The notes beneath the pieces were generated by a model. The model was not told the origin of the DNA. It ran no database searches and saw only the letters and a list, made by a program, of their open reading frames with translations. This document shows, in pieces, positions 1 to 64,000 of a DNA stretch of 64,000 nt. This DNA is from Oculina patagonica (Eukaryota): positions 33,232,001 to 33,296,000 of the forward strand of contig NC_135769.1 in the NCBI RefSeq assembly GCF_052425735.1, read 5' to 3'. The translations under genes were made by a program, and so were the position numbers. How positions within the stretch are numbered: position 1 is the first letter of the stretch; the number at the start of each line of letters is the position of its first letter.

Positions 1-135
1 GTAGAATCTCGCACAACTGATGAAAGTTGGGTGAAGCAAGAAATACTTATCAAGGAAAAACACCGAAATTCTGATTAATACATTTGCTTTTTTGCGGAAC
101 AGCGGTGCAGAGCTCTTTTCATGCGTAAAAACATC

Positions 136-1065
136 ATGGAAGATTCATTATGTGAGGAATTGCTGAAAATCGAGTCACCCACTTCTAATATCGAAGACTT
201 GTACTGGTCATACATCGTCAATTGTGTTTTTAACGCTTTCTTATCGTATACCACTATCATGTTGAACATTTTAACAATCCATGCGATGAGAAAAACTTCG
301 TCGTTACCAGAGACTTTAAAGACATTGCTCCTAAGTCTTGCTGTTTCTGATCTTGGTGTTGGTTTAGTGGTTCAACCTTTTTACAGCGTATTGCTGGGCA
401 ACTGGTCACAGCAAAACAACCCAAACTGTTTAACCAAAATGGCTTTTGCCATAATTATATTTGTTATTTTCTTTCCATCGTTTATTGGAGTTATGGCCAT
501 AACTTTAGACAGGTTCTTAGCCATTTATCTTCATCTCAGATATCAGGAACTTGTGACTCACAAGCGTGTTGTTGCTGTGGTGATCTTGATGTGGATGTCC
601 ACTCCATTTCTTGCCTTACTTATGTTTACGACGTGGATCCCGGGCAGAATTTCTACCACGGGTTTAGCCAGTTGTTCAGTTTTAGGTCTCATAATTACAG
701 CTTTACTTAATTTCAAGATTTATGTGACCGTACGACGCCACAAAAATCAAATTCAAGCTCTACAACTACAAGATCAAACGACACCGAATAGGGAACTGGC
801 AAACTTTGCGAGCGTCAAGAAATCTGCACTCGGTACATTTTACGTATATCTCGTGTTTCTGTTTTGTTATTTGCCGCGTGGTTGTAATTTGCTTTCCGTT
901 GTGATATATGGACCAACAACCATTAATAAGGCTTTTTCGCTTTATTCACAAACGCTGGTATTTCTTAACTCATCTTTAAATCCTGTCATTTACTGCTGGA
1001 AGATGCGACACATTCGACACGCTATGATGGACACACTGCGAAATATATTTCCAAGAAAAAATTAA
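136..1065 (+). CDS. Intronless class A GPCR (cluster gene 1), cnidarian adenosine/melanocortin-receptor-like orphan family
   Basis: 7 hydrophobic segments; LLLSLAVSDL (TM2), DRF..HLRY (TM3/ICL2), CYLP (TM6), NSSLNPVIY (TM7). ATG at 136 (MEDSLC) aligns with paralogue starts; an in-frame ATG also lies at 121. Confidence 0.93.
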   Translation: MEDSLCEELLKIESPTSNIEDLYWSYIVNCVFNAFLSYTTIMLNILTIHAMRKTSSLPETLKTLLLSLAVSDLGVGLVVQPFYSVLLGNWSQQNNPNCLTKMAFAIIIFVIFFPSFIGVMAITLDRFLAIYLHLRYQELVTHKRVVAVVILMWMSTPFLALLMFTTWIPGRISTTGLASCSVLGLIITALLNFKIYVTVRRHKNQIQALQLQDQTTPNRELANFASVKKSALGTFYVYLVFLFCYLPRGCNLLSVVIYGPTTINKAFSLYSQTLVFLNSSLNPVIYCWKMRHIRHAMMDTLRNIFPRKN

Positions 1066-1684
1066 GGCGAAACGAAATCCGACTAACCATATTTGACCAT
1101 ATGTTTTCCGACATGCGTGGTCTTGTTATGTTGGAAAATATAGACGGCAAATTTGGTAAGGGTAAAAAAAAAAAAAAAAAAAAAAAATGGGGGGGGGGGG
1201 AAAAATATCACCGCAGTGTGTTTTCTATCTTTACTGAAGTTAAGATGGCCTAAGAATAAGAGTGAAACTAATGCGAACTACTTTAACAGGTTATGTAATA
1301 CTGAATGACACAGCGAACTGTGTCAAATTTCATGATCAGCTAATATGACGTCTTCACGCAGCTAACTACTTGTTATTGGTTGTTTTTTCTTAGTTTCGTT
1401 TCTAACTTACGAAATGTTTAAAACTCATTCGACAAAATGCGCTATCTTGTATCCAAACTTCATGATATTGAATCTGAATAATATGAAAAAATGACGGAAT
1501 GGTACTTTTATGAAAAATATGACCTGTAACAGAAGTTCAACTTTTGCCTTTTACTATTCATCCACCAGGAGATGTGTGAACGCTTGATTTTGGAAAGAGT
1601 TTTGAGTGATACAAAAATACTCATAACTATGTTTATGTATATGAAGATAAAAGATCTTCGTCTTTGTCAAGTCTTAAACTTGAA

Positions 1685-1753
1685 AGTAAGTAAGTAAGTA
1701 AATAAGCAAGCAAGTAAGCAAGAAAGCAAGCAAGCAAGTAAGTAAGTAAGTAA
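1685..1753. repeat. (AAGT)n/(AAGC)n microsatellite
   Basis: Direct reading. Confidence 0.9.
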
Positions 1754-2590
1754 AGACTTTATATAACGAGGGTAGCACTAAAATAGTATTAAAATACTAA
1801 CATACCAGGGCCTTTTCTATATGTATAAAGTCTTCTTTTTGCAAAACTGTCGCATGTGCCAAAAATTTAATCATGAAAATGTGGTTTAAAAGAGAGTTAT
1901 TTCAGGGAGGTGGATTCGCGGTATCTTAGGAGACATCATAGCCGAGTTTTTTCTTTCAAAAGGCGACAGCTGCAAAAGATGCAGTAATTACAAGTTTTTT
2001 GCCTCACAGGCTGTATAATGGGCACTGAATGGGTAGCTGTTCGACTGCATGAGGTCAACTTGTTACTTTCTAAAAATAAAAAATGTTTTTGTTAGGCTTA
2101 GCTTTAAATTAAAAAATCATATTTCAATCCAAGCTATCGGTTTTGAAGTAAACAGAAGCCTTGTGACAATTACATCATCGCAAAGAAATATTGTCTTAAT
2201 TCTACGAATTCTCTTCTTTTCTAAACATTGTGCTATAATTAAAACTTAACCAACAAAAGCTTCGTCTTCGTCTTTAGCGTCTTCAACAATGTGCGCCTAT
2301 AACAGCTATTTAAAACAAACAGTTCTGTCTTTTGTTAAACATACAATTCTGGAAGAAAATTTCCCCAAAAGATCATTCTCCACTTGTGAATATCACTTCC
2401 TTTCTGTCTTTGTATCCAGCATACTGATTGTGAATAGTACCAAACACACATAATCTTGATTCGCTAACCTGAGAAGCTGTGCTAGTTCAACTGAAGAATA
2501 CATATTAGGGAAAGGACAGAAAGTTTGCTTCATACCTTTTACTTTTTTACGCAATATCTGTTCAGTGCTTCTTTCGCACGTTAAATCGAC

Positions 2591-3520
2591 ATGGAAGATT
2601 CATTTTGTGAGGAATTGCTGAAAAACGAGTCAACCGGGTCAAATATCGAGGACTTGTACTGGTCATACGTCACTAATTGTGTTTTGAACGCTTTCTTATC
2701 GTATACTGCAATCATGTTGAATATTTTAACAATCCACGCGATGAGAAAAACTCCGTCCTTGCCAAAACCTTTGAAAACATTGCTCGTGAGTCTTGCTGTT
2801 TCTGATCTTGGTGTTGGTTTACTGGTTCAACCTTTGTACATCGCAACACTAGGCAACTGGTCACAGCATAACAACACAAATTGTTCCACCGACAAGGCTT
2901 TGAAGATCGCCATAAGTGTGTTCTTCTTTCCTTCGTTCTTTGGCGTTATGGCCCTGAGTGTAGACAGATTCTTAGCTATTCATCTTCATCTCAGATATCA
3001 GGAACTTGTGACTCACAAGCGTGCTGTTGCCATGGTGATTTTAATATGGTTTGTCAGTCCGTTTCTTTCGTTAATACTTTTTACAACGTGGATCCCAAAG
3101 AACATAAGTCGAGTGTTAATGGCCTGTGGTGCATTTTTTTGTCTCTTAAGTACAACACTGTTTAATTACAAGATCTTCTTTGCCATACGACGCCACACAA
3201 ATCAAATTCAAGCCTTCCAGCTGCAAGAACAAACAGCACAGAATGGTGAAATGGCAAACTTTGCGAGCATCAAGAAATCTGCGCTCGGAACATTTTACGT
3301 CTATCTGTTGTTTTTATTTTGTTATATGCCACATGGTTTTAATATTATGTTCATTTTGATATATGGAACAACAACGGTTAATGCGAGTCTTTCACTTTAC
3401 TTTCAGACGCTGGTTTTTACTAATTCATCTTTAAATCCTGTTATTTACTGTTGGAAGATGCGACACATTCGACACGCTATCATAGACATACTGCGAAAAT
3501 ATATTTCCAAAAGAAACTAA
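2591..3520 (+). CDS. Intronless class A GPCR (gene 2), tandem duplicate of gene 1
   Basis: 309 aa, same motifs; 5' and 3' flanks also homologous to those of gene 1 (e.g. ~1270-1680 vs ~3530-3950). Confidence 0.93.
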   Translation: MEDSFCEELLKNESTGSNIEDLYWSYVTNCVLNAFLSYTAIMLNILTIHAMRKTPSLPKPLKTLLVSLAVSDLGVGLLVQPLYIATLGNWSQHNNTNCSTDKALKIAISVFFFPSFFGVMALSVDRFLAIHLHLRYQELVTHKRAVAMVILIWFVSPFLSLILFTTWIPKNISRVLMACGAFFCLLSTTLFNYKIFFAIRRHTNQIQAFQLQEQTAQNGEMANFASIKKSALGTFYVYLLFLFCYMPHGFNIMFILIYGTTTVNASLSLYFQTLVFTNSSLNPVIYCWKMRHIRHAIIDILRKYISKRN

Positions 3521-4218
3521 GTCGTTACTGAGGCGAACTATTAAACCGGTTATGTAATACTCAGTGACACAGCGAACTGTTACAAATTTCATGATCAGCT
3601 TATATGACGTTTGTATACAGTTGATGCTATTTTATTGGTGGTCGTTAGTTATTTTTTGTTTGTTTTTGACTAAAAAAAATATCTAAAACTCATTCGACAA
3701 AATGTGCATTCTTGTATCCACACTTTATGATACTGAACCTGAAGGAAATGAAGAATTGACGGAACCGTTCTTTTATGAAAAAATATGACCTGTAACAAAA
3801 GTTCAACTTCTGCTCCTAACTATTCATCTACCAGGGGATGCGTAAGCCTGGTGTTCAAAAGAGTTTCGAGTGATATTGTTATGGTATTCTTATAAATCTG
3901 TGTATGTATTAAGCCTGGAGATAAAAGATCGTCATCCTTGTCGAGTCTTGAATTTAAAAACATGGATATAACAATATCCATTCACGGCCATTAAAATCTC
4001 GCAATAGGATATTGTACTTATGCCATAAATTCCAATTTTTCTCTAAACATTGTTTAATTTATAATAAACGTTTTGGGGGATGTTTTGTGTTCCAGTTTGG
4101 ATTCACCTTTTCATTATTTAGCGTTTTCTATGACCAGTCGATAACTGTTCCACTACAGGAGGGTCTCCATCATACGTTTAAATCCTTAAATTAAATTTCA
4201 GTTCTCTGGTTTGAGGTA

Positions 4219-4376
4219 CAGTTGAATCCCGATAACTCGAACCCTCAGTAACTCGAGCTCCCGCTAACTCGAACCTTTTCCGATTCCCCTTCTGGTTGTT
4301 TTCTTACTAATTTTACTCTCGATAACTCGAACTTTTTCGATTTCCCTTGAAGGTTCGAGTTATCGTGATTCGACTG
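4219..4376. mobile_element. pogo/Tigger-like MITE, TA TSD
   Basis: TA|CAGTTGAATCCCGATAACTCGAAC ... GTTCGAGTTATCGTGATTCGACTG|TA; TAACTCGA repeats. Confidence 0.88.
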
Positions 4377-6520
4377 TATACTGAGTTAATTTAACGAATT
4401 CCCCGTTTCTGTAAACATAGAACAAAAAAAAAGAATTACACTAATCATTCTTCATGAAAGCGTCTACACTTTTCTAAGAAAGGTAAAAATGCTTGTAGGC
4501 CATGCTGACAGTAATAAGATCGGAAAATTAAAGTTAGAGGGAACATCGAAATTTTTATTCGGGCAATTCGTTTTCAACAGCATTTTATTACTGGAATCTG
4601 AGAAATAAGATTTATATTAGGTCTCGAATTCTTAGATATGCACGCTGATTTAACCTATAATAGCTTAAGGGAAAGAAAGACTTCCAGTGTTTTTTTAAAA
4701 CAAATCCAGACAATCACTGAAAACATAATCCTGTGAGATGTCTGAAAACCAGGAATGACTGTTTGCTATACAGTACTTCAGGAAATAATTTTACCTCTTA
4801 CTACTCGTATATAATTTGTCCCAACCTCATTTTATGCATTTCTAGTTTGATTGGCTCACAAACTCTGCGCATAACAATGAAAACCGGAGTTCACCTTATA
4901 TAAAAAATAGAAAGGCAATATGTTTACATTTTTTTTATCGCGACAAGACATTTTTACCAAAGATATTTACAAGTAGTAAAATCGTCAAATAAAAAGAACG
5001 TTTTCTTTGCCCAAAAATAACATGTCAAACGACCGGAAGACTGATCAAAGTTGAGTACCATCAAACAAATTACGGGAAGATCCGAAAACCAAAACATTTC
5101 CGTTCACAAAATTAGGGATATTACTTCAACCTTATAACTTATATTTGGACAAGGCTTGTCAATTCCAGTATGTCGGGCACTTTCATTGGCACAATGAATA
5201 TTTGAGATGATGAGGCATTTTTTGTGTGTGACGGTATAATCAAACACCACTGATGGTGAAATTATCTTCGCATATGAATCTCTTTCTCTTCATCCGTGTA
5301 GCTAATAACAGTTTCTATTTGTCTATTGCAGCCGAGCGACTGGTAAGCAAGGCTTCTTGAATTCCATCTGGTAATTTCTCTTCTTTTTTCTTTCTCCATC
5401 TAGTGTGATATAAAATAAATACAAATAAAATGGTTTTCTTTTAGTTAATTTGACTGAATACAATGCTACGCTCCGCAATTGTTTCGGATCTTCTCGTTAG
5501 TTAAAACTTTCCGCCATAATACAGATTAAAGGAGATGGGAGAGGAATATATTTTCGCTTGCTTTCTTCCTGTATTTTTTTCAACTTACAAAGTTAATAAA
5601 GCGCCACAGATTTTGCTGCGTCTTGATAAAGTTTCGCTTTGGTAAAACAGAAACGTCCACTTTTAATTTTAATTAAAAACGATGTCAAAGAAGTAAAACG
5701 GACGTCAGGTGGTGTTCTTGATGACACATGCTGACTTTTCTACTTGTCCGAGTTATGCAAAATTTGCAATTCTGCGTTTCTGATACACAGTAAGAGATAA
5801 TCAATTAAATTTACTTCACATGTTGGACAAGGCTCTTGATTAGTCAATGAAAGGAAATATTAGAGGCGCCAATTAAGAGGACGGCGAGTTTGAAATTGAA
5901 ATAGCGATGAAAAATGGTTCAATCCGTTGTCTAAACTAATTTTTATTTATGCAAATTTCGAACTAAACTTAACGAGATATTTACACCATAAATGTACAGC
6001 TTTATTTTTCGTTCTTTCTAATTAGTTAGAGCATTCACTTGGCGACAAATTGCTTTCTGTTCGTCGTTTTTGTTTGATTCTCAGTAATTTTAAAACTGTA
6101 AGTGTCGAACGGACGGCGCCATAAATAATTTGAAAGGCTAAATTTGTCTAAAGTATAATGAACTGGGTTGTTTTCTATTAAAAAAAGTAAAGGTTTTATG
6201 GTACGATTTACATCCACCCTCAAAGAGCAATGAAACGTACTACGGATATAATCTCAAATACAGAAATAAAACCAGCTGAAGAAATAATATAACACTAATA
6301 CCTTTTTAAGATTCAGTTCGATTTTAACATCGTCTAAACAGAATTAATTTTTAATTCACAGACGTTTGCTGGTGCCTATTCATTCGGACTATTGATATTT
6401 GTCATCATCAGCTAATATAAACTGAATCTGTTGGATGAAAAAAAAAAACGCGCCACGACCATAGCATTTTGAATACGAAAGGTTGAGGATTATATTAAAA
6501 AAATCGATCGACTGAAAATC

Positions 6521-7471
6521 ATGACAAATTCACTGTGCGATGAATTGCTACAATACCAGCCCTCGAGCTCCGAAGCTGAAAGTCTCTTTCCGTGGTACAT
6601 CGCTGCTTGTATCTTCAACGCATTTTTGTCCTACACCGCCATCATGCTGAACAGTTTAACAATCAATGCGATGAGGAAAACGACATCATTGACAAAGTCT
6701 TTAAAAGCATTGCTCCTGAGTCTTGCTGTTTCTGATCTTGGTGTTGGTTTACTGGTTCAACCTTTTGCAATCGCATTGACAGTGAAGTGGTCACAACAAA
6801 ACAATCCAAGCTGTGCAACATATACTGCTTTTACCAACATCTTAACTTTGTTTTCTTTTGCTTCGTTCTTCAGTGTTATGGTCATCAGTGTAGATAGATT
6901 CTTAGCTATTCGTCTTCATCTCAGATATCAGGAACTTGTGACTCACAAGCGTGTTGTTGCTGTGGTGATAACAAAGTGGGTGTTCAGTACATTTCTCTCT
7001 TTGATGATGTTGTGGACGCCGACAATCGTTTCTTACGTAGTTTTTGCCATCGTTGAAGTTCTTTGCCTCGTAACCACAACGCTCCTCAACTACAAGATTT
7101 ACTTGGCTGTACTACACCACAAAAATCAAATTGAAACTATTCAAGTACAACAAGGACAAGCACAGAATAACGAAATGACAAATGTTGCGAGGATCAGAAA
7201 ATCTGCCATCAGTACATTCTATGTATATCTGGTGTTTATGGCTTGTTATTTGCCACAGATCTGTAGTTATGTTGTCATTACAATATCCGGGCAAAGTACC
7301 ACTGTTAAAGGACTTTCAGTTTACACTTTGACGCTGGTGTTCCTCAATTCAACTCTCAATCCTGTTATTTACTGTTGGAAGATGAGACACATTCGACACG
7401 CTATCGTTGACATTCTAAGAAATATATTTTCTCTACACTCGGAAACAGAAAACCATAGAAGCTTGAGATAA
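6521..7471 (+). CDS. Intronless class A GPCR (gene 3)
   Basis: 316 aa; SLAVSDL, DRF, HLRY, CYLP, NSTLNPVIY. Confidence 0.93.
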   Translation: MTNSLCDELLQYQPSSSEAESLFPWYIAACIFNAFLSYTAIMLNSLTINAMRKTTSLTKSLKALLLSLAVSDLGVGLLVQPFAIALTVKWSQQNNPSCATYTAFTNILTLFSFASFFSVMVISVDRFLAIRLHLRYQELVTHKRVVAVVITKWVFSTFLSLMMLWTPTIVSYVVFAIVEVLCLVTTTLLNYKIYLAVLHHKNQIETIQVQQGQAQNNEMTNVARIRKSAISTFYVYLVFMACYLPQICSYVVITISGQSTTVKGLSVYTLTLVFLNSTLNPVIYCWKMRHIRHAIVDILRNIFSLHSETENHRSLR

Positions 7472-9044
7472 AATTGTTGAACATGCTTGTTTTGTTCCTA
7501 GAACGAAAATTTATTTTGTCGTTTTTAATCTTAACGTGTTGCAAACTAATTCTTCATGCACATGCCTCGAAACCACAACGAATGCTGTCAAAGCCAGGAC
7601 ACAGTCGTAACATAATGAATACTGCTGCACTTTGGAACTGTACCACATTCATGTAGTGACCTCAAAAGTTGCACATTATTTTATGATAATAGTTTAACAT
7701 TTTATTTTATGAATTATGAATTATTACGATTCGCAACAACTTTTAATAGTCAAATGAAAGGTTGTAATTTATTCCTGCTGCAATAAATTCAAATTAGTTT
7801 GAAAATGAAACGCAAAAACGTATGCTTCACGGACGCCTAAGAGTAATGTGTGTGTATTATCACTGACAATATCACGATTCCTAGTTCACAGTTTGTAAGG
7901 TTTTACATCTCTGTAGAGTTGTTGCAGTTCAAAGTCCACTAGACAGAGCATCCGGGATATTTCACAAAACTGCGTAAGTCCAAACGCCTGTGACATTCGT
8001 ATAACAGTATCGTTACAATTAGCTGTAAATTAAATCAAATTGACTCACAACGTTTGTTTTGCTTATTTACGCTTTGTGTGGTTCTGCAAAACCTTGCACC
8101 GTTCATTGAAATACCAGTAGTTGTTTAATTCGATTCTTGCATCGACTTGTTAAACTGTGCGAAGCATGGGAAGAACATTTTAGCACTTCAGTGGCACCAT
8201 CAACGAATTTGTCACTAACAAATTAAACCAAATTGCCAACCTAACATTACCCACGTACAGTGATATGTACACTGACAAGCCTTGACTTTACATTATTATA
8301 CCTACTCTGGCAGCAACTGTTCCGTTAAAGGTGTTTCAAAAATGTGCTTGAAAAAGTACGGTATTAGAAACGAATTACATTATTAGCAAATTGTATTAAC
8401 CAGGCCAGCGAGTCACTTGTTTTCTGTTTTGATGGAAAACTGGCTATGTCCAACAGTGAAAAAAAAACTGCTTTCTCCTTACAGTATCTTGCATAATATC
8501 AGAAGTCAGGTTAGGGGAATAATAAAAAAGAATTAATTAGAGGATATGTTCTCGATGTGCCTCCACATTCTATGGACGGCTAACACAAATAACATGTTTG
8601 CCACCACGGACGTACAACCATAAGCTATATGTCCGCTTTATTAAAAAGTTTGCTTTTTACATGTAGTTTAATCAAGGCCAGGTGTTCAGTGCTATGGACT
8701 GACTGGATCTTTTAAAATTTATTTTCTTACATCAAGTGGAACAAAGAAAAAAACTCTTATCATATTGAAATGACAAATACGATGTGCGAAATTAGCCAAT
8801 AGCCTTTCCACAACTAAACTCAGCTAACCAAATAAAGGAAACTCAATCATATTAGTTCTCGCGCCTTCAGAACTTGTATAACTCGTGTTCCAAATCGAGG
8901 GTGGTATTCAATAAAGAGGTACAAAAGACCAATGCATGTTACCAAGTTTATTGATCAAAATCAAGAAACTAAATTGTGCTGGTTCTAAAAATTTCCCGTC
9001 GAAATAACTTTGATGTCATCTGTGGTTTAATTTAAGACATATTA

Positions 9045-12000
9045 TTAATCGGGCGTGGCCGATTTATAGTTTACCCTTTGGTCGTCCTAGAGCATAGTCT
9101 CCTGGCGCGGCCAAAAAGACGGGGATAGCTTGGGGTTGTTACAAAACCGCTACGGGTGACGCATACCGCAATGGTTTTCATTTTAGTTTTGACAGGAAAT
9201 CGTTGCAGGCACACTTGGTCGACTTTTGGGTTAATGTGTAATCAGGTTGTGTTTTTTTGCTTCGGCGGAAGGACAGAGAAAAAAGCTTACGGGGCAAAGT
9301 ACAGTATGGGGCCCAGTTCTCGGCCACTTTTGACGTAAACTTGTATTTCTTACCTCAGAAGAACCGCAGGAACTTGAAATTTCTCCCAGAGCTAGCTACA
9401 TTATTCAGCTTTTTGGTGTAAAGCTATCGACCGGTCAAAAATTAATTTGCCCGAGCAATAATAAAAATAAAAGCTCCATTTGTGGGCCCAGTTCTCGGCC
9501 ACTAAAAAGCTTGTGCGTAATTATCTGTAAAAAAAATGCTCAATTAATTTTCACAGTCATAAAATCACTCTGTAAACCTATTTATGTTATATCGATCCCA
9601 AATTATTTTTATGAGGCTTTGTTTTACTTTAGAAAAGAAGGATTTTAACGCGCCTAGTTGCCTATGTGCAGGTTCTGGCAAAACCGCATTGTGTGACCCG
9701 TGCATTTAGATGGTTTATTTTGCAGTGAAAAGGTCTTGAAAGATTTAGGTGTTGTAGAAATAATAGACAAGACAAGAGTCAGCTCAAAACTTAGAGATAA
9801 GATTGAACTTTATTTTTAAAACATTTATTTCTTTCATTCTGGCAGCAGCAGATGAAATTATATTAAAAACCAAGCGCTAAGCTGTGATAGCGAGCAGGGT
9901 GGCCGAGAACTGGCAAATACGCAAACGTCGCAAGAAAAAATTTCGAAGTAAATTAAGACCAAAAAATACAACGGTTCAACGAAAAGTTAACTAAAGCAGA
10001 AAGCTGAATTATTCTACGTTTCACATGCCAAAAATTAGCTCGTATGGTGGGGGCTTTTGGATAAAATACGAATTTAACTACATCCATGAATTTTAAGGAG
10101 CCGTAAACAAACAAATTTTTCGGGAATGCAAATTCACCTACCTCCGCGTAAACTCGACGTGTGAGCTTTCTATATCGAATTGAACGATCAAACTCAAAAT
10201 ACTTAAAGCACATGAATCAGTCTATCGTTTGAAGGAAATACCTTTTTCTTTTAATTCAACTGGAGTGTGAAAAAACGCGTTAAACACAAAGTGGCCGAGA
10301 ACTGGACCCGGCCGAGAACTGGGCCCCATACTGTACTGATATTCATCATTGTGAAATTGCACTTACTTTGACAAGTTAAAGTTATTTTTGTAAATGAAAA
10401 AGGTAACGTCATTGATGTCACGCAGTGTTTTTTTTTAGCAAACTAGATGGTTTGCTGGTTTCTGATTATGAATGGGGGTGTGATCTTGCGGTATATTTTT
10501 TGAGCCTGACTCCGCCATAAAACTTTTTTTTTTATTTAGCAAGAACTGTGTCGATTTTCATTTCTGAACAATTGGTCGTCAAGTCGTTTGTCACAAAGAG
10601 TAGAATGTTTGTACAGCATGTTTTGGAATTATTTTAGATTTGGTTAGTAAGACGCTTCTGAAGACCTGAGCAAAACATTGGGAATGTACAGTATTAATAG
10701 GAACTTGAATGGAATTTTTCACAAGTTGGATAAAGGTATCAACTGAAAAAAATGGACTTCAAAATGAGAACTTGGATTTTGTTGTAATTAAATTTTATCG
10801 CGGATTGGATGCATAATATCACGGCTTTGAAAGTCTTCAAATAATTAGAAAGGTTCCTTTCTTCCTTTTGATCTTATTGTTATTTTCATGTATTGATTAT
10901 TCGAAAGTGGTTTTCGTTGATACGAAAAAAAAAACGGGTTTTCACTGAATTGCTTGAAGTATTTTTAGACGTGATAATATTGGCTTAATCAAATTACATT
11001 GTGCACGAAATATTTGTTATTCTTTTGTCTTGAAACTTTGAGGAAATTGAAATTTTTGTTTGACAGTAGTGTATGAAAGGCATTTTATAGAACTGAATAA
11101 AAAATAAGAAACATTGATAAAGGTTATTTCAAAGATTTATTTTGCCTGATTTTGAAGGGTTTCAGGAGTTTTAAAGAGTGCTGGTAAACGGCTGTACGTT
11201 GTTTGTGATTACGGATCTTATTTAGTTTCGAACGCTCTAATTTTTGAAAGGTTAAAACAGGTTAAAACCGGGCGGTTTCATGAGTTTTTTGGGTAGAAAG
11301 GTACGGTGGTGGTCAAAAAAAATGTTTAGAAAGGAATGACTGTAGTAGCACGTAAGTCGGAGGTTTGCGTGAGTCACGGGGTATAGTATGCGTGAGCTGG
11401 ATTTCCGGCGTCATAACGGCATGTTTTGTTAATCGGGCGTGGCCGATTTATAGCTTACCCTTTGGTCGTCCTAGACGATAGTCTCCTGTCGGCTAAAAAT
11501 TACGGGGATAGCCTGGACCAATCGGTTTCATTTGAGTTTTGACAGTAAATCGTTGTAGGAATACTGGGTCGACTTTTGGGCTAATCTGCAATCTGGTTCT
11601 CTTCTTTGCTTCGGCGGGAGGACAGAGGAAAAAGCTTAAGGGGTAAAGTACTAATAATCACCATTGTGAAACTGTAGTTGCTTTGACAAGTTGAAGCTAT
11701 TTTTGTAAATAAAAGGGGTAACGTCATTGATGTCACGCAATGTTTTTGTGGGAAACTTTTGAAACTAGACGCTTTGCAGGTTTCTACAAATAGCAGTGTG
11801 ATCTGGTGGTACATTTTTTTGAGGCGGACTCCACTTTAAAACTATTTTTTATATATTTAGCAAGAAGTATGTCGATTTTCATTTCCGCACAGTTGGGCGT
11901 CAAAGTCGCCTGTCACAAAGATTAGAATGTTTGCACAACTTGGTTTGGATATATTTTAGATTTGACTAGTGACGTTAGTAAGACACTTCTCAAGACATCA

Positions 12001-12760
12001 GCAAAACATTGGCAGTGTACAGTATTGGTGTGAACTTGAATGAATTTTTTACGAGATCAGTAAAGCTATCGAATAAAAAGATGACTTGAAAATGAAAACT
12101 TCGAATAATTATAATTAAATACCAATTGAATTTTAGATGAGAAATTCCGGAAGTGACATCTGTGTTTAAAATAGGAATTTTTGTACAACTTAAAGTTCCG
12201 AAAAAAAGACCACATGTTTGGTAAAAATCACAGACAAACATGATCAGGAAAACAAAACAGGCCAATTGGTTTAATTCACGAAAATACAACTTTCTTGAGA
12301 ATGAGTTCGTAAACAAGGCAATGAAATCGAATTACATTTCACACGAAATTTGCATACATTTGAACTTGCAAAAAAGAAGTATCTCTGCCGAGACATAATA
12401 GCGTCAGACCTTACATTAATAATTATTGTATTCTGATCTGATTGTTATTTTTTATGCATAACTATTTGAAAGTGGTTCTCATCGATGAAAACAAAACGGT
12501 TTTTCATTCACTGCTTGAAGTATTTATAGACGTGAAAACATTCGCTTAATCAAATTACATTCTGCACGAAATATTTTGTATCCATTTGTCCCGAAACTTT
12601 GAGGAAATTAAAATCTTTGTGGACAGTACTGCATAAAAGCAGTTTATAGAATTGAATAAAAAGATAAGAACCATATTGATAAAGGAAATTTTAAAACTTT
12701 ATTTTGGTTCATTTTGACGAAATTCAGGATTTTCAAAGACTGCCAGTAAACGGCTGTATG
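9045..12760. repeat. Diverged tandem duplication, ~1.35-kb unit (9045-11428 including MITE; 11429-12760)
   Basis: Both begin TTAATCGGGCGTGGCCGATTTATAG and stay colinear to GTAAACGGCTGTA. Confidence 0.85.
9302..10333. mobile_element. Tc1/mariner-pogo-type non-autonomous element, TA TSD
   Basis: 24-bp TIR CAGTATGGGGCCCAGTTCTCGGCC; internal copies of CCAGTTCTCGGCCAC; empty site visible in the paralogous copy at ~11649. Confidence 0.92.
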
Positions 12761-14643
12761 GTAGCGGGCAGAAGTCGGTTCGTTCTGAATTTTTCAATAC
12801 GGTATACAAGTTACAGGTCAATAAACAGACGCTCTGTACAGTAAAAAACGTTTTGGGAACAAACCATTGTGAACACATTTTCTATGTTGATCAGTAAAAA
12901 TCCTTAGTACGACATGGGGTTTGTTATCAAGTTTGTTAGTACGTTAATACTGCAAGGTGTATAACCTCAGAGAATTATTATCAGTGTGTTTTGTTTTATT
13001 AGCGGTTTATACTCCAAGGTCTTGGAATGGGAGATCAAAATTAAGGCAAATTTCTGATATTATCTGATTGCTTGGCACAGATTAGTACGATACTGAATTG
13101 GTTAGGAAATTTAAACAAACATTAAATTGAATGAGAGTAGAAAGGGAGGGACAGGTGGGGGTGAAAGGCTAAGGAGATGGAAAGGGAGGGAGAATTAAAA
13201 TCCATGCTTGGTTATATCACGCAACCTTTGACTTCTGTTGTTTTCTCACAAGAACAAAAATTAAGATGGGGTTCTACCTGAATTTGAATGGAACTTTAAG
13301 AGATTTAAAGAAGGGATTGAAGAAAAGAATGGAAACACCTTCAAACAGTTGACCCCCTCGCAAGAGCACTCCGGGTTGTCAGGAGACTGTTTGGTGTCCG
13401 TCCACCAATTTTTAACTTCAAATTCAAATTTTAAAATCACATTAAATCTTCAATATTTCTTATTTGTCTACATTTTACTAATCCTTTGAGAAAAACTATC
13501 GCCTCCCAGACATCCCCTTTTTTGGATTCCTTGAAACGCGGCTGAAATGGTTTTCAGTGTTTTCCAGCCCTTATACTTTGGGTCAGTACTACTATTCTTC
13601 ACCAGTTTCTATTACAGTAATGGTATGAAACAAATACCTAATCATTGGTCAATAAGTTGTGATCATTTTCTTGACAATAGTACCTGATTAGGAGTTGTAT
13701 ACTGTTCCATTGAAGTGTAAGGACTGGAAAATACTGAAATGCGTCAGCCACCTAAAGCGTTGGAAAACTTGGTCTTCAGGTAAAACCCCGCCTTTATTAA
13801 AAGGCTGCACTTTGCTAAGTGTTACAAATTTATATTTTCTAGACGTCTAGTTCAATCGTTTATTTGTATTGTGCGAAATATATTTTTATAAATTGAGACC
13901 ATTTATGTCATTGAGTAATATTCCAGATTTTCATTATTAAATAGAAACACGAAAAATTCAAATTTGGGAAAACAAGCCTGTCAAAATGACGTTGCCATGG
14001 TGATTTCAAGTTACTGGCACAATAACTAATCCTACCAAATTATTGCGAGATAAATTTTCGATAAACGCGCAAAGTTTGGCAGCGTTTGGTTGAATCTTGA
14101 AAAAGTTATAAGCGTCAAAAGTCAGCGAGGGCCTCAAAAGCCCCCCCCCCCCCCGCCCCACCCTGGCCTGAATAGGTTTAAGTGACTGTTTTTGCAGTGA
14201 TTTTTACTGTACTGTACCCTGCCTTTCAAGTCAAAACAGATAGCTAATTATTAAGCGCCCGATTTTAAGCTTCTCAAGCTTCTCAAGCTTCTTGTTTTAG
14301 TATAGTTCCGTCTTTGGTTCCAGAGTTCAAACCAATTTGGAGTGATGGAAATTAATTGAAAAAAAAATTGAAAAAATTAATTAAATGACACATACGTACA
14401 TAATTAATATCAAAATTAATTATTATTCATGTTCTAAGATCAGGAAGCTCCTTTCAAAAGTTCAAACAACTATGATGTAGTAAAAGTGGATAACATCACT
14501 TTCCATAAATATCTACATGTGTTCGTTCATTAATTTGTGAACTTAATTGAAAGGAAACATATGCAGGTGTTCTTCTGGAATACAAAACTGTCTTTTTGTT
14601 GAATTTAAGAAGTTATGGCGGACAAAATGATATCACCTTAAGC

Positions 14644-14860
14644 ATGTTCTGTAGTGAGCTTAGATGACGAGAAATCCTACCAGCCCTCGAGCACCGAAGC
14701 GGAAAAACTGCGTTTCATATGCATCGCTAACAGTGTTTTGATCTCGTATTTGTTTTACACCGTCATTACTTCAAACAATGTTTGTCTTGAAATTCGTCGT
14801 TGTCATGGCTTGTACAAGCGCTAGGTTTGCTCCTTAGCCTTGCTTTATGTGACCTGACAA
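14644..14860 (+). pseudogene. Degenerate 5' remnant of a cluster GPCR
   Basis: Translates in pieces to YQPSSTEAEKLRFICIANSVLISYLFYTVI and LLLSLALCDL, matching gene 3 (YQPSSSEAESL..., LLLSLAVSDL); no continuous ORF. Confidence 0.7.
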
Positions 14861-15631
14861 TTACGATATAGCACAGTTTAAACTGTTTTTCAAGGCCCAA
14901 CAAATTTAATTAATATCCGAGGTTGGGTAAGCTCGTTATTACGCATCTTAAACGTACCTATTGACTTAGTGTTTCTCTCTAGTTTTCCTCTAGTTCAAAG
15001 TTCACTCTCATCGTGGCTTCCCAAATTATAATTTTTGTTGATGCCAAAGTTTTTCCGGCGACGAAGCCCCTTTAGCAACTCAAGATAGTATTTAATGATT
15101 TGTCATCAATCCGCAAATGAACGTTTTATTGAATGCATGAGACAAGTTCATATATATATATAGTCTGGCTTAATTACGTTCAATGCTTTTAGTCTAATGG
15201 ATCTTACTTACGATGCCGTTAAATTGAAATAAGCCTGTAGTTATTATTTTGGGGTGTACTGAAAAAGACCACAGCAGTTCTTCAGCTAGTTCTTTTTTTC
15301 CTGATTTCATGGTCTTTAGTCTTCTTTTGGAAAATCTTTTTTTAGTAAATGATAAAACACTGTGCCACTCACAAAACATCACAAAACAAATATTTTGCCT
15401 AACGACGATGTTTTTTTTTTGTTATTATTATGATGAAAAGGTAATGAGATTTGAACAAGTTTTGTCTATAAAGAGTTGGTCTTTGCACAGATTCAGGGGA
15501 GGAGACTCTTTTCATTTTAAAACAAGAAAATAGATTTATCCATGCTTAAAGATTTTTAAAAAAATCGTTTTTAAAAAGGTCCACGGAAGATTTTAAATGA
15601 TCATGACCAATGTCAAAACCATCCAGGGAAT

Positions 15632-16567
15632 ATGAGAAAAGCTTGGTGTGGTGCGTTACTGCAGTTCCTGCCATCAAGTGCCGAAGCTGACGATCTCTTC
15701 TCTTCGTTTATCGCCAATTGTGTTTTGAACGCTTTCTTATTTTACACAAACATCGTGTTGAACATTTTAACAATGCACGCATTGCGGAAAACGTCATCGC
15801 TGTTAGAGCCACGGCTAAAAGCTTTGCTCCTAAGTCTTGCTGTTTCTGATCTTGGTGTTGGTTTACTGGGTCAACCTTTTTACATCGCATTGCTGATTAT
15901 GGCGTCACAACAACAAGACCCTACATGTGCCACCAATACTGTCTATGTTATTATTTTAAACGCCTTTTGTGCAGCTTCGTTTTTGACCATCATGGCACTA
16001 AGTGTGGACAGATTTATGGCAATACAATTGCATCTGCGATACCAGGAACTCGTGACTCGCAAGCGCGTTGTTGCTGTGGTGATCTCAATCTGGGTGTCAA
16101 TCTGGGTGTTATGTGCCACTTTCTATCCGTTAGCATTTACTTTACTGCACCCGAACATTGTTCACTTTATCGTAGTTGCAATAGGAACAGCTTGTCTTTT
16201 GGTTGCTTCCGTGGTATCTTTGAAGATTTATTTGGTTGTACGGCGGCACAAAAGACAAATTCAAGCCCAGCTTCAACAACTAGCACAGAATGGTGAATTA
16301 GCAAATATTGCGAGTCTCAGAAAATCTGCAGTCAGTATTTTCTATCTATACCTCGTGTTTTTAGTTTGCTATTTGCCTCAGTTTTGCATGTTAACTTTCA
16401 TTATAATACACGGCCAAACTATGGCTACAAAGCAGTTATTAACCTTCACATTGACAGTTGTATTTTTTAAATCATCTTTGAACCCTGTTATCTGTTTTTG
16501 GAAGATAAAGCATATCCGCCGTAATGTAATTATCACTTTTCGGAATATATTTCCAAGTCAAAACTGA
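15632..16567 (+). CDS. Intronless class A GPCR (gene 4), atypical TM4/TM7
   Basis: 311 aa; family motifs; 12-bp in-frame duplication in TM4; TM7 reads FKSSLNPVICFW. Confidence 0.9.
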   Translation: MRKAWCGALLQFLPSSAEADDLFSSFIANCVLNAFLFYTNIVLNILTMHALRKTSSLLEPRLKALLLSLAVSDLGVGLLGQPFYIALLIMASQQQDPTCATNTVYVIILNAFCAASFLTIMALSVDRFMAIQLHLRYQELVTRKRVVAVVISIWVSIWVLCATFYPLAFTLLHPNIVHFIVVAIGTACLLVASVVSLKIYLVVRRHKRQIQAQLQQLAQNGELANIASLRKSAVSIFYLYLVFLVCYLPQFCMLTFIIIHGQTMATKQLLTFTLTVVFFKSSLNPVICFWKIKHIRRNVIITFRNIFPSQN

Positions 16568-18020
16568 GTATTTACTGAACGCCATGAAAATACGTCATAT
16601 TTAGAACCTTCTAGTCGTACAGTTTCTGTGGTCATCTGAATGCAGTTCTGCTTTACAGAAATGACATTTGATGTTGGAGAAATGATAGACGCTATAGCTA
16701 CTTTAAGATTCGCATAATTTTCCAAATGATCTTAACGGTCAATAAGGTTCATATCATAGTGCTAAAAGACTCAAAAAATGTATATTCCAGGTTGCGGTAA
16801 TTTAATGCCAAATATACCAACGATGTTAAACTTTTATATTAAAATATAGTATATTCATCTTTGTAGGTTTCAGTTTAATGTCACCTTCTCGGTGAGGCAT
16901 TGGTGCCTAACATGCTCTAACTACTCTTAAAAATATATTTCATTTAACGTATATTATATTTAGCCAAATGTCCATCCTCAAACAACAATACTCAGATCAA
17001 TTCAAAGTTTAGAGAGCTCATAAAAAGCCTTTCAATTAAAGCTTAGGATATCAGCACTTTCGATGTATGCTTTAGAACATAAAACTAATAATGGATGTTT
17101 GATTTGAAATGTCTGAGCTGCTCTGCATTTCAACTTAATTGGACAGAAAGGCTCCAACTCGCACGGATAGACTCTCTTGCGTTTGTTTACTGAGAAAAAA
17201 CGAACACGACTGATAATCGCAGCCTTGAGTATAAAGCTAAAAATAACAGAAACTCACACTAGGATTCCATCTCGACAGAATCGAACGACACTCGACATGG
17301 AAATGCGAGTTTAATGGCAGCGAAACAATATTGAGCTTCAATTTGGAAACGATTTCTTAAGCAGCAACTTTAATTAATTGAAGAGTTCCAAGGTTGGCGG
17401 TTGTTTTCACCAGGCACCGTTCCTTCGCCATAATTTCTTGTATTAGCTACATACCCATGTTATGTGACTGGACTAACTTGTTTTTAAAGTTTATACCTGC
17501 TGTGTGCACACCGATGTGACAGTGTAATGTTAGTTTTGTCTTTAAAATTTATAAAGCACTTTTCCAGATTTTAATTAAAAGTTGGAGTGTGCATGTCTTT
17601 AATGACAGCTCGGATAAAACTGAATTGTCATACACTTAAATGTTTTACCATTTTTTTTTCTTGTTTCGTCCGGTTTTACGTTAGTAAGCCCTGAAATATA
17701 CATTGAAATTAAGATATCCTACATCATAAATATATTCATTTCCGATCGTTTAAGAAAACGCTTAGTTAATAAAAGCTTCCGACGTCTAAGGCAAATGTAG
17801 TTGGTATTGAAATGTGACGTATTTACTCTTGTTAAATATTCTCATTTGCATATTTCAGTAGAGAGGTTTACAATCTTATAAGCAGGTGTCTGATTTGTTC
17901 ATTCCGCTTAACATTTCAACAAAGCTAGCAGCTCTTGTTGATATATTGTCTACCAGAAATTTCGATATCTTTGAGTTGAAAAAAGGACACCAACACTAGT
18001 TTTTCTTAAAAGAATACATT

Positions 18021-18944
18021 ATGAAAGATTCATTTTGTGATGCATCGCTGCAACACTTGCCTTCAAGTTCCAAAGTGGATAGCTCATACTCGACATACAT
18101 CATGAACTGTGTCTTCAACGCTTTGTTTTCATGTACCGCCATCGTGTTCAACCTTATAACTATCCTCGCCATACGAAAAACTTTGTCGCTGTCAAAGCCT
18201 TTAAAAACACTGCTCATGTGCCTTGCTGTGTCAGATCTCTGTGTTGGTTTATTTGGCCAGCCTTACTACATGGCATTGCTGATAATGGCGTTACTACAGA
18301 CTAATAGTGGCTGTGTCGCCAATACCACTTTCCTTAGTATTTTGGGCGTGTTCTGTTCAGCTTCGTTTCTAAGTATCATGGCTTTAACTGGAGACAGGTT
18401 TGCGGCGGTTCAGTTTCATTTACGATACCAGCAAATTGTGACTCACAAACGTGTAATTGTTACAGTGATCTTAATATGGTTATTTAGCGCTTTCACTCCG
18501 TTGTTATATCTTTCGATTAACCCAGATGTTATTCACCTCGTGTATGCTATTAATGGAATGGTTTTCCTTGCTGGCATATCTCTAGTATATTTGAAGATAT
18601 ATTTAATTGTACGGAGACATAAAAATCAAATTCATTCCCAATTACAACAAGTAGCACAGAATAGAGGAATAGCTAATATTGCAAGTGTAAGTAAATCTGC
18701 CGTCAGCATGTTCTATGTATACCTCGTATTTCTTGTTTGTTACTGTCCGCATTTTTGTGCCATTACTGCTGCTATAATTTACGGTCCGGGAACACGAAGC
18801 GTTCTCAGTGATTGTTTAATCTTCACATTGACAGTGGTATTTCTTAGTTCGACGATGAACCCAATTGTTTATTGTTGGAAAATGAGAAACATTCGACGCT
18901 CTGTGGTAAACATCATTCAAAGTATGTTCCCAAGTCTAAACTAA
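18021..18944 (+). CDS. Intronless class A GPCR (gene 5), most divergent member
   Basis: 307 aa; CLAVSDL, GDRF, HLRY, CYCP, MNPIVY. Confidence 0.92.
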   Translation: MKDSFCDASLQHLPSSSKVDSSYSTYIMNCVFNALFSCTAIVFNLITILAIRKTLSLSKPLKTLLMCLAVSDLCVGLFGQPYYMALLIMALLQTNSGCVANTTFLSILGVFCSASFLSIMALTGDRFAAVQFHLRYQQIVTHKRVIVTVILIWLFSAFTPLLYLSINPDVIHLVYAINGMVFLAGISLVYLKIYLIVRRHKNQIHSQLQQVAQNRGIANIASVSKSAVSMFYVYLVFLVCYCPHFCAITAAIIYGPGTRSVLSDCLIFTLTVVFLSSTMNPIVYCWKMRNIRRSVVNIIQSMFPSLN

Positions 18945-19168
18945 TCATCAAATCAAAGGCACCATTTCTTTGCCTCGCCAACTTATTCTATAGAAGCTTC
19001 CAAGGTCTTCTTAGTGTTTGTTATCCTGAAACACCACTGTGGAGGTTGAAGTAGATGTCACGATCTTATATAGCACTATACACTCTATACAACGTGCGCA
19101 CTCTGTAAGTTAAACTTACGCTAAGGCATGATCAGCTAGTTGGCAAATGCAATTATTGTCCACTGTTA

Positions 19169-19448
19169 GAGCAGTTTTCAATTGAGTGTCGTAAAACCAA
19201 AACCAAAGTAATTACTCCGGCCAATCACAGAGGACACAGACAATCCAGTGAACCAATCAAAACTCGAAGCAAATACATGTAATTGGCACGAAGCGCGGGA
19301 AAACGTGCGGAGCGAGTCACGATTGGTTTTGGTTTTAGTTCTGATTGGCTGAGAAAGTGGCGCGATATTTTTTAGCCAATCACTAAGCGTAGTAATGCAA
19401 AACCAAAGCAAACGCAATTTACTTTTGACACTCAAGTGAAAACCGCTC
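19169..19448. mobile_element. MITE with TA flanks
   Basis: TA|GAGCAGTTTTCA ... TGAAAACCGCTC|TA; internal CCAATCA and AAAACCAAA repeats. Confidence 0.8.
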
Positions 19449-19449
19449 T

Positions 19450-19809
19450 AGTCAGCAAATGCAACTAATAGCCTGCTGTAGTTAGCAAATAAAAATATTG
19501 GCCACGTTTGGTCAGCAAATTGAATGTTTGACCAGTTTTAAACAGCAAATGGTACTATTTAGCAGTTGTTGCCAGCAAATGGAACTATTGACCAATTTTA
19601 ATCAGCAAATGGAACTATTGACCAATTGGACCAGCAAATTGAACTATTGACCAGATGTGATCAGCAAATTGAACTATTGACCAGTTGGATCAGCAAATTG
19701 AACTTTTGGCCAGTTTTGGTCAACAAATTGAATGATTGACTACTTGTAATCAGAAAATGGAACTATTTTCCAGTTGTGGCCAGCAAATCGAACTATTGAC
19801 CAATTTTAA
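19450..19809. repeat. 30-bp minisatellite, left part
   Basis: ~12 units of CAGCAAATGGAACTATTGACCAGTTGTGGN. Confidence 0.9.
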
Positions 19810-22188
19810 GTGGCGATGTCCTTTAAAGCGGACCATCGCATTTTGGGTCGGAAGGAAGTTTTCCTTCAAACTTTGCCCAGTGAACTATCTTGGTTTATAA
19901 GTAAATGTAACGGCATTAGTTTTTTGAAATACGTTAAAATGTTTTTTTTTTCAGAGCCTATAACAGCTAAGGCGACTAAAAGGCTAAATTTTGATGGTCG
20001 CTACAACGAAAAACTGCACAAGTTGACGAGCTCGGCACACAAAAACCGCCGACCGCAACAGAAAACTATTATAATCCCATGAAAGGTGGTCCTTAAAGGG
20101 TTGTGAAATCATGTTTGTTTTAATATTTTTTTAAATTTTCAGGTTTGGAAAAATTTATGTCTCAACATCCGTCAGATCGCTTTTTATAAACATGCCAATG
20201 TACCCTGACTTTGCTGGCCTTTAATTTCCAAGTCCAGACCAGACCATTCTAAATTCCACCTGAATTCTACTAAATGGATGCCAGGGAGCACAGAAATCTA
20301 AAAATACCTTGCACTTCTTACCTTCTTTCGTCACAGCGACTTCTAACGTTTCGTGTTTTAAGCGAATTTTTCACACACATTATGCAAATGAGGTTGTAAA
20401 CCCAACTACGGTTGTTTTCAATAAAAACGGTTAAATTGTAAAATTTCGACATTGTAGGTGAAAATTACAAGGAGTTTTATAGAAAGAAAACTTGCAAATG
20501 ATATGAGTGGTTAAAATTGACGAATTAAGTTGTCTTGAACTTTGCATGCTTTTAAGACAAATGTCACAATTGATTTGCAAAATGTGTTGTCTGCTGAACT
20601 TTGACCGATGTTTTCAAACAAACCGTTCTAACTTTTTGGAACTCGCTGTTTTTCATTTAAAAAGGGAAGAACAAATAAGTTCTTACTAAATCTGAAAGCG
20701 TTCAAGGTGTAATATTTGAAAATTCCTTCAGTTTTAACTGGTCTAACAAGTTGGAGTGATGTAACTCTTAAAATAAACAATTTGTGACCTTGTATTTCAG
20801 TTGACATGTTTTGTTGCCACTTTATAAAGTTGCAGTTTTAGTTAGTTAATCTGCTGTTCAAAGTCACTTTCATAAACTTGTTTTGCATAAAGCAGCAATC
20901 ATTTTTCCTAGCCAGAATTCCCGCGGTCTTTATGATCACTTTCTTCCTTAAGCTTCCTTAGCGCTTTACAACTTTATTTGCGTGACTTTTCGTGTTTCAT
21001 GCAAACAAGATTTGCGTCGGCAAAACCCGACGGTTCGTACCGTCAAAATTCTATTGCCACAATTCACGTTACCAGCTGTAAGGATGTCCAAAGACATTTG
21101 AAATTGTCACTCTGTAACTAGTTTTATTCATAGTTTAGTGTATAGTGTGGTATAATGGCACGAATTTTTAAATTAATGTTTGAGACAGTTCTCGGATAAG
21201 TATTGTCACTGTGATAATGTAATTAGTTTGAGCCAAAGTTTTGTAATTGGCTCCAAAAATAAAATTTCAAAACAAGATGTCGAGCTTTTTGTCGCAAACG
21301 GGAAAGTGTGGCGATTCACGAGGCGTTTCAGGTCTTTTCTGCTTGCTTCAGTGCGATGAATCGATAGACAGCCACCTCGCTAATTTTTATAACTGTTGAA
21401 ACCCCTCCGGCCCTTTCTTAGGTTTTTTTGCCTTTGCAATTAGGGGTGGAGCATAAGATGATTTATGGGGGAGGGTGTATATCCCAAAAGAAAGCAAAGA
21501 CCCGAAAAAATTTCTAGCGAGCACCAAAAAATATCTTGTCAGGCTGTAAGAAAATAAAAAAAAAACGAGCATCTAAAATTCATGCCCCCTCCTCCATCCC
21601 CCCGCCCTATAAAAAATCTAACAGTCCTTAGGCTATCAGCCTTGACTAATCAGACTATTCGGTTTCTATTGTCCCTTATCTCTACTAAGTGTACTTAGTA
21701 CTTACTATTTCTACTTAGTGCCTGTTTACAAGCAGGTAGGGTAACCCTAGTGCTAGGGTTTCCCAGGCAGGAGGGTTACCCTAGCGTTCCCACATTTCAT
21801 CTTTTTTTCATCGACGTGTTTACAAGGCAGCTAGGGTTACCCTAGCACTAGGGTAACCCTTGCTGAGCGCTAAGGTTACCCTAGCGCCTTGTAAACGCTC
21901 TGCTAGGGATAACTCACCTACCCGGGACAACTTTATTTTGGCTCCAACAAGCTAAATTTGTTTAAAAATACCGAAAAGCCATAAGGTGCGTTTGTTCGAA
22001 ATATTTAAACTTGAACCTCCTTTTAAATACCTAAATAACCAATATCCCTTCGCTTTCATTTACCTAAACTTGTGAGATTCCTACTCTTACATACCTAAAG
22101 CATGAAAATGGTACCCCTTTCGGACGGAGCCTCCCCGTTTAGGCCATTATGGGGGTAGCCCTTCCCTCCTGAGGGCGGGGGGGGGGGG

Positions 22189-22900
22189 TCAGAGACGTTT
22201 CTGGTTATAATCTTAGAGGTAGTTGTGCAAACTGAAATTTGTTTAAGGTGCGGTAGCACATCTAAAAATGAAAACTGAATGGATATGCAAAAAAGTCGAA
22301 AGAAACTAGACGAAGAACCAGGCGATTAGTTTTGAACAGATTAGTTATAATTGTTTGGCCGTGTCACGCTAGTTTCCGTTTTGACCGATTTGATCTAAAT
22401 TTGTGTCAAGAAAACAGACAAGTGCTTTTTGAGTAGAGATTTTCTATGAAAAGTATTTTATTTGCAATGAGAAAGAGTTTTTTTTCTTTTTTTGGAAAAG
22501 AATGACATAATCTCAAGGTGTAGTAAATTGTACCGTGTAGTGGCAACAGGGATCAGAGACGTTCTTGTTATAAGCTTAGAGGTAGTTGTGCAAACTGAAA
22601 TTTGTATAAGGTGTGGTAGCACATCTAAACATGAAAATCAAATGGATAAGCAAAAAAGTCGAACGAACCTAGATAAAGAACCACGCGATCGCGATTAGTT
22701 CTGAACAGATTAGGTATAAATTACTGGCCGTGTCACGTCAGTTTCCGTTTTGTCACCGTGAAAGTCGCCCCAGTGATCTATAAAGTTTGAGTCCAGGAAA
22801 CAGACTTGAAAGTATTTTTTTCAGTAGAGTATTTCTATGAAAAGTATTTCATTTGCAATGAGGCAGTATTTTTATTTCCTTTTACGGAGGAGAATATATC
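22189..22900. repeat. ~365-bp tandem duplication inside the foldback element
   Basis: TCAGAGACGTT..TTAGAGGTAGTTGTGCAAACTGAAATTTG at 22189 and 22553. Confidence 0.85.
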
Positions 22901-23084
22901 TCGAGCAGTGGGATGATAATTAAACGTCGATATCCACGGGTTTGTGAGTATAAGATGTATGTAAATAAAATTAAGTTCGCACGAGCGAGCTTTTGTGTTA
23001 AAATAACCTACTGATACACAGAGTAATACTAAAATTTACTGATATCTTTGTATGTAACAAAGAAGTTAAAAACGAAATTCATTA

Positions 23085-23225
23085 GAGTGATTTCAGTTAA
23101 CCCGTGAAATAGCTATTACACTTTTAGATACTATTAGAGACTAATTCCATTGTTTTCTTTTGTTTAGTTTAGACTATTACGCACAAACTGGTAAATATTG
23201 TTTCACGGGTTAATTGCAATCACCC
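23085..23225. mobile_element. Small MITE-like inverted repeat
   Basis: GAGTGATTTCAGTTAACCCGTGAAA ... TTTCACGGGTTAATTGCAATCACCC with TA flanks. Confidence 0.55.
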
Positions 23226-24263
23226 TAGGAAGAAAGGCAATTAGGGCCACAAAGTACCGTCCTCAGCTACGGTAACAGGATAAATTATTTTTTTTAATTT
23301 CGTACATTGATGTCAGTAATTAAATTAAAATAAAGGAATCCTAGATTTCAATGTGTGATGGCTAAAATTGAACTTATTACATACTGAGAAAATGTTCAGA
23401 TTCCAAAAGTAACAAAACTGTTAACTTAACAATAGAAATCAGCAAAACCTACGAGTACACAATCCAACTAGTAAGTTTACCTGACCAAGTTTAGCAGACA
23501 GCGAAACTGCATAATTAATTCGTAACAAATTCAAAGTTCCAGGACGAATAATTCGCCGTTTTTAACCGCTTAAAACGTTTGCAAGTGATCGTTCTGTGAA
23601 ATGACTTGAATTTTTGACTTGCAATGCTGTAAGTCAACGATTAAACCGTTTTTGTTAAAAACAACCGTTGCTCGGTTTACAGCCTCATTTGCATAATGTG
23701 TGTGAAAAATTCGCTTAAAACACGAAAAGTTGGAAGTCGCTGTGACGAAAGAAGGTAAAAAGTGCAAGGTATTTTTAGATTACTGTCCTCCCTGGCATCC
23801 ATTTAGTAGAATTCAGGTGGAATTTAGAATGGTCTGGTCTGGACTTGGAAATTAAAGGCCAGCAAAGTCAGGGTATATTGGCATGTTTATAAAAAGCGAT
23901 CTGACGGATGTTGAGACATAAATTTTTCCAAACCTGAAAATTTAAAAAAATATTAAAACAAACATGATTTCACAACCCTTTAAGGACCACCTTTCATGGG
24001 ATTATAATAGTTTTCTGTTGCGGTCAGCGGTTTTTGTGTGCCGAGCTCGTCAACTTGTGCAGTTTTTCGTTGTAGCGACCATCAAAATTTAGCCTTTTAG
24101 TCGCCTTGGCTGTTATAGGCTCTGAAAAACACATTTTAACGTATTTCAAAAAACTAATGCCGTTACATTTACTTATAAACCAAGATAGTTCACTGGGCAA
24201 AGTTTGAAGGAAAACTTCCTTCCGACCCGAAATGCGATGGTCCGCTTTAAAGGACATCGCCAC

Positions 24264-24552
24264 TTAATCAGCAAATGGAACTATTGATCAATTGTGGCCA
24301 GCAAATAAACTGTTGATCATTATGGCCAGCAAATAAAATGATTGACTAGTTGTAATCAGAAAATGGACCTATTGACCAGTTGTGAGCTATTGGTCATTGA
24401 TGGTCAACAAATGGAACTACTGACCTGTGACTGAATGGAGCTGATAATCAAATAGTACTACTCAATGTCTGTGGTCAAAAACGGATTGATTGGCTAGTTG
24501 TAGTTCGTAGATGGAACTATTGCCCAGTTTTGGTCAGCATATTGGAACTACA
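24264..24552. repeat. 30-bp minisatellite, right part
   Basis: Same unit resumes in phase after the 19810-24263 element and then decays. Confidence 0.85.
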
Positions 24553-25208
24553 TATATACTGGCCCAAGGTGGGAGGGAGGAGGGATGTTTATTTGTAAGG
24601 GGGTCTGCAAATGAAACTTTAGAGTTATATTCTATTATCTATACCATGCTGTAGAAAATACAGCCAATCAGATTAAAGGAAAGCCCTTGTATATTTGACG
24701 GTATTCAATTCAACCTTCCCTTCGTGCGCTGCGATCTTATTCTCGACGAAATTAAGTAAGCGTATTTTCTATGGCATGGTATAAAATAGTTACACAACAC
24801 CTTCTCGTAGTATACTATGGAATATCCCGCTTTCACTTGTATTTTCTAAAGGCTTGTGTGTATACCGAGAAAATACAAGTGACTCGTGGTATATTCCATA
24901 CCACTCGAAAGCGTTGCATAACTAGTATGTATATATATGTATAAGAAAATATGTTGTCTTGAGTAATGACAAGGGAAAACTTCGTCCACGCATTTTTAAT
25001 GTTGTCGATTTGGCATTTCTTATTTATGATAAGACACCTGGAAAATGTCGAAAATAAACAGTGTTTATTCAATCAGTTTTCTGGCTTTTCTTTACTCCAT
25101 TTATTTCAGTTTGTCAGTACTCGCTTTATCATATTTAGAAACACTTTATGAATAAACATAGTAAACTGGGTTTCGACAACCTGAGAGGAAGTCATATTCA
25201 GAGTCACT

Positions 25209-25253
25209 TGATTCTGAAGATGACTTCTGCTCAGGTTGTCGAAACGTCAGTCA
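25209..25253 (+). ncRNA. Hammerhead ribozyme in a short non-coding Penelope-type repeat (~25170-25312)
   Basis: TGATT-CTGAAGA-T-GAC...GTC-GAAA-CGTC-AGTCA; preceded by an inverted copy at 25170-25206. Confidence 0.78.
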
Positions 25254-26129
25254 CTAATAACAGAGCTTTTCGAAACAACTCTCGCCCCGAAAACCACACT
25301 ATGCAAACTGCTAACTTCGCGCTTTAGACGTTTGCAGTTTCCTTTTTTTCTTTGTGAGTTCTAATAATTAATCTTGACAAACACACACAAAAAAGGCGAA
25401 ACAGACGCCACAGCCAGTCAACTTTAAAAGTTACCAAGAGAAAGATTTTATTTACATTCATATGAAATAGGGAATCGAATAATATCGAATAAAAGGCAAT
25501 TAGATTTTTAAGGAGAGAAAGCATGTTTTAGATAAAGAACACAATGCACCTGAACCCCGAATAAATAAAAGAGCTGACGCTGATAACAACCAGCTCGTTT
25601 ATATTTTAAGGTTTAAACTGAAAAAAAAAACCGAGAATGCTCAAAACTCGTTGGCCGCACTGTCAGAATCATCAGTGTGCTCTCCGTAGCAAAACGCTCG
25701 CCAAAGTAGAATCACTACTGAGGTACCCGTGTGTTCCGGTCAATGCTTTCTTAAAACAAGAGCATCATTTTCATAGGTTTATTATTTTACAAGGACTAAG
25801 TGACGACGGTTTGCTTTATAAGATAATGCAGATAATTCATCTCTATTTTTAAATGGTAGACTGCAAAAGGTAGCATGGAATTAAAGGATAACCGACGCAA
25901 GAGACGCACACTTTGTCTAGATTTGTTAATCTTCGGGAATCGTCCGTCTCTGGCTTTTACAGCACCTGTCATCTGGCACAAACATCGAGCTGCCGGCTTA
26001 CGTCAATAACGCGAATGTTTGCATTAATTGCTAAAGAATTACATAAAATTCGGTTCATACAAGGTATTTTTCTGAAAGATTGGTTATCATGCAAACGTCT
26101 TGAGCTTAGAGAATCGATCTGTTCATTCC

Positions 26130-27047
26130 TCAGTTGCAACATGTAAAAATATTCCGCAGTAAATCTATAACAGCGCGACGAAAGTGTCTCATTTTCAAAC
26201 AGTAAATAACAGGGTTTAGAGACGAATTAAGGAATACCACGGTTAAAGTGCACAGCAACAACACCTGTCTAACAGTTCTTGATGTAGAGAACATAACGAC
26301 AACATAACTGCAAATCTGTGGCAAGTAGCAAACCAAAAATACAAGATATACGTAGAAAGTACCAACTGCAGATTTTCTGATGCTCGCAACATTTGCCATT
26401 TCATCATTCTGTGAGATGTGTTGGGTGTTTTGCACTTGAAGAACATGAATTTGATTTGTGAGACGTCGTACTGCAATATAAATCTTATAGTTTAGCACTG
26501 TTGTTGTTATGAGACAAACGATATCGATAATGGCAAAAATCACATAGGAAATGCTCGTTGGGGTCCACAACGTAATTGACGAAAGAAATGCACTCAACAG
26601 CCATATTGAGATCACTGCAGCAACAACACGCTTGTGAGTCACAAGTTCCTGATATCTGAGATGAAGATGAATAGCCAAGAACCTGTCTACACTCAGAGCC
26701 ATGACACCAAACAGCGACGCAAAAGAAAAGAAAGTTACAATAGTGACAAAAGCAGCGTAGATGCTGTAGTCCAGTATCCGCCTTACCAGAAGTGCGATGT
26801 AAAAAGGTTGAACCAGTAAGCCAACACCAAGATCAGAAACAGCAAGACTCAGGAGCAATGTTTTTAAAGGATTTGACAACGACAAAGTTTTTCTTATCAC
26901 ATGGATTGCTATTATATTCAACATGATGGCGGTGTATGATAAAAACGCGTTGAAAGTGCTATTGACTATGTACGCCGAATATAAGTAGTCGAATGCAGAA
27001 CTTGATGTCTCGGTTCCCTTGGATGAATCTCCAAATGGATCTGCCAT
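26130..27047 (-). CDS. Intronless class A GPCR (gene 6)
   Basis: 305 aa; family motifs; short ECL1; lacks both the N-terminal and the TM3-top Cys. Confidence 0.92.
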   Translation of the reverse strand: MADPFGDSSKGTETSSSAFDYLYSAYIVNSTFNAFLSYTAIMLNIIAIHVIRKTLSLSNPLKTLLLSLAVSDLGVGLLVQPFYIALLVRRILDYSIYAAFVTIVTFFSFASLFGVMALSVDRFLAIHLHLRYQELVTHKRVVAAVISIWLLSAFLSSITLWTPTSISYVIFAIIDIVCLITTTVLNYKIYIAVRRLTNQIHVLQVQNTQHISQNDEMANVASIRKSAVGTFYVYLVFLVCYLPQICSYVVVMFSTSRTVRQVLLLCTLTVVFLNSSLNPVIYCLKMRHFRRAVIDLLRNIFTCCN

Positions 27048-30000
27048 TATTTTGTGCTTTTTGGACCTTCCCCACTGTCATCGACAAAACATGCACTATA
27101 CTAGCTTGGTGCATGAAAGAGTTTCCCTGAAACTGATGTGAAAACGTCAGATGGCCAGGCTTTTACGTTTTCCAAACTTCCTTCCACATTCCAAATTTGC
27201 ATAAGCAATTAAGTCAGATTGATGAAGTATTAAATTTTAAAATAATTAGAATATTTCCACCGCTGTATTAAAACTACTCTTGAACCACATCATACTCGTC
27301 ACTTTTTGAGACTTGTGCACAAGAGTCTTATCTTTAACGATGACCTGTTTTGCACACAAATGTCGTTTGACTTTGGAACAAAGACGTTTTACTGCTACTC
27401 AACTCTCTTAGTTACATGTTTTCAGAGTAATAATAGAATCCTCGTGAAAAGACAAAATGTTTGTTTTATAATTGGCCTTTCATGACATGTAGCAGGGCCT
27501 AGAGCAGGTTAATCGAAAAGTAGCTTTATTTGTAGGACTACAGATAATCAGCATTAAAATAAAACCCTGGTAACAAGGCAAAATGTTTGCTTTATTCTTG
27601 GACTTCATGCCATGTAGCAGTGCCTAGAGTAGGTTTCTCGTCTGAAAATGAGCTGATTGGATTCTTGTCACTGAGTTCTCTACAAGGGGAAATTATTATT
27701 TCCTGGGATTTTCAGCTTTTTCGATGCTTTCAAAATTGCTTTATCACTGCGAAGGTTAAAAATATTTCCTTCTCCATCGACTCCCTCGGGTTTCTTTTGC
27801 ACCGTATTGCTGGCAAAAAAAAACTAAACTTCCAGGAAATTTATTAAAATTCTCTTTAGAAATGAGCTATTATTCAGAGTTCAGAAACGTACAACTGTAA
27901 GGCCTGCTGACGCAATCCTATTAGAAACTGACGTCTGTATTCCGGACGAGCTGACGTGTGCAAGACGTCCGGAAAAAGCCGTCAATAAATTTCTTCCCCT
28001 TACAATGTAAAGTAGATGCTTCGATAACCCAATATCAGAAGCGCGAGATGTGGGGAAAATTAACGTATTCTACATTTTCGAATTCACGCAAAAGCTAAGC
28101 CTGCTTCTGGCGTTTGGAGGCGTATTTTCCTAGTTAAAAATTTCACTATTTGGATAAACCAATACAAAAAAGTTTTATTCTAAACAAAAAATCATTCGTT
28201 CGACATATTTTGACCTCGTGTCCACCGGTTTTATTTATTCGCAAGCAGCCTCGGGAAAAAACGTTTCGACAGTTTCGATGTTTGGCCAGCGGTCGCTTCA
28301 CTATCACAAGATTAACAACTGAAACTTAAACACGAAATAAATGAAGATTTGTCTCAGAAATTTTCATGTGTAAACTTAGTATAATCAAAAAGATAACAAA
28401 ACAGAAATACTACACAATGCAAAACATTTTGTGCGCGTCGAAATGTCTGCGCAGGACGCAAAAAGCACATGAAGACATAGTTTTTGCCATGGTTTGCCCT
28501 CTGATTGGTTCATTTGAATTTAAATGCCCGTATCGTATGGCAGGTGAGTTGTGAACTTAACCCGCACTTAAGCGGCGAGCGGTTTTCTCAAAAAGAGTGA
28601 AGGGAGACTGATGGGTAGTCCGTGACCTCTGAGGATGTTTGTAAATGTTGAATCCCCAATCAAATGGCCAGCGGTCAGCAATTTTTCCGGAAATGGGTCG
28701 AGTGTGTGGTGAGTTAGACCAATCAGCACTCGGTGGCCCCTGGTATGAGATGACTGAGGGAATTATGGAGTCTTGGATATGGAAACCGTAACACAAAGGA
28801 GACGACTTCAACAAAGAGATTACTCTCGATATGCGCATTCACTACAAAGACGCATTATTCTTTACGCCACCCTGTGTGTGTCTTAAAGTAATCAAAACCA
28901 ACTCCTCTGAAACAACTTTCCAAGAAAACATACAGAACACAGAATTCAAGTCTAGGCTGCGCTGGAGGCAGAATTTTTCATTTTCTCAGTTTTTTTTCAT
29001 CAAGGACAGCGTAAGAAAACATTGCCCTTGGACGAGCAAATAGTCCAGTGATCAAGCTTCTGTCAGTGCCTAACCTTTAGGATATTATAGTAAACAAATT
29101 GCATCTTATAAAATCAGCTGCTACTCAGTGGAATATACTAGAACCTATCTTTGTATCATACAGAAACGGTAATTTTTCATTATCGCCAGTGTCGAATCAG
29201 CTGTCAGACAACTAAACGTCGAACGAGCGGACACGGTCAGAAGAACTGTCAACAATATCCTTCAACAGGCAGAACTACCAGAGCCTAACATCCCGAAGGA
29301 AATGCGAGACGCGCTCAAAAGCCTAAAGGAGGACGAGTCCATCATGGTTCTCCCAGCAGATAAAGGGCGTGCAAGCGTAGTCATGGATGCTGATACCTAC
29401 CGCACTAAGATGTCTACCCTGATCGAGACCGGACCGTACCAGCGCCTGAACAAAGACCCGACAGACCGTTTGACTCGAAAGCTGTCTGAAAAGCTGCTTA
29501 CCCTGAAACGAAACGGAGATCTATCAGAGGCCGTTTACAACAAGATCAGACCCCGACACAAACAGCCGCCAAGAATCTACGGTTTACCAAAAATCCACAA
29601 GGCCGATATACCTTTAAGACCTATTGTATCATGTGTTAACACCTTTGCATATGATTTATCCACCTACTTAGCTAACATCTTGTCTCCTTTGACAGGTAAC
29701 TCGGATTTCACGGTGACTAATTCAGCCCACTTCGTATCCACCATCAGCAGTGAGACGATCCTAGACAACGAGATCATGGTGTCCTTCGACGTAGAGTCGC
29801 TGTTTACCAACGTTCCTATCGACGGCGCTGTACAAGCCGCGCTACGGAAACTAGAGAACGACCCCAGCCTTGCTGACCGCACAACGCTAACACCTGCTCA
29901 GATCGCTGACCTTCTGACGTTTGTATTGAGATCCACATACTTTCAGTATAACGGATCAATCTACGAACAACAAGAAGGCGCAGCCATGGGAAGCCCGGTT

Positions 30001-30723
30001 TCCGCTGTTATTGCTAACCTCTACATGGAGAGCTTTGAGGAGCAGGCTATAACTTCATCATCCTACAAGCCTAAGATATGGAAACGCTACGTGGACGACA
30101 CCTTCACCATCTTGGATCGCGAAAACGTCGATAGCTTCTTATAACATCTTAACATCCAGCAGCCTTCCATCCGTTTCACCATTGAAACAGAGAATGACAG
30201 CAAACTCGCCTTCCTTGACACCGCAGTTTCGAGAGAACCAGACGACCGTCTCACCTCCAGCGTATACAGGAAGCCTACGCACACTGATCAATACTTAGCG
30301 TATGATTCACATCACCCTCAATCAGTAAAACGCGGTATTGTTAAGTGTCTTTACGATCGTGCTAAACGCCTCGTAACAAAACCATCTGTTACCTCCAAGG
30401 AGAAAAAACATCTGTCATCTGTTCTTGTATCTAATGGTTATCCTTTTTCTTTCTTGCAGAAGATCACCAAGACCAGAAAACCGAGCACCAACGCTGAACC
30501 CGCGACCGAGTTTAAATCCACTGCGGTTTTGCCCTACGTCAAAGGCCTTTCCGAACAACTTCGCCGCTGCCTACAACAACAAGGCGTGCGGGCTGTTTTC
30601 AAGTCGGAAACCACACTACGATCACACCTAGTACGGCCGAAAGACGCTGTTGATTCCACTAAGCAAGATGGTGTTGTTTACAGGATTCCCTGTGAATGTG
30701 GCAAAGTTTACGTCTCGGTGAGA

Positions 30724-32865
30724 ACACCCCTCTGTAACAGACCTGGTGAAACCCGACCTGGTGGGTTATTTTACCCTCCCTGGTGGAAATTTGACCTCCC
30801 TAGTCCCTGGTGATTATCTGAAAAATCCCTGGTCAATTTTATTTCTCCCCGGTGAAGAATTTTGTTTACCTGGTCAGGAAAAATCAACCAAAATCTTTCT
30901 GCTGGCTTAAACAGAAGAAAACGACGCGCGGCAAAAAGATAATTTAATATTTGACTATAACTTGATGTAAATAGCAAAAAGTAATTGTTAACTTCTTTCT
31001 ATTGTTTTTGTCGCTTGTTCTGCTGTCATGCACGTCACTGAAGAGACAAAACAGATCTGTTTCCTTTTCTATATGTAATACGAGCATGTGAATGATTCAG
31101 AGCGATTTGAACAGCGCGCGCGGCCCAAAGCGAATATGTGGAAGTATTTTCGACCCGGCTATCTACAGCATTTTATAGAACAAATACGCAGAGGATAATC
31201 AGCTTGACCGATATAATTCTTGGTGAGTATTAAGTGGCTTTTTTCCGTCGATTAAGCAGCCTTGAGCAGTTTGAGCGGCGTTTGATGTAAATATCGTGTT
31301 TAACTTTGCAGCCCGCCGGCACAATGTGACGTAAAAAATACGCAAGTTATTCAAGTGCATTCAAGATCATTCAAGTGGCGTATTATGATATATTTTTTAA
31401 TTAAGCTGCCTCAAATTGTAAGTACAGTGTAAATAGTACTTTGTGTAGCTTTCACCTGCGTGAAACTAGTAATGCCTAACTGGAGGACAGCAATCATTAA
31501 CACGTATTTTTCACTGCTCGCTAAATCCGAAAAAAGGGACAATTCATTCGACCTGTAAAAGATATAAGCAGACGGTTTTCTTATTTTGATTCTTTATGCA
31601 TTGACCTCAAAAATGGATCAACGAATAAGAGCCGGCATTGTAAACATTTTGCAACTGTAACGGTAAACGGAGACACAGTTTTAATTTAGGCGCACCCGTG
31701 CTAGACAACCTCTGGATCTGTCTCTTGGTGCACGTCTCTTTTGATCATAAATCTTTATGTCAGTTACCTTCTGGAAAAGTAATTGAATTTGTATTCAGAT
31801 TAGCAGGGCTTGAGAGACGTTCAAACTAGGGAGTCGAGAAAATGATCCCACGAAAATTTATCCCAAATTCTTTGAAACAGTATCGAATATCTGGCTGAAT
31901 TAACATTAACCTTTGATTAATTTTAAGTCGTAAATTTATGTTTTGGCGGGTGCAATCCGTCAAGCGCAAGGTTGGTTGCCTGGTGAAGCTGCCTGGTTGC
32001 ATATGAAAGTCCCTTCAAAACGCACGAAATGTGATCTCGGGCTGTCTAATCTTTCAAATTTTCCCGGGGAGGCATGCCCCTGGACCCCAGTAGCTTACAC
32101 CTTCGGCTTTCACACGATTCCATCTTCCACTCGGATCTTTGGCGCTCTGAAGAACCGTCGTTTTAAATCCTGCCTACAGGCCTGCTTAGAACTGGAAAAG
32201 TAACATGCATCTAAAGGAAGTTTAATCATTTTAAGGCGATGACGTCAGTCCATTGCCTTATATCATTAGGCGGTCGGCGGAATTTGTTCTTCTGTTCGTC
32301 ATCGCTTCTACCTGCATTGCGTGCCGTTTATGGTACTCTGACGGGCAAAGAATTTTAGAGGATTTCAGGAATCTAAACTCCGGCGGACCCATTGCAGATG
32401 GCGGTAATGCACTGTGCGATACAAAGAACGCTCGGGGATCGCAAAATCGGCTCGTTTGCCGTATAACGCGAAGGACTTAAAGGACTTCTTATACAAGAAA
32501 ATAAGTCCGATGCCTTTATTCGATTTGGTTTCTCCTTTGCCACTTTTCTTCGTGTAAGAGCAGGATACAGACAGTACGTTACTTCAGTTGTTTACGTACA
32601 ATGCAAAAGAAACAACGGTGTCATCTACAGCCGTTAGTTAGGCGACATCGGTGCGGAAAGTTGTGCACGATTACCCCGCTAAGTTTTATTGCATATTGGG
32701 TCACAAAGTTTTGCATATACATGCATACATGGTTAGATTTAATAAATCATCGACCTCCGTGGTGAAAAAAAAATCAACCTGGTGGATTTTTTACTGCCCT
32801 GGTCGATTTTGTGTTGAAAAACTGGTGGAAAATCAGGTGTTACCAGGTCTGTTACAGAGGGGTGT
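30724..32865. mobile_element. Non-autonomous TIR DNA transposon, 24-bp TIR, 6-bp TSD
   Basis: Perfect TIR ACACCCCTCTGTAACAGACCTGGT; GTGAGA at 30718-30723 and 32866-32871; subterminal CCTGGT repeats; no transposase ORF. Confidence 0.92.
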
Positions 32866-33287
32866 GTGAGACTGGAAGACCTATGCAAGACAGGATCAAA
32901 GAACACGACCGGGACATCCGACTCGCCCGTACCCAGACCTCCGCCGTTTCAGAGCACTCCCACAACACCGGACACTACCCGCTTTGGAATGAGGTAAAGT
33001 TTATTGATCGTGAACCACACTGGTACAAACGAAGGGTCAAAGAGGCAATTCACATAAGACTTCACCCTAGTAATATCAACAGGGATAATGGAATTGAAAT
33101 TCCTGAAGCATGGATGCCTACGATCAAAAAACACAACAACAGGAGAACTGTACGACAGCGGACCGCTGAGGGAACAACAGGACACAGAAACAGCGAGGAT
33201 CGAAATGCACCAATCACAGCTGTTGAAAACCAACCAATAACAGCGCAGCAGCATGCTTTATAAGTTCACGCACAACCAGTCGACCTT

Positions 33288-33331
33288 ATCGCCTGATGAA
33301 GACTAGCAGTGTGCAGTCGAAACGTCGCGAT
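33288..33331 (+). ncRNA. Minimal type I hammerhead ribozyme in the Penelope 3' end
   Basis: ATCGC-CTGATGA-A-GACT...AGTC-GAAA-CGTC-GCGAT: stems I and II pair; palindromic ACGT stem III; GUC cleavage triplet. Confidence 0.88.
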
Positions 33332-34580
33332 CTCCATCACAAGTGACTACGTCGTGAGACAAACGAAAAATACTTTATTATTTTAGCATAGTTTGTACGT
33401 ACGTGAGTGCGAAACAAAACGCGCAATATGTTTCAATTCCGAATTTATTCTTTTCGTAACACAATTGGAAAGCAAACTAATTTGCGAGCTGGTCATTCTT
33501 AAAAATTAATTACAAAGGAAAGACGAAAATAAACTTCTTTGAAAGTTTTTTATACAGATTTGCTATGTTAGTTCATTACTGATCCATATACTTGATACAG
33601 TGTCAACTCACAAACTCGCATGGGAAAGAATAAAAGTTTGTTTACGGCAACCTAACACGGTGCCATACTATTGTAAGAATTATGATTTAACAACTGAAAA
33701 ATTCCATCTACGTACTGTGATTATTTATAAAACTTTGACAAAAAAATTTCTTAGTTTTCATGACTTGACAAATCAACCCACGCTTCTTATTTTGTTGTTC
33801 TGGATACAGCGCTGATGAAAATTTCATTTTTCCGGTGGCTCTTAGCAGGTGTCATAATACTGGGAAAGTTAAATACCCATTATTCCGCCTTGACTCCGGT
33901 GTGACTATCAAATTAATTTTTAAGTAACAGGTAATAAACTTAATTGTCAAGCACGCGTAGTCTTGATAAGCCAATCAGTTGCGGTGTATCACTTCTTACG
34001 TGAAATTGCGTCGTCTAATCAGAAGGCATGTATTACCTTTCGTGTCACACGCGGAAAAATATTTCCAGCACTTTCTAGCGTGTTAGCTTTCCATTGTTGC
34101 AGGGTTAATTAAAACAAGTTCAATTTTTAAGTTTGTTGTGCTAGTATCAAGCCGGCTGAGGATTCTCGCATTTTTGCTTAGAATTGATCCAAAACTGGGA
34201 CAGGATTTAATTTTGGTTTAAAAGCTGTTTTCAGTTGTGTTTTACGATGAATGAGGTGACCAACAACAAAGCGGTAAGAAAAGTCGTTTATCAATTTTGA
34301 AACTTATCTTTATGTTTTACAAGATATCTGAAGGTCAAAAAGTTAGTTGCAATAGTGCTTTCAGTAGACTCGAGATAGTGTAGCGAATAAAGGGTTTGTA
34401 ATCTTAAATTCATATGCGAAAAAAGTGTTAAGAAGTGCGGTGTATAAATACTACCATCATGGTTACGTAACCACTAACAGCAGATTTGCTTCCGTAAAAC
34501 CTGCAAACATTTGCAATAACTTTTCATAACTTTGAAAGGTTAGAAAAGTATTTTCTTCTCTTCAGAGTGTGAAATTCAAC

Positions 34581-37502
34581 ATGAACAAGAAGATTTTATG
34601 TTTTCCGCTTGTTCCCGCCTTGTTGTTGTTTGCGGTGTTTACGGCAGACTTGGTCATCACAGAAGCGTCTTACTCTACATTGAGCAACGGAATGCTTTTT
34701 GAAAGACTTGAAGGTAACAGTCCCAAGCTCAAAATATTTATTATTTTTGCTGATCGTAGTACAATTGTACTAACTTTAATAAGTTAAAGGAATGTTGTTC
34801 GTATAATGTGATCTTCCGGGCTCCGAGAGTAGTCCTGAAAAGAACTGTTGTTGGTGACTGATTTTTCGATGAAAAGCTGTTGACAGTCGGTATCACCTTA
34901 AGTTGGATATTTTCTTTATTTGTTTCAGCTGTCTGCTTGATGTATTGATTTTGAAAGGAGAAAGTGAATTACTCGCGGGAATTTTTAGATTTAACCGCAA
35001 CGAATTATTTTTAACATTGTTTCTTGTTGAGTCGTTTAATTCGACTTCTGATTCTGAATCCGCGATTTTACAGATGTTTTAAATGTATAATTTATAATTT
35101 CCCTTTACCTGACACAATTTACATTTTTACGCGCTCGTCACCAATTAACATTTAGGTTTTAACATAAGTTGGTGCAAAGTCATGCATTCGGTTCATAACA
35201 AGTTTATTTTAACGCGAACATTCTGTCAATCTTTTTTATTTTTAATCCTTTATTTATATTGATCCTCCTCTGTTTAACTGTTGTATGCTCCCTGTGGCCA
35301 AATTACAAAAGAGATATCAATGCTACGTGCTCTCACTGTGCTCCAAACCGCTCTCACTTTATCTCGTTAAGGATTAGTAAGGCTGACAACAGTGTGATAT
35401 GACTTGACTAGATGCGATTTTGAAAATTGTGCACCTTCTACGAATGGACTTTCGCGGCCCTCCCCCCATCCTCCTATAAAAATCATTCATAGTTGGAACC
35501 TTGTACAGAAATGTTTTTAATAATTTATTTCTCTGTACTTTATGTGCTCTCAGGAGAATACATCCATAGTTTTTACACTGCGTACAATTTGCCCACCCCT
35601 AACATTGAATATTTTTCAGGTTTTGAACTTGTTGGACACGTCATAGAAACTTCAACTACTGATGAGTTTAGCTGTGGATTTCGATGTCTTAGAAATGGAA
35701 AATGTTTTTCATACAACAGTCACTCTGATGGTACATGTCAGTTAAGTAACCACACAAGGCAGTCAAGTCCAGATCGTTTGAGGCGCAGAACAGGGTCTAC
35801 TTATTATGGCAAAGGTAGATTGGAATATTACAAAAATTAACAATTTTCCGCAAGGAATTGCTAGGATGTCTAGCGGTGTTACCTGAGTCACAAACTGAAT
35901 AGAAAGCTTGTTAGCAAACCATTCCTGAGTAACATTTGGTCTCTGTTTCAAAACGCGTCGCGCTGCAAAAACATTTTCTTTCAAACAAGTCTCATTTTCG
36001 TTTTGTACGTTTAAGCACCAGTCCGAGGAAACTCGAACATGAACCATAAAGGGTCAAATCTAATCTTACTTGTGGTTGTTAGTTAAGCAATAATTGAAGT
36101 CTCTTCCTATTTTTGTTACAACTTCAGCTCTTAATAAGGAAAATACTCAGAAGATGAAAGGGCTTTTATCAGCACTCCGCGGACAAATATTTTAAAGTTT
36201 TGATGAACTTATTTCATGGGTATCTCATTGTTTCTTCCTATTTCACTGATACAATAAAGAACAAATTTGTGTGACTTTGACGTTGCCAGTTCACTAAGAG
36301 AATTGCCGGTAACCTAGTTAAAGAATAACTCTTACTTGTACAGAACGCCTCTCTTTATTTAATTGCAGACTTACTGGGTTGGTCTTCCTCTCGTCCTGGT
36401 CACTCTTGTGAGCACATTCTGGACTATGGGAGTTCCATAGGGGACGGAGAGTACTGGATCGACCCTGAGAAGAATGGAAACCCTTTGAAAGTCTATTGTG
36501 ACATGACAACAGACGGAGGTAAGTAATTGATAATATCCTGATATTATAAATCTTATGTCTTGATGATAGCTTAATATCATCCATCAGATGTGACAGCTTA
36601 GTTTTGCAAGATATTTTCAATCCAAGATATCAATTAAGAATGTTCATTGTGCAACGTTGAAGTATTAGTTACTCTTTGTGTGATTTGACGCAGACTAGAC
36701 CAGTTAAAAAATAATAATAAAAGCAACGCTCCCCTCTATAAAATACCACATCCGGATATGATAGTTGCTCGATTTTGTGCTTTCTCAGCAATTGTGTTAT
36801 TAATAGAGAAAACTGGTTTAAAGGTTTAACGCCTACGGCTAGGAGTAGCACCTTTATTTTTAGCCCTTACATGTTAAGTTTACGTTATGATGCGACTGGC
36901 ACAGGTTAACTTGCAACCATTCAATCGGTCATTTTAGTTATAACGGGATTTGCTAATTATTCTCAGGTGGCTGGCTCCTTATCCTGAATATTGTGATTGA
37001 AGACAGCTTGTCACCGACCCTTAACAGTCCTGAGACATCTTACCGCAAAATCGACAGTTATCGTAACAACAGGATGATTATTGCTAATAGCGCCCTCCAT
37101 GAGCTGAGAGCACACTTGCCTTTCACTCAACTGAGATTCCACTGCAATAAACAACAAGGGCGTACATTCCACGTGACCACCGTCACTAACAGCACTGGTG
37201 AAGCTGTAATCCAGTACTACACGGGTCGAACGGAAACCATGCCAGCAGCCTGTGGATCATTTTTACGAATGGCAGACGACAACTCATACCTGTCACGTGA
37301 CTGCGCCCAATGGGGGAGGGACGCACAAGGATATTACTCTGCTAAATGGGGTCATCAAGGAATGCGTGAATTGTACGATCATCCAGCTTTTATAAAAAGT
37401 TTATATCACTGGGTCACCATTCCAGCTCAAAACAGATGGGAATGCGATGATATTCAAATCGCGCCATCCTCTGGAGACTTCTGGAAAATTTTTGTTCGTT
37501 GA
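34581..37502 (+). CDS. 4-exon gene for a secreted PAN/apple + fibrinogen/COLFI-like domain protein (337 aa); exons 34581-34713, 35620-35814, 36369-36518, 36967-37502
   Basis: Hydrophobic signal peptide (MNKKILCFPLVPALLLFAVF); three GT-AG phase-1 introns; exons sum to 1014 nt in frame; PAN Cys pattern (SCGFRCLRNGKCFSYN..CQLS); SC..I..GDGEYWIDP..VYCDMTTDGGGW motif spans exons 3 and 4. Confidence 0.85.
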
Positions 37503-37669
37503 ATTCACTACTTATTTGATATACTGTATATAGCTGTAGTAAAGTAAGTCCAACTTGGAAAGTTCGGTGTTTCTGACAGACATTTTTTTTATTCCACTGA
37601 ATTGGACTGTTTAGTCTGTAGCAAAGAATATTCGTATACAAAGCTCACGGTACAAATTTCAATGACCTT

Positions 37670-38064
37670 AGAGCACACTTGCCTTTCACTCAACCGAGAT
37701 TCCACTGCAGTAAACAACAAGGCCGTACATTCCACGTGACCACCGTCACTAACAGCACTGGTGAAGCTGTAATCCAGTACTTCACGGGTCGAACGGAAAC
37801 CATGCTAGCAGCCTGTGGATCATTTGTACGAATGGCAGACGACAACTCATACCTGTCACGTGACTGCGCCCAATGGGGGTTGGACGCTCAAGGATATTAT
37901 GCTGTTAAATGGGGTCATCGAGCAAAGCGTGAATTGTACAATCTCCCAGCTTTTATAAAAACCATCACCACTGGTACACCTCTCCAGTTTATAACAGATG
38001 GAAATGCGATGATGCTCTAATCGCGCCATCCTCTGGCGACTTCTGGAAAATTTTTGTTCGTTGA
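37670..38064 (+). pseudogene. Partial duplicate of exon 4 of the fibrinogen-like gene, frameshifted
   Basis: Matches 37107-37502 plus downstream 3' UTR; 1 nt short near 37962; starts mid-exon. Confidence 0.85.
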
Positions 38065-38147
38065 ATACACTACTTATATGATATACTGTATATAGCTGTA
38101 GTAAAGTAAGTTGAACTTGGACAGTTCAGTGCTTCTGAGAGACACTG

Positions 38148-38261
38148 TTTATAAGATACCACCACCACTGGTACACCACTCCAGTTCATAACAGATGGGA
38201 ATGCGATGATGCGTTAAATGCGCCGTCCTCTGGCGACGTCTGGAAGATTTTTGTTCGTTGA
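38148..38261 (+). pseudogene. Second, shorter duplicate of the exon 4 C-terminus
   Basis: FIRYHHHWYTTPVHNRWECDDALNAPSSGDVWKIFVR*, followed by a homologous 3' UTR to ~38390. Confidence 0.85.
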
Positions 38262-38879
38262 ATACACTACTTATTTGATACACTGTATGTAGTAATAAGG
38301 AAGTCAAAATTGGATAGTTCGGTGCTTCTTAGGGACATTATTTAGTTTTGTTCCACTGATTTTAGTCTTCGCCAAAGAATATTCGTAACTAAACTTCCTA
38401 AACAAGACTTACGATTAACATTTCTAACTCTCATCATCATCATCATCATCATAACCTTCATTTACACACGATAGGGCTTAAAGCACAAAGCTTGTGGGGT
38501 CGTGTATTATACTAAATATTACTCAATGCTAATCCCGGGGGGGGGGTACTCCCATATGTAGCCTATATAGGTATGTGCCGCCCGATAGGGTATGGTTTTT
38601 GAGGTTCTCAGTCCTTAAATAGGGTATCATTTTTGCTCCTTTTGGCAATGTGTTCCAGGTGTGATCCTTAGATAGGGTACCTAAATTTTATTAGCTAAAA
38701 TAAACGCCCAGCTAAACGAAAAAAATGTATCTTAAAAACTGAATTTTCTGTTCAGGTATTAGTAAAGCGATTTTATAAAGATCTGTGTCTTGCCGTGCTC
38801 GGTTATCCGTTATTTGCGTCGTCACGGAACGCTTCTCCTCCCCTTGAATAGGGTGTCATTTTTCAGTTTTGGGCCTTAA

Positions 38880-40792
38880 GGAGGCTCGATGTAGTTTTTT
38901 TAGCCGAAGAGTGGTTGTTTTGAAAATTAAAATTATCTAGGAAGCCAATCTTCGATTTTTGCCAAAATACACCATAATGATCAAATATGACCAAATTTTA
39001 ATTTTTTACCAGTCACTTTGTCACAAAGGTTACCATAGCAACCATTGACGTTTTCTTTTGTTCTCAAACAAGCTCGATTTTCTCGAAATCTAGATTGACT
39101 CTTGGTATTCATTTTTTTATATGTTCAAGTATAGTAGATTGACTACCTGTACACAAAATTTTAGGAAAATCTGTAAGAGCGTTTTAGAGTAAATCAAGAA
39201 TGAAGTTTTTGGTATTTTCTTATAGTTTCCTACAATCGGCAGTCGATATATTTTAACAAATTAAAGCAAAATGTCTTTCACTTTTAGTTAATGGTATTTG
39301 ATGGTGTAAGTATTTTTATTACATATATAGCGAGAATTTTGGGCAATAAACCTTGCAAATAGATTTCTATATTTTATATTTTCACATGTGAGAAAAGCGA
39401 TACGTCCAATCAGCTTCGCGTATAGCTTACTTCACATGTGAAAAATATAACCAATCAGCATCTAGAGTGGAACGACCCAACCAATCAGAGCGCGCGAACT
39501 CAAATGGTTTCCAAAAAGGTTGAACAGCGAGCGGCAAGTTTGCTCCCGACGGCAGTTTATGCTTGGAAAACATGACTTCTCGATTTGCTCCTTTATAAAT
39601 TAAACCTTGGTCTTTGGAGAACTTTATGAAAAGGCAGGCAAACAGGAACACCGAAAGGATACAGTAATGAGATGATAACGATAAAAATCATTCTTCAAAG
39701 GCGGAGCGAAGATAAGCGAAGTGTCGATAAATGAAAGCGAAGCCGGCGGACACCTTCAAACTGCAACGCATCCGCAGAATTCCTAAGAATATTCAAGCAC
39801 TCTTGGAAACACCATGGTAAAGTAGATTGTATTTCTTAATGTCGATTTACGTTGCTATTATATTGCTTAATTAACCGATTCCTAGTATTATCACAATTTT
39901 GTTCAAAATTCGCCTGCGTGGTTAGTCGATTCGCCTGTAGCGACGCTTACTCGATGCGATACCAAAAGTTTTGCTTTAAAAAATTAACGCCATGTGTTTA
40001 ATTAAATAAATTTTTTTTCAGGAGATTTTTTGTTGGCAGTAATTTTTCGAATTTGGTTAAAGGTGATTTCGCTTGGAAAGCGATGTGTATTTTGCTGCTC
40101 CGGCTGTTTTTCCTCCCTCTAAGGTCAAACTGTAATATGTCAAAGGTTCATGAATTAACTTTCGAGAAAAATCGCGTCAAGTTTACAATGGTTGAATTCT
40201 CGTTATATATATAATAAACAAATTACAGCATAGAAAGTGCTTTGTACGGATTTTTTATTCACTCGTTGCAAAACTTTGAAAAACTCACTCGTTCGCTTCG
40301 CTCACTCGTTCGTTTTTCCAAAGTTTTGCAACTCGTGAATAAAAATCCGTACGTAGCACTTTCTATGAAGTAATCTATATATATTTCAGTGAGAGTAACT
40401 GTGTTCAAATAATACGAAACAATTTTAAAGCGCCTATTTTATAGTAAAACGGTGTTTTGCTGAAAATTTCATTCTTGATTTACTTGAAAACGCTCTTACA
40501 GATTTTTCTAAAATTTCGTCAACAGTTAGTCAATCTACTAAACTTTAACATATCAAAAAATAAACACCAAGAGTCAATCTAGATTTCGAGAAAATCAAGC
40601 TTGTTTGAGAACAAAAGAAAACGTCAATGGTTGCTATGGTAACCTTTGTGACTAAGTGACGGGTAAAAAATTAAAAATTGGTCATATTTGATCATTATGG
40701 TGTATTTTGGCAAAAATCGAACATTGGTTTCCTAGATAATATTAATTTTCAAAACAACCACCCTTCGGCTAAAAAAACTACATCGAGCCTCC
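38880..40792. mobile_element. Kolobok-like non-autonomous element, ~330-bp TIRs, TTAA TSD (middle element)
   Basis: TTAA|GGAGGCTCGATGTAG ... CTACATCGAGCCTCC|TTAA; RR..YY termini with TTAA fit the Kolobok superfamily. Confidence 0.85.
39329..40376. mobile_element. Putative TIR-less element with a large subterminal hairpin, in a TATA run (inner element)
   Basis: Imperfect hairpin ~40229-40368; (TA)n at both borders; boundaries approximate. Confidence 0.5.
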
Positions 40793-40961
40793 TTAAATAG
40801 GGTATCAATTTTCGCTTACTTTATCCTTAAATAGGGTCAGGGTTTAAGAACCTTGGCGGCACACTCCTATCCGAAATTTATGAGAGTACCCTCCCCCCCC
40901 CCCCCCCGGGATGCTAATAAACTAATATATTCTAAATTACTACTAAATACTTATATAAGAC

Positions 40962-41810
40962 CACCGAACATGGGAACACAGGCATCAGATGGAAGTTCAA
41001 CAACTTCCTAGAAGATCTTGATTTTGCCGACGACCTAGCCCTGATCTCAAGCAGTGGAAGGCATATCCAGGCTAAAGTCAGCAACCTGGAGCGATATGCA
41101 AAAATGACAGGCCTCAGAATCAATGCAGCAAAGACCATGATGATGAGCTGGAACAACCCCGCAGGCAGAAAGGTCCAGGTCGATGGAAAAGAGCTAGAAG
41201 AGGTGTCAAAATTTGTGTATCTAGGAGGGACAGTGACCCAGGAAGGGGGTTCGGACGAAGACATCAAAAGCAGACTTGGAAAAGCCAGAGCAGCATTCAG
41301 CAAGCTTAGAAACATATGGAAGAGCAGCCAGCTGAAACTAACAACTAAGCTGAAGATATTTAAGTCCAATGTTGTATCTGTCCTGTTATACGGATGTGAA
41401 ACTTGGCGTATGACTAAACGAGATGCGACCAAGCTGGACGTATTTCTGCATAAAAGTCTGAGAAGGATTATGAAGATCTATTGGCCTATGAAAATATCAA
41501 ACGAGGAGATTCGAAAACGGGCTAACATCAGCACCATCAGCGAGCAAATCTTCCGGCGGCGCTGGAAGTTCATCGGCCACATCCTCAGAATGGATCCAAG
41601 CAAACATCCCAAGACGGCATTAACATGGGCCCCAGAGGGAAGGCGAAGGCGTGGCAGACCGAGAGAGACTTGGCGAAGAACTGCAGAGAGAGAAAGAGCG
41701 GCTTTGGGTTTTGGCTCGTGGAACCAGGCAGCGGTGGCTGCCCGTGACCGTGCAGCATGGCGGAGAAGAATGTCCGGCCCTATGCCCACTTAGGGCTTTG
41801 GACATAAGTA
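40962..41810 (+). mobile_element. 5'-truncated RTE-like LINE with ~70-bp target-site duplication
   Basis: LEDLDFADDLAL, GLRIN..KT, F.YLG, VLLYGCETW, W..IGH..R, GRP..TW; very short 3' UTR ending TAAGTA; direct repeat 40885-40961 / 41807-41877. Confidence 0.9.
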
Positions 41811-41992
41811 CCCCCCCCCCCCCGGGATGCTAATAAACTAATATATTCTAAATTACTACTAAATACTTATATAAGACTTATATACTGAACGTAACACTTT
41901 GTTTATGGTATGTGAGAACTTTTAAAACAATTGATGCTGGTCCCCGCGATTAATACTTTTAAAATAGCATTTCTACTGATGTGGATCTCCAT

Positions 41993-42907
41993 CTAATTGC
42001 GACCCGAAAATATATTTCGCAGTACAGCCATGGTAGCCTGTCGAATGTGTCGCATTTTCCAACAGTAAATAACAGGATTGAGAGTTGAATTAAGAAATAC
42101 CAGTGACGCAGTGTAAAGTAACAAACCATTTGTAACTGTACTTGAATCTGATATGGCACTGACAACAAACATGCAATTTTGTGGCAAATAACAAAGAAAA
42201 AACATGAGGTATACGTAGAACGTGCTGAGGGCAGTTTTTCTGAGGCTTGCAACATGTGTTACCTCGTCAAGTTCCAGTTGTTGTTCTTGTATTGGGAGAG
42301 TTTGAGTTTGATTGGTGTGGTTCCGTACGACTACAAAGATATTACAGTAAATCAATGTCGTCGTTAGAAAACAAACAACATCAACAGTAACAAAAATCGC
42401 GTAAGTAGCCATCTTTGGTAACAATGAAGTTAGCGAAAGAATTGCACTCAACACCCAAACTGAGATCACCACAGCAACAACCCGCTTGTGAGTCACAAGT
42501 TCCTGATATCTGAGATGAAGTTGAATAGCCAAGAATCTGTCTGCACTTATGGCCACAACACCAAAGAACGAAGCGAAACAGAAAAAGATTGTTAACATAG
42601 TAAAGGCACCATAGGTGGCGCAATTAGAATTGTTTTCTTGACATTTTCTGACCATCAGTTCGATGTAAAAAGGTTGAACCAGTAAACCAACACCAAGATC
42701 AGAAACAGCAAGACTCAGGAGCAATGTTTTTAAAGGCTTTGGCAACGACGAAGTTTTCCTTATCGCGTGGATTGTTACAATGTTCAACATGATGGCGGTG
42801 TAGGATGAGAAGGCATTGAACACAGAATTAGCGATGAACGATGAATACAGCGGGTCTTCAGCTTCGAAACCTGGGTGCAGAAATTCGTCACATAAAGGAT
42901 TTGCCAT
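41993..42907 (-). CDS. Intronless class A GPCR (gene 7)
   Basis: 304 aa; SLAVSDL, DRF, HLRY, CYLP, NSTLNPVIY. Confidence 0.93.
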   Translation of the reverse strand: MANPLCDEFLHPGFEAEDPLYSSFIANSVFNAFSSYTAIMLNIVTIHAIRKTSSLPKPLKTLLLSLAVSDLGVGLLVQPFYIELMVRKCQENNSNCATYGAFTMLTIFFCFASFFGVVAISADRFLAIQLHLRYQELVTHKRVVAVVISVWVLSAILSLTSLLPKMATYAIFVTVDVVCFLTTTLIYCNIFVVVRNHTNQTQTLPIQEQQLELDEVTHVASLRKTALSTFYVYLMFFLCYLPQNCMFVVSAISDSSTVTNGLLLYTASLVFLNSTLNPVIYCWKMRHIRQATMAVLRNIFSGRN

Positions 42908-43784
42908 GATCTCTAGTTGTTATAGAGTGGTAAATTGCAATGTAAAATTCGTGTTTGAATGTCTTTTGTTTTAACACTTCTATGTCTGGAACAGGTGTGT
43001 AAATATTACTCATGTTTAAGGCGCCTCAAATGAACGCCAGTGACAGAGGGGTAAGGCTGGTACAGAACAAAAATGGGAAATTTTTTTATGTGTTGTTGAT
43101 TTACGTGTGTTTGTTAGGTTGAATTATCGTCTGTTCTGGATGCGCACGCATAGTTGTACTTTTTGTGAACAGAACGTCTACGATATTTGGTCTGGTTTCA
43201 GGTAAAGCAACCGAGTACAAATAGTTTTTCAGCAAGATATCTTAATAATATATATTTATTCATATTTCCGCAAAAATTAATAATAACAAAGAAGATCTAA
43301 ATTTTTAATAAACTCGAGATCCGCTGATATGAATATTTGTTTTCTTCGCAACCACCGCAGAAAATGCATTTTAAGCACTTGGGTATATTACAAAACCAAT
43401 CCATTGAGATTTTCGTTTTTACAGGAAAACGGGTGGCCTTTAATACATTCATTATAATGGAGCTGGGATGTTCCAAAATAGATCTTCTTACTTGTTATTA
43501 CTTGCAATTGTCCACTGTTCACTGTAAACTTTGTAGTTGCAATAAAACAATCTGCAGTGCAAACGATTTGTACTGCATCATTCGAATGCAATGTTCTTTT
43601 TTTTACTTTAAAGCGGTTCGTTACCATGATGTCATCATTACCCACGCGTCCTTGACATGTCTATCTAAAAGTTTACTGGTTTGGATAGAGTTCCTATAAA
43701 AGCTACGAATGAAGGCAGAAGGTTGGACTGAACAGTAGACGATAAAATTGGTACAAATATTTGATCAGGATTACTTATATACTT

Positions 43785-43786
<2 letters not shown>

Positions 43787-43820
<34 letters not shown>
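43787..43820. repeat. (AAT)n microsatellite
   Basis: Direct reading. Confidence 0.9.
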
Positions 43821-44554
43821 CCATGGCTCATTGCGCTTTACAATAAAATATTTTTTTAAAATGAAATTTACTTAAAAAATTTACATCAGTGATAAAAGGA
43901 AAATACTAACAAATAAAATAGCTAAGCTGAAAAAATGGAAATAATACTAAGAATCATTAAAGCCTTTAAATGAAAAACTAACTCATTAACTAACTATCTT
44001 AACTAATTAACTAAGTAACTAACTAACTGTCTAACTAAAATTTCTTTAGTCGAGGAAAACACAATCGGAGTACGAGTACGAGATCAAGGACAAAGACGAC
44101 CTTCACGAATTCCATCCAGTTACATTCCCATAACCCTAACTCCTCCCTGTTGCTGACCAGTTGAAAAGGAGACTATCGGTACGAGATTGGTGTGAAATCT
44201 CGTCCTTGTTGTTAAGAATACGAATGGTCCTTTTTTTGCGCCCGCGCATGATGTTTCACCGCAACAGCCCATGAGTTACCAAATTTCTCATTAAAGTAAT
44301 GATCAATATATGAAATAAAGATAATCATCACTTGTGATCTTGATGCACCAGCAAATTCCAGAACTGTCACTTCAAGAATGTAAGGGAGAATTGGTATTTA
44401 GGAGCTGGTAAAATCAAGTCAAGTCAACTTTATTTAGGCAGGGGGGCCCAATCAGCACTTGGCTGGTATCAACAGGGGCCCTGCGAAAATTATGGTTGGT
44501 ATTTAGACTATTTAAGATTGCACATACATCCCATTTGATAAATAGCGCCACTTC

Positions 44555-45475
44555 TCAGTTTTGAGCTGTAAATCTATTTCGCAATACGTTCATGACAGCT
44601 TGTCGAATGTGTCTCATTTTCCAACAGTAAATCACTGGGTTAAGAGACGAATTCAGAAACACAAGAGTCCAAGTGTACAAGAAAGCACCGACGAGAGTAG
44701 TACTTGGTCTGAAGATTATACTTAAAACAAGAGTGCAATGCTCTGGCAAATAGCACACCAAAAACACAAGGTATACATAAAATGTGCTGAAGGCAGATTT
44801 TCTCAGCCTCGCAATATTTTCCATTTCGAAATTCTGTGCTACTTGATGTACTTGCAGGGTTTGAATTTGGATTGTGTGGCGTCGTACGGCTGAATAAATC
44901 TTAAAATAAACAATTGTTGTACAAATGAAACAAAAACTTGAAAGAACAGTGATCACCAAGGAGGTAATCTTTGTAACCCGTAAATCAATTAAGGACAGAA
45001 GTGCGCTTAACACCCATATTAAGATCACCATGGCAACCACACGCTTCTGTGTCACAAGCTCCTGATATCTGAGATGAAGATGAATAGCCAAGAACCTGTC
45101 CACACTTATGGCCAAAATTCCTAAAAACGAAGCACTAGAAAAGAAACAAAATACAGTAAGGGACGCGGTATACATGGCACAAGTAGGGCTGTGTTCCGTG
45201 TTTCCTTGTAACCACTTGACCATCAGTGCGATGTACAAAGGTTGAACCAATAAACCAACACCAAGATCAGAAACAGCAAGACTCAGGAGCAATGTTTTTA
45301 ACGGCTTTGGCAACGATGAAGTTTTTCTCATCGCATAGATTGTTAAAATGTTCAGCATAATGGCGGTGTAGGATGAAAAGGCGTTCATCACACAATTAGC
45401 AATGTACGATGAATAAAGCGGGTTTTCGGCCACAGAATCCAAGTGCAGAAATCCGTTACAGAATATATCTGCCAT
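44555..45475 (-). CDS. Intronless class A GPCR (gene 8)
   Basis: Family motifs; first true ATG at 45475 (MADIFC); the ORF track starts at a TTG at 45484. Confidence 0.92.
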   Translation of the reverse strand: MADIFCNGFLHLDSVAENPLYSSYIANCVMNAFSSYTAIMLNILTIYAMRKTSSLPKPLKTLLLSLAVSDLGVGLLVQPLYIALMVKWLQGNTEHSPTCAMYTASLTVFCFFSSASFLGILAISVDRFLAIHLHLRYQELVTQKRVVAMVILIWVLSALLSLIDLRVTKITSLVITVLSSFCFICTTIVYFKIYSAVRRHTIQIQTLQVHQVAQNFEMENIARLRKSAFSTFYVYLVFLVCYLPEHCTLVLSIIFRPSTTLVGAFLYTWTLVFLNSSLNPVIYCWKMRHIRQAVMNVLRNRFTAQN

Positions 45476-47343
45476 ACTCTCCAATTCTCGTCACAGGTAG
45501 AAAATTTGAATGCGCGTCCTTTTTGCTCTGAGTGAGTTTTACCCGAAATGTTTCTTTGCCTGTGACAGATGTCTCGGACTCCACTCGTTAGAAAACTCTT
45601 TTCTTGTGCGATCTGAACTGAAGTCGAAAGACAAATTTTCAAAAGGAGCAATAACGTTCGTCCAGTGGGGAAAATAATGTTTTTAAGTCATATTTGTATG
45701 ACATGTTTGTTTAAGAGCTCTTTGATGCTCTGTCTGTGCGCGCGTGTTCCACTTATTGGAACAAACTGTAACCAGACCATTTGCAGAGTTAATGAGAATG
45801 AAAGTTTTGAAGCCTATCCAAAGTCTAAACACGAGGCTTGATAGCGATGTAAAATTTAAGGTATTTATCTATCATTGGATGGTATGTAGTTGGTTGGTTT
45901 ATGTTCATGCGGTGGTTATCTTTTTGTTAACGGATTCAAATGCAAACGTTCGCGGACAAACATCATTTCTACGTCACTGAACATAAACATTGAGCTCGGT
46001 TTGTGGTTTCAGCTGGACTACACTCAAAAGGCAAAGATTAAAAAAGCTCACGTTGTATAAATACACCGAGCGATATTTTATATTCAAGCGCTGGTTTGAA
46101 AGTCGAAATAGCAACTGTGTTTAACAAACTGCCATCCTTTTCCTAGCGAAAGTTTATGTCGAAACAGGCGTTTTCCTTCGGCCAAAAAGTCATTTTTTAG
46201 ATTCCTATATAATAATGCTACTAAATTGTTCAGAATATGTTTTTTTCTTGTCGAGATGATAGTTCTCAGTGAAAAATTAAGAGATTAACTCGGATTCGAA
46301 CTCCCAGTTTGAGTTTTCTTGCCTCGCATAAGTAAATTTCCATTAAAACTAAATTTCGATTTGAAATAGTGCTTCGGTTTTTTTGAAAACCAAAACCATA
46401 CAAATATTAGGCGGGTGATCATTTGATATGTGCATCCTAAGCCAAGATTCATGAAGATTGCCTCATTCCACTCAAATTACCTTATTTCCGTAAGTTTTTA
46501 ATATTAACTAACTCATCAACGTCATCTTGATTACAATCATCGCTGTAAGGCATTCTTTTGTGCTCAACAGAGTATGTGCAACATTTTTTAAATGCCATGT
46601 TTCTAAGAAAGCTGACCATCAGATAACTATCTCGTTTGAAGATTGAAAGTGATCGTAACGTTGTTTGCAGATCACGAGAAAGCTCGAAAAAATTCGAAAA
46701 CCGGAAACACCGGACACAGATGAAATCTTATTCGGTTCGTAATCGCCCACAAAACGACTCTGAGTGATCTGCTGCGCATTGAAAAAATTTTAAAAGCAAC
46801 AAAATCAGACAAATTACTTAGAAACGGCCAGCTACTATATGTAAACTAGTATTGACATGATCGAGACAGCTTTTATCAGATCTTTCAGTCGCACGAACTC
46901 GACACTTGAATTTGTTAGTGACAGAAAGGAAAAGAGAAGTCAGAAATGGATCATTGATAAACACGTTCATGTCTTATGGAAACTTATCACGTGACCATAT
47001 TACTTCAGAAGGATGAGTGCTAACATACAGAGTAAACTTATTGGACTAGCTGTATTGCTCTCGACCAATCAGAATCGAATGATTATGTTGGGTGTATAAT
47101 GAGAGACAGCAATGCTTTATATTTCTGTGCCGTTCAGCAGGCCTTAGGCCGGATGTCAAACGCTCAAAGCTCAACTCTCTGCCACCTTCATACAGATTTC
47201 ATGTGGATATTATTTTTATCTTTGCTGCTTTGGGGATGAGTTCATGATGAAATTTTTAAGTTTGCACTTCGAAAGCGAGGCTTGGTGGTAAGACTAGCCA
47301 GTCTGACGTAACCATGCACAAGGGCTGTCAATATCGGCTTTAC

Positions 47344-48261
47344 TCAGTTGTTACTTGGAAACATATTTCGCAATGTGTCAATAATAGCGTGTCGAATGTG
47401 TCTCATCTTCCAACAGTAAACCAAGGGGCTTAGAGATGAATTTACAAACACCAGAGTCCATGTATACAGTTCAAAACCTTCTAAAGTTATACTTGGTTCT
47501 CGGATCAGTATACTTGCAAAAGAAGTGCAATATTCTGGCAGATAACAAACCAAAAACACGAGGTATACGTAGAATATGCCAATGGCAGTTTTTCTCTGCC
47601 TCGTAACATTTCCCATTTCACCATTCTGTGCTACCTGTTGTACTTGCAGGGCTTGAATTTGGTTTGCGTGGCGTCGTACAGTGAAGTAAATTCTGCAATA
47701 AACAACTCCTGTAGAAATAAAACAAAGACCTGAAAAAATAGTCACGAGAATTCCGTAAGTAATAGCTGCCATCCACAAATCGATTAACGATAGAAATGCA
47801 CTGAACACCCAAATTGAGATCACCACAGCAACAACACGCTTGTATGTCACAATTTCCTGATATCTAAGATGAAAATGAATAGCCAAGAATCTGTCTACAG
47901 TTATAGCCAGAATACCCAGAAACGAAGCAATAGCAAAGAACCAAATGATAATAAAAGACCCGGCATACATGGCACAAGTGTGATTATCTTCACTGACCAA
48001 CAGTGCGATGTACAAAGGTTGAACCAGTAAACCAACACCAAGATCAGAAACAGCAAGACTCAGGAGCAATGTTTTTAAAGGCTTTGGCAACGACGGCGTT
48101 TTCCTCATCGCGTGAATAGTTAAAATATTCAGCATGATGGCAGTGGAGGAAGAGAAAGCGTTAAACACACAATTAAGGATGTACGATGAATAGAGCGGGT
48201 CTTTAGCTTCGGCAGTCCAGTCCTGGTATTGCAGCAATTCGTCACAGAAAGCATAATTCAT
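47344..48261 (-). CDS. Intronless class A GPCR (gene 9)
   Basis: 305 aa; family motifs; TM7 NSSLSPLVY. Confidence 0.92.
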   Translation of the reverse strand: MNYAFCDELLQYQDWTAEAKDPLYSSYILNCVFNAFSSSTAIMLNILTIHAMRKTPSLPKPLKTLLLSLAVSDLGVGLLVQPLYIALLVSEDNHTCAMYAGSFIIIWFFAIASFLGILAITVDRFLAIHFHLRYQEIVTYKRVVAVVISIWVFSAFLSLIDLWMAAITYGILVTIFSGLCFISTGVVYCRIYFTVRRHANQIQALQVQQVAQNGEMGNVTRQRKTAIGIFYVYLVFLVCYLPEYCTSFASILIREPSITLEGFELYTWTLVFVNSSLSPLVYCWKMRHIRHAIIDTLRNMFPSNN

Positions 48262-50085
48262 GGTTCTCGATTATTTTGAAGGGTACGCGCGTTTTGAAGT
48301 AATATTTTCCCTTCCTTTTCTTCTTGAATATTTTTTTAAACACGAGAGTACAGGTGTCTCCACCACATATAGTAATTACTTCATCAGAATATTGTTCTTA
48401 CTCGTTTCCATAAATGGTCATGGAAAAAGTTGCAAACAGCAATAGAGTTAATCCAACAAAAAACAAGGAAATGTTGTACTTTGTTGTTGCAATTGTGTGT
48501 TGATGTTTTTCTCTTTCATTTCTGTGCCCCGTTAATACGCATTTTAATTTTGTTGCTTGCGTCGTAAATTAACGGCACAACTTTCGCTGATTCTATTGGA
48601 GTATTATGATAATTTATTGCTTTGACAATGGACAAACATGCATTTGCGAATTAACATCGTCACTAGGCTGAACGTCTGGTTTTAACAATGAACTAGTTTG
48701 TAGATTGGATCCTCAATGTCTAATGCTCGGCTCCTATTTTTAGCTTAATTAACAAACGTCACGTTATTTGTCCTACACTTAACATCCGTACATACGTCAT
48801 TTGAAAACAAGAATATTGAGCGCGCCAATAACCTAACACAGGTGTTTCCGACCTGTCTATCTGAAATTAGCTGCTTTGAAAAAAGTTCCTCTTAAAGCTA
48901 CGGATAAAAACAGAACGTTAGATTATAAACGGGAAATTAATTGTCGCAATAAGTTGATCAAGAAAGCTATTAGACTTCAGAAAAGTAAAAAGCAATGTGA
49001 TGACAACTGCACGGAGACACCACAACGCGGGCTCATGAGTGATATATGTCTTATTCTCCTTACCATATCAATACATTGTCAGAAGAAAGGTGTTGAGAAT
49101 AGAGAAAATCATCAGCTAGCTAATCATCAGCAACCACGTTCTTGGAACTAGCACTGAACGAAATGCCAGATAGTTAGGTTAACTGTTGTTTCTAGTCAGA
49201 AATAAAGTTATTAGTTTCTAAGCTTCACTTTATCAACTAAGTAAAACACTTAGTTGATTACCAACTGGAAGTTGGTAAAGGAAAATAAACCGCGTAGCGA
49301 ATTTTAATAAGCTGACGTTTCGAGCGTTGGCCCTTCGTCGTGTTTCTTGTCAGAGACTGCAAGGGTTAGTAGTTAGAGGCCGAGCTAACATAGTTTTTTT
49401 GGACCGCACGTGTACACAGGAAGCTAGAAGGTTGACAAAATGTTAAAATCCATTTCTGTTTTCCTACCAGCATCGCAGTGGTCATTTTGCCAGTTTAATT
49501 TTCCTTCCTTTATATTGTGGCAATATCTTATTCATGATTAATAAGTCAAGTTATTCAAATTCAATATATCAGTGATTCTGTTCACTGTTGTTCAGCCAGG
49601 CATGTGCAAAGTTTCATATTTTTTGAAACTGTGAGACTAAAGATCAGCCGTTTACATCAAAACATTCGGAACAAAATGGAAATGAAACATGATAGATTAA
49701 TTTAATCCAGCAGTCAGGCACCTGCTGTAAAATGAGAATATACCTGCCTGTCAAGTTTAGTGGGTTGGAGCATTTCGTGTAGAAAGTCATTTCTGCGGCT
49801 GAATGACATTGTTTGTTTAATACAAATGCAAAAAACAAGTTCCGGCACATTGGAAAGTAATAAATGAACAAACCAAAATAGCAAGAGGGACGTGAGTCAA
49901 TTCTCCTTGGTGCATATCAACTACTTTAAGAGTCAAGTCTCTTTTTATAAATTTTTTATTAATCACATGGAGAGAAATTCAGTTTCCACCAAGCATTTTT
50001 CTCCGAGGTGATCAGGTTTTCATTCTCACAGCCTATCACACCCAGAATAATAGATAATTGTGTCTTCAGCATACACTGATGCTAA

Positions 50086-50311
50086 GTGACGGACCATTAG
50101 AAATAGCCAGAGGGTGGTGAATTTCCCCAAAAAAATTCCTGCAATGGAAACTTGTCTAAAAAGAAAATTCCTGCAAGCGGTTGTACCTGAAAAAAATTCA
50201 TGCAATGGAAAAAAACAAGTCCTGCAGACAAGTACGCCTTAACAAAACATTCGTGCACGGAAACTTTTTTAACTACCCCCCCTCCCCCGGTTATTTCTAA
50301 TGGTCTGTACC
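50086..50311. mobile_element. PIF/Harbinger-like MITE, TAA TSD (copy at 59071-59298)
   Basis: TAA|GTGACGGACCATTAGAAATA ... TATTTCTAATGGTCTGTACC|TAA; AAAATTCCTGCA internal repeats. Confidence 0.75.
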
Positions 50312-50627
50312 TAATCGACGAGTGCGATAAACACTGGGGCTAATCGTCAATGTCTGTCACAGACAGTATAACCAAGAGGGGGGTCCTGAGGAACGCCGAA
50401 GCCTAGAGGAAGGCTGGATGGTTTATTTCTTTCTATATAAAGTTCTCTGCGAACAGGTAGTCAGATAATTCCTGAACCAGCCGAGACTGTGCTCTCTAAC
50501 TCCGTACTGCTGCAGCTTTAACTATTATATTTTTTTAAGACAAATTATTATGTTTTCACCAGCAGGGCTCCTCTGCCTCTCTGGATCCCATCCAAGTTGC
50601 TGAATGGGCCATCCTGCCTTAATAAAG

Positions 50628-50693
50628 TTGACTGACTTACTGACTAACTGACTGACTGACTGACTGACTGACTGACTGACTGACTGACTGACT
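50628..50693. repeat. (TGAC)n microsatellite, probable retroposon tail (copy 59616-59664)
   Basis: Directly follows CCTGCCTTAATAAAGT. Confidence 0.85.
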
Positions 50694-50733
50694 TGTTTTA
50701 AAAAAGGTTTCTTGATTTACTCGTGTTTGCTGT

Positions 50734-51669
50734 TCAATTTAATTGTAGCGTTTCAATCAGGTCATGTCTTGGTAACATGTTCCCCAACATGTCCATGATA
50801 GCGTGTCGAATGTGTCTCATCTTCCAACAGTAAATAACAGGATTTAAAGATGAATTAAGAAACATCAGGGTCCATGAGTAAACTACTAAACCCTTCATTG
50901 CGGTCATTGGTCCAGAGGTTGCACTGACAATAAAACTGCAGATCTGTGGCAAATAACACACTAAAAATGCAAGATATACGTATAACATACCAACTGCAGA
51001 TTTCCTGACGCTAGCAGCGACATTTGCCAGTGCTACATGCTGTACTTGTAGGGCTTGCATTTCATTTGTGTGTCGGCGAACAACTAGATAAACTTTGTAA
51101 TTAAGTAACGATATAGCTACGAGGCAAGAAATATCGATAATAGTAAAAGTTATATCAGTAACATTCGTGGGAGTCCACAGCGCAAATGTTGAAATAAAAA
51201 CACTGATTACCCATATTGAGATCACCACAGCAACAACACGCTTGTGAGTCACAAGTTCCTGATATCTGAGATGAAGATGAATAGCCAAGAATCTGTCTAC
51301 ACTTATGGCCGTAACACCAAAGAACGAAGCAAGAGAAAACACCATTGTGATCAAAGTGTAAGTAGTATAGGCAGCACAGTTAGGATAGTTCCCTTGTAAC
51401 CACCAGACCATCAATACGACGTAAAAAGGTTGCCCTAGTAAACCAACACCAAGATCAGAAACAGCAAGACTCAGGAGCAATGTTTTTAAAGGCTTTGGCA
51501 ACGACGAAGTTTTTCTTATCGCGCGGATTGTGACAATGTTCAACATGATGGCGGTGTAGGATGAGAAGGCGTTGAACACACAGTTTGCGATGTATGATGA
51601 GTAGAGGTCTGCAGCTTCAGAACTCGAGGGCTGGTAACGAAGCAATAAGTAACAAAAAGAATTTGTCAT
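50734..51669 (-). CDS. Intronless class A GPCR (gene 10)
   Basis: 311 aa; all family motifs. Confidence 0.93.
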   Translation of the reverse strand: MTNSFCYLLLRYQPSSSEAADLYSSYIANCVFNAFSSYTAIMLNIVTIRAIRKTSSLPKPLKTLLLSLAVSDLGVGLLGQPFYVVLMVWWLQGNYPNCAAYTTYTLITMVFSLASFFGVTAISVDRFLAIHLHLRYQELVTHKRVVAVVISIWVISVFISTFALWTPTNVTDITFTIIDISCLVAISLLNYKVYLVVRRHTNEMQALQVQHVALANVAASVRKSAVGMLYVYLAFLVCYLPQICSFIVSATSGPMTAMKGLVVYSWTLMFLNSSLNPVIYCWKMRHIRHAIMDMLGNMLPRHDLIETLQLN

Positions 51670-53013
51670 GATCTTGAATGGTTTGGAAGAATATACAATA
51701 TTTCTTAGGTGAAATGTTATGGGTAAATTTTCCTTTTTGTCGCAGAACAGCCGTCTTTATCAGTAGATCGACTATTCTTGCTCTGACGGCGCGAGAGATG
51801 TGAAGCTGGATAATTGTATTTTAAAAAACTAGTGGGAAAAGCCCATATGTCAAATCATGATGTTTCTCAAACTTCTTTTCATATTTGCATAGTATTGTTT
51901 ATGAAAAGGAGCATATAATAAAATCCATCGCTGTGAGAAGCAATTCAATCTGTTTTAAACAAATATGTCAGATGGAAAAGCGCAATTGTTTTCTTCTTTT
52001 TCATTACAGACAGCAAACATATATATTGGATTATACCAATACACTAATGTTTAATTACTTTTGCTGACTGGTGAATGCAGCTGAATCCATAGGCTAAGAA
52101 TTTAAGTTGTCTTCATGCCGTCATTTCAAAACAAATGAACAGTTAATAAAAGTCGCCTACTGCCCAGCATAAGCTAGCAAAAGAGAAGTAAGAAAACATC
52201 ATTTCCTTGGCACAGACATCAAATATTATTAATACTTTTGTGGCTAAAGTGAAATCAAACAGCATCTATCTACGCACTTCCGACAAGAAAACTACTTCTG
52301 GATTGAGGGGATAGGAATGTCCGTCAATCAAACTCTTTCAAATAGTTGAGACATCCTTGAAGTGTGTTGAAAATACTCCGTGCAGCGTAATAGATTTTTT
52401 AATCTGTATCGCCGATTCTGTTACTACATTTGAAAAAATTTCGATGGATTTAGTTCTTTTCAACACTATCTTTCTGGGAAATCGCGAAATATAAGTTTCG
52501 GGAAATTAATCTTTTTATAATCGCGAACTTAACCCTCGAACCCTTCAACGTAACGTCGAACCTCTCCGTACGGACACCTCTCTAATACGGCCACCTCTCA
52601 ATTACAGACTGTCTTCGATGTCCCAACAAGATTTTCAAATATTTTCTTTAAAAAAAACCTTTATATTACGGACCCTCTCTAATACGGACAGCAGTGGTTA
52701 CAAAAACAACAAACGTAACGCTTTATTCGGATCCACCTTCTTTGATTTCCAGCCAACAGAAATTGATGCAAAAACAAGCCAGAATTCTTATGGAATGTAA
52801 AAATAAACAAATCATACAATTTTGTTAGAAATGACCCCCCCCCCCGGGATGCTAATAAACTAATATATTCTAAATTACTACTAAATACTTATATAAGACT
52901 TATATACTGAACGTAACACTTTGTTTATGGTATTGAGAACTTTTAAAACAATTGATGCTGGTCCCCGCGATTAATACTTTTAAAATAGCATTTCTACTGA
53001 TGTGGATCTCCAT

Positions 53014-53600
53014 CTAATTGCGACTCGGAAATATATTTCGCAGTACAGCCATGGTAGCCTGTCGAATGTGTCGCATTTCCAACAGTAAATAACAGGATTT
53101 AAAGATGAATTAAGAAATACCAGTGACGCAGTGTAAAGTAACAAACCATTTTAACTGTACTTGAATTGATATGGCACTGACAACAAACATGCAATTTTGT
53201 GGCAAATAACAAAGAAAAAAGAGGTATACGTAGAAGTGCTGAGGGCAGTTTTTCTGAGGCGCAAATTTTACCTCGTCAATAATTTCTTGTATTGGGAGAT
53301 TTGAGTTTGATTGTGTGGTCACGTACGACTAAAAAGATATTATAGTAAATCAATTCTCTAGAAAACAAACAACATCAACAGTAACAAAAATCGCGTAATG
53401 CCATCGAAAGAAGACGAAAATGCACCACACCACCCACAGCACAACACGTGAGTAAAGAGAAAAAAGCAAGAATCTGTCTCACGGCCACAACACCAAAGAA
53501 GAAGAAAGAAAAAGTAGGCAAAGTCAATACCATCAGCGTAAAATTGAACCAGTAACCAACAAAGATAGAAAAGAAGACAGAGAATGTTTTTAAGGTTTTG
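53014..53600 (-). pseudogene. Deletion-riddled copy of GPCR gene 7 (pseudogene or consensus error)
   Basis: Colinear with 41993-42740 but with many 1-10 bp deletions; 5' end not recognisable. Confidence 0.7.
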
Positions 53601-54489
53601 AAATGTGTGGAGAAGGGGAACACACATCATTTTTTTTCGGGGGTTTTTTGATGCGCCGAAATGGGGTAATCATCGTATCTATTTTGAGTGGGCACCACCG
53701 AGAAATGATTTTACACCATTGGGTTTCAAACAAAGAGATAGGAAAACTCCTTAAACAATATGAGCTGGCATAGTCTTTTCATTTCACTGTTATTAATTAG
53801 CAATAAAACAATCAGATTTCTCACAGCATTTCTTTTTTCTTTAAGCTTTTCCATGATGTCATCATACCCCGCCCATTAAAAGGTAGATTCCTATAAAAGC
53901 AGATAAGGAGAAGGTTGGAGAAAGTAGAATAATTAATTAAGATTTCTTTATTATTTTTTCATGCCAGCGCTCAAATCATCCGTGTAAAACTAAAAATAAA
54001 ATAGCTAAGCTGAAAAAATGGAAATAATACTAAGAATCATTAAAGCCTTTAAATGAAAAACTAACTCATTAACTAACTATCTTAACTAATTAACTAAGTA
54101 ACTAACTAACTGTCTAACTAAACTTTCTTTAGTCGAGGAAAACACAATCGGAGTACGAGTACGAGATCAAGGACAAAGACGACCTTCACGAATTCCATCC
54201 AGTTACATTCCCATAACCCTAACTCCTCCCTGTTCTGACCAGTTGAAAAGGAGACTATCGGTACAGATTTTGAAATCTCGTCCTTTTGTAACTCCGCCCG
54301 CGCAGATTTTCACCGCAACAGCCCAGATCAAATTCAAAAGTAATCAAAATGAAATAAAGATACACATTTATTTGATCACCACCAATTCACTTAAGAATGT
54401 AAGGAAAGTAGACTAAGTAAGTAAGTATTAGGCAGGGGGCCCACAGCTTGGCTGCAGGGGCCTGCGAAAGATAATCACAACACCAATAG

Positions 54490-55165
54490 CTCCTCTAGGG
54501 CCGAGCATCCAATAATGTTAAGAAAGAGTAAGTGTAGAACGGAGTTAAAAAGTGAGCCTGGCAATAGCACACAAAACAAATAGAACCTCAGCGATTCATG
54601 TCACTTGATTACTCAGGATTGGTTACGCGAATTAAAAAAGTATGAAACAAAAACTTAAGAACAGTGATCACCAAGGAGGTATAACCCTAAATCAATTAAA
54701 GACAGAAGTGCCAACGCCCATATTAAGATCACCAGGCAACCACACGCTTCTTTCACAAGCTCCTGAATCTGAGATGAAGATGAATAGCCAAGAACCTGTC
54801 CACACTTATGGCCAAAATTCCTAAAAACGAAGCACCAGAAAAGAAACAAAATACAGTAGGGACCGGTCAGGCACAAGTAGGGCTGTTTGTGTTTCCTTGT
54901 AGCCACTTAGCCATTAGTGCGATGTACAAAGGTTGAACCAATAAACCAACCCCAAGATCAGAAACAGCAAGACTCAGGAGCAATGTTTTTAACGGCTTTG
55001 GCAACGATGAAGTTTTTCTCATCGCATAGATTGTTAAAATATTCAGCATAATGGCGGTGTAGGATGAAAAGGCGTTCAGCACACAATTAGCATGTACGAT
55101 GAATAAAGCGGGTTTTCGGCCACAGAATCCAAGTGCAGAAATCCGTTACAGAATATATCTGCCAT
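54490..55165 (-). pseudogene. Deletion-riddled copy of GPCR gene 8
   Basis: 54867-55165 near-identical to the 5' part of gene 8; the rest is eroded by deletions. Confidence 0.75.
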
Positions 55166-56429
55166 ACTCTCCAATTCTCGTCACAGGTAGAAAATTTGAA
55201 TGCGCGTCCTTTTTGCTCTGAGTGAGTTTTACCCGAAATGTTTTTTGCCTGTGACAGATGTCTCGGACTCCACTCGTTAGACTCTTTCTTGTGCGATCTG
55301 AACTGAAGTCGAAAGACAAATTTTCAAAAGGAGCAATAACGTTCGTCCAGTGGGGAAAATAATTTTTTAAGTCATATTTTATACATGTTTTTTAAGAGCT
55401 CTTTGATGCTCTGTCTGTGCGCGCGTGTTCCAATTATGGAACAAACTGTAAACAGACCATTGCAGAGTTAATGAGAAAATTTTAAGCCTATCCAAAGTTA
55501 AACGAGGCGATACGATGTAAATAGTTACTACATTGGATGGTATTAGTTGGTTGTTTATTTACGGTGGTATTTTAACGGAAGCAAACGTTCCGAAGAACAA
55601 AAATACTGTTTGGGTTTCAGCTGGACTACACTCAAAAGGCAAAGATTAAAAAAGCTCACGTTGTATAAATACACCGAGCGATATTTTATATTCAAGCGCT
55701 GGTTTGAAAGTCGAAATAGCAACTGTGTTTAACAAACTGCCATCCTTTTCCTAGCGAAAGTTTATGTCGAAACAGGCGTTTTCCTTCGGCCAAAAAGTCA
55801 TTTTTTAGATTCTATATAATAATGCTATAAAAAATTTTTTGTCGAGATGATAGTTCTCAGTGAAAAATTAAGAATTACTCGGATCGAACTCCCAGTTTAG
55901 TTTTTTGCCTCGCATAAGTAAATTTCATTAAAATAAATTATTGACTGTTTTAAAACAAAACCATAAAAACTGTATTCACTAAGCAAAGCCTCATTCCACT
56001 CAAATTACCTCATTCCTAATTTTTAATTACTAACTCACAACGTCAACAATCATCTTAAGGATCTCAAAGATTAATGAAAGGACAAGAGGAGTCGAGAGAG
56101 AAACTCAAATGAACGCGCCCACCGACGCCGAAAACAGAACTAGAAACGGCACAAACGAGAGTATAGATAGTCGAGACGAATTATTAGTGAAGAAAGAAGA
56201 GAAGTCAAAAGTCACTCAGTCAGAAAGTGACAACAGGAAGTCTAAAAAATATACACCTCGACAAGGATGAGAGAAGATGTTTCCTCACAGGAGGCAACGC
56301 CAAGCTCAACCTCTGCCACCTCATAAGATTTTAGTCTTTGGAGAGTTAGATAAAATTTATTTCACTTCGAAACGAGTGGTGGTATAGCCAGTCTGACGTA
56401 CCACACAAGGGCTGTAATATCGGCTTTAC

Positions 56430-57281
56430 TAGTTTATTGGAAAATCGATAATAACAGCTTGAATTTCTATCCCAACAGTAAACGGGGTAAGATATCAACA
56501 CAGAGTCATTACAGTTCAAACCTTTAAAGTTATTTCGGAATATACTGCAAAAAAGTGCAATATGCAGATAACAAACCAAAAACACGAGGTATACGTAGAA
56601 TATGCCAACGGCAGTTTTTCTCTGCCTCGTAACATTTCCCATTTCACCATTCTGTGCTACCTGTTGTACTTGCAGGGCTTGAATTTGGTTTGTGTGGCGT
56701 CGTACAGTGAATAATCTGCAATAAACAACTCCTGTAGAAATAAAACAAAGACCTGAAAAAATAGTCACGAGAATTCCGTAAGTAATAGCTGCCATCCACA
56801 AATCGATAACGATAGAAATGCCTGAACACCCAAATGAGATCACCACAGCAACAACACGCTTGTATGTCACAATTTCCTGATATCTAAGATGAAAATGAAT
56901 AGCCAAGAATCTGTCTACAGTTATAGCCAGAATACCCAGAAACGAAGCAATAGCAAAGAACCAAATGATAATAAAAGACCCGGCATACATGGCACAAGTG
57001 TGATTATCTTCACTGACCAACAGTGCGATGTACAAAGGTTGAACCAGTAAACCAACACCAAGATCAGAAACAGCAAGACTCAGGAGCAATGTTTTTAAAG
57101 GCTTTGACAACGACGGCGTTTTCCTCATCGCGTGAATAGTTAAAATATTCAGCATGATGGCAGTGAAGGAAGAGAAAGCGTTAAACACACAATTAAGGAT
57201 GTACGATGAATAGAGCGGGTCTTTAGCTTCGGCAGTCCAGTCTTGGTATTGCAGCAATTCGTCACAGAAAGCATAATTCAT
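56430..57281 (-). pseudogene. Copy of GPCR gene 9 with damaged TM4 and 3' end
   Basis: MNYAFCDELL... near-identical to gene 9; compensating frameshifts in TM4; TM7 scrambled. Confidence 0.8.
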
Positions 57282-59616
57282 GTTCTCGATTATTTTGAAA
57301 GGTACGCGCGTTTTGAAGTAATATTTCCCTTCCTTTTCTTCTTGAATATTTATATAACACGAGAGTACAGGTGTCTCCACCACATATAGTAATTACTTCA
57401 TCAGAATATTGTTCTTACTCGTTTCCATAAATGGTCATGGAAAAAGTTGCAAACAGCAATAGAGTTAATCCAACAAAAAACAAGGAAATTTTACTTTTTT
57501 TGCAATTTGTGTTGATTTTTTCTCTTTCATTTCTGTGCCCCGTTAATACGCATTTTAATTTTGTTGCTTGCGTCGTAAATTAACGGCACAACTTTCGCTG
57601 ATTCGATTGGAGTATTATGATAATTTATTCTTTGACAATGGACAAACATGCATTTGCGAATTAACATCGTCACTAGGCTGAACGTCTGGTTTTAACAATG
57701 AACTAGTTTGTAGATTGGATCCTCAATGTCTAATGCTCGGCTCCTATTTTTAGCTTAATTAACAAACGTCACGTTATTTGTCCTACACTTAACTCAACTT
57801 AACATCCGTACATACGTCATTTGAAAACAAGAATATTGAGCGCGCCAATAACCTAACACAGGTGTTTCCGACCTGTCTATCTGAAATTAGCTGCTTTGAA
57901 AAAAGTTCCTCTTAAAGCTACGGATAAAAACAGAACGTTAGATTATAAACGGGAAATTAATTGTCGCAATAAGTTGATCAAGAAAGCTATTAGACTTCAG
58001 AAAAGTAAAAAGCAATGTGATGACAACTGCACGGAGACACCACAACGCGGGCTCATGAGTGATATATGTCTTATTCTCCTTACCATATCAATACATTGTC
58101 AGGAGAAAGGTGTGAGAATAGAGAAAATCACAGCTAGCAAATCACAGCAACCAAGTTTGAACTACACAGAAACCAGAAGTTAGGTTACTTTTTAGTCAGA
58201 AATAAAGTTTTAGTTTCTAGCACTTTATCAACTAAGTAAAAATAGTTGATCCAACTGGAAGTTGGTAAAGGTAAATAAACCGCGTAGCGAATTTTAATAA
58301 GCTGACGTTTCGAGCGTTGACCCTTCGTCGTGTTTCTTGTCAGAGACTGCAAGCCGGTTAGTAGTTAGAGGCCGAGCTAACATACTTTTTTTGGACCGCA
58401 CGTGTACACAGGAAGCTAGAAGGTTGACAAAATGTTAAAATCCATTTCTGTTTTCCTACCAGCAGTGGTCATTTGCCAGTTTAATTTTCCTTCCTTTATA
58501 TTGTGGCAATATCTTATTCATGATTAATAAGTCAAGTTATTCAAATTTATATATCAGTGATTCTGTTCACTGTTGTTCAGCCAGGCATGTGCAAAGTTTC
58601 ATATTTTTTGAAACTGTGAGACTAAAGATCAGCCGTTTACATCAAAACATTCGGAACAAAATGGAAATGAAACATGATAGATTAATTTAATCCAGCAGTC
58701 AGGCACCTGCTGTAAAATGAGAATATACCTGCCTGTCAAGTTTAGTGGGTTGGAGCATTTCGTGTAGAAAGTCATTTCTGCGGCTGAATGACCTTGTTTG
58801 TTTAATACAAATGCAAAAAACAAGTTCCGGCACATTGGAAAGTAATAAATGAACAAACCAAAATAGCAAGAGGGACGTGAGTCAATTCTCCTTGGTGCAT
58901 ATCAACTACTTTAAGAGTCAAGTCTCTTTTTATAAATTTTTTATTAATCACATGGAGAGAAATTCAGTTTCCACCAAGCATTTTTCTCCGAGGTGATCAG
59001 GTTTTCATTCTCACAGCCTATCATACCCAGAATAATAGATAATTGTGTCTTCAGCATACACTGATGCTAAGTGACGGACCATTAGAAATAGCCAGAGGGT
59101 GGTGAATTTCCCCCAAAAAATTCCTGCAAGGGAAACTTGTCTAAAAAGAAAATTCCTGCAAGCGGTTGTACCTGAAAAAATTCATGCAATGGAAGAAAAC
59201 AAGTCCTGCAGACAAGTACGCCTTAACAAAAAATTCGTGCACGGAAACTTTTTTAACTACCCCCCCCCTCCCCCCGGTTATTTCTAATGGTCTGTACCTA
59301 ATCGACGAGTGCGATAAACACTGGGGCTAATCGTCAATGTCTGTCACAGACAGTATAACCAAGAGGGGGGTCCTGAGGAACGCCGAAGCCTAGAGGAAGG
59401 CTAGATGGTTTATTCCTTTCTATATAAAGTTCTCTGCGAACAGGTAGTCAGATAATTCCTGAACCAGCCGAGACTGTGCCCTCTAACTCCGTACTGCTGC
59501 AGCTTTAACTATTATATTTTCTTAAGACAAATTATTTTGTTTTCACCAGCAGGGCTCCTCTGCCTCTCTGGATCCCATCCAAGTTGCTGAATGGGCCATC
59601 CTGCCTTAATAAAGTT

Positions 59617-59648
<32 letters not shown>

Positions 59649-59704
59649 AACTGACTTACTGACTTGTTTTAAAAAAGGTTTCTTGATTTACTCGTTTTTG
59701 CTGT

Positions 59705-60638
59705 TCAATTTAATTGTAGCGTTTCAATCAGGTCATGTCCTGGAAACATGTTCCCCAACATGTCCATGATAGCGTGTCGAATGTGTCTCATCTTCCAACA
59801 GTAAATAACAGGATTTAAAGATGAATTAAGAAACATCAGGGTCCATGAGTAAACTACTAAACCCTTCATAGCGGTCATTGGTCCAGAGGTTGCACTGACA
59901 ATAAAACTGCAGATCTGTGGCAAATAACACACTAAAAATGCAAGATATACGTATAACATACCAACTGCAGATTTCCTGACGCTAGCAGCGACATTTGCCA
60001 GTGCTACATGCTGTACTTGTAGGGCTTGCATTTCATTTGTGTGTCGGCGAACAACTAGATAAACTTTGTAATTAAGTAACGATGTAGCTACGAGGCAAGA
60101 AATATCGATAATAGTCAAGTTATATCAGTAACATTCGTGGGAGTCCACAGCGCAAATGTTGAAATAAAAACACTGATTACTCATATTGAGATCACCACAG
60201 CAACAACACGCTTGTGAGTCACAAGTTCCTGATATCTGAGATGAAGATGAATAGCCAAGAATCTGTCTACACTTATGGCCGTAACACCAAAGAACGAAGC
60301 AAGAGAAAACACTATTGTGATCAAAGTGTAAGTAGTATAGGCAGTACAGTTAGGATAGTTCCCTTGTAACCACCAGACCATCAATACGACGTAAAAAGGT
60401 TGCCCTAGTAAACCAACACCAAGATCAGAAACAGCAAGACTCAGGAGCAATGTTTTTAAAGGCTTTGGCAACGACGAAGTTTTTCTTATCGCGTGGATTG
60501 TGACAATGTTCAACATGATGGCGGTGTAGGATGAGAAGGCGTTGAACACACAGTTTGCGATGTATGATGAGTAGAGGTCTGCAGCTTCAGAACTCGAGGG
60601 CTGGTAACGAAGCAATAAGTAACAAAAAGAATTTTCAT
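59705..60638 (-). pseudogene. Copy of GPCR gene 10 with two 1-bp deletions and a W->stop
   Basis: Near-identical to 50734-51669; deletions near 60634 and 60116; TGA at 60181-60183. Confidence 0.85.
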
Positions 60639-61520
60639 GATCTTGAATGGTTTGGAAGAATATACAATATTTTTAGGTGAAATGTTATGGGTAAATTTTC
60701 CTTTTTGTCGCAGAACAGCCGTCTTTATCAGTAGATCGACTATTCTTGCTCTGACGGCGCGAGAGATGTGAAGCTGGATAATTGTATTTTCGTGTTAATA
60801 CTAAAACTATTGGGAAAAGCCCATATGTCAAATCATGATGTTTCTCAAACTTCTTTTCATATTTGCATAGTATTGTTAATGAAAAGGAGCATATAATAAA
60901 ATCCATCGCTGTGAGAAGCAATTCAATCTGTTTTAAACAAATATGTCAGATGGAAAAGCGCAATTGTTTTCTTCTTTTTCATTACAGATAGCAAACATAT
61001 TTATTGGATTATACCAATACACTAATGTTTAATTACTTTTGCTGACTGGTGAATGCAGCTGAATTCATAGGCTAAGAATTTAAGTTGTCTTCATGCCGTC
61101 ATTTCAAAACAAATGAACAGTTAATAAAAGTCGCCTACTGCCCAGCATAAGCTAGCAAAAGAGAAGTAAGAAAACATCATTTCCTTGGCACATACATCAA
61201 ATATTATTAATACTTTTGTGGCTAAAGTGAAATCAAACAGCATCTATCTACGCACTTCCGACAAGAAAACTACTTCTGGATTGAGGGGATAGGAATGTCC
61301 GTCAATCAAACTCTTTCAAATAGTTGAGACATCCTTGAAGTGTGTTGAAAATACTCCGTGCAGCGTAATGGATTTTTTAATCTGTATCGCCGATTCTGTT
61401 ACTACATTTGAAAAAATTTCGATGAATTTAGTTCTTTTCAACACTATCTTTCTGGGAAATCGTGAAATATAAGTTTCGGGAAATTAATCTTTTTAATCGC
61501 GAACTTAACCCTCGAACGTA

Positions 61521-61660
61521 CAGTCGAACCTCTCCGTACGGACACCTCTCTAATACGGCCACCTCTCAATTACGGACTGTCTTCGATGTCCCAACAAGAT
61601 TTTCATATATTTTCTTTAAAAAAAACCCTTTATACTACGGACCCTCTCTAATACGGACAG
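61521..61660. mobile_element. One-ended pogo-like MITE (copy at ~52555-52690)
   Basis: TA|CAGTCGAACCTCTCCGTACGGACACC with repeated TAATACGGAC; right TIR not found. Confidence 0.55.
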
Positions 61661-61936
61661 CAGTGGTTACAAAAACAACAAACGTAATGCTTTATTCGGA
61701 TCCACCTTCTTTGATTTCCGGCCAACAGAAATTGATGCAAAAACAAGCCAGAATTCTTACGGAATGTAAAAATAAGCAAATCATACAATTTTGTTAGAAA
61801 TGACGACTTTTGACCAGATTGGAATTGTGAAACCCAGTACCTGATGACAGTTTCAGTACATAGAGGACGAAGGATAATCCGAATAAGTTCATTGTGTCCA
61901 ACAATTCAGACCACAAATGAAGATCTTGATAAATAG

Positions 61937-61978
61937 ATTGTTATATTTCGGTATGAACTATACCATCATCAGACTAAT
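61937..61978 (-). ncRNA. Hammerhead ribozyme (Penelope 3' UTR, minus arm)
   Basis: Reverse complement of 63787-63828. Confidence 0.78.
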
Positions 61979-62041
61979 AAAATTAACATACAAGCTAGAT
62001 CTTAAATACTGCGAGTGAGGAGACGAAAACAATAAGTTTAC

Positions 62042-63145
62042 TCAGGAGAATAGATAGAGTTCTCTGCTGGATTTTAGTCCATTGTTTAGGGAAGGTGCTA
62101 GGCGTTTGATATAATAAGCCTCTTTGTATAGAAGAAGATTCCAGTTGTGGTCACAGTCTAATACCGTTGTATTATCACGGACAACATGGGTGAAGTATTC
62201 TTTGTCATTACTGATAGAAGGTGGAGCAATGTCAGTGTTTAAATTATCCGGTAAATTACATAAATCGCGAATAAAAAGTAAATGGTTACACGTTCGCAGG
62301 TGTTTGTAAATTGCGCTCTCTTTGTCAGAGATTGCGTGTTCATGTGTTCGGACGAAAAGAGTTCTGTCCGTTTTGCCGATGTACGCTGATTGGCAGCCAG
62401 GGCATTTAAACTTGTAAACAACATGTGATTTATTCAGAAGTGGAACTCGATCTTTATTGTTCGTGTAGAAACATAGTTTCGTTGTTTTCTCGCGTACTTT
62501 TATCTCGATGTTAGAGTTTGTAAGACATCTGCGAAGCTTTCTTTTGAAGGATCTTAAGAGTTGGGATGTTTTGTCTCCGATGTACGGGACAGAAAGCCAG
62601 ATGGTTATGGAGTTTTCCTTGTCTTTGTTCGCTGCTGTACGGATCTTATTCAGGGCATCGTAAGAGAACCGTCGAATTAGTGCGTTTGCAATGCGCGAGG
62701 GGAAATTGTTCCAAGATATGATCGTTTTGAGCCGTTTTAGTTCAGATTTAAGCATATTAGGTGAACAGATACTGTGGATGCGGTTGACTAGGGCTTTAAT
62801 CCAAGAAATTTTTTGGCGCCATGGAACGAAACTATCAAAGTTTGTGTATTGGCCTGTAAAGGTGTCCTTACGGTAGATTCCGATGCCGTTAGTTAAAATG
62901 TTGATATCCAGAAAGTGCGGAGTGGTATTTTCAAAGAGATCATAAGTAAAGCGGATGTTCTTGTCAAACTTGTGGAAAAGTTCTAGAATGATGTCGATTG
63001 TGTCAGGTTTTATCAAGAGTAGTGTGTCGTCAACGTATCTACAATAGAAGGTGATAAGTCCTCGATCAATGAGTTGCTTGACAATTGTCTCCTTAAACTC
63101 CGTCATAATAATATTGGCTAACACTGGGCCTAGCGAGCCACCCAT
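62042..63145 (-). CDS. Penelope-like RT C-terminal half + GIY-YIG endonuclease (5'-truncated)
   Basis: YCRYVDD, FLD, IYRK, HVVYKFKCPGC..YIGKT.R...R..EH, KEAYYI..P.LN; frame stays open upstream to the inversion junction ~63210. Confidence 0.88.
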   Translation of the reverse strand: MGGSLGPVLANIIMTEFKETIVKQLIDRGLITFYCRYVDDTLLLIKPDTIDIILELFHKFDKNIRFTYDLFENTTPHFLDINILTNGIGIYRKDTFTGQYTNFDSFVPWRQKISWIKALVNRIHSICSPNMLKSELKRLKTIISWNNFPSRIANALIRRFSYDALNKIRTAANKDKENSITIWLSVPYIGDKTSQLLRSFKRKLRRCLTNSNIEIKVREKTTKLCFYTNNKDRVPLLNKSHVVYKFKCPGCQSAYIGKTDRTLFVRTHEHAISDKESAIYKHLRTCNHLLFIRDLCNLPDNLNTDIAPPSISNDKEYFTHVVRDNTTVLDCDHNWNLLLYKEAYYIKRLAPSLNNGLKSSRELYLFS

Positions 63146-63210
63146 GCTGACACCATCGATTTGCTCATACAGCTGGTTGTTGCAGGAAAATGCAGTTTTT
63201 GTGCATTTTA

Positions 63211-63723
63211 AGATCCTTCAAAAGAAAGCTTCGCAGATGTCTTACAAACTCTAACATCGAGATAAAAGTACGCGAGAAAACAACGAAACTATGTTTCTAC
63301 ACGAACAATAAAGATCGAGTTCCACTTCTGAATAAATCACATGTTGTTTACAAGTTTAAATGCCCTGGCTGCCAATCAGCGTACATCGGCAAAACGGACA
63401 GAACTCTTTTCGTCCGAACACATGAACACGCAATCTCTGACAAAGAGAGCGCAATTTACAAACACCTGCGAACGTGTAACCATTTACTTTTTATTCGCGA
63501 TTTATGTAATTTACCGGATAATTTAAACACTGACATTGCTCCACCTTCTATCAGTAATGACAAAGAATACTTCACCCATGTTGTCCGTGATAATACAACG
63601 GTATTAGACTGTGACCACAACTGGAATCTTCTTCTATACAAAGAGGCTTATTATATCAAACGCCTAGCACCTTCCCTAAACAATGGACTAAAATCCAGCA
63701 GAGAACTCTATCTATTCTCCTGA
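63211..63723 (+). CDS. Inverted duplicate of the GIY-YIG part of the same element
   Basis: Protein identical to the C-terminus of 62042..63145. Confidence 0.8.
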   Translation, partial: RSFKRKLRRCLTNSNIEIKVREKTTKLCFYTNNKDRVPLLNKSHVVYKFKCPGCQSAYIGKTDRTLFVRTHEHAISDKESAIYKHLRTCNHLLFIRDLCNLPDNLNTDIAPPSISNDKEYFTHVVRDNTTVLDCDHNWNLLLYKEAYYIKRLAPSLNNGLKSSRELYLFS

Positions 63724-63786
63724 GTAAACTTATTGTTTTCGTCTCCTCACTCGCAGTATTTAAGATCAAGCTTGTATGTTAATTTT

Positions 63787-63828
63787 ATTAGTCTGATGAT
63801 GGTATAGTTCATACCGAAATATAACAAT
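63787..63828 (+). ncRNA. Hammerhead ribozyme (Penelope 3' UTR, plus arm)
   Basis: ATT(A)GT-CTGATGA-T-GGTAT-agttc-ATACC-GAAA-TATA-ACAAT. Confidence 0.78.
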
Positions 63829-64000
63829 CTATTTATCAAGATCTTCATTTGTGGTCTGAATTATTGGAATTGTGACTTTGCCATGGCAACGTCAAATATC
63901 ATAGACACATGGTTGTCATATCAAAATAAATTAAATTTCTGCAAGCGATAAAATAAAACCAAATTGATTGCAAGGCTGGTACAACGGCAGGAGGGCAAGA

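Follow-up and report, generated by a model that had tools for sequence, protein, structure and literature searches.

The variable exons of the clustered protocadherins carry a conserved CTCF site within the coding exon, which is used for the regulation of the family, and in plants miR482/2118 targets the P-loop coding motif of NLR genes. In mammals, synonymous constraint elements have reportedly been mapped in coding sequence by Lin et al. 2011. Corals harbor thousands of orphan receptor genes. In the passages of Noel et al. 2023 (PMC10236652) considered here, tandemly amplified rhodopsin-like GPCRs make up 34 of the 192 amplified orthogroups of corals, more than any other domain, and gene conversion is described as very rare in coral tandem arrays.

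The window, that is, the whole stretch of 64,000 nucleotides analyzed in this work, is part of chromosome C12 of Oculina patagonica and contains single-exon class-A GPCR genes, ten of them intact and three broken. On the + strand are located g1 (121..1065, with a 7tm_1 match), g2 (2591..3520), g3 (6521..7471), the divergent g4 (15632..16567), and the most divergent gene, g5 (18021..18944), which is devoid of the exact blocks described below; on the − strand are located g6 (26130..27047), g7 (41993..42907), g8 (44555..45484, the first ATG of which is the fourth codon of the listed ORF), g9 (47344..48261), and g10 (50734..51669). The broken copies all lie on the − strand: one has about 1.25 kb of inserted DNA between its two halves (52996..55174), and two are frameshifted, one g9-like (56346..57383) and the other g10-like (59705..60615). 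Class-A GPCRs are recognized by D2.50 in TM2 (LAxxD), by D/E-R-Y/F at the end of TM3, and by NPxxY in TM7; the corresponding LAVSD, DRF, and NPVIY align in all ten intact genes, albeit in slightly varied form in g4, g5, and g9, and g1, g5, and g7 match PF00001 (7tm_1) with 77–110 bits versus a curated cut-off of 30.5. The genes of the window belong to a family of single-exon class-A GPCRs that is very large in stony corals, with hundreds of copies. The idea that g5 might found another subfamily, characterized by its own blocks, was rejected, since g5 has none.

According to the initial annotation, short nucleotide stretches are invariant in these otherwise divergent paralogues, and exact matching bears this out for the two clearest of them. 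The TM2 block, a 29-mer that was never matched in 100 shuffles, is identical on both strands in nine of the ten intact genes, i.e., all but g5: on the + strand in g1 (334..362), g2 (2789..2817), g3 (6719..6747), and g4 (15833..15861), and on the − strand in g6 (26821..26849), g7 (42687..42715), g8 (45255..45283), g9 (48032..48060), and g10 (51443..51471). Two broken copies (at 57052 and 60413) likewise contain it without mismatch, and the third (at 54946) has it with one. The ICL2 block, a 35-mer, is exact in the six genes for which identity had been claimed, namely g1 (532..566, +), g2 (2987..3021, +), g3 (6917..6951, +), g6 (26629..26663, −), g7 (42483..42517, −), and g10 (51239..51273, −), as well as in a broken copy (60209), and it has three mismatches in g8 (45042..45076, −). 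The description of the TM7/helix-8 stretch as near-fixed was generous: helix 8 does tend to be low in pS, whereas TM7 (NPVIY), with a pS of 0.55–0.64, is not. Indeed, the helix-8 22-mer is exact in g1 (997..1018, +), g2 (3452..3473, +), g3 (7376..7397, +), g9 (47391..47412, −), and g10 (50805..50826, −), and has one mismatch in g7 (42040..42061, −) and g8 (44602..44623, −), two in g5, and more than three in g4 and g6. The first two blocks extend beyond the limits originally given, to about 57 nt (TM2) and about 70 nt (ICL2 and the start of TM4); the helix-8 segment measures about 35 nt. Over the ten genes, the Nei-Gojobori estimates are 0.52 (pS) and 0.26 (pN) overall, while pS falls to 0.14–0.16 in TM2 and to 0.29–0.31 in ICL2; the N-terminus, ECL1, TM4-TM5, and ECL3 are divergent at the protein level, as had been noticed, with a pN of 0.35–0.53.

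The blocks are not restricted to this locus, the 29-mer or near copies of it occurring 203 times in the genome, on at least seven chromosomes; at 114 of the 163 sites coding for its decapeptide, every free third position is T. Silent substitutions were counted on a 99-gene family tree, itself built from recombining sequences, the genes sampled being the approximately 130 nearest to g7 among some 3800 candidates, together with only seven from Porites. On this tree, the silent rate is 0.31 of the expectation in TM2 (permutation p < 2e-4), 0.44 in ICL2 (p about 0.006), and 0.47 in helix 8 (p about 0.1, not significant alone), versus 0.83–1.12 in TM1, TM3, TM6, and TM7, used as controls of equal protein conservation. 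The analysis thus shows that the drop of the silent rate in TM2 and ICL2, and probably in helix 8, is local, independent of protein conservation, family-specific, and maintained between species. The control arrays examined in the Oculina genome comprise only three and four genes, and one of them (C2, four genes) also has local pS dips; given these, part of the pattern may be general to young arrays.

The comparison between species points in the same direction. In the nearest pairs to Porites, pS is 0.35 in TM2 and 0.34 in ICL2, versus 0.57 in the rest of the genes; relative to the ERZ25067872 coral, the corresponding values are 0.04, 0.18, and 0.31. Since the flanks of L085 and of the Oculina C8 locus fail to align, and the orthology of this pair is therefore unproven, the calibration was taken from a single-copy receptor, the pS of which is 0.27 to ERZ25067872 and 0.78 to Acropora. 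Relative to Complexa, then, the blocks have a pS of 0.35 against 0.57–0.78 for the rest of the genes and neutral sites. The between-species drop is about two- to threefold and does not amount to a freeze, certain Porites paralogues having from 4 to 10 changes per block. The family consensus codons of Porites and Oculina are identical at 89% in the blocks and at 58% elsewhere; this was dropped as an argument for constraint, because a consensus drawn from many paralogues restores the ancestral sequence even where there is no constraint.

The exchange of sequence between paralogues is equally evident. Nucleotides 61–260 of the g7 coding sequence are 90–100% identical to a paralogue located 1.5 Mb away, whereas the flanks are 53–74% identical; this gene-conversion tract (42648..42847, −), which runs from TM1 through the TM2 block, is common to paralogues at C12:31.77–31.84 Mb. 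Within conversion tracts pS is 0.04–0.09, versus 0.4–0.5 outside; significant change-points were found in 224 of 4005 gene pairs, versus 4 expected, and the junctions cluster beside the blocks. The per-segment trees that the initial annotation had proposed as a check are discordant by the AU test (p = 0.0027 and 1.7e-38). Our results show that ectopic conversion between paralogues is frequent. They also qualify the suggested patchwork conversion: the exchange is real, but the low divergence between species speaks against its being the sole cause of block uniformity, and the exchanged tracts are not limited to the signaling scaffold, including variable parts too.

The question concerns, then, the force(s) that might have kept the blocks uniform. 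It might be argued that concerted evolution alone is responsible, i.e., that the blocks are homogenized by frequent conversion, which would be permitted only at places where the protein has to remain the same, without any selection on their nucleotides. The proven conversion and the position of its junctions next to the blocks agree with this idea, as does the finding that the uniformity of the blocks is, in relative terms, greater within Oculina (TM2 pS 0.15 versus 0.49) than against Porites (0.30–0.35 versus 0.6). However, conversion cannot lower the divergence between species, because lineages from two species gain mutations at the neutral rate regardless; neutral block divergence is thus predicted, and what is observed, albeit in small samples, lies below it both in the near species (0.04–0.18 versus 0.27) and in Complexa. 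Moreover, TM7 is equally conserved as a protein and exhibits no silent drop, and we regard this explanation as unlikely. A process involving neither selection nor conversion, such as cold spots of mutation at the blocks or recent duplication together with codon bias, appears highly improbable to us. A low local mutation rate would yield the rate pattern seen in the blocks and predicts the similar reduction found on short and long time scales; nevertheless, we know of no mechanism shielding 30–70 nt of coding sequence in hundreds of dispersed copies. As for T-ending codon bias plus recent duplication, named at the outset as what would refute the conversion idea, it does not account for the data and was rejected: T3 outside the blocks is 0.33, the probability of the block codon string given the protein is 4.6e-6, the block includes rare codons such as CGT (usage 0.05), and the paralogues are old (pS 0.5). 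Reports by Pechmann (2014) and Cohen-Zontag (2019, SECReTE) suggest another candidate, a translation-pause cluster after TM1 made of NNU codons that are read by wobble. A general NNT pause run at TM2 of coral GPCRs was rejected as well, since 17 other class-A GPCRs of the Oculina genome do not have it (T3 0.27 at the equivalent ten codons versus 0.26 gene-wide), including the four that share the SLAVSDL peptide.

Two further explanations specify what the nucleotides might be kept for. According to the first, based on folding predictions, the ICL2 block would have two partners in a conserved long-range mRNA fold, the TM2 block for its 3' half and helix 8 for its 5' half, and the silent sites would be kept so as to preserve this pairing. 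Over 82 genes, the predicted interrupted duplex of about 23 bp has a mean pair probability of 0.55–0.65 and a median energy of −26.4 kcal/mol, versus −13.5 ± 3.6 with redrawn codons; with blocks defined by conservation, TM2:ICL2 (p = 0.07) and ICL2:H8 (p = 0.04) rank second and third from the bottom by z among 21 segment pairs. On the other hand, p is 0.16 with the exact blocks as originally delimited, the p = 0.002 obtained at one point came from segments picked after the fact, the duplex is unexceptional when compared with the best window pair in recoded genes, and the control pair TM1:TM3 reaches p = 0.008. Unpaired third positions (columns 54, 58, and 60) are, in addition, as constrained as paired ones, and compensatory changes are almost absent while one-sided breaks are many, so that such a fold looks quite doubtful. 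Even less can be said for a shared small-RNA target, by which one miRNA, siRNA, or piRNA would recognize a block in all members and regulate them jointly, and which we hold to be very unlikely. Its appeal comes by analogy, from blocks that are 29–70 nt long and family-specific; according to a recent preprint, the miRNAs of cnidarians act within coding sequence and require almost complete complementarity (bioRxiv 10.64898/2026.06.11.731608, citing Moran 2014). Three separate blocks would, however, require three guides, and in the papers searched the antisense words of the blocks gave only unrelated matches, none of them in a cnidarian small-RNA study. The read counts (0 and 0 in two size-fractionated RNA runs, which were 75-nt untrimmed and carried another organism label, and 3 in one polyA run) are no test of this idea, and coverage by the contig run X1 is no sign of expression, since this run covers intergenic DNA too.

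We therefore consider it probable, though far from certain, that the nucleotide sequence of the blocks is under purifying selection, with conversion added on top. This is in agreement with the alternative that the initial annotation had mentioned, a shared DNA or RNA motif within the coding sequence, which fits better than conversion given that the blocks are low between species too. In the blocks, silent sites change about one third as fast as the other silent sites of the same genes, not only between paralogues but also between coral lineages that diverged prior to silent-site saturation, and what selection probably maintains is an element embedded in the coding sequence, read either as DNA or as mRNA. 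Such an element may provide the pairing partners of a long-range mRNA fold, a target for a small RNA, or a binding site for a protein by which the family is regulated jointly. No Rfam family matched the blocks, and no long alternative-frame ORF is common to the genes; the palindrome of the ICL2 block (TGACTCA core) was considered as a candidate hairpin or binding site, its variants not being compensatory and the core itself varying. Exchanges, in turn, may start or resolve at the blocks as the sole places where diverged copies are perfectly identical over a long stretch, and exchange there would add further uniformity within the genome. A bolder possibility, which we find unlikely as a whole, is that the three blocks constitute a single family-wide control handle in the coding sequence (a TM2:ICL2:helix 8 fold, or a guide-RNA or protein-binding site) that doubles as the set of junctions for receptor-module shuffling; if this were true, the coral could control hundreds of receptor genes jointly, be it to switch them, to silence them, or to choose among them.

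How far does this family resemble the systems described so far? It consists of tandemly amplified rhodopsin-like GPCRs, the same kind of genes as the amplified orthogroups of Noel et al. 2023 (PMC10236652), where, in the passages seen, copy numbers are given and nucleotide-level blocks or mosaic exchange are not described; its clear conversion tracts contradict the rarity of conversion stated in those passages. The mosaic genes, the discordant segment trees, the sharp tracts of about 200 nt, and the exchange between clusters of the same chromosome recall the concerted evolution of tandem chemoreceptor and immune-receptor arrays; unlike in such arrays, conversion covers only part of the uniformity in the coral, the divergence between species being low too. 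As in the miR482/2118-NLR system, a single conserved motif of the coding sequence could be a handle on all members of a huge, fast-evolving receptor family, but the wobble positions of the plant target vary and those of the coral block are kept, and no small RNA matching the latter is known. The protocadherins likewise form a receptor cluster in which every member has a conserved DNA element within its coding sequence; CTCF, however, is to our knowledge absent from cnidarians. If low mutation or conversion alone were the cause, the blocks would be nothing unusual in a young gene family; a silent-site element in hundreds of copies, across coral suborders, would instead be a concrete handle on family-wide regulation. 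Synonymous constraint elements of the mammalian type are expected to overlap a function such as splicing, dual coding, structure, or a miRNA site, and any such function of the coral blocks would be a putative one. Like those elements, they are short stretches of coding sequence with a silent rate well under the gene average, independent of the protein and persisting across species; unlike them, the coral element is common to hundreds of paralogues rather than to the orthologues of one gene.

Ten intact single-exon GPCR genes of 304-316 codons (g1-g10, in positional order) lie in the window, which covers C12:33232001-33296000 of the 529-Mb genome of the stony coral Oculina patagonica and is free of N. 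They match Pfam 7tm_1 and, in the alignment, display the motifs LAVSD, DRF and NPVIY. The initial annotation had proposed that these paralogues, otherwise divergent, share nucleotide-invariant blocks, and the exact matches it listed were recovered: the 29-mer core of the TM2 block (window:334-362) is identical in all intact genes except g5, as well as in two broken copies, and the 35-mer core of the ICL2 block (window:532-566) is identical in g1, g2, g3, g6, g7 and g10, while neither was found in shuffled sequence. For the 22-mer of helix 8, five intact genes have exact copies and two more have copies with one mismatch. In the codon alignment of the ten genes, the proportion of silent differences (pS) is 0.52 overall and that of amino-acid-changing ones (pN) is 0.26, against a pS of 0.14-0.16 in TM2 and 0.29-0.31 in ICL2; this marks the paralogues as old and makes the blocks conspicuous. 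The idea of invariant blocks holds for TM2 and ICL2 and, weakly, for helix 8, but it does not extend to TM7, whose pS (0.55-0.64) is not low.

Beside the intact genes, the window harbors three broken copies and retroelement ORFs. Two frameshifted copies, at window:56346-57383 (94% protein identity to g9) and window:59705-60615 (98% protein identity to g10), keep the order of g9 and g10, which span window:47344-51669; judging from the sequence, they apparently arose by duplication of the whole pair as one block, the frameshifts in both new copies coming afterwards. In one GPCR gene (window:52996-55174), whose TM2 block has one mismatch, an insertion of about 1.25 kb separates the 5' half (54735-55174) from the 3' half (52996-53478). 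A short fragment at window:14678-14818, located 0.8 kb upstream of g4 and 45% identical to it, resembles a GPCR N-terminus. Retroelement remains are interspersed between the receptor genes (window:29302-33263, 41104-41793 and 62042-63723), including reverse-transcriptase (RVT_1) ORFs at window:29302-30144 and 62042-63145; the C-terminal part of the latter recurs as a separate ORF on the opposite strand (63190-63723). A DUF6451 ORF directly adjoins g7.

The family to which these genes belong is huge: it has about 3800 first-look candidates, and the 130 that were scored are all at least 51% identical to g7. At up to three mismatches, the 29-mer occurs 203 times in the genome (52 times exactly), on C1, C3, C4, C7, C8, C11, C12 and one small contig, a frequent variant differing solely by a Leu to Val change following Asp. 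Among 163 sites encoding the identical decapeptide from the same codon boxes, 114 have T at all free third positions. A genome search with Pfam 7tm_1 returned 5062 first-look candidates; most of the 147 scored have the whole domain in a single open frame without stops, and the class-A GPCR repertoire of Oculina is apparently very large and mostly intronless.

To control the silent rates for protein conservation, genes of other corals were added along with 80 paralogues chosen via a protein search, independently of the 29-mer, the Oculina sample being made up of the family members closest to g7. Codon changes were counted on a 99-gene tree, itself built from recombining sequences, using at each column only the sequences that have its commonest residue, and compared with a per-amino-acid expectation. 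Silent changes in TM2 (SLAVSDLGVGL) amount to 0.31 of those expected, the lowest value among all ten-codon windows (permutation p<2e-4); the ratio is 0.44 from ICL2 to the start of TM4 (p about 0.006) and 0.47 in helix 8 (p about 0.1). Since the similarly protein-conserved TM1, TM3 with DRF, ICL3, TM6 and TM7 reach 0.83-1.12 of the expectation, the drop in silent rate is not predicted by protein conservation. Codon bias is excluded as the cause by the T share at third positions outside the blocks (T3 of 0.33, with mild codon preferences), by the unpreferred codons that the blocks employ (CTT 0.18, CAT 0.32, CGT 0.05) and by the low probability (4.6e-6) of encoding the protein with just this TM2 codon string. 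Moreover, in 17 class-A GPCRs from outside the family, encoded by the same genome and including four with the identical SLAVSDL peptide, the ten equivalent codons have a T3 of 0.27, versus 0.26 gene-wide; the T-ending pattern is therefore family-specific, and the idea that TM2 generally carries a pause run of wobble-read NNT codons was rejected, as these 17 receptors lack such a run.

Gene conversion, which the initial annotation had invoked to explain the blocks, is a real process in this family. When pairs of genes were scanned for change-points, with a correction for site variability, 224 of 4005 pairs were significant where 4 were expected; the change-points concentrate in three places, namely the position immediately 3' to the TM2 block, the ICL2 block and TM7/helix 8. 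The shifts are visible at silent sites: from left to right, pS falls from 0.41 to 0.04 between L045 and L047 and rises from 0.09 to 0.46 between g7 and L075. Nucleotides 61-260 of the g7 CDS (window:42648-42847) match genes at C12:31.77-31.84 Mb at 90-100% identity, compared with 53-74% in both flanks, a pattern that identifies this segment as a two-sided conversion tract ending right after the TM2 block. In addition, the TM1-TM2 segment and the remaining gene each reject the tree of the other (AU p=0.0027 and 1.7e-38).

Conversion alone, however, is not enough, because the divergence of the blocks between species is below neutral. Irrespective of conversion inside either genome, the time separating gene copies of two species amounts to no less than double the split time, so that blocks evolving neutrally should match neutral-site divergence. 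As a neutral calibration we used a single-copy octopamine-receptor-like gene (L092), whose pS is 0.27 against its orthologue in the coral of ENA assembly ERZ25067872 (flanks 81% identical) and 0.78, that is, saturated, against the orthologue on L122, a JGI metagenome contig for which "Acropora palmata" is the protein-cluster label of the source rather than a checked species identification. Nearest pairs between Oculina and the ERZ25067872 coral have a pS of 0.04 (2/46) in TM2, 0.18 in ICL2, 0.16 in helix 8 and 0.31 in the rest of the gene; set against 0.27, TM2 is thus far below neutral. With Porites lobata and P. evermanni (Complexa), represented by just seven genes, some with 4-10 changes per block, the values are 0.35 for TM2, 0.34 for ICL2 and 0.57 for the rest, so that both blocks stay well under the rest of the gene and under saturation. 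After Jukes-Cantor correction, the block rate is about 0.1-0.45 of the rest-of-gene rate at both time scales, and the all-pairs pS profile has its valleys in the same places. On these comparisons of sequence, the low block divergence would call for purifying selection on nucleotides, a locally low mutation rate being less likely. Within Oculina, block uniformity somewhat exceeds that seen across species, as would be expected if conversion contributed as well. For one receptor of the ERZ25067872 coral and the Oculina gene nearest to it, on C8 (L090/L091), some 160 nt preceding the start codon (L085:9838-10000) align at about 80% and the wider flanks do not; this stretch could represent conserved 5' UTR or promoter sequence.

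What such selection might act upon can be considered at the RNA and at the DNA level. Partition-function folding of 82 genes predicted that the TM2 region pairs with the 3' half of the ICL2 block in an interrupted duplex of about 23 bp, with a median energy of -26.4 kcal/mol versus -13.5±3.6 for redrawn codons, the segments having been picked post hoc. On the blocks as initially annotated, however, the TM2:ICL2 duplex gave p=0.16; with conservation-defined blocks, p was 0.07 for TM2:ICL2 and 0.04 for ICL2:helix 8, but 0.008 for one control pair, and the duplex is unexceptional against the best pair of recoded genes. Besides, unpaired third positions are constrained equally to paired ones and compensatory changes are almost absent, so that an mRNA fold would be a weak candidate. 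The blocks might instead contain a small-RNA site or a DNA-level binding site. No sequence matching them turned up in the papers searched, size-fractionated RNA runs, made up of untrimmed 75-nt reads labelled as another organism, placed no reads on them, and Rfam families gave no match. The ICL2 block contains, at window:549-563 and the equivalent site of other genes, a perfect 15-nt palindrome centered on an AP-1-type core, TGACTCA; compensatory variants of it are absent among the variants in other genes. On this basis, we limit our commitment to selection on a cis element.

We thus favor, with moderate confidence, a combination in which selection would maintain a candidate cis element in the blocks, read as DNA or RNA, and conversion would be anchored at them. 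An unrelated array of four GPCR genes (L102, L106, L108 and L110; C2:39.81-39.84 Mb) shows dips of its own, silent divergence falling locally to 0.14-0.23 where TM2 ends, in TM3 and in ECL2, compared with an overall 0.44, and block-wise homogeneity may be common among coral receptor arrays. As for conversion itself, the passage of PMC10236652 dealing with coral tandem arrays states that it is very rare; its occurrence among these Oculina receptor genes contradicts the statement as worded in that passage.
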